In this document: positions 1 to 64,000 of the stretch, one piece after another
How the letters are laid out: each line of letters starts with the position of its first letter
How positions within the stretch are numbered: the first letter of the stretch is position 1
IMG/VR virus record: IMGVR_UViG_3300011008_000016
Span: 128,001 to 192,000 of that record
DNA length: 64,000 nucleotides
Reading direction: 5' to 3' (one strand)
Origin: a virus
Taxonomy: Duplodnaviria; Caudoviricetes
Notes under the pieces: model-generated
Databases searched by the model: none
What the model was told of the DNA's origin: nothing
The model's input: only the letters and a program-made list of their open reading frames with translations
Position numbers and translations under genes: made by a program

Positions 1-969
1 TTTCGATGAGCAGAAGTCGATAAGCTTGTTCAGATACTTCGGACGATTTCCCTGCGGAAATAATCCGTCAATCACATCGCTATGAAACTTTGCATCCGAA
101 TTCATGAATATCGGGGTACTGCAAAGGAACTGCTCGTACACAGCATCCATCATGTTGTCTGTGAAGAATGGCTTCAATATGGAGCCGTAATTATTGATGA
201 CTTCTGAAGTGGGATTGTCTCCCATCTCAACAAGAAGCTTCTTCACGTTCTTAATGAATTCGCTCTTCTTATTATCGTCATTCTTGCCACCATCAACAGA
301 TTCCGTATTGTCTTTCTTACCGGTCTTCTGAGTCTCCGGCGGAATTGTTGTGTGATGAGCAGATACATCAGGTTCAATTGTTTCTACGACAACCGGATTT
401 CCCTGTTCATCTGTAGCCTGTGATTCCTTGGCATCTTTTGCCCTAAGAACCAACTCCCGGATAACAGCGACAAGAATCGTGTTGCTCATGGCGTATCCTA
501 ATTCCTTTGAGGATGCGTCGATTCCTGCGTTCACGAAGGACTTCTCCAACTGTTTATACTCAGTAGTAGCAGACAATTTCTGGATATCCGACAAGAATGA
601 TTCATGTAGATCGTCATTGTTATCAAGATGCTCGTTCACAATGTCAAAGAACATCTCCAATCTTGTCGAAACCTTGAGTGGATTGCCGCTTGCTATTAAC
701 TCCTCGTTCTTCTTCGTATATCCCTCAACAGACGGAACAACGACATCGCAGAGCTTCCCTATGGTCATCTGGTCAAGCATCACTTTACCAAGCTTTTCGA
801 TACCATCACTAATGACGGTGGATGCCTGACCGGAAGTTCCAACTCGATTGTTGATAAAACCAACCGAGTTCTTGACCATCGCACTCGTTCCGAAATGCTT
901 CCAGAAGAAATCTGCCGTGTGATTTACTGCGTTAATAGCGTTCTTTACATCAATGATATTCTTGCTCAT
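1..969 (-). CDS. hypothetical protein, partial (runs off window start), >323 aa MSKNIIDVKNAIN...
   Basis: Manually translated open frame from ATG 969 to base 1; AAGGAGGT RBS upstream; absent from the ORF track because it is truncated. Confidence 0.8.
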   Translation of the reverse strand, partial: MSKNIIDVKNAINAVNHTADFFWKHFGTSAMVKNSVGFINNRVGTSGQASTVISDGIEKLGKVMLDQMTIGKLCDVVVPSVEGYTKKNEELIASGNPLKVSTRLEMFFDIVNEHLDNNDDLHESFLSDIQKLSATTEYKQLEKSFVNAGIDASSKELGYAMSNTILVAVIRELVLRAKDAKESQATDEQGNPVVVETIEPDVSAHHTTIPPETQKTGKKDNTESVDGGKNDDNKKSEFIKNVKKLLVEMGDNPTSEVINNYGSILKPFFTDNMMDAVYEQFLCSTPIFMNSDAKFHSDVIDGLFPQGNRPKYLNKLIDFCSSK

Positions 970-1082
970 TTCTCTACCTCCTTATTGTGAGAGAATGTGT
1001 TTTATTATACCGTGTGGAGCATAGTCTTTTTGCATCCATCGGTTGTATCTATAGTCTTAATATAGTAATAATTTTGATTCTA

Positions 1083-1114
1083 AGTGGTTAGGAATTTGAT
1101 TATTCCTAACCACT
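1083..1114 (-). terminator. intrinsic terminator-like hairpin after RNAP beta-C gene
   Basis: 13-bp inverted repeat AGTGGTTAGGAAT/ATTCCTAACCACT just past the stop at 1122. Confidence 0.65.
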
Positions 1115-1121
1115 CTACTGA

Positions 1122-3398
1122 TTAACCAGCCATGTAAAGCTCAATCTGACTCTTTAATTCATCTGCTACCTCTTCTACAAGGTCATCAAAGCTCGTCATA
1201 TTTCCAATGTAAATTTCTCCAGATTCCAACAGGTCTAATCTTGTTCTTGCTAAATCCATAGCAATAATCTTCCGCATATTCTCCGTTGTCTCCAGATACT
1301 TCTTTCCATTGTAGATATGCGTCTTTATACCCGGTTCATCGCTAAGGTCAAGAATGTCATATTCATTTGCCAATTCATATCCCATCTGTAGTAAATGAAC
1401 CTCAAGCATTTCAACGTTCTTATTTGTCATAAGACCCGTTACCGGTAAATCATAGACTCCTTCATAATTATCCTGAAGAGCACTTCCCAGAGCCATTCTT
1501 GCAATTGGTGAATTCCTCTGGAATAAGAATTCTTTCACGATATACTCAGGATTCATAAACATCAGATTGTTCTCAGTCTCCTGACGACCAAATCGGACTG
1601 GCGTGTTCGAATGACGAATAATAAATTTCTTTGCATCATCCGACTTATCTGGCAATCCATAGTTATTGATTGGACCGGTGCTACGTACAGACAAACCTTT
1701 CTTTGCAGATTGCTTCATCTTCATAACGTGCATATATCCAACATATTCTGGCTTAATTTGTTTTACCCATCTCTGAGTATCTTTCTGCCAGAAATAAATG
1801 TCATACGGTTTCAGATAATCGAATGTATCATATACTTCGTTTACACAATCCCACATAAGTTTCTTATGCCAGAACGATTCAATGTGGACGTATATACCGT
1901 AATCCTCGACATACTTAAAGTATTCCAGTTTCTCCTTCTCTGTATGACAAGTCTCGATATAGTCTTGATAAACCTTATTCTTCTGGTCTTCATTATAGAT
2001 GCCAAGAAACGTGAAGAAATCCTTTTCCTTCTCTTTGGAAGTCTTCATTGATTTCATATGGTCTCTAATCTGTCGAGCCTGAGCAGTTATTGTCTGTTCA
2101 TACAACTGGAAGATATTCAATCGACCAGGAACGCCTAAAGAGTCAAAGATGACATCTGCAACTTCTCCATTTCCAAAGTGAGGCATTTCTTTTCTTGGAC
2201 GTATCTGGGAGATAACCCCTTTATTCCCATATCGTCCAACCAATTTCTGTCCTTTCGATAATCCAACTTTCCGTTTAACAAGGAAATAGATAACGATATT
2301 AGAGAACGCCGAATTATTATCGTCTTTAATCTTATAACCGGTTGCTTCACTCTTATCAAGTAATTCCTTAGACCGTTTGTTCCAATCTTTGATAGCATTG
2401 GATACATTATATCCGGCATCAATCAACTCCTGCGTTGCGTCTCGAACTCTCTGATGGAAATCAATATCCATATCAATATACCGAAGAATCTGAGAGTTAT
2501 ACTTTGTCTCAACAAGCTCTTCCCTCGGCTTATTACAGAAGATATCAATATCCACGATGGTACCGGTATTATAAAAGTTCAAATCTGATTGCATCGTCTT
2601 CTTCATATTCGATGCTTTCATATCGAACAGTACCTGAGAAGTATTGAGCATTTTCCAGATACAGAGTTTATTATTCTTAATAGCTTCTCCTATATCTGGG
2701 AAACACTTATAATGCTCATCATCGCCATAAGCGTTTCCAAGGAAGTTATTTTCGTTAATTGTAACTTTAACCAGCTCTACCTCTGTACTCACAAAGGATT
2801 TTGCAAACGTATCCGATACAACAATTGCATCTTCAATCGTGTACATATCCAACCGATATACAAAGTTGACATTCTGTCCAAACCCATAATTGTCAAACTT
2901 ATCATATGAAGTTGGTCTGGTTAAAGTAGTTCCTTTCTTAATATGATCTCCTTCTTTGAGTTCATCTAATACATGATGGTCATACTGGAAACCATATTTC
3001 TCAGGAAGATTCTGTACGTCTTGCTTATAGATAAGATCATATTCATTTCGGTCTCTATTATAGAATATGATAACCGAGGGTTGTGTTTTGCTTGGAATAT
3101 CCAAGTCCCTGAATTTTGGAATAACTCGCCAAACATCCAGATCAGACTTCGCTGTAATGTTATAGGTCGAACGATGACCAAACATATTCTCAGAGTTTGT
3201 AAAGACATACGGAAATTCAGTATGTTCTACTACAACTCTTTGCAACTGATGATTCACATCCATAATGGTACGGGAAGAATCCATGTACGCTGGATATGTT
3301 AAAGAAGATATTCCAAGAATGGAATTATCTCCTTCCAATTGTCTCTGTTTCTCTTCCAGTTGAGGCATGAGAACAGATTTACTTGGATTTAATGCCAT
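1122..3398 (-). CDS. rpoB: phage multisubunit RNA polymerase beta subunit, C-terminal half (probably non-virion RNAP)
   Basis: RpoB motifs GQKLVGRYGNKGVIS, DSLGVPGRLNIFQ, MKMKQ..KGLSVRSTGP, RFGRQE; DSSRTIMDVNHQLQ resembles DDANRALMGSNMQRQ. Confidence 0.93.
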   Translation of the reverse strand: MALNPSKSVLMPQLEEKQRQLEGDNSILGISSLTYPAYMDSSRTIMDVNHQLQRVVVEHTEFPYVFTNSENMFGHRSTYNITAKSDLDVWRVIPKFRDLDIPSKTQPSVIIFYNRDRNEYDLIYKQDVQNLPEKYGFQYDHHVLDELKEGDHIKKGTTLTRPTSYDKFDNYGFGQNVNFVYRLDMYTIEDAIVVSDTFAKSFVSTEVELVKVTINENNFLGNAYGDDEHYKCFPDIGEAIKNNKLCIWKMLNTSQVLFDMKASNMKKTMQSDLNFYNTGTIVDIDIFCNKPREELVETKYNSQILRYIDMDIDFHQRVRDATQELIDAGYNVSNAIKDWNKRSKELLDKSEATGYKIKDDNNSAFSNIVIYFLVKRKVGLSKGQKLVGRYGNKGVISQIRPRKEMPHFGNGEVADVIFDSLGVPGRLNIFQLYEQTITAQARQIRDHMKSMKTSKEKEKDFFTFLGIYNEDQKNKVYQDYIETCHTEKEKLEYFKYVEDYGIYVHIESFWHKKLMWDCVNEVYDTFDYLKPYDIYFWQKDTQRWVKQIKPEYVGYMHVMKMKQSAKKGLSVRSTGPINNYGLPDKSDDAKKFIIRHSNTPVRFGRQETENNLMFMNPEYIVKEFLFQRNSPIARMALGSALQDNYEGVYDLPVTGLMTNKNVEMLEVHLLQMGYELANEYDILDLSDEPGIKTHIYNGKKYLETTENMRKIIAMDLARTRLDLLESGEIYIGNMTSFDDLVEEVADELKSQIELYMAG

Positions 3399-3418
3399 AA
3401 TTGCAGTCCATCCTTTCC

Positions 3419-4003
3419 TTATTGTATTTTTTCTACACTAATCTTGAATTGTTTATGGTGATAGCCGTAAACAAAAACTCCACAATGATCACAACCAACG
3501 ATATCTCGAATCACGCATTGTTTGCATAGTTCAGCATAACTCTTATCAGGAATTTCTATTCCACTACCATCAGTTGTTTTAAATTCCTCTACCTCCGTTT
3601 CTTTAATATCGTTTTTATCAGTTTCTTCTGATTCTTTCTGACGTTCCTTCTCAAGTTTGTATTCTTCACTGATTGATAACGTTCCTTGGGAAACTCCAGA
3701 TTTAGATGGTTTTCCTAACTTCAATGACGGGACTGTAACAAGTTGATTGTCCCTTAACTTTTCCGGAACTGGCATCTCAACTATGTCGTGAGGTTTGGAC
3801 TCTTCAAGAGATTTTTGAAGTGCCCATGTCTCATCGATATTTTTTGGTTCTGGTTCTTTTTTATTGTTAAGTGCATCTAATACCCTTCTGGTATTATCAC
3901 CTGATACATAACTATTTTTATTCCGTTCATCAAATTCCTTAAAATCTTCAATAGTCGTATTCTTTAGTTCCTTTCGACTATCAGAAGATATTAGTCCATT
4001 CAT
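3419..4003 (-). CDS. hypothetical protein with C-terminal CxxC...CxxC (putative Zn finger)
   Basis: AAGGAGGTG RBS; CKQC and CDHC motifs. Confidence 0.7.
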   Translation of the reverse strand: MNGLISSDSRKELKNTTIEDFKEFDERNKNSYVSGDNTRRVLDALNNKKEPEPKNIDETWALQKSLEESKPHDIVEMPVPEKLRDNQLVTVPSLKLGKPSKSGVSQGTLSISEEYKLEKERQKESEETDKNDIKETEVEEFKTTDGSGIEIPDKSYAELCKQCVIRDIVGCDHCGVFVYGYHHKQFKISVEKIQ

Positions 4004-4035
4004 AACATCACCTCCTTAGGAACTATAATATAGTC

Positions 4036-4620
4036 CTAAAAGCTTTTCTTGCCAATTAATCGTCCAAGATATTGTCTAAGAGAAGCTTCAGCCATATCAA
4101 GATTTACATCCATATCTTGAATGATCTCCTGATAATCTTCGTTCTGTTTCTTTAATGATTTAACAATAGAAGAATACTGTTCAATAAGACGTTGATTTTC
4201 TTCTATAAGGTTTTGATATGTATCTCTTTGCTCTCGAATCTTCTCGGTAACATCTGCCACATTCTTTTTCTCAGTATCAATTTTCTCTATCATTCGTCCA
4301 ATGTATTCTTTATTAAATTCTGCACCCAATCCGAGATCGATAGAATACAAAGTGATTACATTTTGTCTTACTGCATCTGCGATAATCACCCAAGTATCTT
4401 TAAGAAATACCTGAACATTCCCTTTTCCTCTATCGTCAATTTGTTTTCCTTCATAAATCATAGTCCCGTATCGTATCATTAAATTGATATCCGATACGAT
4501 ACGGGATTCATTATTGACGATGAATTGCGTGATATCTGCTATGTTATCTTTATCCCGCAGACGTTCAGCATATCTCTCTTTGGCATGTTGGGAAATCTTA
4601 TATGTGTTTTTATCGTCCAC
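4036..4620 (-). CDS. hypothetical protein, N-terminal HAxER motif (RelE/DUF4258-like fold?) plus coiled coil
   Basis: GTG start with GGGAGG RBS; ISQHAKERYAER; heptad-rich C-terminus. Confidence 0.6.
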   Translation of the reverse strand: MDDKNTYKISQHAKERYAERLRDKDNIADITQFIVNNESRIVSDINLMIRYGTMIYEGKQIDDRGKGNVQVFLKDTWVIIADAVRQNVITLYSIDLGLGAEFNKEYIGRMIEKIDTEKKNVADVTEKIREQRDTYQNLIEENQRLIEQYSSIVKSLKKQNEDYQEIIQDMDVNLDMAEASLRQYLGRLIGKKSF

Positions 4621-4646
4621 TATTGGACCTCCCTTCTCCCATGAGA

Positions 4647-5888
4647 TTAAAGTAAATCACGCATCATTTGTTTGATATCCATCTTCCTTTTTGCACTACG
4701 AATCAGATTGGAATCATCTGATGTATCAATAACCGGAATAAGTGAACGAAGTGGGTCTTTACAAGCCCTAAGAAGAGCTGATACAACTTCTGGCTTATCC
4801 CGAAGTTCGTTCATCATAATTCTTGTATCAAACTTTACATCAGGAGCAATCTCAAAGTGAGAACCCGGATTCCTACCAAGAATCAATCCCTTCTCCTTCG
4901 CAAAGTGCATCAATGTAATAATCTGGTCGAACCCAGATTCCTGTACGAACTCCATGGTTGCTTTCATGCCACCAATAGAAGTACGAGATTTCAGTATATA
5001 AGCATCTGTAAGCACACCATTCCATCCATTTACTTCCTCAGAAGAAATATCATCTTTTGAAGTATGAGGAAGCCAACCAATGATAGATGATGTAAGAAGC
5101 CTTGTCTTGTTACCACCAGACATCCGTTTTCCATTCAACATGAATGTCATTTGTTTCGGCTTTGAGAAACCTCCCGGTGCTGGCATATCATCATCCAGAT
5201 GAATGATGACGATTACGTTAATATTGTACTTATACATTGGCTCTAATGCATTTCTAAAGAAATTACCATTATAGATAGCATTACGACCACCTGCTGTCAA
5301 ACCATTGATTGTATCGATTGCTTCATTCTTCGATACGAACTTCATAATAGAGTCAATAATCATAACTGTTGGTACGTAGTATTTATACTCGTTGCCCCAA
5401 ATGTCTCTCTGTCCTGTACTATAGACATATTTATTCGGCTCGGCTGCCTTCTTTTCACCAAGTTTGATGATTTCACTAAGTACATTTTCCCATGTACAGT
5501 TATCTCGTTCAATTGAATAAGAATCTTCAATCTGCTGATTTGACCAACCCGTCAACGCCTGGACACGGTCATATGTTGCGCTTTTCTCACCATCTCGATG
5601 AATAACCGAGGATAATTCTCCAAACGGTTCTACTATGTTAGCTGCCGCTTGAATTGCCGCAGACGTCTTACCAGATGAGGTAGGACCTGTAAAAATCGTA
5701 AATGAACCTGCTGGGATTCCTTTGTGGACTTCTTCTACAATACTCCCATCAGGTAATTTTCTGATATAGATTGCACCGAGTAATTCATCCAATATAGGAA
5801 ACCCCAGTGGATAAGATACCGATACAACATTGCTTGCGAATAAGCCATCTTTTTTATTTTCTTCTCTTATCTCAGAAAGAAAGCTCAT
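4647..5888 (-). CDS. uvsX: UvsX/RecA-family recombinase
   Basis: GIPAG..TIFTGPTSSGKTS Walker A, MIIDS Walker B, SGG..RL motif. Confidence 0.88.
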   Translation of the reverse strand: MSFLSEIREENKKDGLFASNVVSVSYPLGFPILDELLGAIYIRKLPDGSIVEEVHKGIPAGSFTIFTGPTSSGKTSAAIQAAANIVEPFGELSSVIHRDGEKSATYDRVQALTGWSNQQIEDSYSIERDNCTWENVLSEIIKLGEKKAAEPNKYVYSTGQRDIWGNEYKYYVPTVMIIDSIMKFVSKNEAIDTINGLTAGGRNAIYNGNFFRNALEPMYKYNINVIVIIHLDDDMPAPGGFSKPKQMTFMLNGKRMSGGNKTRLLTSSIIGWLPHTSKDDISSEEVNGWNGVLTDAYILKSRTSIGGMKATMEFVQESGFDQIITLMHFAKEKGLILGRNPGSHFEIAPDVKFDTRIMMNELRDKPEVVSALLRACKDPLRSLIPVIDTSDDSNLIRSAKRKMDIKQMMRDLL

Positions 5889-5986
5889 TACAACTTACCT
5901 CCTTTTCGTTTTATAGTCTATATAATTGTATCTATAATTGTTATTAGTCAGAATTTCTATTATATAGAAAAAATAAAAAGGATAGA

Positions 5987-6014
5987 GAAGAGTGGTAACG
6001 TCTTACCACTCTTC
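5987..6014 (-). terminator. intrinsic terminator
   Basis: GAAGAGTGGTAA/TTACCACTCTTC stem followed by a U-rich run on the minus strand. Confidence 0.7.
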
Positions 6015-6060
6015 CCATCTAACTGTGAAGGAACAAATGAAATAATGATATTAAGCTAAA

Positions 6061-6966
6061 TTATCGGTTACCATTTCTGCGATAGTTCTTACCACCACCA
6101 GCACCGTTAAACTTCTGCGGGAAATTTACGCTGGGATTACCCTGTCGCTTATTCTTCCCATTACCATGTTGCTGCCTGTCATTCTGTCGGTTATTGTTTC
6201 CACCGTTCTTCTTTCCATTGAACGGTTTTTCCTGCGAACGATTCCGCTGCTCATTTTTCTGCGACTGAATCTTTTCGGATTCTGCCAAGTATTCTTTTGC
6301 CTCATTGATATCAACATCAACAACGCAGTTCTTGACAATCTTGTTATCTGTACGAGAAGATAACTGAATTGCACCAATTTCCGCATCGCCCTGTGTTACA
6401 TACATATATACAGGGAACTTTAGGTTTGACCAGATAGGCCATTTCACCATAGCAAAGATAATCTGATATTCTCCTGCCGTCGCAATGAATGGACGTGTAG
6501 CGAGATTTCGGTTATCAACCACCAGTCTCGTATCATCTGCCTTATCAACAATAATAAGCACCATATCCCGAGGGAATCGCTTTTTATTGTCTGATGTATC
6601 TTCAGGGGCTTCTTCAACCTTGATGGGGATGATTTCGTCTCCCCCACCCTGCATCAGAGCCACTTTAGTATCTTTCACATAAACTGCCACTTCCGTGGTC
6701 GTCCCATCGTCATCCAGAATGTTTGCCGAAACCACTGTGTCCGTCTTCTTCAACGAGTCGGTCAGTTTTCCAATACGTTCGATAGACCGCCTGATACTCG
6801 TCGAAAGAAGGGGAAGATTTGACTTAACGATATCAACCGGAATCGAAGGTGTTTCTGAATCGCTCGGAAGCCAAAACGAGATTTTCGTCTCGTCCCCGTT
6901 CCTTTCTGTCTGAATCTCAATCTTGTTAGTCTTTCTGTCCTTTGTGAAGTTCTTAATAAAGATCAT
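6061..6966 (-). CDS. hypothetical protein with N/Q/R/G-rich disordered C-tail
   Basis: 301-aa ORF with RBS; tail NGGNNNRQNDRQQHGNGKNKRQG...GGGKNYRRNGNR. Confidence 0.8.
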   Translation of the reverse strand: MIFIKNFTKDRKTNKIEIQTERNGDETKISFWLPSDSETPSIPVDIVKSNLPLLSTSIRRSIERIGKLTDSLKKTDTVVSANILDDDGTTTEVAVYVKDTKVALMQGGGDEIIPIKVEEAPEDTSDNKKRFPRDMVLIIVDKADDTRLVVDNRNLATRPFIATAGEYQIIFAMVKWPIWSNLKFPVYMYVTQGDAEIGAIQLSSRTDNKIVKNCVVDVDINEAKEYLAESEKIQSQKNEQRNRSQEKPFNGKKNGGNNNRQNDRQQHGNGKNKRQGNPSVNFPQKFNGAGGGKNYRRNGNR

Positions 6967-7052
6967 TTGTAATCTCCCTTCTTGTAACTGTAATATGTTC
7001 TATTCGCGTTAATTCGTGAATTAATTTCCTGTTATATCCCATATAAAAATAA

Positions 7053-7083
7053 ATATGGGGATAGCCGAAACCATCCCCATATA
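7053..7083 (-). terminator. intrinsic terminator
   Basis: ATATGGGGAT/ATCCCCATAT stem with a U tract on the minus strand. Confidence 0.7.
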
Positions 7084-7102
7084 TCTGGGCACATAGAAAT
7101 CA

Positions 7103-8275
7103 TTACGCCAGATGAGACATAATCTCCCTGTCATCCATGGCAACCAGAAGACCCTTACGAACATTCTCGAATTTAGACGCATCTTCTGCGTTGAAGATTG
7201 TCGGTTCTCCATCATGTTCTTTCTTCCAGTTTCCGACAAACTTGAAGACATACGCAATCTTATCAATATCCTGCGTATCCAGCTTAGAGTAGAGCATCTT
7301 AACAAAATCCTGATAAACCCTCTTTAGAACTTCACCGTCTAAATCCTTTTCCTCTTTCGGATGGGATACCAGATACTTCCCGATAACCTTCACGCCGGTA
7401 TTATTCTTACCGAAGAACTCATCATACAACATGCCCTGAACTTCCCAGTTCAAGACATCCATATTATCTTCAGCATGAACCAGCATCTTATCGAGGAACC
7501 TCGGATAAAACGCATCGATGTTCGCTGCATTCCATTCGCTACCAACCATCGGGATTGCGATCGCCAAGTCCAATACAAGGTCACGAGTTACCCCTGTCTT
7601 GGAGCTAATATCTGTAATTTCGGCGTTCCACATCCTCGGAAGAATCTCAGTCGCATACAGCCTTACGACATCCCCATGCATCCGGTTATAATTCGTTTCG
7701 AGAGCCGTTGACAGTAAGAATCCAATGGAACGCCAAATCTTTCCATACGTTCCTTCATCATCCACCCAGAAGTTTCCTTCCAAAACCTTCTTCAACGTCT
7801 TAGAGAAATAAGACGTTGTTGAAAGCTTTACAAGCTTATTTGCCGCATCATTGAACTGCGGCGAATTTTTCTGGCTATAATAAGCCCGGATATGCCGAAC
7901 AGCATCAGGGAACCGATCAATCATGATGTCCTGAAGGGCCCTGAAGTTATCCGTATTGTCACTAAACTCATCAACGAAATCAAAGATAGCCTTTGCCCGA
8001 GGGTCATTCTTGACTTCCTTCTGGGGCTGCGGATTCCTGTCGATACCATCATCGTTTTCCATCTCAGCACGCATCTCATCGGTCAGATATGAACTTCCGA
8101 TATAGTTATATGCTGAGGTGCTATAATTCCTCTGCTGATTGTCATTCTTGTTGCTCCAACGATTCTGACTCCCGTCGTTATCGTTTCGGTTATTATTCCT
8201 ACGCTCACGACGGTTTCCACCGTTGTTGTTTACCCGTTCTCCTGCGAGAACTACTTTACCATCCAATAAACTCAT
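7103..8275 (-). CDS. hypothetical helical protein with N/R-rich disordered N-terminus
   Basis: 390-aa ORF, AGGAGGT RBS; NNNGGNRRERRNNNRNDND. Confidence 0.8.
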   Translation of the reverse strand: MSLLDGKVVLAGERVNNNGGNRRERRNNNRNDNDGSQNRWSNKNDNQQRNYSTSAYNYIGSSYLTDEMRAEMENDDGIDRNPQPQKEVKNDPRAKAIFDFVDEFSDNTDNFRALQDIMIDRFPDAVRHIRAYYSQKNSPQFNDAANKLVKLSTTSYFSKTLKKVLEGNFWVDDEGTYGKIWRSIGFLLSTALETNYNRMHGDVVRLYATEILPRMWNAEITDISSKTGVTRDLVLDLAIAIPMVGSEWNAANIDAFYPRFLDKMLVHAEDNMDVLNWEVQGMLYDEFFGKNNTGVKVIGKYLVSHPKEEKDLDGEVLKRVYQDFVKMLYSKLDTQDIDKIAYVFKFVGNWKKEHDGEPTIFNAEDASKFENVRKGLLVAMDDREIMSHLA

Positions 8276-8319
8276 CTTGTACCTCCTAACTGTAAGATAA
8301 CATTGTGTGATTTATAAGT

Positions 8320-8352
8320 AAGACAAGGTGACATGAAAATCACCTTGTCTTC
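8320..8352 (-). terminator. terminator-like hairpin after tubulin gene
   Basis: AGACAAGGTGA/TCACCTTGTCT inverted repeat. Confidence 0.65.
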
Positions 8353-8387
8353 TTACCATTGTAATATATTCTTCAACCCAGGGTTAC

Positions 8388-9671
8388 TTATACAGATGCA
8401 GCACCCTTCTTTTCCATGAACTTCTTCAAAAGCTCCTCTTTCGTAGAACCACCATTGTCGGAAGCCTTTACCAGACTGGACTCATCCGCAAATGACTGTT
8501 TCGCCTTAACATCACGAAGCCTGGATGCGGTATCCAATTTACTCAGCTTTGACTTTGCCGCTTTCCGACCAAGAATCGCCTCTTCCATTTTCTGGCTCTG
8601 TGCAATGATTCTATCAATAACCATTGCGGGTTCAGTTAATCCAGAAAGAATCAATGCAACGATTCCGTTATCATCATCGGAAGGGTTCGACATATCTTTG
8701 ATATGAGAACCAAAGATTTCCTGAACGTCACTCTTTACGTTAATCTTAACATCATTGAACTCATCGCCGAGACTGTACATCAATGCAGAGGCTGTAATCT
8801 CTTTATCAGAAACCAGTTCCGCGTGACCAGAGTTCTCGTCGATGTCTTCTTTCACGGTCTTGATGAGAGAGTTATCAATGATATCCGCAATCTCCAAGTC
8901 TTCCATAGTGTGAACGAAAATCCTGCCGGGTACAGACAGCACGGTCAACATATCCCGCTGGTCCATTCCGCCGGTTCTGGTAGGATAGATGAAATCACCC
9001 TGAATCGCCCTGAGGTCTTCGACAAATGCCTGATTAATCATAGCGGCTGCACGGTTCGGAGTAACCTTTCCTGAAGGAGTCGTTTTTCCAACATAACGAT
9101 TATTATCATAAATCATATATGTCGGATTCAACTCACCAATTTCCTTGAGCCATGCTTTTGTCCCTTCAAACGCTGCCGCGCCCTCATCGTTGAACGGAAG
9201 TACTCCTGCAACGATAGTAACCTTGCTGGGATACATTGTCTGAAGCAATTCAAGCAGTTCCGTAGAAGATCCAGAGCCATAACCACCACCGGTGGATGTT
9301 GTAAGAACAATCACATCGTTACCCTCGATGATGTTCTGGAAATTCTTGTTCAGGGTGAGTCCAGTGTTACTAAGGAAGAATTCCTTTGCCTTAGCCCTGT
9401 CCTTACCTGTACCCTTTCCGTCACCAACTGGGAATTTCACAACCTTCGGGCACGTAATCTGATCCAGATCCCTCTGGCTACCATTGATTGCAATCGCATC
9501 AATTCCCAATGCCTCAGCCGCAGCAGAAGCCATCATACATCCACAGTTGCCGGTACCAATGACGGCAATCGAAAGAAGTTTCTCCTCATCTGCAATCGTA
9601 GGAATCGCTGTAGAAACGCCGTCCACAGATTCCTCATCACCTGTTGTAATGTTCGTTGTTACTTCACTCAT
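8388..9671 (-). CDS. tubulin/FtsZ-family GTPase (PhuZ/TubZ-like)
   Basis: IAVIGTGNCG, GKGTGKD, signature STGGGYGSG, LPF..EG, YDN, T7-loop-like GMDQRDMLTVL. Confidence 0.92.
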   Translation of the reverse strand: MSEVTTNITTGDEESVDGVSTAIPTIADEEKLLSIAVIGTGNCGCMMASAAAEALGIDAIAINGSQRDLDQITCPKVVKFPVGDGKGTGKDRAKAKEFFLSNTGLTLNKNFQNIIEGNDVIVLTTSTGGGYGSGSSTELLELLQTMYPSKVTIVAGVLPFNDEGAAAFEGTKAWLKEIGELNPTYMIYDNNRYVGKTTPSGKVTPNRAAAMINQAFVEDLRAIQGDFIYPTRTGGMDQRDMLTVLSVPGRIFVHTMEDLEIADIIDNSLIKTVKEDIDENSGHAELVSDKEITASALMYSLGDEFNDVKINVKSDVQEIFGSHIKDMSNPSDDDNGIVALILSGLTEPAMVIDRIIAQSQKMEEAILGRKAAKSKLSKLDTASRLRDVKAKQSFADESSLVKASDNGGSTKEELLKKFMEKKGAASV

Positions 9672-9689
9672 GTTCTTTACCTCCTTTTG

Positions 9690-9945
9690 GTAATCTGTTG
9701 TATGTTTTTCTGACAGTATTGTCAGAAATACTCATAACTGGATTTGCACCAGTTCACATAAGTGTTTACCTTATTGTGAATAATCTACCACTATTATGAG
9801 TTAATACCGTATATTCTACAAACAGAATTGCTGGGAGCATAGAAATCACTCCCAGCAAGCCATTTGTTATACGGGTAATGAAGCCCGTGTATGATGACCC
9901 AACTGTAGCCCGTATATTTATAATAAACATACATACAGAAAGGAG
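9690..9945 (-). promoter_or_regulatory. highly structured ~250-nt 5' leader of tubulin gene
   Basis: At least 6 inverted repeats inside a closing TGTATGTTT/AAACATACA stem, between TATATTA (9988-9994) and the RBS. Confidence 0.55.
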
Positions 9946-10066
9946 TTTCACACAATGTTTGTCATCACGGTTTCTTCATCAAGAGAATAATATAGTAACA
10001 AAAAAGATTATGAGAGTGGGGACATCCGTGTCTCACACCACTCTCAATGTTATGGACAAGGTAGGA

Positions 10067-10252
10067 TTACTCTTCTGAACGATCATACCCTACCATTGTC
10101 GGCCCCTGGTTTGCTTCCGGGATAGATTCAATACCGGCAACTTCCATCGTTGCAGCCAGTCCCGGGAGAACTCCGCTGTTTGCCAGATTCTGCAACACTT
10201 CCTGATTCTTGTTATTATTTCCGTACTGATTGATACTTAACGTGGCACTCAT
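10067..10252 (-). CDS. small hypothetical protein
   Basis: AAAGGAGGT RBS; operonic. Confidence 0.7.
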   Translation of the reverse strand: MSATLSINQYGNNNKNQEVLQNLANSGVLPGLAATMEVAGIESIPEANQGPTMVGYDRSEE

Positions 10253-10267
10253 TTCATACTACCTCCT

Positions 10268-10846
10268 TTAATTTTCAGATTTATCTGACTGTTCATCTTC
10301 TGACATTTTCTTATTAAACTCATCAATCAGAAGTTTACTCGCTTCTTTCATAAGTTCGCTTGCTTCTGTTGAACTTGACATAGCAAACGGAATTTCTCCA
10401 GCCTTTGGACCACGAGGAATAACAACTGCCCCATCCTGCTTTGACTGAACATTCTTTTCTTTATTCATAATCTGAAGTTTTGCCGTTTTATCATATATAA
10501 TGAAACCGTCTATTTTCACCTGGCTGATACCCTGTATCATAGATACGGCAATATTATCAATAACCCCCATATAATTTGAAGCTAATTTCACCAAACTAAT
10601 CAGACGAATGGTTCCAACATAATCCCCGTTAAAGCTTTTAGATATCTTTGTAATCTTACCAATGGTATTTTCCATAGTAGCTACAAATGGAACTCCCGGT
10701 CTGTGTAGATACTGATATACGACGGGAATATCAACTTTGTCGTGTTTTATAGCTTCATTTAAAGCTCGTACAATATGGGGATTCATATGTTTTATCTGAG
10801 TGGCTGTTCGAATTATCACAGGTGCATCTGCTGTCTTCTTTTTCAT
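10268..10846 (-). CDS. hypothetical protein
   Basis: ATGA overlap with upstream gene; AAAGGAGGT RBS. Confidence 0.75.
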   Translation of the reverse strand: MKKKTADAPVIIRTATQIKHMNPHIVRALNEAIKHDKVDIPVVYQYLHRPGVPFVATMENTIGKITKISKSFNGDYVGTIRLISLVKLASNYMGVIDNIAVSMIQGISQVKIDGFIIYDKTAKLQIMNKEKNVQSKQDGAVVIPRGPKAGEIPFAMSSSTEASELMKEASKLLIDEFNKKMSEDEQSDKSEN

Positions 10847-11595
10847 CGATTCCCTTTACCTCCTTTTTTAATTGTTGATATGAGAAGATTGCTTGGTGTA
10901 ATTAAGTCTGTACTTAATCCGGCTGTCATATAATATGTATCAACTGTCTCCAAAGCTAAACGGTCTTCAATACCAGCCTGTTCTTCTATATCTTCTAATG
11001 AGCAGGACCCCGTTTTTGCAATTTGAGCATATGCATAATTCTTTCTTTGTAACCCATCTGCACGGAATCCATTAATTTCTCTAAGAATATTATCTGCACC
11101 AATAACCTTCAATGCGATATTCTCTTGATCAGATGAACGTCCATTCTTATCATGTCCAACGACCTGACCAGTTGTCGCTGATCGTTCATCAATATGGGTT
11201 GATGTACTATTTTTCTTGGAATTCGTCTGCTCCATACGCTTCTCAATATGATAACCCGTGATACATTTTTCCTTAGTGACCATAGGCTCTTCTTGAGACA
11301 TCGTAACATGAGGCAGAATCACATATTCTTCCAGAGGAATTTGAAGTACATCAGCCGCAGCTTCGATTTGTTCGATTGTAACCTCTCTCTCGAACTCCTT
11401 GATTTCTAACGTAAAGTTAATATTATTGTCATCAAACATACATTTCATGAAGTTTGAAAATTTTGTATCAGACATAGAACCGAACATCTTGCGATACCTA
11501 TTGGAATTTGTTTTGGAAGGGTCCATTTTATCCATCACAGCATATACAAGATTCTCTGCTTGTTTCCGGTTCTTTATGTTAATCTTATATTGCAT
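10843..11595 (-). CDS. rpoB: RNA polymerase beta extreme C-terminal piece (probably virion RNAP beta-C)
   Basis: GYHIEKRMEQ...RSATTGQVVG.DKNGRSSDQE.IAL..IGA..IL.E....RAD...Y..I..G aligns with RpoB GYMYMLKL...YSLVTQQPLGG..GQRFGEMEVWAL..YGA..L.E....KSDD; late-type promoter upstream. Confidence 0.8.
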   Translation of the reverse strand: MQYKINIKNRKQAENLVYAVMDKMDPSKTNSNRYRKMFGSMSDTKFSNFMKCMFDDNNINFTLEIKEFEREVTIEQIEAAADVLQIPLEEYVILPHVTMSQEEPMVTKEKCITGYHIEKRMEQTNSKKNSTSTHIDERSATTGQVVGHDKNGRSSDQENIALKVIGADNILREINGFRADGLQRKNYAYAQIAKTGSCSLEDIEEQAGIEDRLALETVDTYYMTAGLSTDLITPSNLLISTIKKGGKGNR

Positions 11596-11632
11596 AAGCT
11601 ATCTCTCCTTTCACCAAGGGTTGGTATTTTCA

Positions 11633-11908
11633 TTATACCCTTGTGCCTTGGTGATAAAATAGATAGCATCTCTCGATTTCTTTTTTATCCTTTGCACCGA
11701 TAGTAAAGTTCTTCGATACCATCATCCCATGTTTATCTTCCATAACAGTAACTAAACCTGTTCTGTCATCAATATCTTCATAATCAATTTCTACGGTATC
11801 ATTATTTCTATAATACCAATCAACCATATCACAAAAAATAATGCTTCGACTCAAATCAAGTCGAAGCGGGGCAACTTTTCTGGTTGCCCCAACTTCAACT
11901 CCTGTCAT
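11633..11908 (-). CDS. hypothetical protein
   Basis: 91-aa ORF in operon. Confidence 0.65.
   Translation of the reverse strand: MTGVEVGATRKVAPLRLDLSRSIIFCDMVDWYYRNNDTVEIDYEDIDDRTGLVTVMEDKHGMMVSKNFTIGAKDKKEIERCYLFYHQGTRV
11634..11645 (-). promoter_or_regulatory. late-type promoter CACA-N6-TA (representative of 17 copies)
   Basis: CACAAGGGTATA on the minus strand just upstream of the RBS of 11595; resembles the AR9 nvRNAP consensus AACA-N6-TA. Confidence 0.7.
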
Positions 11909-11926
11909 AACATCTTACCCCCGCAC

Positions 11927-12352
11927 TTACTTAACGTAATACTCAAAAAGCATAGAAAGATTTGGTTCCATGATAGAAGTCTTGTTTGTCTCACTCTCAT
12001 TCAGAACCAAAACATTGTACGGACTTCTCTTCATTAAAGCCCCGTCAATAATGACACCCCACTTCAATTTCCCAGCATAGTTCTTGAGCTGATTTATCAC
12101 CTTATTATCCAAATCCTTTAAATCCGATTTGAATATAAAGAATGATCTCATCTTCCACTGGAAATGAATATCTGCTGGGGTATCGCACTTGAGTTGTTCC
12201 TTTGCAAACCGAGTCATGTGCTTGACCAATTTCTCATGGTCTCCCTCCGTAGTGTCAGAAAACCCGATAATAAGACCTAACTTATCGCTCGTAACGACAA
12301 GTCCTGTCTGATTTGCAGCAGTTTTCTTATGTCTTTCGATTGTCAGTTCCAT
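11927..12352 (-). CDS. hypothetical protein
   Basis: AAAGGAG RBS; TATATTA at 12391-12397. Confidence 0.75.
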   Translation of the reverse strand: MELTIERHKKTAANQTGLVVTSDKLGLIIGFSDTTEGDHEKLVKHMTRFAKEQLKCDTPADIHFQWKMRSFFIFKSDLKDLDNKVINQLKNYAGKLKWGVIIDGALMKRSPYNVLVLNESETNKTSIMEPNLSMLFEYYVK

Positions 12353-12468
12353 TGCAAAAGTCTCCTTTCTCTGTATAGTATGTACAGAAATAATATAGGT
12401 TTAAATTAAACCTTAAAAACATAAATCGACATAGATGATATAAAACCACCTATGTCGATAGTGTTCCA

Positions 12469-13812
12469 TTAAGCCAGTTTCTCTATTGTAAAAATAAAGA
12501 ACACAAAGATTGCCTTTCGGTAGTTTCCTAACGATCCGACTGTACTGACTTTCTTCCTCAAATCTAAATCCACTACCCACTTGTCAAGAAGTTTCTTTAT
12601 CTCGATAATGTTCTTATTATTTGTATTTGACTGCCGATACAACTTAATGCAGTAAACATAGAATTTATCTGTGGAAACTGTTTTCACCGAAGCATCAGGG
12701 TCTGGATTATCGGTTAAGTATAAAGACAATAGCCTTTCTACCATCTGTTTAATTTCTTCCCTGTTATCTTCTGATATTAGTGTTAATACCGCTGTTTGTA
12801 ATGTATTTGTCGAAACATCACTATTTCTTGCAGCAATTTCCATTAGTCGTCTGTCAGGACCGTTTACTACAAGGTTTGTCAATACCTTATTTGTAATTCT
12901 GTCGATTGCAAAGCTATCATTATCCGCCTCATAATAATGCTCATCAGAATAATCATCTCTTTCAGATTGAAGATAATTATCATTCTTGATGTTCTCCTCA
13001 AACTCATTACGAAGCTTTTTCATAAAACTATTGATACGAGAAGTTGCATCATTAATAAACTTCAATATATCAACATCAGATCCTTTTGCAATCCTTGTTT
13101 TATGCGTATTATAACAAGTTTGCATAATATCCATAATAGCTGCAAGAATTGTACCGGATTTCTTGAGCTTAAATCTTTGAGACAGATTCGCTACAGTATA
13201 TGCCATAACAGATTCGTTTGGTGGATACTTATAGTATTTACCAAACATGAACTGATAAATGTTTGTTACCATATAAAGAAGACCGTTATTTAAGCCTTCA
13301 TCATTCTTTATTTTTGCAAAATATCGAATTGATAAAACAATAGCTATATTGTATGGCGTATTAAAGTTTGACCAACTCGATGCCGTAATTGAGCCATCCC
13401 TATTTGTTTTCCACCCAGGATTGTTTCCCTCTATACTTGATAATGTATCTCTAATCAATGGCTCCGTTAGACCAACACATTGAACAAAATTTGTCACATC
13501 TGTTTGTGCTCGAACAGGTTTTGTAGACGGACCAATTGTAGAATAACTTGCTATGTTCTTTGCCATATATTGGTCTATGATATCCTTATATGTCTTTAGA
13601 TTTCCTTTATCTGATAAAGCTTTTTCTACTAAAGGATACAACTTTGTCCTAAGAACGGCAGAATCTCCTTTAATAGTAGCTTCCATTACATCTTCTAATG
13701 TTTCTACATTTATATCTGATGTCTCTACTAATGTATTCATTTGCTCACAAATAGTAGATATTGGTGACGATTTATAATCGTTAAGTATACTTTCAAGAGT
13801 TATCTCATCCAT
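12469..13812 (-). CDS. hypothetical protein, possibly virion/head (start corrected from 13854)
   Basis: AAGGAGGT RBS before ATG 13812; late-type promoter 13836-13847. Confidence 0.75.
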   Translation of the reverse strand: MDEITLESILNDYKSSPISTICEQMNTLVETSDINVETLEDVMEATIKGDSAVLRTKLYPLVEKALSDKGNLKTYKDIIDQYMAKNIASYSTIGPSTKPVRAQTDVTNFVQCVGLTEPLIRDTLSSIEGNNPGWKTNRDGSITASSWSNFNTPYNIAIVLSIRYFAKIKNDEGLNNGLLYMVTNIYQFMFGKYYKYPPNESVMAYTVANLSQRFKLKKSGTILAAIMDIMQTCYNTHKTRIAKGSDVDILKFINDATSRINSFMKKLRNEFEENIKNDNYLQSERDDYSDEHYYEADNDSFAIDRITNKVLTNLVVNGPDRRLMEIAARNSDVSTNTLQTAVLTLISEDNREEIKQMVERLLSLYLTDNPDPDASVKTVSTDKFYVYCIKLYRQSNTNNKNIIEIKKLLDKWVVDLDLRKKVSTVGSLGNYRKAIFVFFIFTIEKLA

Positions 13813-13977
13813 TTGTTTTACCTCCTTTCCTTGATTATAGCCTTGTGCAAACAAGAGACGGAAGGTACCAAAAATATGGAACCTTCCTTAATTACACCCT
13901 AAAAAGACTAACTAACAAAATTTCAATAATCATACGTCATCATCAACGATTGGCTTATCATTATTGAAGTTCTCCAA

Positions 13978-14217
13978 TTAATCTCTATTTCCTAAATCAT
14001 TATCTATGACGACTTTAATGCCGTCAGGATACAATTTCTGAATGTCATTCGCTAAGATGTTTGAATGCTTTGTGAGCAATTTTGCCCAACTACCATAAGC
14101 CTGATTTACCACGGAGGCACGTAGATGTGCCTCCGACCTCTTCCCTCGCGCATTGTTGATTCTAATCTGTTGTTCAACATTGCGACGTGTTGAATCTTTC
14201 ATTTTATCATTTACCAT
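13978..14217 (-). CDS. small hypothetical protein
   Basis: Overlaps the gyrA stop; 79 aa. Confidence 0.55.
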   Translation of the reverse strand: MVNDKMKDSTRRNVEQQIRINNARGKRSEAHLRASVVNQAYGSWAKLLTKHSNILANDIQKLYPDGIKVVIDNDLGNRD

Positions 14218-16666
14218 CCTTCACGCGAATTCTAATGATAGAATCACCACGTCGGACTGGTGCAACTTTAGCACATTTAGCATGTCTTGAAAGCACCTTA
14301 ATACTTGACACTTCCACATCCGTCTTATCACCAGACTGCATTTGGAAAGTCAATGTAGATTGGTAAAGTTTATCTGTCATAGGAATGACTTTGAAAACTT
14401 CATCGCCATCATTTAAACGAGTCAGTTCTAACATAGCTTGCCGTTTCTTAGTTGCATTGAATGCAGAATCGAGTTCTACAATCTTTGCAAATCCCTTCTT
14501 CGTAATAATACATACTTCATGTATACCACGATTCACACAAGCGTTCTGAACCTCATCTCCGTCCGCAAGTGCCATTACACGCTGTCCTTTGGTGTTTCTA
14601 CCTGTGGATGGAGTCATTGATAATCTTAAAATGATACCGAATCCGGCTTTTGTATAGATAAGCCGTTCGTTATCACTGTCACTAAGAACTCCCATAAAGC
14701 AAACTTCATCCCCCTCATTTAAGGAGATTGCTCCGATACGAGTACGTGTTATCACGAAATCAGATAACGGAGTTGCTTTGATTAGTCCTCTCTTAGTAAA
14801 GCAATAAAGCCGATATTTTTGCGGATTATCTTTGATACTCTGAATTGAAGTTTTAATCGCTGTAATCGCTGTACCGGTCATACCTAAAAGTTCCTGTAAT
14901 TCCATTCCCTTAGCCGATGGATCAGATGCAGGGATTTTATCAATTGGTACATAACACCACTCTCCGAGGTTACTCCCAATATGAATATAATCTACCGAAG
15001 TAATGTCATGGAAATAAGCAATTACGTCATCATCAGGTTCTAAGAATCCGATACCAACTCCATTCGGAGGAAGACGTTTAATATACTTCTTTGTAACAGC
15101 TACCCGATAGTGGAATACAGGAGTCTCTGTATCTTCCGGTTTAATAATGCGACAGCATCTCGGTTTTCCGAATAATTTCTTGCCTTCTTCCAATTCATCC
15201 CAGATTACTTTCTTAATCCGTTTCGTGGATGAAAGGATATTTTCCTTTTCCTTAATACGATCATCGATTTCCGCATAGGCTTTCTGATATTCAGCAATAC
15301 TGCCTTTCTTCTGAGATTTCATTCTCATATTTGCGATGAGGTTTGCCTGATAGGATGAAAATCCAAACTTAGATGTAAGATTATCAATGATTTCGTCATC
15401 CGTTTCAGATGTCTTAATCACGTTGAAGACTTCATCGATTAACTCTTGGTTACCCAGTCTAACCAAAGCTTCTAACCGATGCTTCTCTTCTCTGATTTTC
15501 AGTAACTCTTTTGCGATTGTCCGGTGTTTGATATCCACCCGCCAATCGATCCAGGTTATTATAGCATCTTTCAGTGGTACTGCTCCACTGTCGGACATCA
15601 TCCGAGTACGGTCTGCATAATTCAATAATATCTGAGCATATGATTTTAACCCGATATTTTTATCGTTATACAACTGATCAATAACATACGTTGGATCGAC
15701 TCCTTTCTTTAGGAGAATCCAAAATTCTGTTGTTTCCAGATTACTCTTATCGGATATGTCCTTGATTCCCAGTGGATTGGTCTTTTCACGCGCTCCTATA
15801 GCACGGATAATCCCATCCATAGTAGTTTTCTCCGGGAACCCATTACATAAAATGTAATTGCCTTCTTGATGATAGACTAATTTCGCTCTTATTCGTACTG
15901 TACCGGAACCAGTCGCACATACATCTCGTATAATTCCATCATCAATAATGTCATAACCCCTTGGACTATCTGGAAACAGATAAACATTCTCCATGTCCGG
16001 ATTTTCCAAAAGTGCCTGAGTAAGTTCAAACGCTTCAATCAAGTTAAACGGAACTTTGACAAACGCATTTCCCCAAGCAATTCCCGTTGTAGGATTCAAT
16101 AAGAAGTTTGGATACCTTGCCGGTAATACAACCGGTTCCACATCACTTCTCAAGTAGTTTTGAGTCATATCAATGACCGATGCATCGAATTCCTCAAAGA
16201 AACATTTCCAAGCATATTGACTTAACCTTGCATCCAGATAACGAGGAGCGGCTGCATCATCGCCTGCAACAGAACCTTCATTTCCATCCATATCTATATA
16301 GAGTGCGGTGTTCTCCCAAGTCTTTGTTACGTTCTCAAAAGCCGTAGCAATACTCTGGTCACCGTGAGGGTGATATTTGGTCGTTGCCGGTAAAAATTCC
16401 AAAGCCTTCTGATACCTTTTATCCGGGTACAATTTCTTATCATGATACATAAACCAAAGAGTACGACGGACTACGTTAATAAGTCCATCATATATCGTTG
16501 GTAACCCTCTCGCTACGGAGACATTTGCTCCATAGCGAGTAATACGTTCAATCGTGTATTCACCAGCATCAATGTCCTCGATGTTCTGGTCATACATCTC
16601 TTGAGTTTCAACAACTTTAGCGGTATTCTTCTTTTTAGAAGATTTCTTTTTGACTGCCAAAGTCAA
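14207..16666 (-). CDS. gyrA: type IIA topoisomerase subunit A (GyrA/ParC-like)
   Basis: DGL..V.RR, KYHPHGDQSI, GNEGS...AAAPRY catalytic Tyr, P.LP..PN.LLN, C-terminal beta-pinwheel repeats. Confidence 0.95.
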   Translation of the reverse strand: MTLAVKKKSSKKKNTAKVVETQEMYDQNIEDIDAGEYTIERITRYGANVSVARGLPTIYDGLINVVRRTLWFMYHDKKLYPDKRYQKALEFLPATTKYHPHGDQSIATAFENVTKTWENTALYIDMDGNEGSVAGDDAAAPRYLDARLSQYAWKCFFEEFDASVIDMTQNYLRSDVEPVVLPARYPNFLLNPTTGIAWGNAFVKVPFNLIEAFELTQALLENPDMENVYLFPDSPRGYDIIDDGIIRDVCATGSGTVRIRAKLVYHQEGNYILCNGFPEKTTMDGIIRAIGAREKTNPLGIKDISDKSNLETTEFWILLKKGVDPTYVIDQLYNDKNIGLKSYAQILLNYADRTRMMSDSGAVPLKDAIITWIDWRVDIKHRTIAKELLKIREEKHRLEALVRLGNQELIDEVFNVIKTSETDDEIIDNLTSKFGFSSYQANLIANMRMKSQKKGSIAEYQKAYAEIDDRIKEKENILSSTKRIKKVIWDELEEGKKLFGKPRCCRIIKPEDTETPVFHYRVAVTKKYIKRLPPNGVGIGFLEPDDDVIAYFHDITSVDYIHIGSNLGEWCYVPIDKIPASDPSAKGMELQELLGMTGTAITAIKTSIQSIKDNPQKYRLYCFTKRGLIKATPLSDFVITRTRIGAISLNEGDEVCFMGVLSDSDNERLIYTKAGFGIILRLSMTPSTGRNTKGQRVMALADGDEVQNACVNRGIHEVCIITKKGFAKIVELDSAFNATKKRQAMLELTRLNDGDEVFKVIPMTDKLYQSTLTFQMQSGDKTDVEVSSIKVLSRHAKCAKVAPVRRGDSIIRIRVKDGK

Positions 16667-17028
16667 TCACCTCCTCGCATATTATTCTGTAGTATTACCA
16701 TCAGAGCAATCAAATCATCATCTGTATAACTACCCACTGAATAATCAACTGAATAATCATCAGAATCTTCGTCTTCAAAACTTAATGATATCGTCTTCGA
16801 GTGAACCGTTTCTTCATCATTACGTTCATTGACTATAAATATTCCAATCATATATACTACTGTAATAAAGGCTGTTACAATTACTTTCAAAGCAACATAT
16901 GATGTTGGAATCACAACCTGTGTTATAATAAAACTTATTATAAAAGCTACAGTGATGATTACCGTCAATGTAATTTTATGAATACGTTTCCTCATAGGCA
17001 TTATCCCTCTTTTAGTTATCAATGTCAT
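16663..17028 (-). CDS. small membrane protein (2 TM helices, acidic tail) between gyrB and gyrA
   Basis: Two hydrophobic stretches; stop overlaps the gyrA TTG start; its 3' end supplies the gyrA RBS. Confidence 0.7.
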   Translation of the reverse strand: MTLITKRGIMPMRKRIHKITLTVIITVAFIISFIITQVVIPTSYVALKVIVTAFITVVYMIGIFIVNERNDEETVHSKTISLSFEDEDSDDYSVDYSVGSYTDDDLIALMVILQNNMRGGD

Positions 17029-19531
17029 CCAGTGTAAAGTTGGCAGTTTGAACCATCTGTTTCCTGATTTTGGTCTCTTTCTTATTCTTTACGAAGAGAT
17101 TATTGAGTGTATTAGTAAACCGCTCTACATCTGCAACAGTATATCTTGCCAACCTACGGTAGTTTGGATTCATAGCAAACTTCCACATTTCATACTTGGA
17201 CATTTCGCCCCATCCTTTATACCGCCCTACGATATATGGAGAATATTTCTGACAAGTTTCCATAATCTGTCCGATAGTCATCCTATCAACATGACTAAAC
17301 TCTGAATTTTCTCCACGTCTATCATAGAATTCAAACTGGTATATACCATCGTTTGATTTATTGATAACTTCTCGTAAGAAGTTAATTGTTTCCATCATAG
17401 ATTTACTAAGGGATACTGATACAAAATCTCCTCTAAAGCAACCATAGATCATACCATCATTGAAATTCAACTCATGGTCTAACTCTTTAATATGTTTCTC
17501 AAAGTTAGGTGTAGCTGCAATGAACTCAAGGATTTCTTTCGGAACCGTCTCAAAGTTAGATACGGAATCCAATACTTCATAATACCGACGATTTGCCAAC
17601 AGAAAGCGCTTCATATTATCATTGGATATAAAATCGTCTCCTTCACTGAATTTAATCCTTGAGTATTTCACACAGTTATTTTCAAACCTATCATAGAGTT
17701 CTGCTTTTGACCAAAGATAATTCTTTTCATCAATGTCAGTTTTACTCATCTTATTTGCAGCCGCTTGAGACTCTGCTACCTTATAAAGAGGAGTGATAAC
17801 CCTGTAACAATGACCGTGTAAAATCAAATCAGAGGCTGCCCCATAAATTGACGACAATGTCAACCCTGACATATGGTCACCATCAACATCGGCATCAAAA
17901 CCAAATATAATCTTATCGTATATAAGATTTTCCTCATTGAAGTGACCGCCATAACCACAACCAAGTACATTATCCAGCAAAATAGCATATACGTTAGTTG
18001 GCTTTAATGTCCTTGATTTACTGACAGCGAATTCATGCCAAAAGTTATCGGGTTTACCTGTAAAATTAAGAATCCCTTGATAATCTGGATTGAATCTTGC
18101 CTTACGAGCTTGACCTCCAGCAGAATCCCCTTCTACCAAGTAAAGTTCCAATTTAACCTTCAGGTTTTCTTTTGGAGTGCCAATCAAGTTCGCTGCAACA
18201 TAATTCCCGATGAGTTTTGAATCCATTAATGACGGAAGAGAAGTCTTTACTTTCTTCCTCTTATTTGCTGCGTCAGTTCGTATCCTTGCATTTAACTTAA
18301 TGAACTCAATGATTTTCGTTAAGTTTTTCTTTCCGTCGGGAGTTTCAAAGTATGCACTAATGGACTCCGTATACATTTTCTTGAGTGGCTCAGTAAACTT
18401 TCTATTACCAAGTTTATGCTTGGTCTGAGACTCAAACCCTGTACTCATCGTTGTATTGAAATTGATAACTGCCGCCAATCCCATCAAAGCATCAGAAGCT
18501 TCCAATTTCAAATTGTCATTCTTCCTTTGAGAATCTTCTGCGGCACTTAGTAAATACGTTGATAAAGCAGTCTTTAATGCGTTGACATGAGTACCGCCAT
18601 CAATTTGCTCAATCATATTGGTAAATCCATATACGGCTGAGTCAGTAATCTTTGGTGAATAATTAAACGCGAATTCGACGGATAATTCTCTATCCATCTC
18701 AATTAAGTCAATAGTTACAGTTCCATCTTCCTGCTCTGTCTTAACAGGAATATTGGTTTCCTTTAGTTCCATCCGATTACTTAAAACAATAGGTTTCCTC
18801 ATAAGGTATCCAATATCATTTCCAATAATCTCCGGTATAAATCCACCGACGTTTCCTTCCTTATTCTGGTATACCTTATTTAAGATTTCTTTCCCATCCG
18901 AATCCGTTGCCTTTAATGTAATCTTGATGGTCGGTTCTAATGTAAATACAGTTCTTCGAAGCCATTCTGCAAATGTGTCAAGGGGCACATAAGCATCTTC
19001 CCCTAAGAAAGCAGTAGAAGGCTTAAAACCAACACGAAGTCCGTGTATACTTGGGTCCGCTGTTCCCATTCTATCTTCAACTTTTCTACCATTCTCAAAC
19101 CGTAGAAAACGTGATTGTCCTTCTCTTGTAGAGGTAATCTCAAACCTCTCTGATAATGCGTTAGTTGCTGTAAGACCAACGCCGTATTCACCACCAGATG
19201 CTCCACCTGAAGCTCTGTCCATTTTTGTACCAGACTGTAATACGGTACATGCATTTTCCAATTCATTGAACGGAATACCACGACCAGTATCCGTAAAGTA
19301 AGTCATACCCGTTTCGCCATCTGAGAATATCATCATATTCCCATCGGATAAGGTACGTTCATTCCGATGTTCGTCTACCATATTATTAACCATCTCATGT
19401 GCCAACTGTTCTGAACCCGCTGGTCCACGAAATGAAATGTAGAGGGTAGGCGATTTCTGAAGTTTATCGATGTCATTTTTCAACGTTGTGAATTCATCAT
19501 CCACAATCATTGACTTCTTTTTAGTCGCCAA
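17012..19531 (-). CDS. gyrB: type IIA topoisomerase subunit B (GyrB/ParE-like)
   Basis: GHKL motifs EMVNN.VDE, DTGRGIP, GGEYGVG, GGTH; TOPRIM EGDSAGG, DADVDG; RYKGWGEM. Confidence 0.95.
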   Translation of the reverse strand: MATKKKSMIVDDEFTTLKNDIDKLQKSPTLYISFRGPAGSEQLAHEMVNNMVDEHRNERTLSDGNMMIFSDGETGMTYFTDTGRGIPFNELENACTVLQSGTKMDRASGGASGGEYGVGLTATNALSERFEITSTREGQSRFLRFENGRKVEDRMGTADPSIHGLRVGFKPSTAFLGEDAYVPLDTFAEWLRRTVFTLEPTIKITLKATDSDGKEILNKVYQNKEGNVGGFIPEIIGNDIGYLMRKPIVLSNRMELKETNIPVKTEQEDGTVTIDLIEMDRELSVEFAFNYSPKITDSAVYGFTNMIEQIDGGTHVNALKTALSTYLLSAAEDSQRKNDNLKLEASDALMGLAAVINFNTTMSTGFESQTKHKLGNRKFTEPLKKMYTESISAYFETPDGKKNLTKIIEFIKLNARIRTDAANKRKKVKTSLPSLMDSKLIGNYVAANLIGTPKENLKVKLELYLVEGDSAGGQARKARFNPDYQGILNFTGKPDNFWHEFAVSKSRTLKPTNVYAILLDNVLGCGYGGHFNEENLIYDKIIFGFDADVDGDHMSGLTLSSIYGAASDLILHGHCYRVITPLYKVAESQAAANKMSKTDIDEKNYLWSKAELYDRFENNCVKYSRIKFSEGDDFISNDNMKRFLLANRRYYEVLDSVSNFETVPKEILEFIAATPNFEKHIKELDHELNFNDGMIYGCFRGDFVSVSLSKSMMETINFLREVINKSNDGIYQFEFYDRRGENSEFSHVDRMTIGQIMETCQKYSPYIVGRYKGWGEMSKYEMWKFAMNPNYRRLARYTVADVERFTNTLNNLFVKNKKETKIRKQMVQTANFTLDDIDN

Positions 19532-19665
19532 TTTATTTACCTCCTTATAGTGATTGGTTAATTATTTTAGATAAAAAATAAAAACCATAAAGTATGGATG
19601 GCGGTCGTAAAACCGCCACCCAACTTTATGTTTGAATCTTTCACCCGGGTCGAAGATTCATCTAA

Positions 19666-20178
19666 TCAATAACTCTTGTTACCCATCATGGATGAATCCA
19701 GACCGATGTGACCTTTACTCCGGCCTTTCTTTCCGCCGTTGTTCTTGTTTCCACCTGCAAGCTTATCCACCATATTGTTATAATAATCGGACACCGTAGA
19801 CAGCTCCCCAATCGCATTGAAAGCACTCTCGATATTTGCCTTGTCCTCATCGGTGAGACTCGCCAGCATCTTAATCTGATGCAACATTGAATTGAACATG
19901 TAGATGCCAGAGTTCAGCTCTTCCGGCTGGAACGATTCCGACTCGAAGATTGCCCCGCATCTGGTGCAGTATGCCGTAGACTCAGAGTATTTATCCTTAT
20001 TCTGGATGAAGCCGTTAAAAGAGTGAATATTAATCACTTTGCCACGACCATTCCCCGGCTTATGATCGCATTTGCGGATAAACCTCTCCCTCGTCTGCAT
20101 TGCCTGATTCTGGAGATTCCGGTACTCCTGTTCAAAGTTCTGGTCATCATTGTGGTTGTTTCTTGTCATTTGAGACAT
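19666..20178 (-). CDS. hypothetical protein with putative Zn ligands (CDH...CTRC) and G/K/N-rich tail
   Basis: AAAGGAGGT RBS; 170 aa. Confidence 0.75.
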   Translation of the reverse strand: MSQMTRNNHNDDQNFEQEYRNLQNQAMQTRERFIRKCDHKPGNGRGKVINIHSFNGFIQNKDKYSESTAYCTRCGAIFESESFQPEELNSGIYMFNSMLHQIKMLASLTDEDKANIESAFNAIGELSTVSDYYNNMVDKLAGGNKNNGGKKGRSKGHIGLDSSMMGNKSY

Positions 20179-20400
20179 AAACTTGTACCTCCTTTAAAAA
20201 GATTTCGATAAGTGTTTAGTTGTTTCCGGAAACAACTAAACCAGATTAAATAAGTATGGCATCAAACTTATCAATCTGATTTACTTCTCTGTATATCAAA
20301 TATTGTAAATCTATAAGTTTCAACGCTTCTACTTATCCTCTCCAGTTCAACCGTTTAATATAGCTTTAAAATGACTATTAATTATTTTGGTTCCCTGGAT

Positions 20401-20727
20401 TTACATCATATCACGAATCGAGTGTGCATCAGCATCACTAACATCACCCATAACAACAGACTGAAGATGGTCTAATGGATGATAGTTACATACTTCGATA
20501 TCGTAATCAAATGTTTTCCTGCTACGGAATTTTACTTTTTCTTTATAGCAATAGACAGGACCCATTTTTACAAAATCAGATTCTTTACAAGGTTCTTTTA
20601 ATGCAGGATCGTTTACCCAAAGTTGTGCATTATCAAATACCAACAGGGCGATATTATCCCAACCACCACCATCGTTTACAATGGCTTTTAAGGTATCAAA
20701 ATCCATAGTTATCCTCCTATTCTCCAA
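20401..20727 (-). CDS. hypothetical protein
   Basis: 108-aa ORF coupled to upstream gene. Confidence 0.65.
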   Translation of the reverse strand: MENRRITMDFDTLKAIVNDGGGWDNIALLVFDNAQLWVNDPALKEPCKESDFVKMGPVYCYKEKVKFRSRKTFDYDIEVCNYHPLDHLQSVVMGDVSDADAHSIRDMM

Positions 20728-21679
20728 GTATAGTTAATAAATAACTATACAGTTTATTTCCATCATCCCCAACGATGTTTTTGAGCATATGATAGTTATT
20801 TACATAGGTTGTCTGTAATACAGAAAGTATATTGTAGACAAGATATGAAAATACTTCCAAAGCTAAAGTCATTGGAGCATTGTACAGAGTGACATACATC
20901 TGGACAAACGTATTTACGTTCATCTGTCCAATACGTCCCTGTACCTGAGGAATTGTTACAAGCTTAGATAAGAACTTCCCAATATCTGCAAAGTCCTCTA
21001 CTTCAAACTGATCGTTTACAACCCGAATTGAACTGATATCCGGATTCTTGAGTTCATACAGACAGAAGTTTTCCACCGTAGCTATATCTGGATTATATCC
21101 CAATACGGTATTGATAAAGTACCGTGAAACCATAAACGATACCTGATTATAAACTGACTGATCCAGCTTAATGGTATATTTCCGGTTAATGCACTCCGTA
21201 ACTGCATGAGTATAAATCTTAGTCGCAGGACGAATGATGGATGGAGATGTAAGCTTCGGATTATGAGCTATATCTAATTCCATCATACGAATTGCAAAAT
21301 AACAACTTTCCAAAGAAACTTTCAACTTCCTTGGGTCTACAGAATATTCTTCTTCCCCTGGAACGCACTCACAGTGATTCAGAAATACAATTCCAGTCTG
21401 CGCATGATTTGCGGTCTTTAAAACAATGAATGGTAAATAAAGGGGTACCTTTACCTTTTCACAGTACACCATTACCATTCGTCCATCTGCCAACGCAGCT
21501 ATCATCTGATTAAAGATGAGACTCTTTACTCGATTCTGAAGAATTTTCAAGGATGTATTTAATTTGTCTGGGGTAACCTGTACTCCAGTTTTCATTATTT
21601 CTGCAATACGTTCAGTGATACTATTGTTACTATTCATCAAATTCCACTGATAAGAATTTGACAGATTTGCATAAGCCAT
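20717..21679 (-). CDS. hypothetical protein (late-type promoter; possibly virion)
   Basis: AAGGAGG RBS; promoter 21709-21720. Confidence 0.8.
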   Translation of the reverse strand: MAYANLSNSYQWNLMNSNNSITERIAEIMKTGVQVTPDKLNTSLKILQNRVKSLIFNQMIAALADGRMVMVYCEKVKVPLYLPFIVLKTANHAQTGIVFLNHCECVPGEEEYSVDPRKLKVSLESCYFAIRMMELDIAHNPKLTSPSIIRPATKIYTHAVTECINRKYTIKLDQSVYNQVSFMVSRYFINTVLGYNPDIATVENFCLYELKNPDISSIRVVNDQFEVEDFADIGKFLSKLVTIPQVQGRIGQMNVNTFVQMYVTLYNAPMTLALEVFSYLVYNILSVLQTTYVNNYHMLKNIVGDDGNKLYSYLLTILGE

Positions 21680-21795
21680 AATAGTAATCCTCCTTCCTTG
21701 TGATAATTTATATTCTTGTGATTAGGCTACTTTATTACAAAAAAGAATGGGGTGGAGTACGAAACTCCACCCTATCATTCCCATATGTGACAAAC

Positions 21796-22209
21796 TCAGC
21801 CGACATCTTCTCCTTCAGCCTCAGCCATTGTATAATGATGATCAACAAGACCGTTCAGAGCATCAACAACTTCATCTGTGGAGATATTTGATTCGTTCAT
21901 TACATTAAGCAGAATATCGGAAACTTTTGCACCCTTACTGAAAGAATTATTCTTCCAATATCCATACAGAGTAACCAGAATCGTTGCCCCTGAAGAGATA
22001 AGATAAATTACAGAAGGGGATATTTCCGGTAATGAGTAAGAGCCAAAGGTCACGGCAATCTGATTTAACCAAACAATACCCAATGCAATCAGACGTGCAA
22101 TCGCTCCAATCTGAACCTTACCTTCCTTCGCATCAGAAGATGCTGCTTCGATCATGCCTTTGAGTTCGGAAGCTGTACTAACAACCTCACTTATTTTGTC
22201 ACTTCTCAT
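21796..22209 (-). CDS. phage holin, SPP1 family
   Basis: IARLIALGIVWLNQ...FG...P, YGYWKNNSFSK.A motif, 2 TMs; late-type promoter 22237-22248. Confidence 0.8.
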   Translation of the reverse strand: MRSDKISEVVSTASELKGMIEAASSDAKEGKVQIGAIARLIALGIVWLNQIAVTFGSYSLPEISPSVIYLISSGATILVTLYGYWKNNSFSKGAKVSDILLNVMNESNISTDEVVDALNGLVDHHYTMAEAEGEDVG

Positions 22210-22280
22210 AGTAGCAATCCTCCTTTCACTATGATTTATTTTTATGTGGAATTCGGATTGAAACCGTTTATGAAAGATTA

Positions 22281-22988
22281 TTATCCCTTTGGGATAATGT
22301 CGAATACCTCATAGACTTTATACTTATCGTCCCTAACCACTAACCGGTCATCATCTATTATATAGATATCATCCCCGTATAGTATAGTAGATTTTAACAT
22401 AGTTCCAATATGGAAAACAATGGAAATCCCATCTTTGATATTGTTTGTAGGTACCAATTTAGCCCCACTATACTGACCAGCTATATCATATGTTTTCCCT
22501 GATGGGGTCTCGATATAAATATCATCCTTGTTATTAGTGTTCCATGCTCGTATAGCGTGAATATCAGGATTATAGTGAGTATTAAAGAATTCAGAAATTG
22601 TATTTCCACAGAGTCCCTCACTTTGTCTACCAAATGCCAATTGAAGTATAACATTCTTTTTGGTTGGTCGTCGTTCTGTGACATTGACTTTCTCGAATCT
22701 CCATTTCTGAGTGACATCTGGATATTTATCGTGATCAACTTCGCTTAGAAACATATCATAAGGTCTCGCATATACCGTTTTTTCGGTTGCTGTAACTGAT
22801 TCATATATGATAAGAGATGATTTATCTTCTGAATGAAGTGCAGTTCCCAAAATGCGATAAATATTTCCCTTAAAATGCCGGACGTAATCCCCCTCATTTA
22901 AATCCCTATCTGGATTTCCATTTTCATCATAAACTGTATTAACTTCTATGTCATCTTTACTATAAGATTTACATTCTCCAATAATCAT
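22281..22988 (-). CDS. DUF1653-domain protein
   Basis: YVRHFKGNIY...ALHSE....IIY...YARPYDMFLSEVD..KYP...QKWRFE. Confidence 0.85.
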   Translation of the reverse strand: MIIGECKSYSKDDIEVNTVYDENGNPDRDLNEGDYVRHFKGNIYRILGTALHSEDKSSLIIYESVTATEKTVYARPYDMFLSEVDHDKYPDVTQKWRFEKVNVTERRPTKKNVILQLAFGRQSEGLCGNTISEFFNTHYNPDIHAIRAWNTNNKDDIYIETPSGKTYDIAGQYSGAKLVPTNNIKDGISIVFHIGTMLKSTILYGDDIYIIDDDRLVVRDDKYKVYEVFDIIPKG

Positions 22989-23075
22989 TGCTTTTCCTCA
23001 CTTTCGACAAAGTAAGTTATGGGTCAGAGAAAAATCCCCAACCCATAACTTCTATATAGTTTGAGTCTACACCCG

Positions 23076-23873
23076 TTACCGTTCAATGATGATATGTTCG
23101 GTAACCTCCTGTGCATAGTCATTGATATCCTTTACAGATGGACTGTGCAAAACTCCGTCCTTCCAATACGTGATTCCAGAAAGAATCTTTGCAGCCTTTT
23201 CAATGTTGTCATCCCGATAAATCTTATTATACCGGTCCTGCCCTGCCTGCACAATTACCATCAAGAATGTTTTGATGAAACTATGCGTAATGAGCTGCGA
23301 CCTGAACTCACTACTAACCAGCATATTCTGGTAAGATGTTACTGCTGCCTGATGATCATTGTCGAGCATAGCATCAACGATTTCGCGGTCAAACTTATTG
23401 ACAAAGAAGATAGCCGGTTCGCCAGTATCCAAATCCGTATAATCAACAACTTCCAACTGACGCTGTTTTGCTGTCATTCCAAGATAACGCCGCATAGTTT
23501 CTGCATCCTCATCCGGAAGCCCAAATGCTCTCGTGATATCCTTTGTGTTTAATACGATAGAGCAATTCCCCGGAGTACCATCTTCATTTTGCGGTTCCCT
23601 GATAAACAAAACATAGTTCGTTGCCCCAGAGATGTCATCAAAGTTCAGCTTCATAAGATCAGCAGGAGATGTCACACCGCCTTCTTCTCCCTGAGCAGGT
23701 TGTGCCATTTCATATCCGACAACCATACCTTCCTTAGCAAAATCCTCTAAGGTCTTGCCTTCCTCAAATGTAGCACTGGTAATGTACGCTGTGCCGATTG
23801 TTTTGTCTCCGATTCGAATTCCTTCTCCAACCTGAGAATTCAAAATCTGAATTCCGTTTACAGTAAATTTCAT
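23076..23873 (-). CDS. hypothetical protein
   Basis: AAGGAGG RBS; 265 aa; own terminator near 23014-23053. Confidence 0.8.
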   Translation of the reverse strand: MKFTVNGIQILNSQVGEGIRIGDKTIGTAYITSATFEEGKTLEDFAKEGMVVGYEMAQPAQGEEGGVTSPADLMKLNFDDISGATNYVLFIREPQNEDGTPGNCSIVLNTKDITRAFGLPDEDAETMRRYLGMTAKQRQLEVVDYTDLDTGEPAIFFVNKFDREIVDAMLDNDHQAAVTSYQNMLVSSEFRSQLITHSFIKTFLMVIVQAGQDRYNKIYRDDNIEKAAKILSGITYWKDGVLHSPSVKDINDYAQEVTEHIIIER

Positions 23874-23939
23874 ATTAGTTATCCTCCTTAAAAAAGATTT
23901 TTCGTTGCTTTATTACATGGTTACTAAACCAATAATTAT

Positions 23940-24857
23940 TTACACAATCTGGAATGTTCCATATCCATGGAAAGCTTGTTTAAATAACTTATTCATTGGA
24001 AGCTTTTGCTCTTCTTGAATTTGGATAAACTGCTTAGCATTACAGATTCCAAATAACTCTTGGTTACTTACATTTAATATATAAATATTTGAGCTTACAG
24101 ATTTAAACTTTTCAAAAGCCCGAACAAATGCAAGTATTTTAACCAAGTTGGGTACATCTTCGCTTTTCTGTAAGAAATCCTTGATATAAACACCAGTTTC
24201 GTTCATTTCAATAATGAACTCTGATTCTGGACCATATCTGCAAGATATTGAATTCTTAGCACGAGGTTCAATAATAATCTGTCTAAACTCATTCTTCATT
24301 TCCTGTTGAATAATCTTACCAAGTCTCGTAAGAGGTGGCTCTATTCCTATTGGAGTATCATTTACCGTTTTTGGTTCAGATGTAACCTTATTTCTGGTAC
24401 CGACATACTCTTCAGCATTGTCATCATCACTCACAGATAGTATATAAAACCCATACTTTGAGATATCATCATTATAAAATGCTTTAAGCTTGTTATAGTA
24501 CCCTAAAGGTATAGTGATATATCGCTCATCTTCTTTAACTGGGGCATTACAAGAGACACAAGCTTGCTGAATAGCAATAGTGTTACCAGTTAAAGAGATA
24601 AGGACAGTTACTTTATCCTGAGACATAATATGTCTAACAACCTTTTCATATATAGGTCTAATATACGTCTCTGTAATTGGGATGACATCATCTATCACAA
24701 ATACATTGTTAATGTCTTTTACTTTGAGTTTAATGACATCGTCCAATACTAAGTAATAGAATTCGTCTCCTTCATTCATCGTTGGTTTATAGAATAACGT
24801 AATCTTAAACCCAGATTTGAAAAGGTCAAATAACTTATTTTTCTTTGACCTTGACAT
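23940..24857 (-). CDS. hypothetical protein (ATG 24857 preferred to TTG 24917)
   Basis: Long ORF; GGAG upstream of ATG TCA AGG. Confidence 0.7.
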   Translation of the reverse strand: MSRSKKNKLFDLFKSGFKITLFYKPTMNEGDEFYYLVLDDVIKLKVKDINNVFVIDDVIPITETYIRPIYEKVVRHIMSQDKVTVLISLTGNTIAIQQACVSCNAPVKEDERYITIPLGYYNKLKAFYNDDISKYGFYILSVSDDDNAEEYVGTRNKVTSEPKTVNDTPIGIEPPLTRLGKIIQQEMKNEFRQIIIEPRAKNSISCRYGPESEFIIEMNETGVYIKDFLQKSEDVPNLVKILAFVRAFEKFKSVSSNIYILNVSNQELFGICNAKQFIQIQEEQKLPMNKLFKQAFHGYGTFQIV

Positions 24858-25407
24858 ACTCTTGTAACTCCATTTCTTTCTTTTGCAGAATTCCTTTAAT
24901 GTACTTATTGTTATCAATAATACATTCGATGGTATTCATAATAACATCATGAAATGTATCAGATAACTCAACTCCAAAGTCTCCTTTCATAAAGTTGTAA
25001 TAATCTTCAGTGGAAAGTTTCTTTGGAAGTCCATCATCCGTAACGGACTCTTCTTCACAACGAGCCATTCTATCAGAAATGAATTCGATCAATTGAATCA
25101 AAGTCATTCCTTTTAAGCCGTTTTTATAATAAGCCGGACAATAGTCATTCATAGCATCATGAACGCCTTTTAAAAGTTGCTTATTTTTATTTCGTATAGA
25201 TGGAATGGGACTATTAGCTTTAACAGCTATTACCATTTCCGTTTCTTCTGAGTAACTGTTATCATGTCTCCTACTTCGAGCCATTAAATCTTGAGCAATA
25301 ATGCTCATTTTCATGGCAACTCGACTTCTGTGAGCAAGTAGCTGTTTAAGAACAACATTCTTGTCCTCTCTACTAATCTGCTCTGTTTTCGTTGTATCAC
25401 TTGCCAT
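24835..25407 (-). CDS. DUF5662/HD-like protein, degenerate
   Basis: HR..V...L..R...HD.S...E, H..N...P.YY..G...M.L..LIE..SD pattern. Confidence 0.5.
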   Translation of the reverse strand: MASDTTKTEQISREDKNVVLKQLLAHRSRVAMKMSIIAQDLMARSRRHDNSYSEETEMVIAVKANSPIPSIRNKNKQLLKGVHDAMNDYCPAYYKNGLKGMTLIQLIEFISDRMARCEEESVTDDGLPKKLSTEDYYNFMKGDFGVELSDTFHDVIMNTIECIIDNNKYIKGILQKKEMELQEYVKVKEK

Positions 25408-25430
25408 TTTTCATTACCTCCATTCATATT

Positions 25431-25889
25431 TTATAGATTCGTGGGATACGCCTTATTTCTATTATCGACCAAATCATCATGATATACTGTAAGTATTTCA
25501 TTAATAGCGGTGTCGATATCTTGTGTGAATATCTTTACACTTTTTGATGGTGTAAAGTTGGCAATGGATTTGCAGTTATTGATATACATAATCCACGACC
25601 ATAATTCCGGAGTACCATATTCATCCATGGATAGAAGTTTTGGTTTCTGATAATATCGAAGTTCTTCTTCATCATCCAATGGTCTGGTTGTAATATAATC
25701 TGTAAGGACATGATAAAACTTACAGATAAGAGATTGATGCGGAACGACAATATGCCTTACAGCATCCATATCTGAGAACCTTGTTTTAAACTGCATATTC
25801 CCATGAGAATCGTCAATATCAATACCTTTACGAACCTCGTCAGGGATAGTATATGCTTCATTTGGTTCGTATGTACCTACAAAAGCCAT
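25431..25889 (-). CDS. baseplate wedge protein, T4 gp53/LysM-like
   Basis: Y.QKPKLLS.D.YGTPELW..IM..NN motif. Confidence 0.65.
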   Translation of the reverse strand: MAFVGTYEPNEAYTIPDEVRKGIDIDDSHGNMQFKTRFSDMDAVRHIVVPHQSLICKFYHVLTDYITTRPLDDEEELRYYQKPKLLSMDEYGTPELWSWIMYINNCKSIANFTPSKSVKIFTQDIDTAINEILTVYHDDLVDNRNKAYPTNL

Positions 25890-25893
25890 AATA

Positions 25894-26304
25894 TCACACC
25901 TTTCCGATAAACTTTATTTCAGACGCATCACTATAGAGTATTTCTGCAATAAACTGATTACCTTTTTCAATTTGAAACACACCTTCAATCATCTCTGCCT
26001 TTTCTGTGAAATCTGGATGCTCATTAGGGTAATGCCCTATGGTTATATAACCCTGAGTCATAACTTGTTTCGGCATAGATACCCTACAGTCTGATGCATT
26101 CGCCTCCATAGATTCCACGGTAATTGGTATTTTTTCTTGCCATAAGCCACCGTTTATTTGAGGCATATACTTTGGAATATATGCTTTAATCTCTTCAGGA
26201 ACCGGTTTTATTCGTTCAACATTCTTGAAGTATTCAAAGTTATCGTTATTATAATCGGTAACATTAGTTGTATTGGCATTCTCTGCTATATAAGCCATAC
26301 TCAT
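25894..26304 (-). CDS. hypothetical protein, likely baseplate/tail-associated
   Basis: First gene after late-type promoter 26327-26338. Confidence 0.7.
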   Translation of the reverse strand: MSMAYIAENANTTNVTDYNNDNFEYFKNVERIKPVPEEIKAYIPKYMPQINGGLWQEKIPITVESMEANASDCRVSMPKQVMTQGYITIGHYPNEHPDFTEKAEMIEGVFQIEKGNQFIAEILYSDASEIKFIGKV

Positions 26305-26453
26305 CTACCACCTTTCTTCATAGTATTAATTCGGTGTGACTTACTTGATTAAATAGTAGAATCGTGCGAGCATATGTACATTTATTTAATACTTACTATG
26401 GGAACAGGTACATTACCCGTTTCCATATTATTTGGCTCAAAGGAGATTTTGTT

Positions 26454-27668
26454 ATGGCACAGTTCTCATTAAATAAGATGCAGGGTGTGGCATCAGATGA
26501 GTTTCGTTACTGGTACAAACATCCTGAATCAAGAAAACGACCATGGTTTGAAATCTCCGGACCAGCAGGTTCAGGTAAAACCACTGTCGTAAAACATATA
26601 ATTCGTGAATTAGGACTCAAAGATTCAAATGTTGTATTTATGGCGTTTGTTGGAAAAGCCGCATTAGCATTAAGATTATCTGGAGTTAATGGTAGGACAA
26701 TTCATAGTGTCATTTACCGTATCATTCGACATTATAAACGAGATAAAGATGATAATGTAGTTTACTACAAAGGACAACCTATCATAGAGACTTCATTTGA
26801 AAAAGTAGAAGCTTTACCAAAAGATATTGAACTATTAGTTGTCGATGAGGGTGGTATGGTTGATTCCAATATAGGAGCAGACATATTGTCATTCGGCATA
26901 CCAACGTTGGTATTGGGTGATTTGCATCAATTACCACCTGTATTTGGTACAAGTCTATTCTTACATCAACCAGATGTAATACTAAATGAGATTATGAGAC
27001 AGCACAAAGATAGTGCAATCATATATCTCTCTCAACTTGCAATGCATGGTATTCCTATACCGTATGGTTCTTATAACCATGGAGAATGCAGGGTAATCCG
27101 AAAAGAAGCATTAACAGATGATGATTTAAAGGCATTTGACCTTATCATTTGTAGTACGAATCGAACCAGAGATACAATCAATTGGTATATGAGAAAAAAT
27201 ATCTATGGAATAGATTCAAACTCTATTTCCATTGGAGACAAACTTATTTGTCGTCAGAATTGTTGGGATACTTTATTAAATGACCCAAAGATTGATGTAG
27301 ATATAGCTCTTGTTAATGGTATGATAGGAACAGTTACAAGCGTTGATAGAAATAAAAAAGGAAGTGGTGGTGGACATTTATCCATTGGATTCAAACCAGA
27401 ATTTTCTGATGTTAGTTTTACGGATATACCTATTAATCCAACATACGTGCTCAGTGAATATGACTATCGGAAAACAATAAATCCAAGGTTTTCCCCGGAT
27501 GTTACGTTTGAACTTGGTTATTGTTCAACCTGTCATTTAGCACAAGGTTCTCAATATCCGAATATTCTTATCTATATAGATTCCTCTATGACAGATTCTG
27601 ACTATTCAAGAAAATGGCTATATACAGCGATTACAAGAGCACAAAAAAATCTAACTATAGCAGTTTAA
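26454..27668 (+). CDS. Dda/RecD-like SF1B helicase (start corrected from 26364)
   Basis: GPAGSGKTT, GKAA, TIHS, VDEGGM, GDLHQLPP, HLAQGSQY, LYTAITRA; AAGGAG RBS. Confidence 0.92.
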   Translation: MAQFSLNKMQGVASDEFRYWYKHPESRKRPWFEISGPAGSGKTTVVKHIIRELGLKDSNVVFMAFVGKAALALRLSGVNGRTIHSVIYRIIRHYKRDKDDNVVYYKGQPIIETSFEKVEALPKDIELLVVDEGGMVDSNIGADILSFGIPTLVLGDLHQLPPVFGTSLFLHQPDVILNEIMRQHKDSAIIYLSQLAMHGIPIPYGSYNHGECRVIRKEALTDDDLKAFDLIICSTNRTRDTINWYMRKNIYGIDSNSISIGDKLICRQNCWDTLLNDPKIDVDIALVNGMIGTVTSVDRNKKGSGGGHLSIGFKPEFSDVSFTDIPINPTYVLSEYDYRKTINPRFSPDVTFELGYCSTCHLAQGSQYPNILIYIDSSMTDSDYSRKWLYTAITRAQKNLTIAV

Positions 27669-27688
27669 ATTTGCAGTAACATAAAGAT

Positions 27689-27866
27689 AATTAGTAGGTT
27701 AATGGTAACTTACTGATTCCTTACCCGAGGTAACGGGGACTCTTACTCTTGAGCATGTCCTGTCTGGTTGAATCAGGACATCTTCCTTTTAAAAGATTTC
27801 ATCGATAAAATGACTCAGTTGCACGGATAGAAAGGTGGTTACCGACAGCCACCTTTCTCATTCCGT
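27689..27866 (+). ncRNA. candidate structured small RNA (late-type promoter)
   Basis: AACA-N6-TA at 27678-27689; hairpins 27692-27715, 27717-27739, 27755-27781; terminator-like stem 27829-27858; no ORF. Confidence 0.55.
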
Positions 27867-27889
27867 TTACATACAAAAAATAAATTCTG

Positions 27890-27921
27890 GGGTAGTGAAC
27901 CATTTATTAGGTTCACTACCC
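27890..27921. terminator. bidirectional intrinsic terminator
   Basis: GGGGTAGTGAAC/GTTCACTACCCC flanked by A-rich and T-rich runs. Confidence 0.75.
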
Positions 27922-27957
27922 CTTTTGTTTTGTATTAGAAAAACTGCACAACCCCGC

Positions 27958-28290
27958 TTATTTATAAACAATCTCGCTTCTGCCGAACGATATTAGTTGC
28001 TTTACAGTGACATATACATGTCCAGTTGTCTTTGTTAAATCGAAATCACCCTCAAGTCGAAGAGCAATATTCTGATGGCGACCACGAATCTTAGCCTTCA
28101 AATCAAACTTACGAAAAGCTGTGATATTCGTTGTAAAAGCTACATTGTCAGAATCCACATCGGATAAACGGAACTTCATAGAAACAAGATTCCCATATTC
28201 ATATACAGGAATAAATTCCATTTTCATATCGTCCACGATTGCCAGATTGTACTGTAACTCATTAACAGTAAGCATAGTTGTTGTCTTCAT
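27958..28290 (-). CDS. early hypothetical protein
   Basis: AAAGGAGG RBS; operon under boxed early promoter. Confidence 0.75.
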   Translation of the reverse strand: MKTTTMLTVNELQYNLAIVDDMKMEFIPVYEYGNLVSMKFRLSDVDSDNVAFTTNITAFRKFDLKAKIRGRHQNIALRLEGDFDLTKTTGHVYVTVKQLISFGRSEIVYK

Positions 28291-28314
28291 AGTGTAAATC
28301 CTCCTTTGTGATTA

Positions 28315-28500
28315 TTAGAAAATTTCCATTGATTGGTTTTTACGACCAAAAATGTTACCTTTAGTTACCATTCCATCTTCTGGATTCTGAATACCAATAT
28401 TACGACAAACTTTAAGAAGTCCTTCACAATTATTTTCAGGTTTCTCTGAAGAGTTAAGAAAGTTGCTAATTTCATTAATCATCTCAGTTCTCTGTAACAT
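28315..28500 (-). CDS. small early hypothetical protein (start corrected from 28542)
   Basis: GGAGGT RBS before ATG 28500. Confidence 0.65.
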   Translation of the reverse strand: MLQRTEMINEISNFLNSSEKPENNCEGLLKVCRNIGIQNPEDGMVTKGNIFGRKNQSMEIF

Positions 28501-28514
28501 TATAATACCTCCAT

Positions 28515-28853
28515 TTATGAAAGTGATATTGCAATCTGGCATAATGTCTGATAAACGTCCCAGTGTGCATCATACCAAAGCTCACTTAAAGTTTTAACCT
28601 CAAACTCATTTGCAATTCTTCCAGCTATTTGATTAGCTTTGGCGGAAAAATTCTTCAACATATCCAATTGATATTCTGACATGTTCCATATTAATGCATT
28701 TATTGCATTCACATCTTTGGAGGCAATTATTTCAGAATTCTTCTGGAGATATTCTTCAGCCTCTTTCTTTCCCATTTCAGCAGCCTCATCTTTCATAGTG
28801 TTAAAACTTTTCCCATTGCTAACATTGATTCCCATTTCATTAATTCTTAACAT
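28515..28853 (-). CDS. early hypothetical protein
   Basis: AAAGGGG RBS; first gene after promoter 28935-28970. Confidence 0.7.
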   Translation of the reverse strand: MLRINEMGINVSNGKSFNTMKDEAAEMGKKEAEEYLQKNSEIIASKDVNAINALIWNMSEYQLDMLKNFSAKANQIAGRIANEFEVKTLSELWYDAHWDVYQTLCQIAISLS

Positions 28854-28934
28854 AACTTTTATCCCCTTTCGTGTATAAACTGGAGCATAGTAAATTTGTT
28901 ATAGTAGCTCCATTAGTTTCCTTATATACAGAAT

Positions 28935-28970
28935 TAATATAGTACTAAAAAGCTTGCGAAACGGATTTTT
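28935..28970 (-). promoter_or_regulatory. boxed early promoter AAAATCC-N21-TATATTA
   Basis: Same fixed spacing in 5 copies (28935, 33301, 36587, 47274, 56152). Confidence 0.75.
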
Positions 28971-28979
28971 CACAAAACA

Positions 28980-29186
28980 GAGATAGGTGTACAGAATCTA
29001 TTAATTCCATACACCTATCTCATTTTCCATCCGCCGCTTTCATAGCGGCAATCCCGACCCAGCCGCGACACATATCGCATCGGCATATTCCATATTTTCC
29101 AAGGGGCATTTACACCCATCCATTTTCACCGAAGCCCGCCGCTGGATATACACCGGGTATACATATGAGCAGATATCTTCCGCTCT
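28980..29186 (-). ncRNA. candidate GC-rich structured small RNA (late-type promoter)
   Basis: AACA-N6-TA at 29186-29197; hairpins GAGCGGA/TCTGCTC, GCCGCT/AGCGGC, GCGA/TCGC; terminator AGATAGGTGTA/TACACCTATCT; no RBS-led ORF. Confidence 0.6.
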
Positions 29187-29270
29187 AAAAATATGTTATG
29201 TAAAATTTATTTATTTATTAATAAAAAAGAATTCAGTAGAGGATATCTTGTATTCCCTACTGAATTCTTT

Positions 29271-30896
29271 CTAATGCACTGGTTCCAAATCAAATATATC
29301 ATCAGTAACCATATCTTTGTCCATTAAAGGATTTTTATGAGTCGACCGACCTCTACTTCCACCAAATAACATATTCGCATCAGCACCTTCCATATTAGTA
29401 TCAAGACTAATGATTCCTTGAGGCTTTGATAATAGAATATCATCTACCAAAGAGAACTCATTATCTCTATGGAAAGGTTGGTTGAAATATGTCAACTTCG
29501 TAGATGGTCTATAGCGTTCCTTTAACCGAGTGAATGTTAGATAAAGCAATTGATTGTCTCGTTTTCTTTCCAAGTTCAGTCCAATTGTCATATCAGGATT
29601 TTCCATAACTTCATATGCAGAACCAACATTTTCACCACCGACAAATTTAGCTAAATCTGCTTTACCTTCTCTGGCAGCGGCATTAATTGTTGCGAGTGCA
29701 CTTCTGTTATACTGATGAGCTGATACGACTGGTATCTGATAATCAATTGCTACTTGTCGTAATTCATTTGTAACATTCTTGAGCATCTCTTTCTCGTCTC
29801 GGGCTTTTTGGTGTGGAAGAATACGCTTTATGTAGTCGAAGCTAACCATGATAATTTCTTTACCTGTCATTTCAACTTCGTCAATGATATCTCTGAGGTC
29901 ATCTGTGGTGATACTCATATTCGCTCTATATACAAACAGAATACCAATATCATCATTTGCAATAACCTTCTTATCCTTGAGTTTGTCGACAATGTCACTC
30001 GGTTTACTCTTCTCTACATCCGTATCTTCTACTGCCATATTCCAAGTACGAGCAAAAGACTCATCGATGGTATTTTCCATCGTAATATATAATACATATG
30101 GTTTCGCACCCTCGTGTTTCGGTTTGAATGTCTTTGCATTGTATTTCGCACAGTCGATTACAATCTTTAGTAGCATTGCAGATTTGAAACCGCCTGTAAC
30201 TCCAAGAAAGACATACAATTTACCGGGACGAAATCCAGGTGATAACATTTCGTTTAACATTTGAATACCAGTTATGATGATAGATGATGCATCTCCTAAT
30301 CTATCTACAATTTCAGAGACACGCTCAACAATATTTGGGTCATTAAAATCCAGCATCCCAGTATTCCAAACTGTTGAAATTTCTCGTTTCGCTGTCATAT
30401 AACAACGAATCCAATTTAGTACCTTAGCATTGACTTCTGCGAATGTAATAAAATTTCCCTCTTCTACTTCTTCAATGATCTCTTTCATATCAGGGATTGT
30501 ATTAATCAATGTTCCGTGTGTTAATCTATCTTCTATAAAGTTCGTTATGAAATCAATCTCCTTATAATTAAGAGACTTATAACGATCCAGATTTTTCAAT
30601 ATTTCTTCGACAACCGGATTTTCTCCATCTGGTGTACAATAACTGAGAATGATACCTTCATCTTCGTACTTTTGGTCAAGCTTTGCATCTAAAGCTTTTA
30701 ATATGAAATTAACCCGTTCCATAACTACTGGACGAGTTTCATAATTTTTATAATCGCATGTTTTCAGTAGCTTTTGGATATTCCTCAAGTTCAAATTGTT
30801 AATACTCTTTGTTTTCTTGAAGATATATCCAATGATTTTGTTTAACATTGAAACATCCCATCGGATGTTCAATGGTTCATGATTCATAACATCCAT
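29271..30896 (-). CDS. dnaB: DnaB-like replicative helicase
   Basis: GFRPGKLYVFLGVTGGFKS, YITMEN, FDYI, LRQVA....IPVVSAHQYNR. Confidence 0.9.
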   Translation of the reverse strand: MDVMNHEPLNIRWDVSMLNKIIGYIFKKTKSINNLNLRNIQKLLKTCDYKNYETRPVVMERVNFILKALDAKLDQKYEDEGIILSYCTPDGENPVVEEILKNLDRYKSLNYKEIDFITNFIEDRLTHGTLINTIPDMKEIIEEVEEGNFITFAEVNAKVLNWIRCYMTAKREISTVWNTGMLDFNDPNIVERVSEIVDRLGDASSIIITGIQMLNEMLSPGFRPGKLYVFLGVTGGFKSAMLLKIVIDCAKYNAKTFKPKHEGAKPYVLYITMENTIDESFARTWNMAVEDTDVEKSKPSDIVDKLKDKKVIANDDIGILFVYRANMSITTDDLRDIIDEVEMTGKEIIMVSFDYIKRILPHQKARDEKEMLKNVTNELRQVAIDYQIPVVSAHQYNRSALATINAAAREGKADLAKFVGGENVGSAYEVMENPDMTIGLNLERKRDNQLLYLTFTRLKERYRPSTKLTYFNQPFHRDNEFSLVDDILLSKPQGIISLDTNMEGADANMLFGGSRGRSTHKNPLMDKDMVTDDIFDLEPVH

Positions 30897-30902
30897 GGGT
30901 AG

Positions 30903-32099
30903 TTATTCCTCCCTACTCTTTATTCTATTATCTTTTGGATTTATTACCTCCAGAATGTTTTCTAAAGGAATGTTAGCTCCGTTTTTTCTTTTGATATAAG
31001 ACGCTATACGAGCTTCATTCCTCATAGTTTTGTCATACAAGTAGGGACGTTCTTCTATTTTCTTTTCTGTAACTTCTTCTAAATTGATATCTTCTTCATT
31101 TTCTGTATCCTCTTTATTTACAATGTCCATCATTAAGTGTACTTTCGGAGTATTACCAAATGACGACATAATGAAATCCTTTATTGTAATGAAGTTGGGC
31201 AAAGATGAATCAATGACAACCAATAGCCGAAGTTTATCTGCACCATCAATCTTCTTATTTATTCTTTGACGAATTCGATTATTTAATTCATCCAGTTCCA
31301 CTTCTTTCTTTATAGAAATAGCAACTGTTGGAAGTATTGGTGCATATTCATTCTCTAAATATTCTTCAAATGCCAATTTCGTACTGGTGTCATACCATGT
31401 GAAATACATTCCACAAGGACCATCTTTATCAAATTCCCATCTGCTAACGGGACCAATTGATTTGAATCTTCCATCTGGACCAGCAGCTTTATTGTAATGC
31501 CAGTGTCCGAAATAACAATAATTCCCAATCTCACATAACTGGTCGACGTCGAATACAGTAGCCGAAGAATGTTCTACTGTATTCTTTCCTTTCATATACC
31601 ACATAAGGCTTGTAGGACCATGACCAAATATAAAGTCATAATGACGTGAGAAGTATTCTTTATAATAGATATTGCTATCAACAACGTATTCTTCTGGAAG
31701 ATATAAGATATCCATACCTTTAAATGATTCTGTATCAACGGTATGAATAAAGCGAATACGGTCTTTATCTAAGATTTGATCGCATATGACCTCTAAGGTT
31801 TCTAATTGCTTTGCGTCATGACCACTGGTGCCTTCTATAAATCGAAACTGGGTATCATATTCTCTGGTCATGTCGAAAAGTTCTTTCATTATATTAAAAT
31901 ACAACTTGACCGTATCTGACGATAGATACTCTTTCATATCAAAAGTATCTCCTGCAACAACGAAAAGGTCAAGTTGTTTTGTTTTATCAAGTTTATGCTT
32001 TACTGTACGTAATAACTCCAATCGGAATCTATTCGGGTCTGTTGCCCCTAGATGCCAATCTGCTGATATCATTATAGATACTACTGGAGATTTCTTCAT
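30903..32099 (-). CDS. sbcD: SbcD/Mre11-like metallophosphoesterase nuclease
   Basis: ADWHLG, AGDTFD, GT.GHD, FGHG, GHWH. Confidence 0.85.
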   Translation of the reverse strand: MKKSPVVSIMISADWHLGATDPNRFRLELLRTVKHKLDKTKQLDLFVVAGDTFDMKEYLSSDTVKLYFNIMKELFDMTREYDTQFRFIEGTSGHDAKQLETLEVICDQILDKDRIRFIHTVDTESFKGMDILYLPEEYVVDSNIYYKEYFSRHYDFIFGHGPTSLMWYMKGKNTVEHSSATVFDVDQLCEIGNYCYFGHWHYNKAAGPDGRFKSIGPVSRWEFDKDGPCGMYFTWYDTSTKLAFEEYLENEYAPILPTVAISIKKEVELDELNNRIRQRINKKIDGADKLRLLVVIDSSLPNFITIKDFIMSSFGNTPKVHLMMDIVNKEDTENEEDINLEEVTEKKIEERPYLYDKTMRNEARIASYIKRKNGANIPLENILEVINPKDNRIKSREE

Positions 32100-32769
32100 T
32101 TGTAGTACCTCCTTCCATCTTTGTATCGTTCAATAAATAATATATATCTCGTAACTTATTAAAAATTGCGAGTTCTTTCTGGCATTCCTCTGTTTTACGG
32201 ATATTCATCATTCCTTCTACAGTAACTCTTTGAAGAAGTATGATTCCAACATATTTAACAGGTAGATTATATACTTCTTCTAACAACTGAGCATATCCCA
32301 TAAGCTGCATCCAATGGGAATTATAAACATTCTTAGATGTCTTTAAGTCTAAAATCATGAGACAATCCTCTTTTCGATTATATACAAGCATATCCAATGT
32401 TCCACCATATGTAGAACCTTCCATTGGAAGTTCTAATGATACTATCTCAATCTCGGATTGTTCAAAAAATAATTCAAGTATTCTAAATCGGTACATTACC
32501 ATATCGTAATGATTCTTATCCAGAAAATCATCATGTCCTTTTGTATATAGAAATCCTTTTTTATTGAAGTAGATTTCAAACAATTTATGACAATGGGTTC
32601 CAAATGCAGCCTTTTCTTCTAAGTAAATTCTTGTATTGATTCTTTTGAAACCCATATAATTTGCCCAACCAACTAATTCTGGTTTATCAAGTAACTTTAC
32701 TATCTCAGTGCATGACGGAATTTCTTTTCCATTATGATAGTAATTGCGGTGTTCGTCTTCTCTTTCCAT
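32029..32769 (-). CDS. PD-(D/E)xK exonuclease
   Basis: PSCTEI, GTHCH, E, GGTLD, ILDLKTS, QL.GY. Confidence 0.85.
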   Translation of the reverse strand: MEREDEHRNYYHNGKEIPSCTEIVKLLDKPELVGWANYMGFKRINTRIYLEEKAAFGTHCHKLFEIYFNKKGFLYTKGHDDFLDKNHYDMVMYRFRILELFFEQSEIEIVSLELPMEGSTYGGTLDMLVYNRKEDCLMILDLKTSKNVYNSHWMQLMGYAQLLEEVYNLPVKYVGIILLQRVTVEGMMNIRKTEECQKELAIFNKLRDIYYLLNDTKMEGGTTNEEISSSIYNDISRLASRGNRPE

Positions 32770-32850
32770 TCTAACACCTCCTTTAACAATAAAAAATCGT
32801 TTTAGGGTCTTGTGGATTTTGATATAATAACCTACCCTGATATAAAAATA

Positions 32851-33336
32851 AAACTACATATACAAAAAAAGTAATCGGGGAGTCTTTATCACTCCACCGA
32901 TTACTCCGACGTGAACAGGAATACACGTCTTCCTTCTATGGCTTAATAACCATATGCACCCGGCATATAATTATATAGCATCACGTCGGGATTTCTTCTG
33001 ATACCAGTGTGTTGGGACTCAACAGTAGTAGTTGAGTTATAATGAGGTAACACATCTGGTAATGCTCTCGTGGCCCGTGTGATATACGGGTCGTAAGATT
33101 TCCCATACTGAATCACGTTTGCGATTTGATTCAGTATGGGAAATCTTTTGTCAAGCATATTCACAAATTCTTGCTGATTCTTAGTCATTATCTCAATCCT
33201 CCTTTCTAAATACTCGATATAGCTTCGCATCTCCTTTCTTCAGATTTATTCATTTATATACCTCCTTTCATATGTATTTTATCCACTATATCTAAGTATT
33301 TAATATATTTACAAAATCTCTGTGAACCGGATTTTT
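32851..33336 (-). repeat. early cassette copy A (promoter, triple-SD leader, hairpin peptide gene, terminator)
   Basis: 42-nt leader identical to 47171-47212; terminator identical to 46898-46931; 10-21-10 hairpin at 33101-33141. Confidence 0.85.
32943..33188 (-). CDS. small PIL-x7-QYG family protein, copy A (81 aa from the SD-led ATG)
   Basis: AAAGGAGG RBS; homologous to 46957-47226 and 55970-56137. Confidence 0.65.
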   Translation of the reverse strand: MTKNQQEFVNMLDKRFPILNQIANVIQYGKSYDPYITRATRALPDVLPHYNSTTTVESQHTGIRRNPDVMLYNYMPGAYGY

Positions 33337-33398
33337 AAATTTCTCTAAAATATGGGCCATTTCCACAAAAAAATAATAATTGAAGGAGGTGACATAAT

Positions 33399-34652
33399 AT
33401 GTCTATCACAATGTCAAACCCCTCTATTGTACATACATTTGGTAATGTCGCTTGCGTGGCTATAGAATATATGAAATCTTTCTTTGGGGATGATTACTTT
33501 ACGAAGATTCATGTTAGTACTAAAATGTCACATCGACAGTTAGATGTATTCCGTGCAAAAACGGGGTTTTGGAAGAATAAAAAACCAATGTTAGTTCTTA
33601 GACCAAGAATTGATTGGGACGGAACCAGTAACTGGTTTTATGGTTCCACAATGATGTCTCGGGTAACACATAGTAGATCTCCAATGGAATTTGCAGATTT
33701 AGTTCCATTAATTCGTGACCCAGAGCATATGTTAGAAGTGCAATTTCTATGGAATCGGTATAGAGTAGTATATGACGTTGTAATCATACTGGAAACTTAC
33801 AATCAACAGGTCAATATCATGAATGATTTAAGGAACCAGCTTGATATTGATTGTCCATATCCAATTCCTACGTACTTAGAAGCTTATATCCCGAAAAGTG
33901 TTGTTTATTCAGTTGCAGAATATTTAGGAATTGATAAAAATGATACACCTCGGATACTGGAGTATTGGAATACAATGTCCCCAGTACCGATTACTTATAA
34001 GCTTCACAAAGGCTCAGGAAATCATGAATTCTTTATGTTGTATCCGACCAAAGTTGAAGTTTTAAGTACAGATGTATCACCAGATGATGGAGAGACGAGG
34101 GGTCTCGTTAGTGATACATTTACTATAGGATTATCTTTATCATTAGAGTTTAATGCTGTAGGTGTATGGTATACATTCCTTAAAGATGATATTGATGAAT
34201 TCCGTAGGGCTCAAATAGACGAAAACTTGAGGTCTAATGGAAAAAATAAACAAGATCATATAATTCCTATATCATCTATTCCCCTTGGATATGATTTAGG
34301 ATTGGAAAAAGGATGGAAGATATTAGAATCTCCTATGTATTTTCCTACTCCTGATAAAACAGGTCTTGATGTTACAGATATCAGTTCCATTTTGGATATG
34401 ACATCAGTGAGGGGACTCATCAAACATCATCAAAAAATGAATATCCCTTTAGAGGAATTCATTAAGTTCAGAGTATTTTGCGGTACAAAAGAGTTACAAA
34501 GAGGAGTAAATGGGTTTGATATAGATTTGAATAATAAGTGCATCTATACTTATAACGCAGACTATACGCAATCCCATAGAATATTTGTAATCATCAATTC
34601 CATGGCAATTAACAATATGGCAACTGAAATTACAAATTTCGATAAAACTTAA
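33399..34652 (+). CDS. hypothetical protein, probable virion structural
   Basis: AAGGAGGTG RBS; late-type promoter 33364-33375. Confidence 0.8.
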   Translation: MSITMSNPSIVHTFGNVACVAIEYMKSFFGDDYFTKIHVSTKMSHRQLDVFRAKTGFWKNKKPMLVLRPRIDWDGTSNWFYGSTMMSRVTHSRSPMEFADLVPLIRDPEHMLEVQFLWNRYRVVYDVVIILETYNQQVNIMNDLRNQLDIDCPYPIPTYLEAYIPKSVVYSVAEYLGIDKNDTPRILEYWNTMSPVPITYKLHKGSGNHEFFMLYPTKVEVLSTDVSPDDGETRGLVSDTFTIGLSLSLEFNAVGVWYTFLKDDIDEFRRAQIDENLRSNGKNKQDHIIPISSIPLGYDLGLEKGWKILESPMYFPTPDKTGLDVTDISSILDMTSVRGLIKHHQKMNIPLEEFIKFRVFCGTKELQRGVNGFDIDLNNKCIYTYNADYTQSHRIFVIINSMAINNMATEITNFDKT

Positions 34653-34687
34653 TCAGAACACTATACTAAGCGTGTGAGGCGAACATT

Positions 34688-34921
34688 ATGGCATTATTAA
34701 ACGTAGAAGAAGCAACTAAAGACTTTGAAGAGAAGTTAGAAAGTGGTTTTTTCAAAAGCCGATATCCAGAACCTCAGGGTTATATTGATCCTGACAATGA
34801 ATATGACCCAGATGATATTGAGGGCGGATACTCTAAGTACAAAGCTCAACGGGACACGGATGCAGTTATTGCATTCGCGAAATCGGATGCGTTCAAGGAA
34901 TTATTGAACGCTATAACGTGA
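34688..34921 (+). CDS. small acidic hypothetical protein
   Basis: Late-type promoter 34657-34668; GAGG RBS. Confidence 0.65.
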   Translation: MALLNVEEATKDFEEKLESGFFKSRYPEPQGYIDPDNEYDPDDIEGGYSKYKAQRDTDAVIAFAKSDAFKELLNAIT

Positions 34922-35141
34922 CAATTCGTTGACGGTCATCAGAAAAAGAAACCAACCTCATCCGGAAAGAAGCCGGAACAATCAAATGGAAATTGTAAAG
35001 GTTGTGAAGACACGATTCCTTTGAGAACGTGATAAAAATAGGTATGTGGATACAAAAATGAATGACCGATAATCAACGGATTTGTAATATAAAGAGAGAC
35101 TGGTAGTAGGATTTCGATTCCTCTATCAGTCTCTCACCTCT

Positions 35142-36533
35142 TTAACAAATCTTCACACCGATAAGGGTATTTCCGTCCATGATATACTCAGATGGATTCC
35201 AATCACTCCTAAGCATCTGGTAATCATAAGTACAGGAGAATCGTTTCATTAATTCATCCTCATACTGGATATACCTATCTAACGAATGGCATTTATATGT
35301 AATGGTTGCAAGTTTATGCAACCTGTCAACCGTATCCATATCCATGGAGGTACCGGTGCTAACATTAACAGTTCTGCAAAGAGACACAAGTTCAGATGTT
35401 CTGCTATGATCTCTAAACCATTCTCTAAATTCCGAATTAGACCTATTTAATGAGTAACATAATTCCAGTAGTTCAGAATGTGACTGTTTCGCCAAAGCTC
35501 TAACAGTCAATATACCATGGTTCTTATACAATGATAAAATTGCACCATTTTTAAGAAGGTCATTCATCTTAATATTGCCATTATTGTCATTATATGGGCG
35601 TTTCGGTCGTTGTTTTAATTCTTTCTCTTTCTCTTTTTCTTCCTTCTTTTTTTCTTTTTCCACCTTTCGTGCTATTCTTTCTTCCCGTTTACGTTCACGG
35701 AGTTCTTCCAATTTCCTCTGCTCTTCTTTTTTACGTTCTCGTTCTTCCTTTCTCTCTCTTTCTTTTTCTATACACTCACGCTCGATTTTCTTTTTCCATA
35801 ACGTATTGGATAAGCTGTATAAATTATCCGTTAATATCTCTAATGTTATAGTAGATACTATATTTAATGCATCTATATTCTTGATAAAGATATCTTTTTG
35901 AGATATCACAGACTTATATGCCGTCCATATTACATTGAATATCGCTTCTAACCTAACTATATGATCACGGCGAATATCATATGCTTCATACGAATACCCT
36001 AAAATATAAGAGTATACAATGTATATACACTTCAAATACGTAATGCATATATTGCATTTGTTTAGTAGACGATTTATATAGCCTATCATATCCCTTGGAA
36101 CATTAACATCTTCATCGGTATTTCCGTCTAACCATGTAGGCGACGCGAACCACCCTCTAACAACATCTATCGGAAATTCAGAATCTTGATTGTAATAATC
36201 CATGTTACTAAAATCATCATCTAAGTCTTCAGATAATTGAAACAACATGAGTTCTACTATTCTATTTTCTTTCCAGTCGATTTTAGTTGGATTCATCCGA
36301 ATTATCGGATGATTTAATTTAATGATGTCATTCCTTTGCGTAATTAGACGAATAGAATCTAAAACCTCCTTAAAATTTACTTCATACAATTGACTTAAAT
36401 TTTCCAATGCAGCTAATCCCTTAACAACATTTAGTTTTGTCGCATTATCATAAACATAAGGCATTGACTTCCAAGAATATACCTTATATTCATACCCTAT
36501 TTTGCCAACCCCTATTTTATTACCCATCCCCAA
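35142..36533 (-). CDS. early hypothetical protein with E/R/K charged helix and possible alpha-CTD/HhH-like segment
   Basis: Boxed early promoter 36587-36621; KEREREKEERERKK-type run; HGILTVRALAKQSHSELL. Confidence 0.75.
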   Translation of the reverse strand: MGMGNKIGVGKIGYEYKVYSWKSMPYVYDNATKLNVVKGLAALENLSQLYEVNFKEVLDSIRLITQRNDIIKLNHPIIRMNPTKIDWKENRIVELMLFQLSEDLDDDFSNMDYYNQDSEFPIDVVRGWFASPTWLDGNTDEDVNVPRDMIGYINRLLNKCNICITYLKCIYIVYSYILGYSYEAYDIRRDHIVRLEAIFNVIWTAYKSVISQKDIFIKNIDALNIVSTITLEILTDNLYSLSNTLWKKKIERECIEKERERKEERERKKEEQRKLEELRERKREERIARKVEKEKKKEEKEKEKELKQRPKRPYNDNNGNIKMNDLLKNGAILSLYKNHGILTVRALAKQSHSELLELCYSLNRSNSEFREWFRDHSRTSELVSLCRTVNVSTGTSMDMDTVDRLHKLATITYKCHSLDRYIQYEDELMKRFSCTYDYQMLRSDWNPSEYIMDGNTLIGVKIC

Positions 36534-36680
36534 TCTCCTTTCTTTTTGGTAACTATTGGAATGATACTATTATTCATCTATTAATTTAATATAGTATTAA
36601 CTTATGCTTAGAATGGATTTTGCTTAAAAGCCCCTATAGACCACAATATCATAAATCTTATGTAAAGGAGGTTTACAGGT

Positions 36681-39600
36681 ATGGATATGACAGTAAAAAC
36701 CCCGAAAGAAGAATACATCGACACAATTGATGATTTAACGATACCGGAAGACGTTCTCTATACGAACAATACGTTTAATCTCAATGCACTCAACGAAACA
36801 CTTGAGCGTCTTTCTCTTATCAACTTCTGGAGTTTATACCAAACCCAAAAAGTCAGGCTCCATATGGAACGGTTTGATATTCCGTTTCGGGAGTTTAAAC
36901 CCACATATCGGTTACCCGGTGAACGGGGTAAAGATTACTTTCCAAAGCGTAATATCGCTTATATAGACTATCAGTTTATCCATGCAGAGCTTCGGAGAAA
37001 GTTCAGAAATTCAGAGTTCTTTAATAAAGCTCTAAATCAGGAAACGATTGCGGCGAATCCTGATTTGTTCCGTTGGAACCATCTTGTATTCATAGATGGA
37101 AATTACATCTCGACGACCGAAGTATATCCGATGGAAGCAAAAACTGGAATCATTATCGACGTTGAGAGTAATCATAATGAACACGGTCTTACTTATATAG
37201 ATTACAATAACTATACGGAACGTAATGCCACTGTGACAGTACTAATGGTACCATCTTTTAAATTTGCTATGGTAGATACGAACCAATATGTCATTGATAA
37301 TTACCATGGAAGAATTCCATTTAGTAAGATACCGGGTTCGGAAACTTTCACAGAAAATACATTATGCCTTCTGAATGCAGAAGAGTTGATATGTAGAAGA
37401 TTCTTTTCAGATAGAATCAAAGTTGATGTTGATAATCAGATTGTTCGGTTTATGGGCAATCTGGATGCGGGTGGAAACAAGTATCGACTTTGTTTCATCA
37501 CCTTTGATTTTCTTTTTGCAAAAAAGGAATTTACCAAAGAGAATCCATACATTCAGCTTAATGAAGCAAAGATGCCTTGTCCGAAAGAGCAAATTTTCTT
37601 CTTAACGAAAAAGGCTGGCGAAATCAGATACTTCTTTAACGCCAATATAAAAACGGAGATGTATTATCCAAACATCTATAAGTTCTCTGGATTGGAAGAT
37701 GATGAAACAGGCATTGCAATTATTCTTCAAGATGAGGATAGTGTATCCCGATCTGAAGAGTATATGAATGAGTTACAGAAGTACGAAGAATATATTGAAA
37801 TGCTTCCGAGATATCAGAATGATTCTATCCCGGAAATCTTAAAGACATACAGACCTTCCATGTTTACTTATTCTATTAAGGATTACGAAAGTTCTGTTTA
37901 TGTACCAGATACTATGAACTACAAAGTCCAGAAACTTCATAAAACCATCTATGAGAATCCTTGGGCTTTGGTGGTTTATTTGGATTTGCTTAATCTTCCC
38001 ATGGATAAATTCTATTTGGATATGGAAAAGATTGATTTATCTAACCGTATTCGTCTGGATTCATCCAGAGAAGAAGTTGATAGTGGTACAAAGTTGGTTA
38101 CATTTGATGAACCAAGGTATGTCTTTGCTATGAATCGGCATTTTGTCGATACAAGGAGTTACGGTTTTAGAATATTCATTGATGGATATTTCCAACTTGA
38201 TAATACTTATACGGTACTATCCGGTCCGAACTTCTATTTCATCTATATTCCGGTAAGTAAGATTACGGAAACTTCTATGATAGAGATTGAACGGTATAAG
38301 CTGTTTACTATCGAGAAACGTGGTGTTGTAGTAGACACATCAACTCCTGTTATTGAGATTGATTTCTCTCAAGACAGACATATGTTTGGTTATTCAAGAG
38401 AAATCTATGCTGTGGACATGGAGACAAGATTCTTCATTCCTAAGAAGTACTTAAAGATTGAAGTGCTTTATGGATTTACAGAACGGGCTCAGAAGTGGGT
38501 AACAATTCCTGAGCAAAGGAACATCCCTCTGGAAAATAAAGTTCGTGTGACAGTCCTCAATGAAGCATATGTCGGAAAGACTGTAAGAATTGGTATTCAG
38601 AGAAAACTTGCAATGTCCACAGGAGACGTATTCCATGAAGCAGATGCAAATAAGGCTTCACCATTCTGGTATGCTAAAGGGGAAATCACCAACTTTGGTG
38701 AATTTGATAGAGGTAATTATCGTATCTTTAACAAGGGTAGGATGTTACTTCCTATTCAGTATTATATCAATCTCTCTGAGAAGTATGGTGGAAAGGATTT
38801 CTTTAGAACCAGTTGTGAACTTCACGAAGGTGACCAATTTACCATTGACCATGTTCCTGCACAATTCCGTGTTGTATATTATCAATATGAAGTTGATTCC
38901 GTGAACAAGAAAGGTTACGTTGACCTTGATGGAAAGATTGCGTTACCTATTTCTTTGAAGTGGTATGATATCTATCTGAATGGACGCAAGCTCCATAAAA
39001 AGAATATCGAAATTATATCTCCTACTAAATTCTATATTGAAGGAGTAGAATCCAGAAAGCATCTTATTATAGTTGCTAAGAATAGGGATACTGAGATTTT
39101 CCATCTTCCTTATTATGAGGATAAGATGGATGAACCCGTTAAGATTGATTGGAATAATACTATCATAGATGATTTGATGAATGTCATTTATGATTTGAAA
39201 GAGACGATTGACAATACAAAACCAACAATCGAAAACGAGGAAGGAGAGATTGCCACGAATGTTGCTAAGAACATTGACGGATTAGTATTCTTCTTTGAAT
39301 ACATGATGTACACGTTCATTAACGCAAATAAGAGGCAAATCACACAAGAATTTAAGGAGCTATTCCCGTCTCTGCTTACAGAGAACGCGATTATGCCAAT
39401 CGACAGTAACGATGGTGCAATTAAGAATAACGAGATATCTGGTTACTTGATTAAAGCCATCGATTGTAATATACAGAAAGGAGAGGAAGACATGTTCACA
39501 GATCCTAACGTGAATTATGACGGTATAGGTGCGTTACAAGATCGTTTTGCTTTACGCCCTTTGAATACCGATAATTACGAGTATGGTTTACGTGAAGAGT

Positions 39601-40106
39601 TCATGACTGATCCAAATACAGCGGAACCTGCTCTTGTGAATGCAGATGGTACAGTAACTGCTATCAGTACAATGACACGTTTAAACCATCATATTGAAGA
39701 CTTCAGTAGTAAGATTACTACATACGGTATGGGTCGGGCTGATATTTATCAGATTACATTCGATAATGAGTATAAGACTGCTCTTTATACGGCAGGTGAA
39801 AATATGCTCACAGAAGAAATCGAAACACCTGAACCGGTGCTACGAGTTTGTCTTGGTCTCGATACGACATTCCTTGCTCAGTATGGAGATTGTAAGATGC
39901 TCAAAGTGGCAGACATTGATCCGATTGTTACAATCGGATATAAACTTGACGGAGAACCAAAGGAAATGTCCTGTAAGCTTACTCGCTTAAAGGATAATGC
40001 AATCGAAGCAGAAAACAAAGTGGTTACACTGGATAGCATCGTTATGACGGATATTCCGGATACAATAACGAAGATATTCATCCACTCAATTCTGTTAGCA
40101 TTCTGA
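36681..40106 (+). CDS. large virion structural protein (tail/baseplate-like)
   Basis: 1141 aa; repeated beta-rich (I/V)F(I)DG/YLNG units; late-type promoter 36642-36653; AAAGGAGGT RBS. Confidence 0.75.
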   Translation: MDMTVKTPKEEYIDTIDDLTIPEDVLYTNNTFNLNALNETLERLSLINFWSLYQTQKVRLHMERFDIPFREFKPTYRLPGERGKDYFPKRNIAYIDYQFIHAELRRKFRNSEFFNKALNQETIAANPDLFRWNHLVFIDGNYISTTEVYPMEAKTGIIIDVESNHNEHGLTYIDYNNYTERNATVTVLMVPSFKFAMVDTNQYVIDNYHGRIPFSKIPGSETFTENTLCLLNAEELICRRFFSDRIKVDVDNQIVRFMGNLDAGGNKYRLCFITFDFLFAKKEFTKENPYIQLNEAKMPCPKEQIFFLTKKAGEIRYFFNANIKTEMYYPNIYKFSGLEDDETGIAIILQDEDSVSRSEEYMNELQKYEEYIEMLPRYQNDSIPEILKTYRPSMFTYSIKDYESSVYVPDTMNYKVQKLHKTIYENPWALVVYLDLLNLPMDKFYLDMEKIDLSNRIRLDSSREEVDSGTKLVTFDEPRYVFAMNRHFVDTRSYGFRIFIDGYFQLDNTYTVLSGPNFYFIYIPVSKITETSMIEIERYKLFTIEKRGVVVDTSTPVIEIDFSQDRHMFGYSREIYAVDMETRFFIPKKYLKIEVLYGFTERAQKWVTIPEQRNIPLENKVRVTVLNEAYVGKTVRIGIQRKLAMSTGDVFHEADANKASPFWYAKGEITNFGEFDRGNYRIFNKGRMLLPIQYYINLSEKYGGKDFFRTSCELHEGDQFTIDHVPAQFRVVYYQYEVDSVNKKGYVDLDGKIALPISLKWYDIYLNGRKLHKKNIEIISPTKFYIEGVESRKHLIIVAKNRDTEIFHLPYYEDKMDEPVKIDWNNTIIDDLMNVIYDLKETIDNTKPTIENEEGEIATNVAKNIDGLVFFFEYMMYTFINANKRQITQEFKELFPSLLTENAIMPIDSNDGAIKNNEISGYLIKAIDCNIQKGEEDMFTDPNVNYDGIGALQDRFALRPLNTDNYEYGLREEFMTDPNTAEPALVNADGTVTAISTMTRLNHHIEDFSSKITTYGMGRADIYQITFDNEYKTALYTAGENMLTEEIETPEPVLRVCLGLDTTFLAQYGDCKMLKVADIDPIVTIGYKLDGEPKEMSCKLTRLKDNAIEAENKVVTLDSIVMTDIPDTITKIFIHSILLAF

Positions 40107-40125
40107 TGAAAGGTGGTGAAAGGCT

Positions 40126-42513
40126 ATGAAATTAGTTAAGGTACGCGATAACCGAAATCGCCCTATAAATAACCTTGATGTTATGGTCGGAGCCATCTTT
40201 GGTGATGAAGTTCCGAAGGAATTTATCGTTGACAAATACTATCATGCAGGCGAACGGGTTTATAGTTTTGATTCTAAAGGACATCTGAATGTCTGGATTT
40301 GTAACATCAGCGGTAAGTTTAAGGCTTGTAAAGAGCCGAACTTTTCTGAGTGGTCCATTAATTCGGTAATCAATGAAGCTCAGGATAAACTCAAAGGCTT
40401 AACTGTAGAGAGTAATGTTGATGCACTGATGTATATCAGCAATTCTGGTATTACTCCGAGGAATGACTATGCTGAGTATGATGGTCAGGCTCATTTCAAT
40501 GCATTTGTGAATGACTTTGATTTGAACAACTATAACGGCAGGGATGATATCGTGGATATCTATCTGCGTCGGGAACACTCTGACCATTATCTTAGGAAAG
40601 AAGATTATCAGTTCCATGGTGGAGAGATTAGTGTATCTCTTCCACTTGAGGATATGGTTGATGAAGTCAATATTGACACGAAGTTTCTTCCTGTTGGATA
40701 TATTATCAGTAATGAGCAGATGCAAACGAAGCCGTATTGGTATAGTGAAGACAGGACAGCTAAAACATATGACTATGGTGAAAACGGCATTCAGATAACA
40801 GATTATGATGTCGTTACAGAGATGGGTAAATCTATCGAGTTTGGTTATAAGGTAGCTGATTTCAAGATTACCAACGTACATACCGTCGTTGGTTCTCCGT
40901 TGAATGCTCAGTTAGCGAAACCCGTTTATCGTCTCGATGATTTTGAGATCGAATCCCATGACCCGATTGGAAACAATGTAAACGATGAAGAAAATCGGGT
41001 GATTACGTTCCGTGTAGATATTGAGCCGGACAGAGATATTTACGACATCATTCAGGTTGAATTCTCTAAGGCTACTCAATTAGTATCTATACATTCTCAA
41101 AACGGATATGTCCAGCAGGTAAAATGCAACGTAACAGTCCGCAAGGATAAACCGCTTAGTATCTTTATGATAGGGAGCAAGGCGAATAGTCCTCTGACAA
41201 GATTCATCAAAGTATTGGATGAATATGGAACTGTTGTAGAGCAGGATGGTGAACATTTGGTTCGCATTCCAAGGTTTGATTTACTTCGTTTCAATAGTTT
41301 TGAGTTTGAACTCTACGTTAATCGTATCTTCCGTAGCGATTACGAAGAAGTATTGGACGAAGAGACAGGGGAACTCTACATTCGGATGCTTGATGATACT
41401 GATATTGATTGGGACAAAGATACCTTCTTATTCCATATCTTCTATAGTATTACTCAGAGAGCAGCCATTATCAAAACGCATGACCAGCAGGAAGTAACTT
41501 CTGATAAAGAGGCGTTCCGGTTAATGCTTAGTGCATCTTATATCAATAAGTTCCAATGGATGAAAATGAGGGAAGATTCGAAATTAGTACCTCCTGAGTT
41601 CACGGTTGGTAGTAAGAATACAGCAAGTATTACAGACCCGGAACATTACTTACAAATTGGTCAAACACTAAAAGCCGATGTATTCACCATGGTATTTAGG
41701 GATGATATCTCTCGTAGGTCTGGAAGTATGACAGACCTTTGCAACTCGGAGTCTTATCCTATCATGAGTGATACAAAGGAACTTGTCGTTCCTTTCACAG
41801 ATTATGACCCGATTTATGATGATTTCATTATTTTCAAGTCGGGTGGTGTACTGGTAAGTGCATCCAAATGGTATCTGAATGGAGACCATGTGAACTTGTA
41901 TGTTCACGAGAACCCTCTGAAAGATGGAGATTATGTAGATTTCCGTCTGTTAGACAGAGATGATACAGTTAGGGTTGACAACTACTTCTTTAATGTAGAT
42001 GATACTGAACTTACTGTTGATACAGGTCTTGACCTGTCAAATACGGCGTTCTACATGTTGTTTACTATCAGCGGTGAGTACATTAGTCAATCTAAGTATA
42101 CAATTGAACATAGTGAATCTGGTGATATCATCCGATTTAAGGAAGAATCAGAGGACTGTGACCAGCCTTATCTCCCGGACTTCGGGTCAAGAGTAGAATT
42201 GGTCGTAGGAGTGTATAAGCAGTCTTATAGTAGAACGCTTTACAAAATGATTCAAATTGTGGCAACGGATGAGGGACAGAGAGAATTTTATCTGGATGAG
42301 TCGGTAGAATACAATCCGTCATCAGACAACTTGTTAATCTTCAGGAAGGATGGGTTGTATATTGGCGAGCGGTTCTACCATACAGACCAAGAAACCGGAA
42401 AGATAGTTATTGATAAAGGTTCTGGAGTTCCCCTCGGTAGTTACATTGACATCTTACTGATACGGAATATGTCCGTAAAGGTAGTGCCTGGAACGGAAGA
42501 GGAAGGAGAGTAA
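40126..42513 (+). CDS. virion structural protein (tail/baseplate-like)
   Basis: 795 aa; repeated LYVN/IFK.GG/FRKDG beta units; same operon. Confidence 0.7.
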   Translation: MKLVKVRDNRNRPINNLDVMVGAIFGDEVPKEFIVDKYYHAGERVYSFDSKGHLNVWICNISGKFKACKEPNFSEWSINSVINEAQDKLKGLTVESNVDALMYISNSGITPRNDYAEYDGQAHFNAFVNDFDLNNYNGRDDIVDIYLRREHSDHYLRKEDYQFHGGEISVSLPLEDMVDEVNIDTKFLPVGYIISNEQMQTKPYWYSEDRTAKTYDYGENGIQITDYDVVTEMGKSIEFGYKVADFKITNVHTVVGSPLNAQLAKPVYRLDDFEIESHDPIGNNVNDEENRVITFRVDIEPDRDIYDIIQVEFSKATQLVSIHSQNGYVQQVKCNVTVRKDKPLSIFMIGSKANSPLTRFIKVLDEYGTVVEQDGEHLVRIPRFDLLRFNSFEFELYVNRIFRSDYEEVLDEETGELYIRMLDDTDIDWDKDTFLFHIFYSITQRAAIIKTHDQQEVTSDKEAFRLMLSASYINKFQWMKMREDSKLVPPEFTVGSKNTASITDPEHYLQIGQTLKADVFTMVFRDDISRRSGSMTDLCNSESYPIMSDTKELVVPFTDYDPIYDDFIIFKSGGVLVSASKWYLNGDHVNLYVHENPLKDGDYVDFRLLDRDDTVRVDNYFFNVDDTELTVDTGLDLSNTAFYMLFTISGEYISQSKYTIEHSESGDIIRFKEESEDCDQPYLPDFGSRVELVVGVYKQSYSRTLYKMIQIVATDEGQREFYLDESVEYNPSSDNLLIFRKDGLYIGERFYHTDQETGKIVIDKGSGVPLGSYIDILLIRNMSVKVVPGTEEEGE

Positions 42514-42518
42514 ATGAA

Positions 42519-43166
42519 ATGACTTTTATCGAGAAACTGAAATGGCTATTTTCTGGCGAATCAGAGTTACCTGAAACAAAAAACAATCAATTTAATGGGG
42601 TTGCGGGAAACCGCACCCCATATGATAAGAATGGTGAGGTTTCTGAGATGAGTAATGAGGATTTTATCAAGATATTGATGAAGCATCCTATATTCACAGA
42701 ACTCAGAGAATGGAGTGAGTATCGAACAAAGATACTTGCCATTGAAGACCGCATCAAACGAAACATGGCAAAGTATTATCTTGAAATTTTCTTCGGAAAA
42801 CTTCAGGATGCTATCAAAAAGGTAGTGATTGAGCATGATACCTATCTTAATGATACAGTGGCACTTAATAACCTACTAATCGAAACGATCAACGATGTGC
42901 AACAAACTGCACTCGCTGGTGGTGTACCGGAAGTATTTCTGGATAAGTTTACGAATTATCTGTATACACAGACAAAGATTCTAGACTCAACTTACAGAGA
43001 TTTGGACAGGTTCGATTACTATAATACGAATATTGCCCGAGCAACTGTCAGATTGGACTTAGAGTTTTTAACAATTCGGAATATAACATCAGAAGTCGAA
43101 ACAGTGATAAATGGAATGAACGGTGAACTGCGGTTGGCATTGGAGGGATCGATATTCGATAATTAA
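42519..43166 (+). CDS. hypothetical protein
   Basis: 215 aa; GGAG RBS. Confidence 0.75.
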   Translation: MTFIEKLKWLFSGESELPETKNNQFNGVAGNRTPYDKNGEVSEMSNEDFIKILMKHPIFTELREWSEYRTKILAIEDRIKRNMAKYYLEIFFGKLQDAIKKVVIEHDTYLNDTVALNNLLIETINDVQQTALAGGVPEVFLDKFTNYLYTQTKILDSTYRDLDRFDYYNTNIARATVRLDLEFLTIRNITSEVETVINGMNGELRLALEGSIFDN

Positions 43167-43193
43167 AGTAGTAAGAAAGGGGGATAAACTATC

Positions 43194-43775
43194 ATGCACT
43201 TTTTATCTCAACTGGTAACGAAGTATAACTTCTATCCAATACTTGCTACCGCTACAACCAATGCAGTAAAAACAGATCCAGAAATTACTGGAATGGCTTC
43301 TCTATTAACTGAATATGGTGTACAAGTTATTATTGTAGCGATGATGCTGTTTTTCATGTGGAAGCATATGAATAACGTTATCAAACGAGACAATAAACTA
43401 TTTGAAGGGGTCACCCCTCAATTGGAGGCAATCAGTAAAGCAATCTCAGCAATGGATGCTAACGTAAGTAGTCTGATTAGCAGTCATAATACCCATGCAA
43501 ATCAATCTATGAGAGCATTGGAAAAAGACCAAGAGGACATGAGGTCATTGTTACTTAGTGAACAAGACCAAATTCGAAATATTGCTAGTCAGCTTACTGT
43601 ATTAAATAGCAGTATGGAGGTTTTGTTCCATCATGTATTATCCATGAGTAGTGGTACATATATGATGGGTAGACAGTTACCGAAATATACAGATGTTTCG
43701 GCGGTTGACGGAGACCAAATGAATGAACACTATGATATACATCCGAGTGAAAGCTCGAATGAAGATAAAAAATAA
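43194..43775 (+). CDS. single-TM coiled-coil protein (holin/BhlA-like?)
   Basis: YGVQVIIVAMMLFFMW TM then heptads; end of late operon. Confidence 0.55.
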   Translation: MHFLSQLVTKYNFYPILATATTNAVKTDPEITGMASLLTEYGVQVIIVAMMLFFMWKHMNNVIKRDNKLFEGVTPQLEAISKAISAMDANVSSLISSHNTHANQSMRALEKDQEDMRSLLLSEQDQIRNIASQLTVLNSSMEVLFHHVLSMSSGTYMMGRQLPKYTDVSAVDGDQMNEHYDIHPSESSNEDKK

Positions 43776-43859
43776 AGTAAGAAACCAAAATAAGCAGGTT
43801 GGGAATATGTTACATCCCAGCCTGCTTACGTTTCGTCAATAGATCCTTAATAGTACACT

Positions 43860-44060
43860 TTAGTTTATAACACCTCGAATTGCATCCATAATTTCAAAGT
43901 GAGACACTTGTTGAAAGAAAGTCCTGTAATCATTGACACAAGCAATCTTTGCATAATTACGGCGGCACCACTCAATAGCAGCATTCTCATCCTTAAAAGA
44001 TTTATCTTGCCATTCTGTGTCAAGTGCAGAAGAGCCATACAACACTTTTAGTTTTAACAT
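43860..44060 (-). CDS. small hypothetical protein
   Basis: AAGGAGG RBS. Confidence 0.7.
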   Translation of the reverse strand: MLKLKVLYGSSALDTEWQDKSFKDENAAIEWCRRNYAKIACVNDYRTFFQQVSHFEIMDAIRGVIN

Positions 44061-44071
44061 GTCATCCTCCT

Positions 44072-44695
44072 TTATTGTTGTTCTATGTACGGATATTTGG
44101 AAGCATCCACTTTCCCATCTTTAGAGACAATGTAATTGGATTTGTTCCACTCACCTGCCCAGAAATGATAGAATTCCACGTTCATGTTATACATATCGAC
44201 TTTATTCTTCAGTTCTATTTTATTCGTATCAATATTTCCGATTGCATAAAGAACCATATTATCGCATTTAATCTCAGGATATTTATCAAGGAAAGCATAT
44301 AGATTCTTTACACTTTCCTTTCTATCATCCTTCTGAAAATCCTGCTTCGTAGGAAATAACTTCTTAAATACTCGTTTGATGACTTCATCGTCACAGCCAT
44401 TGACAGCTTCAACCGTATATTGATACAGTTCATCAGAAAGTTCATACTGATCATTACGAATCTCTTCAATACTATCCGATTGAAGTGCCAGCACTGTATC
44501 ATAACTTCTTACCTGTTGTGTAATCGTGTTGTATTCGGTTTCCTGTGTTTTCATATCGAATTTATGAAGCCCATATATCAAAACTCCTACGAAAGCAAGT
44601 AAAATAAATGCTCCAACCAGCGTAGAATCTATATGAATCATCTTACGCTGTTTGTATTTCATGGCTTTATTGAATCTTCTCTGATACCTATTCAT
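44072..44695 (-). CDS. LemA-like membrane protein
   Basis: N-terminal TM, YN after TM, LYAFLDKYPEIK...YN.NV..Y resembles LemA L.A..E.YP.LK...YN..V..YN. Confidence 0.55.
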   Translation of the reverse strand: MNRYQRRFNKAMKYKQRKMIHIDSTLVGAFILLAFVGVLIYGLHKFDMKTQETEYNTITQQVRSYDTVLALQSDSIEEIRNDQYELSDELYQYTVEAVNGCDDEVIKRVFKKLFPTKQDFQKDDRKESVKNLYAFLDKYPEIKCDNMVLYAIGNIDTNKIELKNKVDMYNMNVEFYHFWAGEWNKSNYIVSKDGKVDASKYPYIEQQ

Positions 44696-44728
44696 TAGTG
44701 ACTCCTTTCCTTAGTTGAACAATTTATT

Positions 44729-44927
44729 AAGGGTTGTCCGGCAAGTTGGTTTCCGTGGGTACACCGCAAACAAAGCGTTACAGTTTTTTCATTGAAAAAT
44801 ATCTCCCTATATTCTTGCCAAACGTCTTCGTAGAGAGATGCCTCCGATTAAAGATAGAGATTGCGTATATAGCCGGGCAACCTACAGAAAGTTAGATGCA
44901 TACGGGAAGAAATTTCCGTATGCATCT
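44729..44927 (+). ncRNA. candidate ~155-nt end-paired RNA plus terminator
   Basis: AACA-N6-TA at 44718-44729; 12-bp stem 44731-44742/44872-44883 with G-U pairs valid only on +; terminator 44894-44927. Confidence 0.62.
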
Positions 44928-44937
44928 TTCTAAACTG

Positions 44938-46434
44938 TTAAATATTGCAGTATGCATAAAGACCTGCAATACTATCTTTAAACGGTGCCGTGTCCATATC
45001 GAATCGTCCGTCGTTATGCGACACGAACATGTTACTTCGTGGATTATTGAGTTTGTAATATTCCTCTCCAATCTTTCCCAACTTATGACAGAAGATATTC
45101 ATGATATCACCGTCAAAATCTGCATTGGGCTTACCAAGGATATATGGAGGAATACCCATACAATAGTCCGTTATGTCGTTAGACAATTTCGATACCCTCA
45201 TTGTACTATACGAGCCATAATTAATGGATGGATTACGGTCGATAGACATATAAAGGTTGTTATGATCCATGAGGTGCAACATAAGCTCGTAAATTCGATT
45301 GTTATATACAACCGAAGCTTCCGACAACATATCCCATGCATACGGATAATCTTTCTGATACAAATCATGAATCATGGCAACCAATTCCATCTTATACAGT
45401 TCAATGAAAGTGGTATAACCAAGACCAATCTGGTCTGCTCTGAGTTCTGGGTCAGGTACAATAACATTTCGACCTGTGTAGTTAAGGCGCCCACCCAAAA
45501 TCTGTTCGTTAATAATTCCTTCTTTTCTCTTTATCGTATCAAAGGACATTTCCCATAATTCATTTACATATCTTTGTATACGATAAAGTATATTCTCCTT
45601 ACGTAAATATGCTGTATCTTTTTTCCGACCGGCTCGATAATCAACTCTCCGTTTCCATTCGAAATCATCATTCAGAAGCATATGGTCACTGAATAACTTC
45701 TGAAAGATTTTATCTTCGTCCGAATACCGGATATCACCATTCCGAACCATCCATTTCCTTAGAAGCATATTGTAGCAGGGAATACAATGTACAAATACTT
45801 CATCTCGCCGAATTCTGAAGAATTCGTATCCGTCATGTTTCTTATTCTTCTTATAATAAGTCTCCAGAATTTCGTCAAACCTCTCGAAGAATTCAATCAT
45901 TCCGATTCCATAAAATGGAGAGGTTTTGTTTGTCATATATTGGGCTCTTTCAGCCTCTGGTACAAAATGAACCATCTCATACAAATGAGCTTTTGTAAAG
46001 AACCACTCAAGTTTCAAGAACATGGCCGGTTGTATAATAAAGTTCCTATCAAGAACAAACCAACCAGTTTTTCTGATTCTTGTATCGATGAATCTTACAG
46101 GTGTTCCACATACCGGACAAACTGTTTCAGAGTCCATATATCGACGACCTATTAAATGACCGCATGAACAACTGAATCTATCCTCAAATGCATTATCATC
46201 ACGCCAATCTGTTCCATACAATGGCGAATGAATCGAATATAGTCCGGGGTCCAAATCCAAATCGGTTTTTCCTTTCTCTGTGATTCGAAATCCGATTCCT
46301 GTTATCAGTTCTTCTTTGCAACGACTATCCCAATCCGAGATAATAATTCGAAATCTTGGATTACAAATCGTTGCCCCATCTTTCGTCATTTTGTGGGGAG
46401 CGTCTAATCTTTCCCCAGTTAAATACGTGGGCAT
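44938..46434 (-). CDS. rpoC: RNA polymerase beta' N-terminal part with catalytic motif (probably non-virion RNAP)
   Basis: Zn finger CSCG...CPVCG, KEG.I...ILGGRLNYTGRNVI.P, RNPS, NADFDGD. Confidence 0.95.
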   Translation of the reverse strand: MPTYLTGERLDAPHKMTKDGATICNPRFRIIISDWDSRCKEELITGIGFRITEKGKTDLDLDPGLYSIHSPLYGTDWRDDNAFEDRFSCSCGHLIGRRYMDSETVCPVCGTPVRFIDTRIRKTGWFVLDRNFIIQPAMFLKLEWFFTKAHLYEMVHFVPEAERAQYMTNKTSPFYGIGMIEFFERFDEILETYYKKNKKHDGYEFFRIRRDEVFVHCIPCYNMLLRKWMVRNGDIRYSDEDKIFQKLFSDHMLLNDDFEWKRRVDYRAGRKKDTAYLRKENILYRIQRYVNELWEMSFDTIKRKEGIINEQILGGRLNYTGRNVIVPDPELRADQIGLGYTTFIELYKMELVAMIHDLYQKDYPYAWDMLSEASVVYNNRIYELMLHLMDHNNLYMSIDRNPSINYGSYSTMRVSKLSNDITDYCMGIPPYILGKPNADFDGDIMNIFCHKLGKIGEEYYKLNNPRSNMFVSHNDGRFDMDTAPFKDSIAGLYAYCNI

Positions 46435-46627
46435 AATGATTTCCCTCCTTTAACTTTCATGTAACATAATGCATATGTTATTCTTTTGTCCTCCTTTCCT
46501 TGGTTTTTAATATATAAATAATATTTTATCAAGTCTATTACATATTTTTAGAGGGAAATTAATCCCTTTATATCGTAATTCTTGTTTTAAAATTACACTT
46601 GTATATAAAAGTTGGAGGTTAAAAAAG

Positions 46628-46879
46628 ATGTCTAATGGAGCAATGCTCGAAAGGGCAAGAAAACTTGTGTTTGATTGGTACCGTGAAAGAGGAAACAACG
46701 ATTTATCATTTGACAATGTTTACGTTGTCTGGTTCTGCAAAACACTTCAGAATTGGAAGGCTCTGGTATCAACGGATGAACCGGACCACCGGTACTTTGA
46801 GATTACTCATAACGGCGTGGCAAATGAGACCTACCTCGATTCCTATATAAAAGAGGAGAATCGGGTATTTAAAGTTTGA
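46628..46879 (+). CDS. DUF6275-family protein
   Basis: VYVVWFCKTLQNWKALVST...YFEIT.NG...E.YLD.Y. Confidence 0.85.
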   Translation: MSNGAMLERARKLVFDWYRERGNNDLSFDNVYVVWFCKTLQNWKALVSTDEPDHRYFEITHNGVANETYLDSYIKEENRVFKV

Positions 46880-47310
46880 AACTACATATACAAAAAAGTA
46901 ATCGGGGAGTCTTTATCACTCCACCGATTACTTCCCGAACTATATTATGTTATCGTTCAGCGATACGTCGGATGGAAATGATAGTCCATCGACGAATCAT
47001 TCTGAAAAGGCACATAATATGTTGGAGGTAACGCCCGATTAACCCTGGTGGTAGCAGGGTTAATGGAAGTCCCATACTGGAGGCGATTGATTACGCTCTT
47101 CAGTATGGGATTTTTCGTTCCCATAAAGCATTTAATGTCATTATAATCCTTAGCAGTCATAGTTCCGGTTCTCCTTTCTAAATACTCGATATAGCTTCGC
47201 ATCTCCTTTCTTTTGAATTTATTCATTTATAATACCTCCTCTCAAATTACTTTATCCGCTATATCTAAGTATTTAATATAATTACGAAATCTTTATGAAC
47301 CGGATTTTTT
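46879..47310 (-). repeat. early cassette copy B
   Basis: Terminator 46898-46931, hairpin 47070-47110, leader 47171-47212, promoter 47274-47310. Confidence 0.85.
46957..47226 (-). CDS. small PIL-x7-QYG family protein, copy B (alternative start 47160)
   Basis: NPILKSVINRLQYGTSINPATTRVNRALP; three SD motifs in the leader. Confidence 0.65.
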   Translation of the reverse strand: MNKFKRKEMRSYIEYLERRTGTMTAKDYNDIKCFMGTKNPILKSVINRLQYGTSINPATTRVNRALPPTYYVPFQNDSSMDYHFHPTYR

Positions 47311-47340
47311 TATCTTTTTATTAAACTACAACAAAATATT

Positions 47341-47535
47341 AATCTTGAGGGTTGCTACTCAAGATCCACGAGAAAGGAGGCGTGGTCAAACCTTTTTGTT
47401 TATTTCTACAGAGATTTATTTATCCCTTGAACCCCGTGTATAAATATTTGTAGATTTGGGCATCTTGTTGTTTTGACCATGTGTGGGAAAAGACAGAGAG
47501 TGAGGAATCGTGTCCCTTCACTCTCTGTCTCTTTT
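47341..47535 (+). ncRNA. candidate structured small RNA with AAAGGAGG in a hairpin loop
   Basis: AACA-N6-TA at 47330-47341; hairpins 47342-47365 and 47366-47385; long stem 47382-47390/47472-47480; terminator 47491-47530. Confidence 0.55.
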
Positions 47536-47536
47536 G

Positions 47537-48796
47537 TTACGTATCCCCAAAAATCTTCTCGGGGTCAAGTACGTAAGTACGAACTGTACTATCGTGAGAT
47601 TTCTTCATCTTTGCACGAAGCATCGAATTCGAAACTCTTCCAAACGTAAGTCCTGCATTTTTGATACCAAGTAAATAGTATCTATCTCCAGCGCATCTAT
47701 TGCAGAGCTTTTTCCCAATACAATAATCGGGAACCCGAATTTCAACCGTTTGATTCATGTATTCTGACTGATTGCTGGGTTCTAATCGGATATATTTAGA
47801 ACCTTTCTTAATGAAATGATACAGATAATAATGTATGTTATCCTTTGTTAAGGTAACAGTTGCACATAACCCAGTCTTACAATCTGTATCCTTATCATCC
47901 AAGATGACATCTTGAAACCCAGCAGACAGTTTCTTTGTGACATATCCACATTCTCCAGTACCAATCGCCTTTGGATAAAATCCAGAAACGACAGCGTTTG
48001 CCAAAGATGGGATATTTTCCTTTGGAATACCCTCATACAAAGATTGAGTAACAATCTCAAATTCTCCTTTATGGGCATTCCATATAGGACCTTTGGTACA
48101 TAACCATTGACGATATGCATTATCAAATGATCCTCTGGCACCAGATGAATAGAGCTCATATGCTGGATCATCTTTCAATTCTTCTTCAGCAACCTTTACA
48201 AGCTCATCTTGGATGTGCTTATATACGATTGCATCGTTATTCTCTATTGCTTCTTTATTCTCAGCAAGTAGTTGCTTTTTCTTTGCCATAACTTTCGGAA
48301 GAGGTTTTGCTGTTCTTATGGACAACGATGAACAAATCTGAGTATTTAAGGTAAATGCCAACCAGCAAAGTCGATTCATATATTCGATATACTTCTTTGT
48401 ACATTCACCTGATTCATCTAACATAATTGCCGTAGCAATCATATCATCAATCTTACCCAAACCTTTCTTCGTTATCTCAAAGTTGACATAACCAACTTCT
48501 TTTTGAAAATAAGGCTCAATCAAAAACTTGTTAAAGATGAATAGTCCACAATTTGTGAGAACTTTTTCTTTGTTGAAATATTCTCCAGCAACTAATTCCA
48601 TCTCATCATATGTATTGAATTTCGATGGGATTATTTTTGGTTCCAAAACCCCTGTCTTGGGATTTTTCTTGGCACCATTTGGGTCAACTTTATCCGTAAA
48701 AAGACTGTCGAATAATGTTTGATTGATATCGTCTGGTGTTAGTGCCATGAACATTGCTTTTTCTTCGGCTGTTATCATGCGTTTCTTACGAGCCAT
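47537..48796 (-). CDS. rpoC: RNA polymerase beta' middle part (bridge-helix region; probably virion RNAP)
   Basis: SGARGS, SL.EG, KAIGTGECGYVTKKL (cf. TA.SGYLTRRL), DC.T, R.P.YC...C.RC.G; in late virion operon. Confidence 0.88.
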   Translation of the reverse strand: MARKKRMITAEEKAMFMALTPDDINQTLFDSLFTDKVDPNGAKKNPKTGVLEPKIIPSKFNTYDEMELVAGEYFNKEKVLTNCGLFIFNKFLIEPYFQKEVGYVNFEITKKGLGKIDDMIATAIMLDESGECTKKYIEYMNRLCWLAFTLNTQICSSLSIRTAKPLPKVMAKKKQLLAENKEAIENNDAIVYKHIQDELVKVAEEELKDDPAYELYSSGARGSFDNAYRQWLCTKGPIWNAHKGEFEIVTQSLYEGIPKENIPSLANAVVSGFYPKAIGTGECGYVTKKLSAGFQDVILDDKDTDCKTGLCATVTLTKDNIHYYLYHFIKKGSKYIRLEPSNQSEYMNQTVEIRVPDYCIGKKLCNRCAGDRYYLLGIKNAGLTFGRVSNSMLRAKMKKSHDSTVRTYVLDPEKIFGDT

Positions 48797-48833
48797 AAAA
48801 CCACCACCTTTCTTTGGTTGGCTTCACAACCCA

Positions 48834-49712
48834 TTACGCACTGTACCAACGATAAACAATACTCATATCCTTTTCCATGTGAAGAGGGTCGTTGGTGAAA
48901 TGGCAACAAGAAACCTGGTGTACCTGCTTATAATCAGGTCTACCATCTTCCGTATTGCTCAAGATACCAGAGCAAAGTCCAACCTCATTGAAACGAATTT
49001 CGTCAATGTTATCATAGAGATCAAACCACTCCCTGAAATCATCTTTCTCAATCGTGCAAACACACTCTGCGAAGCACTCGATAGGTGTATCCCGTTCGGA
49101 AGCATAATCTTCCTCAGTAACCGGACTACCATCAACATCCTTAGCAGCATCCTTCCAGAGAGGACGAATGACTGGAGTTCTGGTATATGTTTTCCCGTAG
49201 TATTCATACATACCATTGTTTTCCTTCATCAAGAAGTACTTATCATACTCTTCCATTCCCTCTACGAACGGTTCCTTTACTACTCGGAAAGGAATGATTT
49301 CATTGAGTGTCCTCTGTTGCTGGTATACAGGCTTGATATCCTTACGGGAATCACCACAACCACCAATACCCACAGTCCAAAGGCATATTCCATTTTCCCT
49401 TGGATACTTCTCAGTAATCGTCGGACCATCTGTAGCAATGCTCATAATACTGTTCAAATATTCAACATTTACTTCGCAGTTGACATTGAACATCTTCTCC
49501 AGAGCATAAATGGAACCGGCAAGAAGAATTTCATTATGGCGACGCCTTACAACATTCTCGCCAAGAATACTAAGTCCGGTCATCGGATCAACCGAAGGGA
49601 TGCCTCTTGTAACAATGGCTTCACCACGGAGCATTCCGCCGAACTCATCATACTGATTTCCAAAATCTTTAAGAATCCGAGTGGATTCGTCTACCCTTAA
49701 TAATTTAGGCAT
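48834..49712 (-). CDS. hypothetical protein, probable virion (start corrected from 49745)
   Basis: AAGGAGG RBS before ATG 49712; late-type promoter 49753-49764. Confidence 0.75.
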   Translation of the reverse strand: MPKLLRVDESTRILKDFGNQYDEFGGMLRGEAIVTRGIPSVDPMTGLSILGENVVRRRHNEILLAGSIYALEKMFNVNCEVNVEYLNSIMSIATDGPTITEKYPRENGICLWTVGIGGCGDSRKDIKPVYQQQRTLNEIIPFRVVKEPFVEGMEEYDKYFLMKENNGMYEYYGKTYTRTPVIRPLWKDAAKDVDGSPVTEEDYASERDTPIECFAECVCTIEKDDFREWFDLYDNIDEIRFNEVGLCSGILSNTEDGRPDYKQVHQVSCCHFTNDPLHMEKDMSIVYRWYSA

Positions 49713-49766
49713 TTTATTTTTCCTCCTTACGGTTTTATTTGTCAAAGTAACTTATTTATTTGTGCC

Positions 49767-52700
49767 TTACTCATCGTGTACTATGAATTGGAGAGGTCTC
49801 CTTGTGTCCGTCATAGCCATTTTTTCTTTAATGGTCATATCACAATGCGAAAGTAACGCATCAACATACCATTCTATAGCAGAACGCCTATCTACAATGG
49901 TACCGTCACCCAATATAATACATTTATCTTTCATGATATGACTATTGTCTTTTATAACCATATCACCATGAGCAGATTCTATTGACGATAAGAATGAACG
50001 GTTACCAGTAAGACTTTCCGTATCTGCTCTAAACATAATAACGTCAGAGTAATTACTAAATATTGTCTCTCTAATAACCCCTTTAGTATCCAAAAATCTT
50101 ACACGATTCTTATCGTCCAATTTATTATTTGTCTCTTGTATATGCGTAGTAGCTGATGTTGAATTGATTACTTCTTTAAGCGGTTTATTTTCAACAAACT
50201 TCGCATGTTTTGTTCCCACAGACATTGTGTCTGCATAATACGGAGACATAGTGTCATAAATTTTAGCACTGGCATCCATATTGTTAATACCTTCGTGCAT
50301 AACCAGATTTCCGTCTTTATCAAGATTGTCTCGTATAATTCCATTCCCTTCCATATCTACGGTCTCTATAAAGGAGCCATCTTCATCCAAACCCATAAAA
50401 CCAGTACCTTCCAGATATACGATTGTATCACCATAGGCACCAATCATCAAATCTCGTAATGTAAGTTTTCCGATGAGTTTAAATGCATCTTTGAATCGGT
50501 TATTGAGTTCGCTCATAGACATATGACCAGACATCCGAAGGATTTCGAATAATTTATTTCTGGTCTCCTTTACTTTCATAGCCGCAGACATAGCCTGAAT
50601 CCATTCATGATATCCTATATCCAGTTCTCTCACACAAAGAACAGCATGGAGCCAAATTCTGGACATCATTTTCATCAAGTTATAATACTTGCTATCAAAG
50701 AGATATACAACCTCCATCTCCTTAATTTCAATAGTATATGATTTGAACCATCTGAGAATCCTTATAATACCGTTAATAACCGTTGTATCAATCGGATTCA
50801 AATACTGTAGATATTCTGTATCCGCAAATAATGTAGACATCTTTGTTGCAATGTAATTGATTTTATCTACACAAGAATCTCTATCAAGAGCATCAATATA
50901 CTCATAGATCGGATAATCATAAGCTTTCAACCAATCCATATAGGTATCTGGTGTAGAACCATCTGGTAAATTAAAAACTTCATTATGAACATCCGTTATG
51001 AGCAATGTATTATAGAGTTTCTTATTTGCATGATATACTCTTTCATCTTGAGTAAGTTGCATCACTTCAATCAATAGTCTGGATAATTCCTTGACATTTC
51101 GATACATCTCATTTACATTCGATGCTGTCCTGAAGTAGATGTTATCAATGTATTTGAGAAGTTTTGGAGAATATAAGTCAGGATTGTTTCGAATCTCATC
51201 TTTAATTGCTTCCAAATCTTCATCAAAGTTAAAACCAAGAACCGCTAAAGTTTTTGATGGAGAAGTCAGTAAATCAGGTTCCATATTGTAGTATCTACAG
51301 AGAATACAGATAAGCATAATTTCAAGCTCAAACAAAGATACTTTGGAGTTGTTAATGAGTGAGAGATCGACCATAATGTTCGATGTCTCATTCGCCTTGT
51401 CACAAAGCATCTTTTGTAAGTAAACATGCTCAAACATCATTTCTTGCATACGAATAGTAATTGCAACATTCGTATACTTTGTTTCTGTATAGTTAATCTC
51501 TGCGTCCTGAAGTCTTTCAACGAGTTCCCTATCCTCTATCCAAAGAGAATCTGGAACCGTAACTGATTCATATGAATGAGCATTGGCATCGGTCTGTTCA
51601 ACCAAATTGATATCAGTCTCATTCATTGGAACCCCAACGAAATAATATTCATACGACTTGGTTTTGTCCAACTCGTATGTTGCATTTCCATCTTCATCCA
51701 GAACCGTCCGATATATAAAAATTGGAACGGGTTCAGACTCAGCGTTCATCTGTACAGTTTTATGCTGTTTTACCAGCAGATATTTTGTAAGGTCATAATC
51801 ATCATACTCTAATAACCCCAATATGTCATACATAACTTGAGATGTACATTTATTCATAATGAGTATATTAAGATTTTTGACCAGTGTCTTCTGTTGTCTG
51901 AATGTGAACATATCAACGAACGGAACACCATACGCTTCCAAAAACATTCGACAAGTTTCAAGGTCATAGAAATCTCTATCAACCATAACCTCAAACATAG
52001 AGTCTACCATTCTTTGAATAGCCATTACAAGGATAAAAAATCCAATGTAACTTTCATAGTATGGAAAAGATGCACTATAATGGAAGTTATACACTTGTCC
52101 AAGCATATAATGTCTTGCTTCCTCATAGTACATAACGAAGTCTCTATTAAATCGATTTGCGTTGTCCGGTCTTGGTACGTAAAGTAATTCAAAATGATCA
52201 GCCATACGAGCTTGTTCAATAGGAATTCTTCTACGTCCAAGATACTTTACGTATTCCGCATTGTATCCCGTATCGTTTATATAGTTATCATATATCTCTT
52301 TTAGATAACCACTATCATCCATTGCATTAAGAATGGTTTGCGGTAACCTATGAAGAGGTGTCATATTCTCAAGATTATCACTTTCATAATCTTCAACTGA
52401 GTTTCCTGTAAAACCAAATGCTATAAGTTCGTTCGGGTCTGGATAAATAAATTCCGCATCCACATCCGGTAAACCTGCAAGCATACGGTAATAATTATTT
52501 TTTTCCTCGTAGGAATCAATAATTGCTTTCCTACGAAGTTCCAAAACTTTAGTACGCTTTTCAAGTGGAACAAGATATGTATTTGTCCAAATTTGATCAA
52601 TCAAATCTTTATCGTAAATTCCAGCCGCATTTAATATCTCGACGGTTAGAGTTTCTGGTCGAACAACCAACCAATCGTCAGTTTTCAATACCGCACCTAT

Positions 52701-52832
52701 GTATTCATCTCCTGAAAATCTTGACTCAGGAGTTTCATACTTCTCTGCGTCTCTTACTGATTTATATACAATATGCGGAACGATTGCTTTAAGATATCTC
52801 TTAAAGCTATTCACCATTTCCATATGAATCAT
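49767..52832 (-). CDS. large probable virion/baseplate protein
   Basis: 1021 aa; Y.E.NNYYRML.G.P motif; late-type promoter 52853-52864. Confidence 0.7.
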   Translation of the reverse strand: MIHMEMVNSFKRYLKAIVPHIVYKSVRDAEKYETPESRFSGDEYIGAVLKTDDWLVVRPETLTVEILNAAGIYDKDLIDQIWTNTYLVPLEKRTKVLELRRKAIIDSYEEKNNYYRMLAGLPDVDAEFIYPDPNELIAFGFTGNSVEDYESDNLENMTPLHRLPQTILNAMDDSGYLKEIYDNYINDTGYNAEYVKYLGRRRIPIEQARMADHFELLYVPRPDNANRFNRDFVMYYEEARHYMLGQVYNFHYSASFPYYESYIGFFILVMAIQRMVDSMFEVMVDRDFYDLETCRMFLEAYGVPFVDMFTFRQQKTLVKNLNILIMNKCTSQVMYDILGLLEYDDYDLTKYLLVKQHKTVQMNAESEPVPIFIYRTVLDEDGNATYELDKTKSYEYYFVGVPMNETDINLVEQTDANAHSYESVTVPDSLWIEDRELVERLQDAEINYTETKYTNVAITIRMQEMMFEHVYLQKMLCDKANETSNIMVDLSLINNSKVSLFELEIMLICILCRYYNMEPDLLTSPSKTLAVLGFNFDEDLEAIKDEIRNNPDLYSPKLLKYIDNIYFRTASNVNEMYRNVKELSRLLIEVMQLTQDERVYHANKKLYNTLLITDVHNEVFNLPDGSTPDTYMDWLKAYDYPIYEYIDALDRDSCVDKINYIATKMSTLFADTEYLQYLNPIDTTVINGIIRILRWFKSYTIEIKEMEVVYLFDSKYYNLMKMMSRIWLHAVLCVRELDIGYHEWIQAMSAAMKVKETRNKLFEILRMSGHMSMSELNNRFKDAFKLIGKLTLRDLMIGAYGDTIVYLEGTGFMGLDEDGSFIETVDMEGNGIIRDNLDKDGNLVMHEGINNMDASAKIYDTMSPYYADTMSVGTKHAKFVENKPLKEVINSTSATTHIQETNNKLDDKNRVRFLDTKGVIRETIFSNYSDVIMFRADTESLTGNRSFLSSIESAHGDMVIKDNSHIMKDKCIILGDGTIVDRRSAIEWYVDALLSHCDMTIKEKMAMTDTRRPLQFIVHDE

Positions 52833-52929
52833 CTCCTTTCCGCGTACATACTTAAATGTATGTTAAAAATCCTTATTTTTAAGCATCTATTAACAGGAGA
52901 CTAATTTGCATATAGATAGGAGGAAGATT

Positions 52930-54096
52930 ATGACAATCAGAAATAGTGAAAATGGAAAAGAACCATTACTACTCAGTATACTGAAAGGGATTGCTATTAA
53001 TTCAGGTGTAGGGCTGTTATCAACAGCGGCTCATGTAGTTGTATCAATGACAACTTCATTGATTATAGTTGGTGAATGGGATGAAAGTTTCAATAAAATT
53101 AACAAGATGGTTCATGACTTAAACCCAACACAGTATTCCAGATACAGATTACCAACTCCCAATAAAAACCATTATGAGTTAGTTGCTAATATCTCATATG
53201 TAGTTAATCTTGGACATAGTAACTGGGTTAAAATAAGCTCAGAACTTAACGAAGAAAAGACTGTGTATCGAGAGAAAAAGTTGAAGATATGGTTTTATGG
53301 GAAGAATAAATACAAGATAAGGGAAGAGTTTGTCCGTAAATCATTACAATATAATGATGGTAAGCATATTAGAGTTCGTCACATGAATGATACAGGGATG
53401 AGCCATGATATTTTACCTCATTCATTTGAAAATATTGTAATGGATAAAACGGTTAAGAATCATATTCAGTTAGGGCTTAAAAATTGGTATGATAGTAAAG
53501 ATTGGTATACAAAGCATCAATTAGTACATAAGATTGGTATATTGTTATATGGTGAACCGGGTACTGGTAAATCTACAATAGCAAGAGCTGTCAGTACAAT
53601 GTTTGGTTGTGCTCCAATCATGACATTAGACCAGCAAGACATTATGAGTTCTATATCGAGAATTATTCAAGTGAGAAAACGATACGATGGTTTAATCATT
53701 GTATTAATTGAAGATTTTGATATGTTCTTTACAACGAGAGAAGAAAACAGTCAAACTACTGATAACGATGAAGACCAGAAGAGAGATATCAATCAAAATA
53801 CAGTATTTCAATTATTAGACGGTATCTACTCGACTGACAACACAATATACATAGCAACTACTAATTATATAGATAGACTCGATGAAGCTATGATAAGATA
53901 CGGACGGTTTGACATACAAGAGGAACTCAAGTTTTTCACAAAAGAGCAAGCATTAGAATGTGTTAAAATGTTTGATTATGATGAAAATGTCTTGGATTCA
54001 TTCAATTTGTCATATCCGGTTCAACCATCTTATTTACAAGGAAAGCTTATGGAATATCGAGCGAAAAATTGTTATAAAGGAGATGATATGGAATGA
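52930..54096 (+). CDS. AAA+ ATPase (BCS1-like) with N-terminal hydrophobic segment
   Basis: GILLYGEPGTGKS, IEDFD, LLDG, ATTN..RLD.A..R.GRFD; AGGAGG RBS. Confidence 0.88.
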   Translation: MTIRNSENGKEPLLLSILKGIAINSGVGLLSTAAHVVVSMTTSLIIVGEWDESFNKINKMVHDLNPTQYSRYRLPTPNKNHYELVANISYVVNLGHSNWVKISSELNEEKTVYREKKLKIWFYGKNKYKIREEFVRKSLQYNDGKHIRVRHMNDTGMSHDILPHSFENIVMDKTVKNHIQLGLKNWYDSKDWYTKHQLVHKIGILLYGEPGTGKSTIARAVSTMFGCAPIMTLDQQDIMSSISRIIQVRKRYDGLIIVLIEDFDMFFTTREENSQTTDNDEDQKRDINQNTVFQLLDGIYSTDNTIYIATTNYIDRLDEAMIRYGRFDIQEELKFFTKEQALECVKMFDYDENVLDSFNLSYPVQPSYLQGKLMEYRAKNCYKGDDME

Positions 54097-54665
54097 TTAT
54101 ATTATATGGATCAACTGGTTCAGGAAAAACGACTACAGCTATAGAGTTGGAACGACTTGGTATGCGGGTCGTTCCAACTTATACAACTCGTCCACCAAGA
54201 GAAGATGATTTTGGAACCATATGTACTACTGAAGAAGAATTTGAAAAAGCTTTAATTAATAACAAAATCTTTACTCATACATCTTATAACGCCACATTTG
54301 GAAAATGCCGATATTGGCTAATGAAATCTGAATTCTCTGGCTATACAACTAATTCAGTATTGGTTGGAAATTATGAATTCTCGAATTCAATTAATGAATG
54401 GGCTGAAATAGCTTTCCGATGTAGTGTATTCAACGTATTCATTAAAGTAGATTATAATATTATCGTTGAACGAGATAATGCTAAATCTAAACGGATTGAA
54501 AGAATGGATAGGTTAAAACGAGATGATTATAAGATGAAGGAGTTAGAAGCAAGCGCTGATTTAATAATTAATAATCAATCCTTACAATTAAGTAAGAACG
54601 TAGTAGCTGACCTTATTATGGAAAGCTATGATATATTTTTAAAGGAAAGAGGTGTTTTTAAATGA
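54093..54665 (+). CDS. gmk: guanylate kinase-like nucleotide kinase
   Basis: GSTGSGKTT, TYTTRPPRE.D. Confidence 0.75.
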   Translation: MIILYGSTGSGKTTTAIELERLGMRVVPTYTTRPPREDDFGTICTTEEEFEKALINNKIFTHTSYNATFGKCRYWLMKSEFSGYTTNSVLVGNYEFSNSINEWAEIAFRCSVFNVFIKVDYNIIVERDNAKSKRIERMDRLKRDDYKMKELEASADLIINNQSLQLSKNVVADLIMESYDIFLKERGVFK

Positions 54666-55351
54666 AGCAAATGCCAGGTATTATTTTCGATAAGGCAGAA
54701 GCTCCTCATCCAAGGATTGATTCAGATAATGCTTCTTATTACTTGGATTACGATAAGACCGAAGAATACTTCGACTTCTTTGATAATGAAATTGCATTTA
54801 TCAAAGGGGTTGAAAAACTTGTTCGGAAACATCGTTTCATACGGATTACTTATCCTAAATATCTCAAAGAAGTTGTTGGACTGCGGGAGTGTCAAGTATT
54901 TCCAAACATCAAAGATGACGGAAATACAAAGGTAAAACTTGAAATGCATCATGGACCAATTCTTACATTATTTGATACATGTGAGATTGTAACAAATGCA
55001 TTTCGAGCCAGAGGTGTTGAGAATATCAATACACCTTCTGTTGCAAATGAGGTCGTAGAACAACATCGACTCAACAATGTACGAGTCATGTTTCTGTGCA
55101 AATCTGCTCATCAAAAAGTTCATGATGAAGGAATCTATATCAACTATAGACAAGGATTCGGAGATACTCTAAAATTTTTACAACTATTCGGTGATGGAGT
55201 CAGCAAGAATATGAAGATGAAGATAAATGAGTATCTTGCTTGGAGTTTGGAGCATGATTCTACAGACAATAACATTCTTCAAATTGCAGATACCATGAGA
55301 GAATGGGGTAACAATGACTTTGATGAATTTGAATCTATTCATTTAGAATAA
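54662..55351 (+). CDS. HNH-like His-rich protein, paralog of 62954-63664
   Basis: EMHHGPILTLFD...H..N.V...L..SAHQ.VH. Confidence 0.6.
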   Translation: MKQMPGIIFDKAEAPHPRIDSDNASYYLDYDKTEEYFDFFDNEIAFIKGVEKLVRKHRFIRITYPKYLKEVVGLRECQVFPNIKDDGNTKVKLEMHHGPILTLFDTCEIVTNAFRARGVENINTPSVANEVVEQHRLNNVRVMFLCKSAHQKVHDEGIYINYRQGFGDTLKFLQLFGDGVSKNMKMKINEYLAWSLEHDSTDNNILQIADTMREWGNNDFDEFESIHLE

Positions 55352-55358
55352 GGAGTTA

Positions 55359-55862
55359 ATGCTTATGGAAAATACGATTTTGATAGCCATTTTAATAGGA
55401 GTTGTGCTTTATCAAATCTATACTGACTTGTATAACCGGAGAAAGATGTTCGAAATCCAGATTGAAATGGCTAAAGCTCAACAAGCAATGACCAAAGAAC
55501 TTACTTGGAAAGAGATTAAAGAAATCATCAATGATATCATATCGTTCAATGTAAGTACATATATTCTTCACAATGGTCTTATGAAGATGAACAATGAGAA
55601 ATTGTCAGTCATGTGGACAATGATTATTGGTGAGTTATGTACAAAGGTGGATACTGCTATATCACCTGAAATAAAGAGACAGGCTTTCAAATCTATATCA
55701 GAAATGTATTTTAGTCGTTTCATAAAGAACTCTGTAGAGATAACAGTAGTTTATCAGTTGGAAAATAATCGGGATAATAATGTGAATAGACGACTGGATA
55801 TGATACAGAGAAATCAGAATACAGTTAATATCCCAGAACCTGAAAAGAATACAAAAAAATAA
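55359..55862 (+). CDS. single-TM hypothetical protein
   Basis: ILIAILIGVVLY TM; AAGGAG RBS. Confidence 0.7.
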   Translation: MLMENTILIAILIGVVLYQIYTDLYNRRKMFEIQIEMAKAQQAMTKELTWKEIKEIINDIISFNVSTYILHNGLMKMNNEKLSVMWTMIIGELCTKVDTAISPEIKRQAFKSISEMYFSRFIKNSVEITVVYQLENNRDNNVNRRLDMIQRNQNTVNIPEPEKNTKK

Positions 55863-55888
55863 CATCTTAATTTGCATTTCACAAAAAT

Positions 55889-56187
55889 GTAATCTTGGGA
55901 GTCTTTATCACTCCCAAGATTACTAAAACCGTGACAGAACGCGGTTTCTTTATTCAATTATATTACAGTTTAACCATAACTCGGTCTATAACTGTAATGT
56001 TCTACTCTCGGATTGGTCTCACCCAAATAGTCGTGAAAACTAAATGGTACAGGACCAATCACACGGGTATCACCCGGAGCATATGGAGTCCCATACTGAA
56101 TACGGTTGGCGAAACTTCTCAGTATGGGATTATCCATAATATCTAAGGATTTAATATATAAACAAAAAGTCTATGAACCGGATTTTT
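55889..56187 (-). repeat. early cassette copy C (no multi-SD leader)
   Basis: Covarying terminator 55889-55923, hairpin 56089-56129, promoter 56152-56187. Confidence 0.8.
55970..56137 (-). CDS. small PIL-x7-QYG family protein, copy C (55 aa, near-leaderless; not in ORF track)
   Basis: MDNPILRSFANRIQYGTPYAPGDTRVIGPVP...YSYRPSYG, translated manually. Confidence 0.5.
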   Translation of the reverse strand: MDNPILRSFANRIQYGTPYAPGDTRVIGPVPFSFHDYLGETNPRVEHYSYRPSYG

Positions 56188-56203
56188 GGAAATATACAAA
56201 AAA

Positions 56204-56244
56204 TACAATGGATAGTGAATCTTAAATGATTTCACTATCCATTG
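56204..56244 (-). terminator. intrinsic terminator ending the large RNA candidate
   Basis: ACAATGGATAGTGAA/TTCACTATCCATTGT stem then a U-rich run on the minus strand. Confidence 0.75.
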
Positions 56245-56249
56245 TTCCG

Positions 56250-56652
56250 TTTCCAGTGATTTCGGGAGTCTGACCCGCTTGCAAGTATTCTTGCTTTACC
56301 GGTTGGCGGTATACAATTTCTTTCCATGCTAACCAACCGTTTCTACGTTACGACAAATATCTGCAAGGAACATCCTCACCGATACTGGTCCCGGAACATC
56401 CGCAACCATTAGAGATTAACTTTAATCAATATGCCGATCTTGTCATTTCTTCTTTGGGAGCCCGTTCACCCACTGGCTTTTTCGTCTTGATTCATGACCA
56501 TCCTCAAAGACCTTCCTACTTTTTCTGAATCGGGTGTCTAATTTACCTCAGCTTATTGGTTACAATGTTTACAATCCGCATACGTTCGAATTGCCATCCA
56601 CCCATCTCTTTGGGTGCCCGCAGGAACTCCAACAGTATTCCGTGCACTGAAT
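56250..56652 (-). ncRNA. candidate ~400-nt large structured RNA
   Basis: ORF-free and GC-enriched; ends pair (TTCAGTG/CACTGGA); internal stems CACCCA/TGGGTG, TCTTTG/CAAAGA, CGGTTGG/CCAACCG, GCAAG/CTTGC, CGGG/CCCG; variant late promoter CACA-N6-TT at 56650-56661. Confidence 0.62.
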
Positions 56653-56737
56653 AAAGTTGTGTCGATCTTCAATAAGCATATAGACGGAGAGACCTCTCAT
56701 TTACCAGTCCGTCATTTTTGTCCATGGGTCGTCTTGA

Positions 56738-57607
56738 TTATCTGGTATTTTTCGATCGTGTTGTCGCTACTCCGAGCGATGCCATGTTTAACATGGGAAC
56801 TAAGATATGATTAAAGTTATAGCGTATGTCTAATATCTCTTTAATAGACATATCTGCTTCATCTACTTCAAACTCTTTTCCATCCATTTGCAATCTATAC
56901 GACGATACATCGTTAAAGTCTCGGTAAACCGATATTGGAAGTCTAAAGAACTTATAGTCATCGATCGTTTTGACCATAAATTTTGTAGCTCCTTCATAAT
57001 CAAACTTCACGAGATATCTTAGATATCGTTTGATAATAGAGATGATTCCATCCATATGATATTTCAGGAGTTGCTCATCTTTGATACCTTTGATTGCTAT
57101 ATCGTCCGTGTAAGAGTTGAAATAAACTTCATAGGTCTTATGTCTGGACTTGAGATTGGTAACTAATTCATCTTGCCCTAAGAGAATATAAATATCATAC
57201 GCATGTTTCTCTCGGAAATTAATATAGTTTCCAAATTCTGTATGAGGAGCATATCTCTTAATAAAGATAGCGTCCCTCTTTACAGAAAAAATATCATCCA
57301 CCTGTAGATCGTTTGCTGACCCAAACATGAGTCGATACTTAGTAAATAACATTTCTAACTTCTTACCAGTATTTCGAATGTCTGGATTCTTACTATACTT
57401 CAGCTTTCCTATTGTGATATCCCGTTCATGCTTATCTGGGATTGCTTTCAACTTTTCAATTTCATTTGTTGGTAACAAATTTTCCTCTCGTATGATTGAA
57501 AATCCTCCTTCTTTCATATCATACTCGATAATATCCCCGATGAACAGATCGATTGGATCTGTCCACCGGGGCTTTTCTAAAACGTTTTTTGCCTCTTCTG
57601 TTAGCAT
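56738..57607 (-). CDS. small divergent family-B-like DNA polymerase palm protein
   Basis: Motif-A-like IIEYDMKEGG and motif-C-like FSVKRDAIF; 289 aa, no exonuclease domain. Confidence 0.55.
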   Translation of the reverse strand: MLTEEAKNVLEKPRWTDPIDLFIGDIIEYDMKEGGFSIIREENLLPTNEIEKLKAIPDKHERDITIGKLKYSKNPDIRNTGKKLEMLFTKYRLMFGSANDLQVDDIFSVKRDAIFIKRYAPHTEFGNYINFREKHAYDIYILLGQDELVTNLKSRHKTYEVYFNSYTDDIAIKGIKDEQLLKYHMDGIISIIKRYLRYLVKFDYEGATKFMVKTIDDYKFFRLPISVYRDFNDVSSYRLQMDGKEFEVDEADMSIKEILDIRYNFNHILVPMLNMASLGVATTRSKNTR

Positions 57608-57614
57608 TTACTAC

Positions 57615-58493
57615 TTACTCGTATTCAACAATTCGCTGAGCAGTCAGCTTTAATTCATGGAGGATTTTATCCACCAACTGCTCCTTTGTTGAACCTGGAG
57701 TTATTCTTACAGTCTTTGCTCTGCAAAGGTCTTTGATATCATTCTCAGACCGTTTCATGAGCAAATCCCTAACTTTGTCTTCAAGGCTTTCCGTAAACCT
57801 ATTCCAGAACATCGTTGTGAAGTCATTCTCAGTTCCCGGTTCCGCCATCATTGTTGCAACGATACCTTTCTGCAACTCAAGCCGTTCGTGAATCTTATCG
57901 ATATTCCCAACATTTCTCAGAATGATGTTAAAGTCTTTTCCATCAAACTCTTCTGGAATATCAATATCAAGAGACTTCACAACTTTCTTATATGCTGCTT
58001 TATCATCAAACGTTGTAGACAATTTTTCCAAATCTGTAAAGAGATAAGACTGGAAATCAAATTGATCCAGAATAAACATCTGAAGATAATTCGGAATCTG
58101 CCCAGCATACTCATACGCAGCATTAACAATCAATACATCACAATGACTATTGATAGCCATATCTACGATTGCACATAAATCATTCATCGGCTCCGCACTC
58201 AGTAAATGACTATTATACAGCTCGATAAACATATCACGTTTTCCGGCATAACAATATTCCATTGCACTTGCCGGTGGACGTAATGAACTTACAAATTCAA
58301 TGTTGTCATACTTGCTTTCATAGTCAATGCCTGTAGATATACTCGCAATCGTAGATTTTTGTTTAATTGATCCGTTCAGTTCATGTGATGCTATCAGTAT
58401 AAAATAGTTCGCAAGGTCATTATACCTTGCGAACTTCATGATAAGGTCATCAAATGAAATGAACATAATCGAACCTGTGTGTTCATTTGCCAT
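57615..58493 (-). CDS. hypothetical protein with C-terminal SAP/HeH-like motif
   Basis: DIKDLCRAKTVRITPGSTKEQLVDKI. Confidence 0.65.
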   Translation of the reverse strand: MANEHTGSIMFISFDDLIMKFARYNDLANYFILIASHELNGSIKQKSTIASISTGIDYESKYDNIEFVSSLRPPASAMEYCYAGKRDMFIELYNSHLLSAEPMNDLCAIVDMAINSHCDVLIVNAAYEYAGQIPNYLQMFILDQFDFQSYLFTDLEKLSTTFDDKAAYKKVVKSLDIDIPEEFDGKDFNIILRNVGNIDKIHERLELQKGIVATMMAEPGTENDFTTMFWNRFTESLEDKVRDLLMKRSENDIKDLCRAKTVRITPGSTKEQLVDKILHELKLTAQRIVEYE

Positions 58494-58512
58494 TTTTACA
58501 CCCCGTTTCTTT

Positions 58513-60216
58513 TTAAAGAGTCACTTTGGTGCCATACTCCATTTCGACACCATTGACCTTTATTGTTTCCATTTCAGACTCTTTCTCTGATTCCTTCTCA
58601 GAAGTTTCAGAATATACCACAGCCTCACTTTCAGAATCTGGTTCTGATTCTACATCTGGTTCAGGTGTAGATTCTTCAACTGGTTCACCAGTTTCTTCTG
58701 ACTCTACCGATTCATCATTCGGAGCTGTAGCCTGAAAACATTTATCAGACAATGATTCCTGTAATTCCTCCGGGGTCGATTCTTTCTCCTCAGATTCCTC
58801 TTCCGGAGTATCAACCTGCGTAGCTACACTATAATCACTTGGAGCTTCCATAACAGGCTCTTCTTCAACCGGTTCGGGTTCAGACTCTGATTCAAGCGTA
58901 GATTGAGTCTGAACTGGGTTTGCAGAATTATCATCATCCTGAACAGTCACCGTGATCGGAACTCCTGCCGCTGCTTCCTGACGTTTCTTGAGATCTGCAA
59001 GATATTCATCTTCCTGACGTTTCCGAACATCTTCAATATCACGTTCCTTCTGATTCCGCTCATTTACCATCTTTGCGATGATATTATTGAGGCTTACCGA
59101 CGGATCGAAATCGTCTTCTTCCTCTTCATTATAATTATTGACCATCTGGGGACCATAATCACACCCGTTCGTTTCATCGAATGTCCTCATATCACCAACA
59201 GGACCGCCGAACATGTAACGAGACTGATAGTTCTCAGTATAAATCGGCTCTGGCTCTTCCTCAGACAGATTCTGATACAAAAGCTGTTTTGCTTCTTCAT
59301 CCTGAGGATTACGAAGCATCCTAATCATCAGATCAAGCTTATTGGTTTCCATAGTTTCTTCTCCTTCCTCAATATTCAGAGTCATCAGTTTTCCCTCCTC
59401 TTTCATCTTAATATAGCGATAATAATCGCCTGGATTATCAATGATAACTGCATTGTCACCAATCATTCTATCTTCGATAACCGCTATATCTTTCGAAATA
59501 ACTCCTTTTGGTAAACGAATTGATTCTCCTTTCCTCTCTTTTATCATGTCGATATCGACTTGCTTTCCTTGAATCCGCTTTCTATCATTATAGGTATATA
59601 CGGCTCTACAACCAGACCTATCTGTACACATCAACTTATCATAAGTCGAATCATACGTAAGTGGGCTACCGCACCGACTACACGTAAACAAATTCTCTGT
59701 AAAACGATGGCAATAAGCGTAATCCAAGATTACTGGTTTATTCTCTCGAATACCCCAGTTTGTCATGTTCTTCTTGATATAGCCAACATCACCAAGAAGA
59801 TAATCATTGCAAAGTCTATCGAGTACTTTCCGAATTTCTGTACGATAAAGTTCCCACTTATCATTCGTCATCAACTCAACACACTCTGCAATTAAAATAT
59901 ATCCGTTCGTTTCATAACTCTTGGTAACATACGGTTGCAATTCGGGACTTAGAGAATATTCAATCAAATTATCAAGATATCCTTGTTCATCCATTGCAAA
60001 TTTTACCGCATATCCATCGATTTGTAATGCTAACCGATTCGTTGCGCCACCAAGAAATTGAAACGGAACTTCATAAGTGTAAAGAAGATTACTAAGCGTA
60101 ACCATTTTCTCCGCATTGGATTCTATACGCTTAGTATCACAAATCGCCCCAATATACCGAAGGAGCTTTTCATCTTTTCCGAAGATCGTTTTGATCTTGC
60201 TTTTAACTGTAACCAT
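58513..60216 (-). CDS. protein kinase-like protein with Zn ribbon and long acidic tail
   Basis: LGGATNR, AVKFA, N..EY, GDV....NWG....VILDY; CSRC...C....C; E/S/P-rich C-terminal half. Confidence 0.7.
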   Translation of the reverse strand: MVTVKSKIKTIFGKDEKLLRYIGAICDTKRIESNAEKMVTLSNLLYTYEVPFQFLGGATNRLALQIDGYAVKFAMDEQGYLDNLIEYSLSPELQPYVTKSYETNGYILIAECVELMTNDKWELYRTEIRKVLDRLCNDYLLGDVGYIKKNMTNWGIRENKPVILDYAYCHRFTENLFTCSRCGSPLTYDSTYDKLMCTDRSGCRAVYTYNDRKRIQGKQVDIDMIKERKGESIRLPKGVISKDIAVIEDRMIGDNAVIIDNPGDYYRYIKMKEEGKLMTLNIEEGEETMETNKLDLMIRMLRNPQDEEAKQLLYQNLSEEEPEPIYTENYQSRYMFGGPVGDMRTFDETNGCDYGPQMVNNYNEEEEDDFDPSVSLNNIIAKMVNERNQKERDIEDVRKRQEDEYLADLKKRQEAAAGVPITVTVQDDDNSANPVQTQSTLESESEPEPVEEEPVMEAPSDYSVATQVDTPEEESEEKESTPEELQESLSDKCFQATAPNDESVESEETGEPVEESTPEPDVESEPDSESEAVVYSETSEKESEKESEMETIKVNGVEMEYGTKVTL

Positions 60217-60217
60217 G

Positions 60218-61459
60218 TCAATCCCTCCTCATTAAGTTAAAGATAGAATTGACTAAATCGTCACTCTCAGAATACATCGGATCTACACCACCAGTTGTTT
60301 CATCCATCATATAACTGGTATCAACTACGGGATAACTATTTCCACCTCCACGACGAATTCTTCTCGCTTTCCGTTTCCTCTGAGCTTTCTCTAATGATGA
60401 TCCAACATTCGCATAGTTAAGCAACCTGCTTTCGGACCATCCATTCTCTGCCAAGAACCGAATAAGCAACCGCTGCTCGTGTTCTTTTCGTGTCATAGGA
60501 CGACCTGTTTTCTCATCTTTTACCATCTCATTCATATTGATAGGTTTCTCTGGAATCTCTTCATGATTCACCATCTTTGTGAGAAGACCAGGTTCTGAAT
60601 AAGGTCGTTCTTCCTCAAACCTTTTCCTTATGTTCTCGGGAGAATTTTTAAATATTTCGTGAGATTGATCCATTTCTCCACCGGGCTTATACCAACTATG
60701 GAATACTTTATTAAGTTCATCAAGGCTTCCGATTGATGAATGAAATGACCCACCACTGTACTCTTCGTCCAATTTCTCCTTTACTTGCTTTGCAGTTCCA
60801 ATAGAGTCTTCTACTGTATACGATTTTTCAATTTCCACATCAGCCATCTCTTCCTTCATAATACGCAGCCATTCCTCTGCTGCTCCATCTGGCTGAACTT
60901 CTGTCTTCGTAGGAATTGTTCCCGATAAATACATATCATAATCTTCTGCTGCTCTGGATAATACAGGGACTGGTGGAATCCATTCCTTAATCATGCCCAT
61001 CTGGATTCGTTCTATAAATCTCTCTTCTCCATATTTCTCAACAAGATAATCGAAATACCGATTTCTTCTATGGATTGCTTCCAAATATTCTTCATAGTTA
61101 CGATAAGACCGCTTAATAGTTCGTGCTTCACGTAGTTCTTGAGAAATCTCTCCATTGTTATTGTAATAAACATCATAAAACTCAAGAGATGACTGCATAA
61201 AGACTTCATCATAGTCATGAGCACATCTGGTCCGTCGTAAAATTGTCATTTCATCTTCGTTAATCTTCCTAAGATTATCTAACGACAATTTAAACTTGGG
61301 ACCAGCATGTACTTCTTCCTGTTCCTTTTCCTCCGGTAACTCTTTCTCATCTTTGTCTTCAATGTGATGTTTCTTCTTGAAGTCTTCATAAGATGATTTG
61401 GTTCCAAAGAAAAGGTCGAGGTCGTTTATGTCGGTGACAAATGATTTTTCTTCATCCAT
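60218..61459 (-). CDS. hypothetical protein (start corrected from 61492)
   Basis: AGGAGGGAG RBS before ATG 61459; TATATTA at 61495-61501. Confidence 0.75.
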   Translation of the reverse strand: MDEEKSFVTDINDLDLFFGTKSSYEDFKKKHHIEDKDEKELPEEKEQEEVHAGPKFKLSLDNLRKINEDEMTILRRTRCAHDYDEVFMQSSLEFYDVYYNNNGEISQELREARTIKRSYRNYEEYLEAIHRRNRYFDYLVEKYGEERFIERIQMGMIKEWIPPVPVLSRAAEDYDMYLSGTIPTKTEVQPDGAAEEWLRIMKEEMADVEIEKSYTVEDSIGTAKQVKEKLDEEYSGGSFHSSIGSLDELNKVFHSWYKPGGEMDQSHEIFKNSPENIRKRFEEERPYSEPGLLTKMVNHEEIPEKPINMNEMVKDEKTGRPMTRKEHEQRLLIRFLAENGWSESRLLNYANVGSSLEKAQRKRKARRIRRGGGNSYPVVDTSYMMDETTGGVDPMYSESDDLVNSIFNLMRRD

Positions 61460-61493
61460 AAACGACTCCCTCCTTTCTATATTTGATATCACT

Positions 61494-62303
61494 TTAATAT
61501 ATATCTAATTTACCAAATATATCCTCAGTACGGAAAATGTTTGTGAGTATATCAATACCACTATCAGATACCCGGATGTCATCTTTATAAGTAGAATTGA
61601 ATAATCCTCTCCTATCCGCCGTATAATGGTAATTAATGGAATGATCTCCACGAGAATACCAAATATAATACCCGTCATTATGGTTGACAAGACGCGGAAT
61701 ATTTTCTACTGGTTCCGATACCTCTAATAGAAGATAAATCTTCATACTCTCTAATGGAATATATTCTCTACCTCTATTTGGAGACAACCAATACTGATAA
61801 TAGAATAAATGTTCTTTTGATGGATTATTGAACCGAAAACGATTCTGTCCTATAACATATCCTAATAAATCTTTCAACTCAGATAGACTTGGGTTACGAA
61901 TAAATGTAAGAAGTGGGTCAACCGCAGCAGTATCCCTGAACAATGGATGTATCTCAGTCATTACCCTTACAAGAGCCGAGTAGATAACATAATAGGGATT
62001 TTTGTTGACGTGTTCCCAATCTTCTTCCTGAATATATCCACCCGGAAACATAATTCTGTCATTATCGTTATCCATAAATAACCAAATTCCATCATGAGCC
62101 GGGTTGGTTAGCAATAAATTACACTCAAAGCTAACCATCCCGGGTACATCTTTTTGGAAATTGGTCGGATAACTATGACGTTTGACTTTATCGTTGATAA
62201 ATGCTTCAGGGTGATTCAACTCTACCAGACGACCATCTTTTGGTCTCTTTGGATGGAATTTAAGTTCAAATTCATCCCTGTCAAGATAAATATCTCTTAT
62301 CAT
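61494..62303 (-). CDS. hypothetical protein, possible degenerate Nudix fold
   Basis: IMFPGGYIQ resembles the start of a Nudix box; AAGGAGG RBS. Confidence 0.6.
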   Translation of the reverse strand: MIRDIYLDRDEFELKFHPKRPKDGRLVELNHPEAFINDKVKRHSYPTNFQKDVPGMVSFECNLLLTNPAHDGIWLFMDNDNDRIMFPGGYIQEEDWEHVNKNPYYVIYSALVRVMTEIHPLFRDTAAVDPLLTFIRNPSLSELKDLLGYVIGQNRFRFNNPSKEHLFYYQYWLSPNRGREYIPLESMKIYLLLEVSEPVENIPRLVNHNDGYYIWYSRGDHSINYHYTADRRGLFNSTYKDDIRVSDSGIDILTNIFRTEDIFGKLDIY

Positions 62304-62316
62304 AATATCCTCCTTA

Positions 62317-62865
62317 TTAGAATGATACTCTATCTGTCAGTGTATCATCATCCTTTACCCATTCAAGAACAGTATGTCTCTCATAATTATCCCTATCTAT
62401 ACGGATATAGACATCTCGTATTCCCGAATTGATGATTATCATTTTGCAGTTAGAGCAACATTCCGGTTTTTCTATATAATCTTTGCTGGTCATATCCAGA
62501 CCAACCAGATACATTGAGGCACCTTTCATCATTCGGCGACTGGCTGAGATTATTGCATTTACTTCAGCGTGTACACTCCGACACATTCCCTGTACGCAGT
62601 CACCGATCAGGTTTCCTCTATCTTTAAAACAACATCCAACATCTGTACAGTTTTGTCTCCCTCTTGGAGCACCCATATAACCCGTTGCGATGACTTCGTC
62701 ATCACTAACAATTACGGCACCCCAATGAAAACGGAGACAAGTACTATTCTGGGATATTGTTTCTGCAACGTCCAAATAATAGTTGACTTTGTCTCTACGG
62801 AGATCCATACCAATAGCTAATCCACCGGTAATGATTCCGTGTTCACTTGGTATCATAGTAGACAT
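62317..62865 (-). CDS. dCMP deaminase
   Basis: STC.R...GAVIV, TGY.G.P.G, VHAE.NAI, CCSNC. Confidence 0.92.
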   Translation of the reverse strand: MSTMIPSEHGIITGGLAIGMDLRRDKVNYYLDVAETISQNSTCLRFHWGAVIVSDDEVIATGYMGAPRGRQNCTDVGCCFKDRGNLIGDCVQGMCRSVHAEVNAIISASRRMMKGASMYLVGLDMTSKDYIEKPECCSNCKMIIINSGIRDVYIRIDRDNYERHTVLEWVKDDDTLTDRVSF

Positions 62866-62953
62866 AGATTATTTACCTCCTTCTTTATTTTAAAATATTG
62901 TAACTGTAAAAGTGAATTGGTATAGCTAATATCAATGCTATACCAATTCAATA

Positions 62954-63664
62954 TTATGCGTATGCTTTTAACATAGAGGGGTCAATCCCATCTTCCATAG
63001 GGGTTTCACCATCAACGTCTAAATACACGAATTGTACATAGAGAGCTTTGTTTGCTTCACGTAATGCTTCTGGATCAGCCTTAAACTTCCTTGAAAGTTG
63101 CACTTGCTCATTTAAAGTCATCAATGTCTGGTCCGGTATCCAATCATAGTATTTCTTGGTAAACTCTACAAATCTACCATAAACACACCAAAGAGGAACT
63201 GTAAGTTGATCGTCGTGAACTAATTGATGAGCAGTAACGGATAATGGAATAAGCCCTATTAACCCAGAATAATGTAATCGCATAACTTCTTCTACAACCT
63301 TGAATTCATCGATAAGACCAAGTATTTCTTCTTGCTTTCTCATGACAATATCAGTTATAGAAAAAAGAGTGAATGGGGAATGATGAATCTCAATCATCCC
63401 TTTCTTCTTATCTGCCTTGAATGAATTCAAAAACGTACATTCGTTCATATCAACATGTTTCCGAAGATATGCGATAAGGTCAGTATACTCCAAAGTCGCT
63501 CTACAATAACCCTCTATTTCTTTTGTAAGTTTTACTCTCTGTTTATCGTTAGTAATAACAGGGAGTCTCGGAATGATAATCGGCTTTTCAATATGGACGT
63601 GCTTGATTTTGCTCGATGATATTCCGGAAGTCTTTTGTGGAATTCTCATATACATCACCTCCAT
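62954..63664 (-). CDS. HNH-like His-rich protein, paralog of 54662-55351 (likely start 63649)
   Basis: IEIHHSPFTLF...H...IGLIPLS.TAHQLVH; late-type promoter 63677-63688. Confidence 0.65.
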   Translation of the reverse strand: MEVMYMRIPQKTSGISSSKIKHVHIEKPIIIPRLPVITNDKQRVKLTKEIEGYCRATLEYTDLIAYLRKHVDMNECTFLNSFKADKKKGMIEIHHSPFTLFSITDIVMRKQEEILGLIDEFKVVEEVMRLHYSGLIGLIPLSVTAHQLVHDDQLTVPLWCVYGRFVEFTKKYYDWIPDQTLMTLNEQVQLSRKFKADPEALREANKALYVQFVYLDVDGETPMEDGIDPSMLKAYA

Positions 63665-63707
63665 AATGTTACTTATTATGGAGGTGTGTATTTACGAGTG
63701 TTCTGAG

Positions 63708-64000
63708 TTATCCCATTTTACAGCTTTCAAGGAACTTATCATATTCATCATACTCATTACGGAGAGCATTGATAATCTCCATAAAACGATCATGATAATA
63801 CTCTGAAAGTGTATCTATATGCTGTTCCTCGAATCGATCAATAGGGGTTAAAGTCCGATAAGTTGTCCTCGGCTTTCCATTCGGATTATTTGTCTTCGGA
63901 ACCCGGCTTTCCTTAATCGGATTCTTTTCCTTGGTCTGTCCATCGGATTCATACATCAGGAAATCAGATACGAATTCCCTGAAAACATCCGCATCTTCCT
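63708..64000 (-). CDS. hypothetical protein, partial (frame open to window end)
   Basis: Frame of the 63708..63956 ORF has no stop up to base 64000. Confidence 0.65.
   Translation of the reverse strand, partial: EDADVFREFVSDFLMYESDGQTKEKNPIKESRVPKTNNPNGKPRTTYRTLTPIDRFEEQHIDTLSEYYHDRFMEIINALRNEYDEYDKFLESCKMG

Follow-up and report, generated by a model that had tools for sequence, protein, structure and literature searches.

The five intervals without open reading frames examined here, numbered R1 to R5 by position, are probably two different things: four short non-coding late transcription units (R1 to R4), and one conserved RNA of ~480 nt (R5). They lie in a 64 kb stretch of DNA (the window) from the 244 kb genome of an uncultured AR9-type jumbo (giant) phage that carries genes for a multisubunit RNA polymerase (RNAP) of its own; split RNAP β and β′ genes mark the phage type, and the genome is consistent with the standard genetic code. 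A sequence-only reading had taken all five for a single late non-coding RNA programme, each member running from a late promoter to a terminator. Three to four plausible late units with recurrent promoters remain of that proposal, whereas R5 has to be removed from it. Of the two results, R5 is the more solid. The features are listed in Table 1.

Table 1. Features of the five intervals and their surroundings (positions in the window)
Feature	Position	Strand	Description
R1 late promoter AACATAAAGATAA	27678..27690	+	AACA-N6-TAA; predicted start 27689
R1 predicted transcript	27689..27866	+	13-bp 5′-terminal hairpin (27689-27718), body, terminator (27825-27864)
R2 late promoter variant AACATATTTTTAG	29185..29197	-	AACA-N6-TAG
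R2 predicted transcript	28980..29186	-	5′ hairpin (29167-29185), body, terminator (28980-29021)
R3 late promoter AACAATTTATTAA	44718..44730	+	AACA-N6-TAA
R3 predicted transcript	44729..44927	+	long closing stem of ~11-12 bp (44731-44742 with 44872-44882), bidirectional terminator (44894-44927)
R4 late promoter AACAAAATATTAA	47330..47342	+	AACA-N6-TAA
R4 predicted transcript	47341..47535	+	5′ hairpin (47342-47365), body, bidirectional terminator (47491-47530)
R5 conserved structured RNA core	56258..56716 (about)	-	~480 nt
R5 P1 hairpin	56684-56712	-
R5 P2 closing stem	56670-56677 with 56551-56558	-
R5 invariant loop GAGGAUGGUCAUGAAU	56490-56505	-
R5 P8	56300-56339	-
R5 T-loop-like hairpin	56263-56277	-
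Intrinsic terminator closing the R5-bearing transcript	56210..56240	-
Early-promoter cassette downstream of the R5 terminator	56140-56195	-
289-aa gene directly upstream of R5	56738..57607	-	predicted family-B-polymerase-like fold (palm and fingers)

The late motif is a real, specific and strongly selected AR9-type signal. Across four related genomes, AACA-N6-TAA is enriched 2-3-fold between genes and depleted 5-7-fold within them, so that spurious copies in coding DNA appear to be selected against. The genome studied here (G000) carries 26 intergenic and 10 coding copies, compared with 3-12 and 41-83 for composition-matched control motifs, and the pattern is repeated in the relatives G001, G002, and G004. 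Eighteen of the 26 intergenic sites have a start codon with a Shine-Dalgarno sequence at most 75 nt downstream. The late consensus mapped in AR9 is AACA-(6N)-TA/G, with AACA at −11 to −8, T at −1, and A or G at +1 for the non-virion RNAP (PMC5312081). R1, R3, and R4 agree with it in the strict form and R2 in a TAG variant, and 18 nt of the R2 promoter recur unchanged in a gene-proximal promoter at another place in the genome. The proposed R5 promoter (CACA-N6-TT) does not match and is not conserved.

Each of the four late units sits differently among its neighbors. The R1 promoter is found 10 nt downstream of the stop codon of a Dda-like helicase gene, which places the predicted R1 start 21 nt past that stop, and the terminator is common to R1 and the helicase gene. 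An early-promoter cassette (28914-28971) comes directly after the end of R2. The R3 promoter is antisense to the spacer between an RNAP β′-like gene (44938-46434, minus strand) and the gene at 44072-44695 (minus strand), and the downstream ribosome-binding site is outside R3. The R4 promoter and an early-promoter cassette on the minus strand (47261-47313) are divergent, and the terminator is common to R4 and an RNAP gene (47537-48796, minus strand). All four predicted RNAs have a stem at their start, which is a 5′-terminal hairpin in R1, R2, and R4. As originally described, a terminator closes every interval; the four in the transcripts of R1 to R4 and that at 56210-56240 for R5 each consist of a strong hairpin and a T-rich tail. 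Those of R1, R3, and R4 double as terminators of the neighboring genes.

The description of the intervals as hairpin-dense stands for R1 to R4 when the terminators are included (folding z of −3.7 to −5.4 compared with shuffled sequences), but the bodies are mostly weak when they are left out (z = −1.3, −1.9, −1.9, and −3.7 for R1 to R4, and −0.8 for R5). Fold stability outside the end hairpins of R1 to R4 is thus modest. Likewise, the strand predicted from the promoters is the more stably folding one for all four, but only R3 and R4 favor it when compared with shuffled sequences. The five intervals share no detectable sequence similarity with each other, as the sequence-only reading had noted. 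It was also right not to recognize them as tRNA, tmRNA, RNase P, or SRP genes: ARAGORN found no tRNA or tmRNA gene, and a search of the 64 kb against Rfam gave no gathering-score match, with only chance hairpin matches to the intervals at E ≤ 1. ROOL, GOLLD, and group I and II introns are rejected on the same Rfam search. We also considered R3 as a 6S RNA and rejected it, as 44690-47560 gives no Rfam match at E ≤ 1 and the syntenic RNAs of G001 and G002 share no sequence.

On neither strand do the intervals contain an open reading frame with a Shine-Dalgarno sequence ahead of it. Nevertheless, they might encode small or leaderless peptides that lists of open reading frames miss. A “TAATGG” start recurs at the orphan late-promoter sites, several orphan transcripts of the phage group would begin with AAUG, a 53-codon TTG frame crosses R3, and R4 has a 23-codon GTG frame after AGGAGG. 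Yet the AUG-initiated frames have only 2-15 codons and are not conserved between syntenic units, the R4 GTG is just 1 nt past its Shine-Dalgarno sequence, and no frame has the strong ribosome-binding site usual in this genome. We consider peptide coding very improbable.

A more serious concern is that R1 to R4 are not separate RNAs, and that the promoters are chance 13-mers in A+T-rich spacers whose hairpins are the terminators and leaders of the neighbors. The motif holds only ~10-11 bits of information, and AACAN6TW as such shows no enrichment in the window, with 97 copies against an expectation of 127. The seven orphan sites in G000 are close in number to the intergenic copies of the control motifs (3-12), so the count by itself is compatible with chance, and the argument has to be made from the avoidance of coding DNA and from syntenic recurrence. 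The weak R1 to R3 bodies would also suit a chance origin, as would terminators in R1, R3, and R4 that the neighboring genes need regardless. Against it stands, besides the depletion of the strict motif in genes, its recurrence at identical junctions, with unchanged orientation, in spacers that otherwise cannot be aligned. The strict motif occurs behind the helicase gene (the R1 site) in G000, G002, and G004, with only an AACC variant in G001; in the R3 spacer (rpoB/g44072) in G000, G001, and G002; and, similarly arranged, in G000 and G002 at the site of R4, being absent there from more distant relatives (L066). Five of the seven G000 orphan sites are also present in G002 (hypergeometric P between 4e-6 and 4e-3). 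Furthermore, 5′-terminal hairpins specifically follow the orphan promoters (12 of 31 orphan transcripts, versus 4 of 67 mRNA leaders; Fisher P = 1e-4). On balance we regard a chance origin of these motifs as rather unlikely, and R1 to R4 as probable non-coding late transcription units.

What recurs in the late units is their layout. Neither blastn nor nhmmer found homologues of R1 to R4, the flanking non-coding sequence having diverged past detection, even where the flanking proteins are 80-85% identical. This lack of sequence conservation leaves R1 to R4 without comparative evidence for a specific fold, and makes a specific conserved fold or binding surface unlikely.

In contrast, R5 is a conserved folded RNA of a family that is absent from Rfam. 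It directly follows the stop codon of the 289-aa gene in all 11 distinct relatives aligned, and is present in a single copy. Across the 11 sequences, 55 of 93 base pairs have changed on both sides and 89.7% of the cells are paired; none of 500 shuffles reaches the observed covariation, and slid controls give 15-21. The strand is fixed by the many G-U pairs. No Rfam 15 family matches R5, and 56100-56800 yields nothing relevant at E ≤ 10.

The sequence-only reading had R5 begin at a “TT-variant promoter” (CACAACTTTATT, 56661-56650, minus strand), which we reject: it does not match the motif, is not conserved, and falls within the variable P3 domain, and the RNA begins ~55 nt upstream of it. Nor do the 11 relatives have any conserved late or early promoter motif within 230 nt upstream of R5, isolated hits to relaxed patterns in two of them aside. 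R5 is therefore most likely made as the 3′ end of its operon and is probably the 3′ part of the replication-gene transcript, a co-transcription that we infer solely from the absence of recognizable promoters.

Together with the 289-aa gene, R5 is located at the end of an operon for replication and nucleotide metabolism. The AlphaFold model of the 289-aa protein (pLDDT 88.7) resembles family B polymerases (Foldseek E = 2e-7; TM 0.5-0.58 by query), and has invariant D30 and D112 at motif-A-like and motif-C-like places. Classical family B DNA polymerases have an exonuclease domain, and acidic residues in motifs A and C. In the 289-aa protein we saw no DxD, no Pfam hit, and no exonuclease domain. 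A divergent PolB without an exonuclease has been reported for group-1 jumbo phages (PMC7824862).

The position of R5 at the end of a replication operon, together with a minimum free energy z of only −0.8, could also indicate that it acts as DNA, for example as a replication origin, or that it is a decayed gene or intron. Neither is easily reconciled with the alignment, since compensatory changes in 55 of the 93 pairs and many strand-specific G-U pairs point to RNA, while the lack of a conserved reading frame and indels that are not multiples of three speak against a decayed gene. As regards an intron, no Rfam intron matched, and a terminator and early promoter follow in place of a second exon. 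We therefore think these explanations highly unlikely, and R5, as a conserved RNA, could be either a cis-acting 3′ element or the RNA partner of a protein.

On another view, all five intervals would be stand-alone, specifically folded late RNAs of one programme that function in trans as virion-packaged RNAs, host-protein sponges, or small regulatory RNAs. Late motifs, protected ends, and the absence of open reading frames would fit such a programme, as would the relatively high G+C content (the R5, R3, and R1 gaps rank 5, 8, and 11 among 70 intergenic gaps, and the R2 body is 51% G+C) and the stable R4 body. However, R5 has no late promoter, and R1 to R4 have no alignable homologues. Moreover, an antisense-target scan of all 245 translation-initiation regions of the phage found duplexes with R1 to R4 no better than those of shuffled RNAs. 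We consider a common programme improbable, and find no support for R1 to R4 as sponges, virion-packaged RNAs, or regulators.

The claim that such RNAs are undescribed was too strong, given that similar ones have been reported in phiKZ (PMC10914365) and AR9 (PMC5312081). In phiKZ there are 17 “5′UTR-derived ncRNA candidates” with a phage promoter and an early terminator (Putzeys et al., 2024; PMC10914365). These short RNAs are discrete, 70-200 nt long, and of unknown function, and phiKZ RNAs of 71 and 141 nt, bounded by promoter and terminator, were confirmed by northern blot (PMC10914365). Both phages are jumbo phages with multisubunit RNAPs, and R1 to R4 are likewise bounded by promoter and terminator, with no open reading frame behind a ribosome-binding site; R2 has the phiKZ layout of promoter, RNA, terminator, and genes. 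The phages differ in promoter type (AR9-type AACA-N6-TA here, TATG in phiKZ), and, unlike the phiKZ candidates, R1, R3, and R4 are outside 5′ UTRs. Furthermore, R1 to R4 are predictions, while ONT-cappable-seq and northern blot detected the phiKZ RNAs. AR9 has seven late promoters that give rise to antisense RNAs late in infection, and its early operons also contain late promoters (Lavysh et al., 2017; PMC5312081). Promoter consensus and polymerase type are the same here, and R3 and R4 run against neighboring genes, but they terminate before the neighboring coding sequence and are antisense to spacers only; we found no homology to AR9 sequences. R1 is reminiscent of the bacterial 3′-UTR-derived small RNAs that have their own promoter and use the terminator of the mRNA (PMC9438474), since it would start just past the helicase stop and use the helicase terminator, but we found no seed region or target, and its sequence is not conserved.

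On the reading that we favor, the non-virion RNAP would start R1 to R4 at the AR9-type late promoter (AACA-N6-T, starting at A). The RNA would open with a stem (a 5′-terminal stem-loop in R1, R2, and R4, and a closing stem from nt 3 in R3), continue into a body of 130-165 nt that is poorly conserved, and stop at the intrinsic terminator. Selection would keep where the promoter lies and how it is oriented, as well as the protected ends, and not a specific sequence or fold. In geometry, R1 would resemble a 3′-UTR RNA transcribed from a promoter of its own past the helicase gene, and R2 a terminator-ended leader RNA ahead of an early-promoter gene block; R3 would lie antisense to a spacer flanked by two co-directional genes, and R4 would be divergent from an early promoter and convergent on an RNAP gene. 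We suggest a local role late in infection: R3 and R4 could pair or collide with read-through early transcripts, and R1 and R2 could yield a terminated leader or 3′-end RNA. Such a role would be in line with the late antisense transcription of AR9 and with phiKZ's short terminated RNAs. R5, produced most likely as the operon 3′ end, might then be processed.

A bolder proposal gives R5 a part in a replication ribonucleoprotein of this uracil-DNA-type jumbo phage clade, as the subunit, template, primer, or scaffold RNA of the minimal polymerase-like protein encoded upstream; in parallel, the phage polymerase would make R1 to R4 and their syntenic counterparts as a conserved programme of decoy or antisense RNAs with protected ends. 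As a whole, we hold it to be quite improbable.

To our knowledge, there has been little exploration, at the level of RNA, of jumbo phages that carry their own RNA polymerases. Should the orphan late units be transcribed, then short non-coding RNAs with protected ends, so far seen only in phiKZ, would be a conserved positional feature of AR9-type genomes, and the units would offer defined sites at which to test what late transcription does when it is antisense or terminated. Large structured RNAs whose function is unknown are uncommon, and time and again they have been a source of new biochemistry. Among them, ROOL and GOLLD are large ornate RNAs found in phages and prophages, each with an Rfam family. 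Like them, R5 is phage-encoded, multi-helix, and covarying, with a variable periphery around a conserved core; unlike them, it is smaller, and confined to one gene neighborhood in one clade of gut AR9-like phages. In every relative examined, R5 is tied to the gene for a divergent polymerase-like protein, which is the obvious candidate for its protein partner.

The source record comprises 244 kb at 37% G+C, of which the window represents bases 128001-192000. The standard genetic code (table 11) fits this genome, as ORFs of at least 100 aa span 86% of it, and an alternative code was ruled out by that coverage. Genes in the window encode split RNA polymerase (RNAP) β- and β′-like subunits, a Dda-like helicase and a DnaB-like helicase, and based on these we assign the virus to the AR9/PBS1-type jumbo phages. 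For comparison, we used three related IMG/VR genomes (G001, G002, and G004) and a G003 fragment; flanking proteins of the three genomes are 64-86% identical to those of the window (72-86% in G001 and G002). Nine more ENA/Logan contigs (L066-L074) were also taken in. A metagenome scan with the RNAP protein returned a single distant relative. The gene content of the spacer region between the two RNAP genes is variable, since the sole detected G002 homologue of the DUF6275 gene located there (46628-46879, plus strand; Pfam E = 9e-29) sits elsewhere in G002. In G004 (L062:16826-20672), the homologue of the RNAP gene 44938-46434 lies on the opposite strand and matches as three separate pieces (residues 2-403, 404-443, and 402-497), which suggests a partial duplication or insertions, for example of introns or inteins.

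The late promoters of AR9 have been mapped experimentally as AACA-(6N)-TA/G, the last base being the start (PMC5312081). In the window, the loose pattern AACAN6TW shows no enrichment (97 observed vs. 127 expected), and an additional A at +2 was needed for the motif to stand out. This strict motif, AACA-N6-TAA, occurs at 26 intergenic sites and 10 sites within genes of G000, the genome holding the window, compared with 3-12 and 41-83 for composition-matched control motifs. The same intergenic enrichment, and the same 5-7-fold avoidance of coding DNA, is seen in G001, G002, and G004. Eighteen of the 26 intergenic sites are located 20-75 nt ahead of a strong Shine-Dalgarno sequence and start codon. 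Judged by its enrichment, coding avoidance and placement before starts, the late motif is a real signal under selection. Predicted late transcripts, above all those from "orphan" strict motifs (not placed close before a gene start), often begin with AAUGGG (TAATGGG) in all four genomes, which suggests a preferred initial transcribed sequence of the polymerase rather than leaderless genes. The promoters at 46539-46570 (+) and G000:C1:112992 (-), both ahead of genes, have in common (T/A)ACATATTTTTAGAGGGAAAT and, after it, a GGGAAAT....TCCC hairpin; their core is that of the R2 promoter, and their leader is unlike that of R2.

Features of the window discussed in the text, with their strands
Feature	Position	Strand	Remark
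R1	27689-27866	+	predicted non-coding late transcript
R2	28980-29186	-	predicted non-coding late transcript
R3	44729-44927	+	predicted non-coding late transcript
R4	47341-47535	+	predicted non-coding late transcript
R5	~56258-56716	-	conserved structured RNA, ~480 nt
Terminator after R5	56210-56240	-	followed by an early cassette
289-aa gene	56738-57607	-	AlphaFold model, family B DNA polymerase-like
Repeated ~50-nt element	28914-28971, 47261-47313, 56140-56195	-	contains TATATTAA

The sequence-only reading had placed R1-R5 together as five stand-alone RNAs, each running from a late promoter to a terminator. R5 was put in the wrong class: its supposed "TT variant" promoter at 56650-56661 does not match the late motif and is not kept in relatives. 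Conservation instead begins ~20 nt past the stop codon of the 289-aa gene. Apart from isolated relaxed-pattern matches in two of them, 11 relatives have no late or early motif within 230 nt 5′ of R5, so that R5 most likely forms the 3′ end of the operon transcript. A gene-free stretch of 450-700 nt with the same RNA lies behind the gene in every examined contig whose homologue is at least 62% identical, at one copy per genome, and full-length R5 is found in eight of the nine ENA/Logan contigs. L069, a 42%-identity relative, has the central part only. An R5-type RNA is absent from the distant relative found with the RNAP protein, from L065 (21% identity) and from the cultured Listeria phage LPJP1.

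The covariation alignment of R5 comprises 11 distinct sequences, and its consensus fold has 18 helices and 93 pairs (89.7% paired cells). Changes on both sides occur in 55 of the 93 pairs, a number reached by none of 500 column shuffles and compared with 15-21 in slid-partner controls; the strand follows from the many G-U pairs. Within the core are an invariant loop, GAGGAUGGUCAUGAAU, whose hairpin stem covaries in nearly every sequence, and a T-loop-like hairpin, CGGG-UAAACU-CCCG, while the peripheral domains are variable or, in L072, deleted. Rfam, searched at the gathering score and at relaxed E-values, contains no family that matches R5, and neither Rfam nor ARAGORN gave anything relevant for R1-R5. 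Scanning IMG/VR DNA for the pattern of the R5 3′ hairpin returned five unrelated coding matches, and R5 motifs were not found in the first 200 of the 408 supplement files of PMC8040213. We are confident that R5 represents a new structured RNA family. Given that this covarying RNA has an MFE z-score of only -0.8, weak z-scores say little here.

The 289-aa protein encoded directly upstream of R5 has no match in Pfam. In Foldseek (E = 2e-7; TM-score 0.5-0.58 by query), its AlphaFold model (pLDDT 88.7) matches family B DNA polymerases of archaea and eukaryotes in their palm and fingers, making the protein, by predicted fold, a candidate polymerase. This would be consistent with the divergent PolB without exonuclease described in group-1 jumbo phages (PMC7824862). 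There are ~50 homologues in public assemblies. The gene is conserved among AR9-like jumbo phages of Bacillus, Staphylococcus, Listeria, and Yersinia, where its annotation is hypothetical throughout. Two adjoining genes 5′ of the 289-aa gene (57615-58493 and 58513-60216) belong to no known family, and their equivalents in relatives adjoin or overlap its homologue.

The promoter-to-terminator layout stands for the other four units. The strict motif precedes R1, R3, and R4; R2 has AACA-N6-TAG, within an 18-nt identity to a gene-proximal promoter at another site of the genome. In all four, a stem lies no more than 3 nt from the predicted start and a strong terminator closes the unit, the terminators of R1, R3, and R4 doubling as those of the helicase gene and two RNAP genes. 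The claim that they are hairpin-dense holds for these ends, but with terminators removed the bodies fold only modestly more stably than shuffled sequences (z = -1.3, -1.9, -1.9, and -3.7 for R1-R4, in that order). On neither strand does any of R1-R4 contain an ORF with a Shine-Dalgarno sequence ahead of it. Coding by small ORFs or from leaderless AUGs was also considered and rejected, as such frames are short and lack conservation. In a (crude) duplex scan against 245 phage translation-initiation regions, R1-R4 did no better than shuffled RNAs, leaving an anti-Shine-Dalgarno reading of R1 unsupported.

R2, R4, and R5 each adjoin one copy of the ~50-nt element, which reads AAAAATCCGGTTCAT...TATATTAAAT..TAGATAT. 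Copies lie directly 5′ of minus-strand genes, and there are several in G001 and G002 as well. The element resembles AR9 early promoters and is probably an early (virion RNAP) promoter cassette.

R1-R4 have no detectable similarity in relatives: when four related genomes and eleven loci were searched by blastn (word size 7) and nhmmer --max, self-matches and terminator palindromes were all that came up. GenBank phages likewise gave no match to the 21-kb stretch spanning R1-R4 (near mode) or to R2 alone (distant mode). One R2-like unit, G001:C1:64365-64635 (+) (L042), lies ahead of a 1576-aa gene and consists of R2's promoter AACATATTTTTAGAG, a ~205-nt G+C-rich RNA and a terminator. It has GGCGGCGGGC and AAAAUGAGAUA in common with R2, at similar G+C; nhmmer found no link between the two, and their kinship may be regarded as a lead only.

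What recurs is the orphan promoter. A strict orphan motif lies right after the helicase gene, in the same orientation, in G000, G002, and G004 (an AACC variant in G001); antisense in the spacer after RNAP gene 44938-46434 in G000, G001, and G002; and, at the R4 site of G000 and G002, beside the early cassette, where the more distant relatives L066 and L067 have no motif and a TAG variant, respectively. Strict orphan motifs recur at the same junctions and orientation at three more sites outside the window. Five of seven G000 orphan sites are common to G002 (hypergeometric P from 4e-6, all junctions, to 4e-3, ~50 long gaps only). Across the four genomes, a stable 5′ hairpin is present in 12/31 orphan transcripts vs. 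4/67 mRNA leaders (Fisher P 1e-4), and their first 36 nt have a median energy of -5.8 vs. -2.2 kcal/mol (P 1e-5). Since the absolute orphan count is close to the intergenic count of control motifs, the case rests on coding avoidance, syntenic recurrence and 5′ hairpins, not on counts. Orphans outside the window at G000:C1:73060 (-), 72887 (-), 85223 (-), and 49768 (-) include two in tandem in a hairpin-rich island beside gene 73169-75091, one antisense between two plus-strand genes, and one whose structured leader is 223 nt long; for each of them, relatives have a counterpart at the corresponding junction.

The earlier observation is partly confirmed, and its single late programme partly supported: R1-R4 are probable late units, but R5 is a separate structured family without a recognisable promoter of its own. 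Nor would R1-R4 be undescribed in kind. On balance we favor the view that they are short late non-coding units, presumed to be transcribed, a kind for which phiKZ and AR9 offer known examples. Their layouts parallel the late antisense RNAs of AR9 (PMC5312081) and the short promoter-plus-terminator RNAs of phiKZ; the latter were confirmed by northern blot, whereas R1-R4 are predicted. As position, orientation and protected ends are kept but sequence is not, we prefer a local role to a specific trans-acting fold. R1 would resemble a 3′-UTR RNA; R2 would be a leader RNA halted by a terminator ahead of an early gene block; R3 would run antisense to the spacer between two genes that are probably co-transcribed; and R4 would converge on an RNAP gene and diverge from an early promoter.

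Follow-up and report, generated by a model that had tools for sequence, protein, structure and literature searches.

The window, a 64-kb stretch of the genome of a jumbo phage (roughly 244 kb), harbors three copies (A, B, and C) of a small cassette whose genes, promoters, and terminators all lie on the minus strand. The phage encodes split RNA polymerase (RNAP) beta-like subunits, which places it among the phiKZ/AR9-type phages with their split multisubunit RNA polymerases. The unit layout is an extended early promoter, usually a polypurine leader with multiple Shine-Dalgarno (SD) motifs, an ORF of 55–81 codons, and a strong terminator. In copy A, the promoter (33288..33336; upstream box AATCCGGTTCA plus TATATTAAATACTTAGATAT) is predicted, from its likeness to the AR9 early consensus (PMC5312081), to start transcription around the G at 33292. 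In the leader (33189..33287), which is conserved in its nucleotides but not as a reading frame, AGGAG occurs three times and an upstream ORF spans 15 codons. The ORF proper (81 aa; 32943..33188; folding z-score against synonymous shuffles −5.0) includes hairpin 1 (33095..33147), where two 10-nt arms extend into a perfect stem of 20–21 bp encoding RFPILNQIANVIQYGKS, and hairpin 2 (33072..33092; CCCGT/ACGGG) over the P-x2-T-R codons. An intrinsic terminator (32858..32904) closes the unit with a GTAATCGG..CCGATTAC stem, a T run, and a GTATAT tail. Copy B comprises a promoter located by alignment of the units (47261..47306), an ORF of 67 aa (46957..47160; z −5.4), or of 89 aa should translation begin further upstream at an in-frame ATG (47226), hairpin 1 (47070..47110; identified by motif and fold), hairpin 2 (47039..47063; TTAACCCTG/CAGGGTTAA, 9 bp), and a terminator (46886..46931). 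The promoter of copy C (56139..56184) is directly followed, with no leader, by an ATG (56135-56137) that sits within the promoter box. Its ORF (55 aa; 55970..56137; dN/dS against copy E 0.15; z −3.9) has no ribosome-binding site and is ca. 15 residues shorter at the N-terminus, and it is accompanied by hairpin 1 (56089..56129; motif and fold), hairpin 2 (56060..56080; CGGGT/ACCCG), and a terminator with compensatory stem changes (55880..55923).

Alignment of the three units revealed a common promoter block of ~65 nt, in agreement with an earlier note on this DNA that had proposed a boxed early promoter in each of them, and the leaders of copies A and B are identical. The terminator with a shared CTTTATC loop and a compensated stem, described in the same note, was also recovered: the loop is the same in A, B, and C, and the stem of C is doubly compensated (CGG..CCG to CTT..AAG). 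From copy to copy, the blocks of promoter, leader, and terminator hardly differ and have clearly been homogenised. The general early motif of the phage, AAAATCCG-N~22-TATATTAA, occurs at many intergenic sites, and the early promoter is an extended, conserved AT-rich element that is overrepresented in the genome and located at a fixed distance upstream of the predicted start. The early promoters of AR9/phiKZ-type phages are similarly extended, highly conserved, and AT-rich (PMC5312081; 201phi2-1, PMC11512511) and, as in this phage, precede hypothetical small genes. The form found here, TATATTAAA-N6-G, resembles the AR9 early consensus AAATATATATTAT-N6-G (Lavysh et al. 2017, PMC5312081), although this phage, unlike those with AR9-type early promoters, has an extra conserved upstream box (AAAATCCGGTTCA). 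The promoters of the cassettes are presumably read by the virion RNAP, which at AR9/phiKZ-type early promoters acts early in infection and needs no protein synthesis. The AACA/TACA-N6-TA late motif is present as well, as in AR9/phiKZ-type phages.

Searching the genome and related phages for the arm motif TCCCATACTG-N21-CAGTATGGGA, as the earlier note had recommended, retrieved one further copy in the genome (D, genome positions 195783-195823, 3.8 kb past the end of the window) and a fifth (E) in a related metagenomic phage. The three copies originally counted are thus all that the window contains, but the genome has four, besides three more units elsewhere (F, G, and H) with the same boxed promoter as copies A–D. 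The terminator stem of the arm-bearing copies is also found in two of these three. With 7 or 8 boxed promoters, all of which lead into a small ORF and then a terminator, the family appears to consist of at least seven autonomous early mini-genes, each with its own promoter, small protein, and terminator. Units F and G do not contain the arms of copies A–E, and other stems occupy the same place; at 79% amino acid identity to each other they keep overall stability while their local folds differ. Unit H has the promoter and leader of the family, followed by a run of hairpins of ~700 nt with only doubtful ORFs. A strong SD and an ATG are present in A, B, D, E, F, and G, and the leaders of A, B, D, and E bear two extra AGGAG motifs 5' of the one belonging to the ORF. 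SD-like polypurine tracts are known as 5' mRNA stabilisers in Bacillus (STAB-SD type, and the early-RNA stabiliser of phage SP82), and the extra AGGAG motifs resemble them. However, in contrast to STAB-SD, the first AGGAG precedes an ATG at proper spacing, and thus may simply drive a small upstream ORF.

The invariant 10-21-10 arrangement claimed for the arms is exact: TCCCATACTG-N21-CAGTATGGGA occurs precisely three times in the window (33101-33141 in copy A, 47070-47110, and 56089-56129) and in none of 100 shuffles. Hairpin 1 forms in all five arm-bearing copies (z −4.2 to −10). The 21-bp perfect stem reported for copy A corresponds to 20 bp in a 51-nt fold (−29.9 kcal/mol, z −10) plus the adjoining A and T. 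Beyond the arms, pair 15:31 is U-A in A and G-C in B, D, and E. Hairpin 2 covaries (CCG/CGG vs CCT/AGG). Taken together, the two helices are 93% paired, vs 26–49% when slid, and double changes are seen in four pairs, within a set of five sequences representing about three independent lineages. Folding of the coding sequences is also extreme (z −3.9 to −6.7 against synonymous-codon shuffles, with 0 of 300 shuffles equally stable) compared with segments of long ORFs (mean z −1.4, minimum −3.4), and the five most structured of 34 small SD-preceded ORFs are the five family members in that set. Antisense folding z-scores are similar to sense in A–E, so that this strand test does not favor the sense strand.

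The peptide pattern around PIL and QYG was correctly described, and so was the absence of synonymous changes within the arms: among columns of invariant residues, synonymous variation affects none of six in the arms and all five elsewhere in the core. This phage seldom uses the codons found in the arms (joint probability 8e-5), and most invariant core residues (PIL, QYG, P, T, and R) are located in stems. Owing to the PIL and QYG codons being in-frame reverse complements, each synonymous site in an arm faces a site fixed by the amino acid of its partner, and of 1152 synonymous codon sets just two preserve the stem with 9 Watson-Crick pairs. Selection on protein combined with selection on pairing therefore freezes the arm sequence with no need of a sequence-specific reader, and the notion of the arms as a recognised sequence is unsupported. 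Selection on the peptide, as the earlier note proposed, is indicated by dN/dS values of 0.08–0.21 across six pairwise comparisons and by third-position bias that extends to the N-terminal part outside the stems, i.e., the family ORFs are under purifying selection. The proposed selection on pairing is likewise backed by the folding z-scores, the compensatory changes, and the retention of rare arm codons. The fixed coding hairpin is thus real, and it is best explained as the product of selection on protein and pairing together. The encoded proteins are small, hydrophilic orphans: Pfam and PHROGs gave no profile match for the A, B, or C proteins, an exhaustive HMM search found only the copies themselves and P0003, and no relatives were found outside this phage lineage. 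Their predicted folds are of low confidence (AF2 pLDDT 52, Atlas model pLDDT 0.40).

The architecture is reminiscent of promoter/terminator cassettes in other phages, and the earlier designation as an undescribed system was therefore overstated. In T4-type phages, PeSL (promoter-early stem-loop) cassettes (Arbiol et al. 2010, PMC2839356; Comeau et al. 2014, PMC4122927) are defined by an early promoter and a terminator stem-loop repeated intergenically beside ORFan genes (PMC2839356), and encapsidated mini-circles are a further PeSL trait. The units described here share the composite of terminator stem-loop and strong early promoter around small ORFan genes. PeSL repeats are exchange points; here, two contigs of relatives (L005 and L006) share a 422-nt cassette at 100% identity but differ in its surroundings, the downstream flank being like the D site in L005 and like the A site in L006, and a junction, TTTTTTGTATAT-TTCCAAAAATCCGGTTCA, recurs at cassette borders in a PeSL-like manner. 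The self-contained mobile cassette of the earlier note gains from this finding, although the contigs come from different samples and fit both one genome with two copies and two genomes. The differences are that PeSL promoters are sigma70-like and those here of the AT-rich AR9 early type, that PeSL phages are T4-like myoviruses and this one is phiKZ/AR9-like with split RNAP subunits, and that neither hyper-structured coding regions nor an in-ORF palindrome is described in the PeSL papers (PMC2839356, PMC4122927). The units also recall morons, the autonomous promoter-gene-terminator units located between phage genes: each consists of just one small gene, flanked by a dedicated promoter and terminator, and lies among unrelated genes on one strand or the other. 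Morons, however, are classically from temperate phages and expressed from the prophage, whereas the cassettes are paralogues present in several copies and driven by a lytic early promoter.

On balance, we lean toward regarding the cassettes as autonomous early units with a near-perfect early promoter, an ORF under purifying selection, and a coding region selected for pairing, and our best guess is that they yield early mRNAs of high stability, which would encode small proteins for host takeover or anti-defence. The promoter, a near-perfect version of the AT-rich type of this phage, would be read by the virion RNAP, and the message would be built for stability and burst expression: SD-like motifs of the leader may act as 5' stabilisers, internal stems may hide single-stranded RNase sites, and the terminator hairpin could further stabilise the 3' end. 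In this way, the proteins would be delivered right after infection. Conserved junctions between terminator tail and promoter would permit cassette swaps between sites by homologous recombination, as with PeSL in T4-type phages.

The structured RNA could itself be the effector, with the ORF secondary or decaying, serving as a decoy or sponge for a host RNase or RNA-sensing defence, as a riboregulator, or as a dual-function RNA. We consider this unlikely, though a serious contender, as C and D retain promoter, hairpins, and terminator despite damaged coding capacity (in D, a frame break moves the C-terminal motif of the family into another frame), and for these two copies a role at the RNA level fits at least as well. 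The hairpin run of unit H under the family promoter and leader, the confinement of extreme structure to this family, the position of most invariant core residues in stems, and the low-confidence protein models point the same way. The purifying selection and third-position bias, reaching outside the stems, the strong SD and ATG of six units, and the preservation in F and G of overall stability only, not of the local fold, argue against it, as does the lack of any Rfam family (Rfam 15, gathering threshold, no match in the whole window) and of any complementary site for the single arms or 21-nt loops elsewhere in the phage genome. The complementarity to phage sequences that the earlier note had envisaged for the 21-nt inserts was thus not found, and of its dual-function RNA/micro-protein only the selection on peptide and pairing is supported, not an RNA function of its own. 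Dual-function small RNAs such as SR1/SR1P, RNAIII/hld, and SgrS/SgrT are short, highly structured transcripts that have a promoter and a terminator to themselves and code for a small peptide. The cassettes resemble them in all this, and dN/dS of 0.08–0.21 together with SD sites supports coding (except that C has no ribosome-binding site and D is frame-broken), but they differ in having no trans target in the phage genome and an ORF that fills most of the transcript and is clearly under purifying selection. A more specific version, rather unlikely in our judgment, is that of abundant early structured RNAs whose fold is active, e.g., as decoys for host RNases or RNA-guided/RNA-sensing defence within the first minutes of infection, the ORF being kept as a second function or a ribosome-loading device.

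It is improbable that the palindrome acts in DNA, as a two-half-site operator for a phage regulator blocking the early units or as a cruciform/ssDNA recombination hairpin. The arm centres are 31 bp apart (about three helical turns), the arms are invariant whereas hairpin 2 and the terminator covary, and sense and antisense fold equally well once composition is controlled. However, coding and pairing fully explain the invariance, and pairing continues past the arms with differing sequences (20–21 bp in A, the 15:31 swap), which a protein half-site would not need; moreover, excess structure spans the entire transcribed coding sequence, not a single site, and F and G have other stems in place of the arms. 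More improbable still is a late antisense RNA as the selected fold, transcribed from a TACA-N6-TAA late-type motif over the terminator tail and silencing the early units late. AR9 does have late antisense promoters (PMC5312081), [AT]ACA-N6-TA is threefold enriched upstream of genes here (40 observed vs 13 expected), in B, D, E, and G the sequence TACA-AAAAAG-TAA appears on the strand opposite the terminator tail, and hairpin 1 is more stable on the plus strand in B and C via G-U pairs. Yet this stability advantage is a composition effect, unit G clearly favors the sense strand, A has a spacing of N7, F one of N7-8, and C the motif CACA; the TTTTTTGTATAT tail also follows unrelated terminators with no TA at the right distance, so the late-motif match may be a by-product. 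That the units are ordinary recent paralogues, their identical stretches simply remaining from duplication or gene conversion without any structural selection, is disfavored by these data and barely credible. It would account for the homogenised promoter, leader, and terminator blocks, but around the 10-nt arms synonymous sites have almost reached saturation (dS 0.7–1.6), and conversion tracts of 10 nt at exactly both pairing arms in every lineage are implausible; rare arm codons, compensatory changes in hairpin 2 and terminator, and folding z-scores of −4 to −7 also contradict it.

The locus provides a compact and statistically clean case of overlapping constraint in a DNA phage, where an in-frame palindrome specifies a putative protein helix. 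The TTG/CAA codon set preserves the stem along with the peptide, and other synonymous sets break the stem only. The locus also suggests that one early gene family stands out for extreme mRNA structure, and that phiKZ/AR9-type jumbo phages may shuffle small early genes via PeSL-like promoter/terminator cassettes. Were the fold itself active, this would be a phage-encoded class of coding-plus-structural RNAs with diversity kept by cassette exchange. If, as we favor, stable messages for small proteins are the outcome, and structure shields early transcripts against host RNases or immunity that targets RNA, the finding bears on the survival of jumbo phages in the earliest and least protected phase of infection, and the proteins of the family, as yet unexplored, are candidates for roles in host takeover or anti-defence.

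All three cassette copies named in the earlier note, A (32851-33336), B (46879-47310) and C (55889-56187), were borne out with their genes on the minus strand, and the motif TCCCATACTG-N21-CAGTATGGGA is exact in each of them (0 matches in 100 shuffles). A fourth motif copy (D) was recovered from the whole genome (195783-195823), and copy E, which encodes protein P0003 of a relative, keeps the same motif exactly. The units are autonomous: on the minus strand A, B and C each carry a promoter block, conserved over ~65 nt and made up of AAAAATCCGGTTCA and TATATTAAATACTTAGATAT with a spacer between them, a small ORF (81, 67 and 55 aa, respectively) and a terminator (stem GTAATCGG..CCGATTAC, T run and GTATAT tail), and unit D occupies genome 195563-196040 (locus L012; 67563-68040 in window numbering, beyond the window). 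A ~100-nt minus-strand leader with three AGGAG motifs is found in A (33189-33287) and B (47161-47260). Its first ATG opens an upstream ORF of 15 codons in copies A and D, is in-frame with the main ORF in B and falls in another frame in E, and thus it is the nucleotides that are conserved here, not the peptide; such a leader may serve as a Shine-Dalgarno (SD)-like 5' stabiliser.

The same boxed promoter precedes three further units of the genome, F, G and H (sites 17262, 52486 and 72424; loci L009, 17230-17640, L010, 52453-52876, and L011, 72391-73150). F and G have ORFs of 62-63 aa (MPLTGN...) and the terminator stem of A-C, with other long stems where A-E have hairpin 1 (the 10-nt arms around N21, over the PIL/QYG codons), and H is a ~700-nt chain of hairpins with doubtful ORFs that has the leader element ATATCGAGT.T.TAGAAAGGAG in common with the family. 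Protein similarity to A-E is weak both for F/G (NRL..G...P..T..V.RA; hhalign P 0.014) and for H (hhalign P 0.04), and their homology to A-E, weakly supported at the protein level, is argued for mainly by the same cassette architecture and by an alternative-frame C-terminus of D that resembles that of G. At many intergenic sites (e.g., genome 215457, 196565, 156932 and 164584 on the minus strand, 20838 and 8231 on the plus strand) the promoter recurs in a looser form, AAAATCCG-N~22-CTATATTAA, which probably represents the phage's general early promoter.

Given their low dN/dS (0.08-0.21, with dS 0.7-1.6, in six pairwise comparisons), the dominance of third positions among the differences (6/5/16 by codon position for B vs D, 8/4/21 for F vs G) and the strong, properly spaced SD sites of A, B, D, E, F and G, the cassette ORFs have evolved as coding sequence. 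The third-position bias is also seen in the N-terminal segment, beyond the conserved stems. Copy C has lost ~130 nt, so its ATG lies inside the promoter box, has no ribosome-binding site and is followed by hairpin 1 after 8 nt. In copy D the family C-terminus is missing from the annotated frame (71 aa), and its motif, NKMVYQYRSIR-stop, can be read in another frame only, where nearly all changes relative to the C-terminus of G are at third positions; a frame break, recoding or an error of assembly could account for this, and the break has to fall close to a GTTCCCCTTTGGGAAC hairpin. The protein is predicted, at low confidence, to form two short helices and a disordered tail (AF2 pLDDT 52), and a search for look-alikes of its Atlas model (pLDDT 0.40) gave no usable match.

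Several independent lines of evidence show that structure is under selection as well. Hairpin 1 folds in all five copies (-16.6 to -29.9 kcal/mol; z -4.2 to -10 against dinucleotide shuffles), reaching a perfect stem of 20-21 bp in A. Each coding sequence is 3.9-6.7 sd more stable than its synonymous versions, in which codons were permuted or redrawn from genome usage (0/300 as stable), and when 34 small SD-preceded ORFs of the genome are ranked by structure, the top five places go to the five members of this family (-4.4 to -8.0; the next, -2.8). Random in-frame segments of long ORFs (n = 24), compared with synonymous shuffles, reached a minimum z of -3.4; their mean of -1.4 suggests a genome-wide leaning to structured mRNA in this phage. 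In hairpin 2, which lies over P-x2-T-R, the third base of Pro faces the first base of Arg: A, C and E have CCG/CGG and a G:C pair there, B and D have CCT/AGG and a U:A pair, and the adjacent inward pair is U:A, G:C or A:U. Across both helices 93% of cells are paired, vs 26-49% with the partners slid, and four pairs show double changes, a pattern that, with five sequences, is suggestive of covariation. Two compensatory double changes occur in the terminator of copy C.

The arms of hairpin 1 are invariant. Their six codons are rare by phage usage (CCC 7.5%, CTG 11%, GGG 11%, ATA 21%), with a joint probability of 8e-5 per gene, yet all copies use them, and among the invariant-residue columns of the 32-codon core none of the six in the arms varies synonymously and all five others do (N, P, T, R, P). 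As CCC-ATA-CTG and CAG-TAT-GGG are in-frame reverse complements 30 nt apart, every synonymous position pairs with a position fixed by the partner amino acid, and just 2 of the 1152 synonymous ways to encode PIL/QYG retain all nine Watson-Crick pairs (6 if G-U is allowed); a set with TTG/CAA is among those that preserve the pairing. Selection acting on both peptide and pairing thus suffices to account for the invariance, and a sequence-specific reader is unnecessary; conversely, it is possible that the PIL/QYG residues are conserved because the stem is. Single arms have no exact match elsewhere in the genome. We also discarded a guide role for the 21-nt loops, to which nothing in the phage is complementary, and the involvement of a diversity-generating retroelement, as loop differences between B and D are ordinary synonymous changes without adenine specificity.

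The virus record (244,309 bp, 37% G+C; bases 128001-192000 make up the window) encodes split RNA-polymerase beta-like subunits, as in the phiKZ/AR9 jumbo phages; no similar DNA or protein was found in cultured phages, and IMG/VR contigs contain no close relative. A ~40-nt context (GTCGTCACAGGTGTATCCAATACTGCATC...) is common to both record ends (genome 49-58 and 244284-244293), and thus the ends overlap (terminal repeat or circular permutation). Searches of IMG/VR contigs recovered neither the motif nor the family, nor did a peptide-pattern scan of JGI metagenome contigs, and the two matches of a metagenome motif scan, both in an unrelated terminator hairpin of a high-GC bacterium, were due to chance. 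When 1.84 billion representatives were searched exhaustively with a profile, the copies themselves and P0003 were the only matches; three long proteins matching at E 1e-5 to 1e-3 were low-complexity noise. Contigs of ERZ3810914 are 100% identical to this genome and hence no independent relative. Rfam, Pfam and PHROGs gave no match. The cassette family is an orphan apart from P0003, the sole outside relative, carried by two short ENA metagenome contigs (L005 and L006). One or more related phages lie behind ERZ28573572 and ERZ27234820.

L005 and L006 show no difference across a 422-nt stretch that runs from the leader to TTTTTTGTAT. Beyond it they part, L005 continuing into a flank like that of site D and L006 into one like that of site A; at these two sites the phage's own ORFs have only ~1/3 of residues in common. 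An identical cassette in two flank contexts is suggestive of exchange between sites. P0003 resembles B and D at the N-terminus, C in the middle and A at the C-terminus. The junction of terminator T run-GTATAT-TTCCAAAAATCCGGTTCA-promoter is found again ahead of C, D and H, and the same TTTTTTGTATAT closes the cassettes. Retro-mobility was rejected, since the duplication takes in the promoter upstream of the inferred start. A gene of the PD-(D/E)XK nuclease superfamily lies directly downstream of cassette A (32029-32769, minus strand; Pfam PF12705, E 6e-5), and the same neighbour comes after the cassette in L006.

As to which molecule carries the fold, raw antisense folds are at least as stable as sense folds, an effect of composition according to shuffles; z-scores of the two strands are alike in A-E, a clear sense preference is seen in G only, and in the conserved helices G-U-only and A-C-only cells are in balance. 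Parsimony favours a minus-strand mRNA as the carrier, which is the orientation of the promoter, the SD, the ORF and the terminator alike. A DNA operator or cruciform appears improbable to us, and a late antisense RNA a shade more so, even with a late-type motif, TACA-N6-TAA (TACA-AAAAAG-TAA), that overlaps the terminator tails of B, D, E and G on the other strand (plus-strand examples of such motifs at ~32860-32875 and ~46888-46902), and a threefold enrichment of the AR9-like late motif [AT]ACA-N6-TA within 120 nt upstream of genes (40 seen vs 13 expected). The main rival, in which the RNA fold itself is the effector, draws on C, D and H, which keep the RNA features with a damaged or doubtful coding capacity; we consider it unlikely, though the most serious of these alternatives. 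Neutral paralogy seems hardly credible.

We lean, with some reserve, towards a package of early virion-polymerase transcription, a stabilised message and host-directed small proteins. The virion polymerase would transcribe the units of the window on the minus strand, from about 33292, 47265 and 56143 to the terminators, immediately after infection, the multi-SD leader, internal stems and 3' hairpin would make for a long-lived message that single-strand-specific RNases or RNA-guided defences could hardly attack, and the products would be small proteins directed at the host. Of what the earlier note had proposed, dual selection (coding constraint and excess structure) holds, and a mobile cassette is suggested by L005 and L006; neither a separate function of the RNA nor a system new in kind is supported. 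Promoter-early stem-loop (PeSL) cassettes of T4-type phages are repeats of terminator and early promoter through which ORFan genes are shuffled as modules (PMC2839356, PMC4122927), and the units described here have similar terminator and early-promoter junctions around small genes and may follow the same shuffling logic, but their promoter is of a jumbo-phage early type and not a sigma70 one. This promoter resembles the AR9 early consensus, AAATATATATTAT-N6-G (PMC5312081); the published consensus lacks the upstream AAAATCCG box. The finding is one of PeSL-/moron-like early cassettes and structured coding RNAs, both of known kinds, in a little-known jumbo-phage lineage, where they offer an unusually clean, testable overlap of coding and pairing.

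Follow-up and report, generated by a model that had tools for sequence, protein, structure and literature searches.

A conserved and previously undescribed large structured non-coding RNA of about 550 nt is encoded at 56198-56745 of the window, the 64,000-nt stretch of phage DNA analysed here. It directly follows the gene for a 289-residue protein, mini-PolB, and is called type A RNA below. Covariation among relatives supports a fold with at least 12 helices and three pseudoknots. The RNA has been inherited vertically, directly after mini-PolB, in one uncultivated clade of AR9/PBS1-like jumbo phages. A preliminary description had placed a large structured RNA after a polymerase gene; conservation and covariation confirm this, but its length was underestimated at about 400 nt.

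Location and non-coding character

The ORF-free interval at 55863-56737 (875 nt) lies downstream of the minus-strand gene of mini-PolB. The two neighbouring features are:

56738..57607, minus strand: mini-PolB gene (P0001, 289 aa), phrog_21037, orthologue of AR9 g239
56198..56745, minus strand: type A structured RNA, about 548 nt; a conserved block with no ORF, raised GC content and no Rfam match

The 5' limit of the RNA was set at the first conserved paired element and the 3' limit at the U-run of the terminator. The RNA contains no ORF with table 11 or with any of three alternative codes (TAG=Q, table 4 and TAA=Q), and a hidden gene with a recoded stop was rejected because these three gave nothing convincing in the whole of 55863-56737. 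The GC content of the RNA is 0.42-0.46, compared to about 0.33 in the flanking genes. The window also has other stretches of more than 1 kb without an ORF of at least 150 aa, e.g., 27669-29270 and 46435-47536.

The RNA lies on the same strand as the mini-PolB gene. This assignment follows from G-U pairs, seen in L017 (H2) and in L013 and L015 (PK2), that the opposite strand would turn into A-C mismatches, and from the recurrent hairpin and U-run of a 3' terminator. Single-sequence folding exceeded shuffled sequences modestly (z of -2.6 for the minus strand and -4.2 for the plus strand), so the evidence for the RNA comes from comparative data and not from fold energy. In its own genome, a 244-kb phage record, the RNA is present in a single copy. 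Covariance models were built of two domains, R1 and R2, and R1, the model of the 3' domain, gave one match there (E 4.5e-21). Model R2 scores sequence only, because RNAalifold found no consensus pair in its alignment.

Helices, pseudoknots and domains

Covariation was examined in up to 13 independent sequences. The elements of the fold, all on the minus strand, are:

56742..56745: T1, 5' strand of PK1 (CCAG), pairing with L1 in 13 of 13 sequences
56727..56730: T2, 5' strand of PK2 (GACC), with four base pairs formed in all 13 sequences
56683..56713: hairpin H1 (GACGGA/UCCGUC), a six-bp stem with a conserved 19-nt loop
56704-56707 and 56691-56694: L1 (CUGG) and L2 (GGUC), both inside the H1 loop
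56551..56677: long-range helix H2, GCUUAUUG (56670-56677) with CAAUAAGC (56551-56558)
56484..56511: hairpin H5 with conserved 13-nt loop GGAUGGUCAUGAA; loop nucleotides GUCAU (56494-56498) take part in PK3
56442..56446: 3' strand of PK3 (AUGAC), inside conserved AUGACAAGA
56386-56408 and 56358-56385: twin hairpins H8 and H9, with GGAUGUUCC-like caps
56263..56339: 3' domain, composed of H10, a GGUAAA junction, H11 and H12
56333-56339 with 56300-56306: H10 (CGGUUGG with CCAACCG), enclosing the UAGCAUGGAAAG...UACC module
56281-56294: variable hairpin H11
56263-56277: hairpin H12 (CGGG-UCAGACU-CCCG)
56198..56245: intrinsic terminator, a 15-17 bp hairpin (56205-56245) followed by AUUUUUUGUAU, as read from the sequence

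An unusual element is a double pseudoknot in which PK1 and PK2 lock the 5' end of the RNA into the loop of the first hairpin, right at the stop codon of the upstream gene. T1 lies one nucleotide upstream of the UAA stop of mini-PolB (56738-56740), and in all sequences the PK1 strand overlaps or abuts this codon. PK1 is formed by four kinds of pair sets, CCAG/CUGG, CUGG/CCAG, GAGU/ACUC and CUAG/CUAG, while PK2 alternates between GACC/GGUC and GACU/AGUC, with a variable fifth pair. Both-side changes occur at four of the six pairs of the H1 stem. For H1 and PK2 together, 93.1% of the cells are paired and both-side changes affect 22 cells (5.8 for shuffles, none of 500 being as high); slid controls gave 21-55% pairing.

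Helix H2 retains all eight pairs in each of the six sequences with a correct match to the anchor regex, with variants GCUUAAUG/CAUUAAGC, GCUUGUUG/CAACAAGC, GCUUAGUG/CACUAAGC and GCCCAGCG/CGUUGGGU. It encloses a variable sub-domain, the interior of which was judged by eye from alignments and which includes a hairpin with a UGCA loop and an R-Y closing pair. A GUGCAC/AUGCAU palindrome in the H3 hairpin was considered as a kissing-dimer site and set aside, since a UGCA tetraloop closed by a covarying R-Y pair describes it just as well. Hairpins with differing stem sequences close the same H5 loop in 11 of 11 sequences. PK3 is GUCAU/AUGAC in most sequences, fully compensated to AUCAU/AUGAU in L019 and partly compensated in L015. 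The stems of H8 and H9 keep their pairing despite sequence change in L013, L014, L015 and L016, as seen by eye without counting.

In the 3' domain, 94.6% of the cells are paired and both-side changes are found at 8 of the 16 pairs, a level that none of 500 shuffles reached; slid controls showed 18-47% pairing. Its last hairpin, H12, had been noticed earlier for its T-arm-like appearance; it is real and nearly invariant across relatives. The earlier view that the ends of the RNA are paired needs correction: there is no simple terminal stem. The loop of the first hairpin holds the 5' end in pseudoknots, while the terminator hairpin, with its U-run, makes up the 3' end. A consensus scan for terminators did not flag the hairpin at 56205-56245, and relatives have a hairpin and U-run at the same relative position, built from other stem sequences. 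Between the helices, joining strands and loops are conserved, namely GGAUGGUCAUGAA, UGGUGAACGG, AUGACAAGA, AGAAACGG, CCGGUAAA and GCGGGU.AAACUCCCGA. An all-against-all script for column covariation recovered H1, H2, PK2 and PK3 along with many spurious 4-bp stacks, and it was used as evidence for these four elements only.

The architecture is modular. The 3' domain is missing from L009, the whole H2-enclosed sub-domain and the UAGCAUGGAAAG module are missing from L016, and L018 and L019 each carry the UAGCAUGGAAAG inner module twice.

Search for known RNA families

No match was found in the whole window with the Rfam 15 covariance models at the gathering score, which includes 6S RNA and riboswitches. 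At E values up to 10, the region 55700-56900 gave only chance matches to snoRNAs and miRNAs of at most 21 bits, and scans of nine relatives (E up to 1) and of the type-B RNAs introduced below gave nothing. The preliminary description had named tmRNA, RNase P, ROOL, GOLLD and OLE as families to compare; cmscan with lax filters and E up to 10, run on stretches of about 0.5-1.2 kb, returned none of these, nor any intron, HEARO or raiA. ARAGORN detected no tRNA or tmRNA in the window. The H12 loop has 6-7 nt with the pattern U(C/G/-)A(G/A)ACU, which differs from the T-loop consensus; neither this loop nor the ARAGORN result points to a tmRNA or tRNA-like element.

Conservation and distribution

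At least 15 other phage contigs carry type A RNA immediately after the orthologous gene, a position shared by all 13 independent sequences and by L040 and L041. The conserved block was found in 11 full-length relatives (nhmmer E values of 1e-83 to 1e-125) and in L040 and L041. Among relatives with 57-89% protein identity, all contigs that reach beyond the gene have the RNA right after it. In the tree of mini-PolB proteins, the loci with an RNA fall into one clade (SH-aLRT 99), against 59 other relatives without RNA. Outside this clade the picture changes: about 60 of 80 further sampled mini-PolB loci have no RNA and less than 100 nt after the gene. The linkage of RNA and palm gene, which the preliminary description had proposed to examine in homologues, is thus strict within the clade but not across the family. 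The cultured phages AR9, S6 and LPJP1 likewise have less than 100 nt after the mini-PolB gene and no RNA there, which indicates that the gene does not need the RNA. Models R1 and R2 gave no significant match elsewhere in five RNA-less records, i.e., these three cultured-phage genomes, one complete IMG/VR contig and one that is about 39% complete.

In a sister clade, with about 40% protein identity, the place after the gene is taken by large GC-rich non-coding RNAs of types B1 and B2, and with these the whole RNA-bearing group is one clade. No homology between type A and type B was detected with R1, R2 or nhmmer, and type-B RNAs were therefore rejected as homologues of type A. By eye, the two types share short common words and one similar hairpin loop, UGAAACU.

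Searches for further copies added little. The locus had no blastn match in the phage GenBank collection, scans with DNA patterns retrieved only the two already-known IMG/VR relatives, and a metagenome scan only three loci. A loose pattern, GATGGTCAT-N15-42-GTGAACGG, occurred in 117 viral stretches and at least 120 genome stretches. The full RNA profile (nhmmer) matched none of the 237 fetched loci (for the viral ones, 80 of the 117 among the matches listed), so these loci are chance hits. Nothing among the at least 120 genome matches listed speaks for the RNA in bacterial genomes.

The mini-PolB protein

The AF2 model of P0001 (pLDDT 94.2) was matched by Foldseek to archaeal PolB and Pol alpha (E 3e-7) and by VIA to KOD 387-751 and RB69 394-900 (Z 12.2, 248 residues). 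In these alignments residues 11-284 of P0001 are placed on KOD, on RB69 and also on E. coli Pol II 402-773, with Z 11-12 and rmsd 4.3-4.5 over about 250 residues. According to the model, P0001 is the palm, fingers and thumb of a family-B polymerase. The palm fold suspected earlier is thus present, with nothing ahead of it: the N-terminal and 3'-5' exonuclease domains are absent. No Pfam match was obtained for P0001 at E up to 1, including DNA_pol_B and RT, and the phage's matches to PF00136 and PF03104 fall in other genes.

Among 66 homologues, D30 (EYDMKEGGFSII), G67, D112 (SVKRDA), Y228 and N264 are invariant and N99, K134 and Y137 nearly so, K134 and Y137 being conserved in more than 90%. 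We placed D30, D112 and K134/Y137 as motifs A, C and KxY by eye, from their order and the secondary structure. The lack of an exonuclease that had been read from the single sequence is borne out by the fold. The YTDD then chosen as motif C (residues 166-169) is not conserved across the 66 homologues, while D112 is. Since the putative catalytic aspartates are invariant, mini-PolB is probably an active enzyme.

The family comprises 573 clusters at 50% identity, with lengths of 250-290 aa. Proteins of the type-A clade have two extra short basic segments, at residues 147-159 and 279-289. In AR9 the orthologue g239 is annotated only as hypothetical, and the AR9/PBS1-like phage carries its own split replicative PolB elsewhere in the genome. 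The SAP/HeH and kinase-like labels that had been given to the two upstream genes found no support in Pfam and reflect motif resemblance only.

Possible roles of the RNA

We give about an even chance to the reading that type A is a new class of ornate large RNA of phages, which is transcribed together with the mini-PolB operon and acts in trans as a folded particle. A new large ornate RNA was also one of the two options in the preliminary description, and it is the one that has held up: the RNA has no Rfam match and strong covariation, and it abuts a genuine palm gene lacking an exonuclease. Transcription of the mini-PolB operon would pass the stop codon, run along the RNA and end at the intrinsic terminator. 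The first element would be a classical H-type pseudoknot of CCAG with the H1 loop, accompanied by a second loop-tail helix (GACC/GGUC). This double pseudoknot could not form before the last ribosome leaves the stop codon, and would then give the RNA a compact, knotted 5' end, while the conserved joining strands and loops may build a defined tertiary core. Most likely, the RNA would act in trans during infection, alone, as an oligomer or with a phage protein. Trans action and likeness to ROOL and GOLLD are suggested by analogy of size, ornateness and phage origin; in sequence and structure there is no homology to them.

We infer that the adjacency of RNA and mini-PolB reflects co-transcription and a common stage of infection. 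The position of the RNA is clade-specific, given the broad RNA-less protein family and the single clade of RNA loci in the protein tree, and co-transcription alone would suffice to explain it. The RNA may also be driven by a separate promoter within the 3' end of the mini-PolB gene. The strict adjacency, the pseudoknot at the stop codon and the clade-specific basic segments fit a role in cis or with a protein partner equally well.

That the RNA is a dedicated partner of mini-PolB, serving as scaffold, primer or template in a polymerase-RNA particle, appears rather unlikely to us. Several observations would agree with it: adjacency and co-orientation at every RNA-bearing locus, where the start at the stop codon gives each mRNA one copy of the RNA; the B1 and B2 RNAs in the same place in the sister clade; the extra basic segments of the type-A clade; and the invariant aspartates of a probably active enzyme. 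Against this, most of the further loci sampled and all three cultured phages lack the RNA beside the gene, R1 and R2 find nothing significant elsewhere in the five RNA-less records, and types A and B are not detectably homologous. Moreover, the fold is that of a DNA-dependent family-B polymerase and not of a reverse transcriptase, and the RT-like YTDD is not conserved. The original proposal that the RNA primes or templates the polymerase in an RNP is not supported by these findings, the protein family being far broader than the RNA and its fold that of DNA-templated polymerases. A more specific form, in which the palm/fingers/thumb enzyme uses the 550-nt RNA as an N-terminal or processivity scaffold or as primer or template, with the type-B RNAs as variants, is unlikely. 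If it were true, the RNA might prime replication of the uracil-DNA genome or add terminal sequence.

A cis-acting 3' UTR that governs the mini-PolB mRNA, by blocking 3'-to-5' decay, coupling translation termination to folding or stopping convergent transcription, is less probable still. In its favour, no gap separates the RNA from the ORF, the strand of the first pseudoknot overlaps or abuts the stop codon in all sequences, and the junction is convergent with terminators on both strands. However, known stabilisers or terminators need far less than a structure of about 550 nt that has three pseudoknots and a large number of unpaired but invariant nucleotides, and the orthologous operons of most relatives work without the RNA. 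Gain, loss and duplication of whole domains also better fit a functional particle.

The RNA has the mini-PolB operon on one side and, on the other, a convergent operon with an AAA+/MCM-like ATPase, and we regard it as very unlikely that it is an origin transcript or primer precursor linked to replication. The neighbours, an AAA ATPase with a weak match to an MCM P-loop, mini-PolB and a dCMP deaminase, would suit such a function, as would a peak of cumulative GC skew at about 55800, beside the RNA. The change in skew is nevertheless explained by the switch in gene orientation with which it coincides, neither iterons nor an AT-rich unwinding element came to light, the RNA is missing from relatives whose gene neighbourhood is the same, and the fold shows no tie to priming.

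A diverged form of a known ribozyme or mobile RNA (RNase P-like, group I/II intron, tmRNA or other) is highly improbable, the by-eye likenesses to RNase P (GAGGAUGGUCAUG versus GAGGAAAGUCC, GGGUAAACUCCC versus GGUAAACUCC, AGAAACGG versus ACAGAAC, and a similar run, GGUGAAACUCCCUACUAGCAGAGCCCAA, in type-B2 RNA) being opposed by the negative results of cmscan (E up to 10) and ARAGORN and by a permuted motif order. In RNase P RNA the P4 helix is formed between CR-I and CR-V, and the canonical order runs from CR-I to CR-V. In type A RNA the partner of the CR-I-like loop GUCAU is AUGAC, about 50 nt downstream (PK3), and not the AGAAACGG region, so that the P4-equivalent pairing is absent. Bacterial RNase P RNA was rejected on the missing covariance-model score, the permuted order and the missing P4-equivalent pairing. 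The intron reading was discarded because no co-oriented exon lies downstream, where a terminator and convergent genes follow in this phage and in its relatives; the stop codon is also conserved in position, and no intron covariance model matched.

Comparison with known systems

To our knowledge, very few natural RNAs of more than 400 nt have complex folds proven by covariation. Examples are rRNAs, RNase P, introns, tmRNA, OLE, ROOL, GOLLD, HEARO and raiA. New classes of large RNA have each opened new biochemistry, most recently RNA-only cages. Type A RNA adds such a class from barely studied, uncultivated relatives of AR9 and PBS1, which are uracil-DNA jumbo phages, and its known distribution is narrow, covering one jumbo-phage clade.

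ROOL and GOLLD RNAs are about 0.5-0.8 kb long, are borne by phages or prophages and were found by comparative genomics. Type A RNA is likewise large, ornate, multi-helix, pseudoknotted, phage-borne and non-coding. In descriptive terms it is an ornate large RNA, with more than 400 nt, covarying helices and pseudoknots, a phage location and no ORF. ROOL and GOLLD are Rfam families and have been studied by cryo-EM (PMC12286853), but their covariance models do not match type A RNA. The latter is always found after mini-PolB instead of beside tRNAs, and so far in one AR9-like clade.

Retron msr-msd and DRT systems also combine a structured RNA with a co-oriented gene for a small palm-domain polymerase. 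They have an RT fold with a conserved YxDD motif C. P0001 has a family-B fold, its YTDD is not conserved and no RT Pfam domain is found, so that the analogy drawn in the preliminary description, which leaned partly on a YxDD-like motif, is not supported. Obligate linkage to a non-coding RNA across the family is also not seen, given the RNA-less loci (about 60 of 80) and the three cultured phages. Furthermore, type A RNA is 3-5 times larger and lies downstream of the gene, not upstream, neither a1/a2 terminal repeats nor a long hairpin of the msd type was noticed in it, and its carrier is a jumbo phage of lytic type and not a defence island.

RNase P RNA is similar in size and shares a few motifs by eye, e.g., the GGGU(A/G)AAACUCCC hairpin recalls GGUAAAC(U/C)CC of the S-domain, but the covariation-backed helices of type A RNA do not fit the P1-P18 scheme. 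The flavivirus xrRNA/sfRNA elements, which derive from a 3' UTR, resemble it in starting right after a stop codon, in a compact multi-pseudoknot at this point and in the capture of the extreme 5' strand by the first hairpin loop. There is no homology, the system is bacterial, and the body of type A RNA is much larger and itself conserved. That its knotted 5' end might resist exonucleases, by analogy with these elements, is pure conjecture.

We know of no RNA partner described for the split polymerase of PhiKZ. In this phage the family-B DNA polymerase is divided into DNAP-N (638 aa, with motif A) and DNAP-C (731 aa, with motif C) (PMC13648687). The phage studied here also has a split family-B replicase in separate genes, but mini-PolB is a third separate gene, with 289 aa and its own putative motif A and C aspartates. 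An RNA fixed beside such a stripped-down enzyme raises the question of whether this is a minimal polymerase with an RNA partner. If there is no such partnership, the RNA is still a compact target for cryo-EM and biochemistry, and mini-PolB is a candidate primase or accessory polymerase of these phages.

The mini-PolB locus

The gene for P0001, a predicted miniature family-B polymerase of 289 aa (mini-PolB), is the last of a minus-strand run:

56738-57607, minus strand: mini-PolB gene, 289 aa
57615-58493, 58513-60216 and 60218-61492, minus strand: rest of the run (gene calls)

A gene-free interval of 875 nt separates it from a convergent plus-strand run ending at 55862, and no notable ORF was found there under table 11, TAG=Q, table 4 or TAA=Q. 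GC content is 0.42-0.455 across 56200-56800, against about 0.33 in the surroundings. The minus-strand sequence of this region, here called type A RNA (56198-56745, about 548 nt), has at its 3' end a perfect hairpin of 15-17 bp (56205-56245) and, after it, AUUUUUUGUAU, together a predicted intrinsic terminator. By itself, folding energy makes a weak case (z -2.6 for the minus strand, -4.2 for the plus strand).

Between this terminator and the convergent operon lie about 300 nt more (55889-56200, GC 0.39-0.40), a stretch missing from the relatives L001 and L002. It holds a 55-aa minus-strand ORF without obvious ribosome-binding site (55970-56137). Downstream of that ORF the minus strand has a strong terminator (55923-55889), which lies back to back with the operon's own plus-strand terminator (55926-55947). 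On the other side, the 292-aa gene upstream of mini-PolB (57615-58493, minus strand; in a relative, L001:2117-3004) is kept across the RNA-bearing clade and has no match in Pfam or PHROG; in several relatives it overlaps the mini-PolB start by 4 nt, which suggests translational coupling. The SAP/HeH assignment of an upstream protein in the preliminary description comes down to a resemblance by eye of its C-terminal 40 residues, with no Pfam or PHROG match.

Conservation and structure of type A RNA

Homologues of mini-PolB at 57-89% identity are common in metagenome assemblies. In each of 11 fetched contigs that extend past the gene (L001, L002, L011/L012, L013-L019), the stop codon is followed by a homologous non-coding block of 450-650 nt ending in a hairpin and U-run. 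L040 and L041 (IMG/VR) represent another full copy, and two contigs that end early (L023, L024) carry the matching 5' part. L009 (42-44% protein identity) has the 5' and middle domains, with a terminator in place of the 3' domain. L016 is without two parts, the sub-domain enclosed by helix H2 and, in the 3' domain, the UAGCAUGGAAAG...UACC module, and this joint loss hints at a contact between the two; the module is duplicated in L018 and L019. In these two relatives, hairpin H11 has gained about 90 nt (L018:3153-3344, L019:3269-3459), in which the 3'-domain module UAGCAUGGAAAGA...GUACC is present a second time.

The RNA begins with CCAG (tail strand T1, 56742-56745), one nucleotide ahead of the UAA stop codon; where the ORF of a relative is shorter by a few bases at its end, T1 directly follows the stop. 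In pseudoknot PK1, T1 pairs with the first four bases of the H1 loop (segment L1, CUGG), with all four positions paired in 13/13 sequences through four pair sets: CCAG/CUGG, CUGG/CCAG (L015), GAGU/ACUC (L009) and CUAG/CUAG (L023). PK2 joins another segment of the tail, T2 (GACC), to the 3' part of this loop (L2, GGUC), varying between GACC/GGUC and GACU/AGUC, with a variable fifth pair. T1:L1 and H1 are predicted to form a classical H-type pseudoknot with T2:L2 as an added helix between its two loops, giving a compact, knotted 5' end. Four of the six H1 stem pairs are variable. For H1 and PK2 together, 93.1% of cells are paired, against 21-55% when the partner is shifted by 1-3 columns, and 22 cells are changed on both sides versus 5.8 in column shuffles (0/500).

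H2 is a long-range helix (GCUUAUUG/CAAUAAGC) around a variable sub-domain, with rich covariation. The H5 stem differs in every sequence while its 13-nt loop GGAUGGUCAUGAA is unchanged; GUCAU of this loop pairs with AUGAC about 50 nt downstream (PK3), compensated to AUCAU/AUGAU in L019. Read by eye, the twin hairpins H8 and H9 keep their pairing despite changed sequences. In the 3' domain (H10, H11, H12) 94.6% of cells are paired, against 18-47% in slid controls, and 8/16 pairs are changed on both sides (0/500 shuffles). The RNA was placed on the minus strand because of its G-U pairs (H2 of L017; PK2 of L013 and L015) and the orientation of the terminator. A hairpin in the H2 sub-domain (56640-56650, minus strand) has a UGCA cap throughout, at the same column in the window and in relatives, and its closing pair covaries (GUGCAC or AUGCAU), which leaves a self-complementary hexamer; this could be a loop-loop dimerisation site or merely a tetraloop.

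On comparative evidence, type A is a large RNA of a new kind, with several pseudoknots, conservation and covariation, and lies on the strand of the gene; it extends from the mini-PolB stop codon to the predicted terminator and is clade-specific and single-copy.

Linkage of the RNA to mini-PolB

Two more non-coding RNAs of raised GC content (0.42-0.43; 431-555 nt), each ending in a terminator, follow the mini-PolB genes of the sister clade (about 40% identity):

L021:2296-2850, L022:2296-2848, L036:2287-2841: type B1, after mini-PolB
L020:2290-2720, L037:2293-2770: type B2, after mini-PolB

Neither has an Rfam match, and types A and B show no detectable homology, sharing only short words (a GG-UGAAACU-CC hairpin and CCGGUAAAA); B1 and B2 have a CCGGGGA..UCGA....CCCCGAAG hairpin in common. 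Types B1 and B2 probably represent either additional new classes of RNA or relatives that diverged fast.

A true partnership of the RNA with the adjacent polymerase, as suggested earlier, is a rival reading. Within the clade of the window the RNA is tied to the gene; across the mini-PolB family it is not. The next gene begins 42-84 nt past mini-PolB in AR9 (g239), S6 and LPJP1, and at <100 nt in about 60/80 further IMG/VR loci. A large GC-rich gap occurs in just three groups: the clade of the window, L036/L021/L022 (B1, 555 nt) and L037/L020 (B2, 431 nt). Models of the 3' domain (R1) and of the middle domain (R2, sequence only) gave one match in the window's own genome (E 4.5e-21); in AR9, LPJP1, S6 and two relatives, one complete (250 kb) and one 39% complete (93 kb), no match was significant. 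In a tree of 85 mini-PolB proteins from a quick maximum-likelihood search (midpoint root), all RNA-bearing loci (14 type A, the truncated L009, 2 B1 and 2 B2) fall in one clade (SH-aLRT 99). L010, a contig that stops at the gene, belongs to this clade as well, and none of the 59 RNA-less rows does. A single acquisition of an RNA locus behind the gene, with fast divergence afterwards, is consistent with this pattern, and so is repeated insertion at a convergent junction. Other rival readings of type A are that it acts in cis on the mRNA or takes part in replication.

Comparison with known RNA families

With all 4227 Rfam 15 families, cmscan gave zero matches at gathering score in the whole window and no family match in nine relatives. 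At E up to 10 on 1.2 kb around the RNA only chance matches of <=21 bits appeared, in line with the earlier suggestion of a new RNA. ARAGORN found neither tRNA nor tmRNA in the window, and no description of such an RNA was found in the full-text literature (subscription journals outside scope). A diverged known ribozyme is the weakest explanation: several type A motifs resemble conserved regions of RNase P by eye, more strongly in type B2, but RNase P was rejected for the lack of any scoring model, even when a 470-nt sequence was scanned with E up to 10, for the permuted motif order and for a CR-I-like loop that has another, covariation-supported partner. The absence of a downstream exon excludes an intron.

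On the favoured reading, operon read-through would yield type A RNA, and its 5' knot would fold after ribosomes leave the mini-PolB stop codon. The RNA would then act in trans as a folded particle, as is thought for other phage ornate RNAs.

The mini-PolB protein and its phage

P0001 has no Pfam match and matches phrog_21037, a group of unknown function. An AlphaFold2 model built with 66 homologues (pLDDT 94.2) returned only family-B DNA polymerases among the top 50 PDB matches in Foldseek (E down to 3e-7). With Z 10-12 over about 250 residues, VIA-align placed residues 11-284 onto the palm, fingers and thumb of KOD (387-751), RB69 (394-900), E. coli Pol II and Pol alpha/delta; herpesvirus UL8, an inactive PolB relative, reached Z about 9.9. 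The earlier proposal of a polymerase palm without exonuclease is borne out by the model, which points to a miniature family-B polymerase domain without N-terminal or exonuclease part. D30, G67, D112, Y228 and N264 are invariant among the 66 homologues, and E28, N99, K134, Y137, K173, G174 and H184 nearly so. From order and context, D30 would belong to motif A (DMKEGGFSII, cf. DxxSLYPSI), D112 to motif C and K134-x-x-Y137 to KxY; YTDD, previously taken as motif C, is not conserved among homologues. Given the conserved residues, P0001 is probably active. The type A proteins depart from distant homologues in two basic segments, an insert of 13 aa (147-159, low pLDDT) and a tail of 11 aa, which is suggestive and proves nothing.

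The family is large, with 573 metagenomic clusters when grouped at 50% identity and a median length of about 257 aa. Its closest cultured carriers are Bacillus AR9/PBS1, Staphylococcus S6/PALS_2, Yersinia phiR1-37 and Listeria LPJP1. Mini-PolB, 230-295 aa long and with invariant putative catalytic aspartates, is kept in these jumbo phages, S6-like ones included, and in the 573 clusters, and is annotated only as hypothetical (AR9 g239, L027:2932-3699); as far as could be found, mini-PolB itself is unreported. It is a candidate accessory polymerase or primase of these phages.

The source virus record (244,309 bp, judged complete), of which the window covers bases 128001-192000, is placed by several features among the AR9/PBS1-like 'group 1' jumbo phages. 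These are a dCMP deaminase, part of a split multisubunit RNA polymerase (a 498-aa ORF with Rpb1 domain 2), the split replicase described next and the cultured carriers of mini-PolB named above. Mini-PolB is extra to the phage's own replicative family-B polymerase, which is split over two distant genes, both away from mini-PolB:

G000:C1:38683-38994, minus strand: PF00136 match (family-B polymerase), in a 658-aa ORF near 38.7 kb of the full record
G000:C1:58803-59267, minus strand: PF03104 match (exonuclease), in a 608-aa ORF near 58.8 kb

This split replicase mirrors the DNAP-C/DNAP-N arrangement of PhiKZ (PMC13648687).
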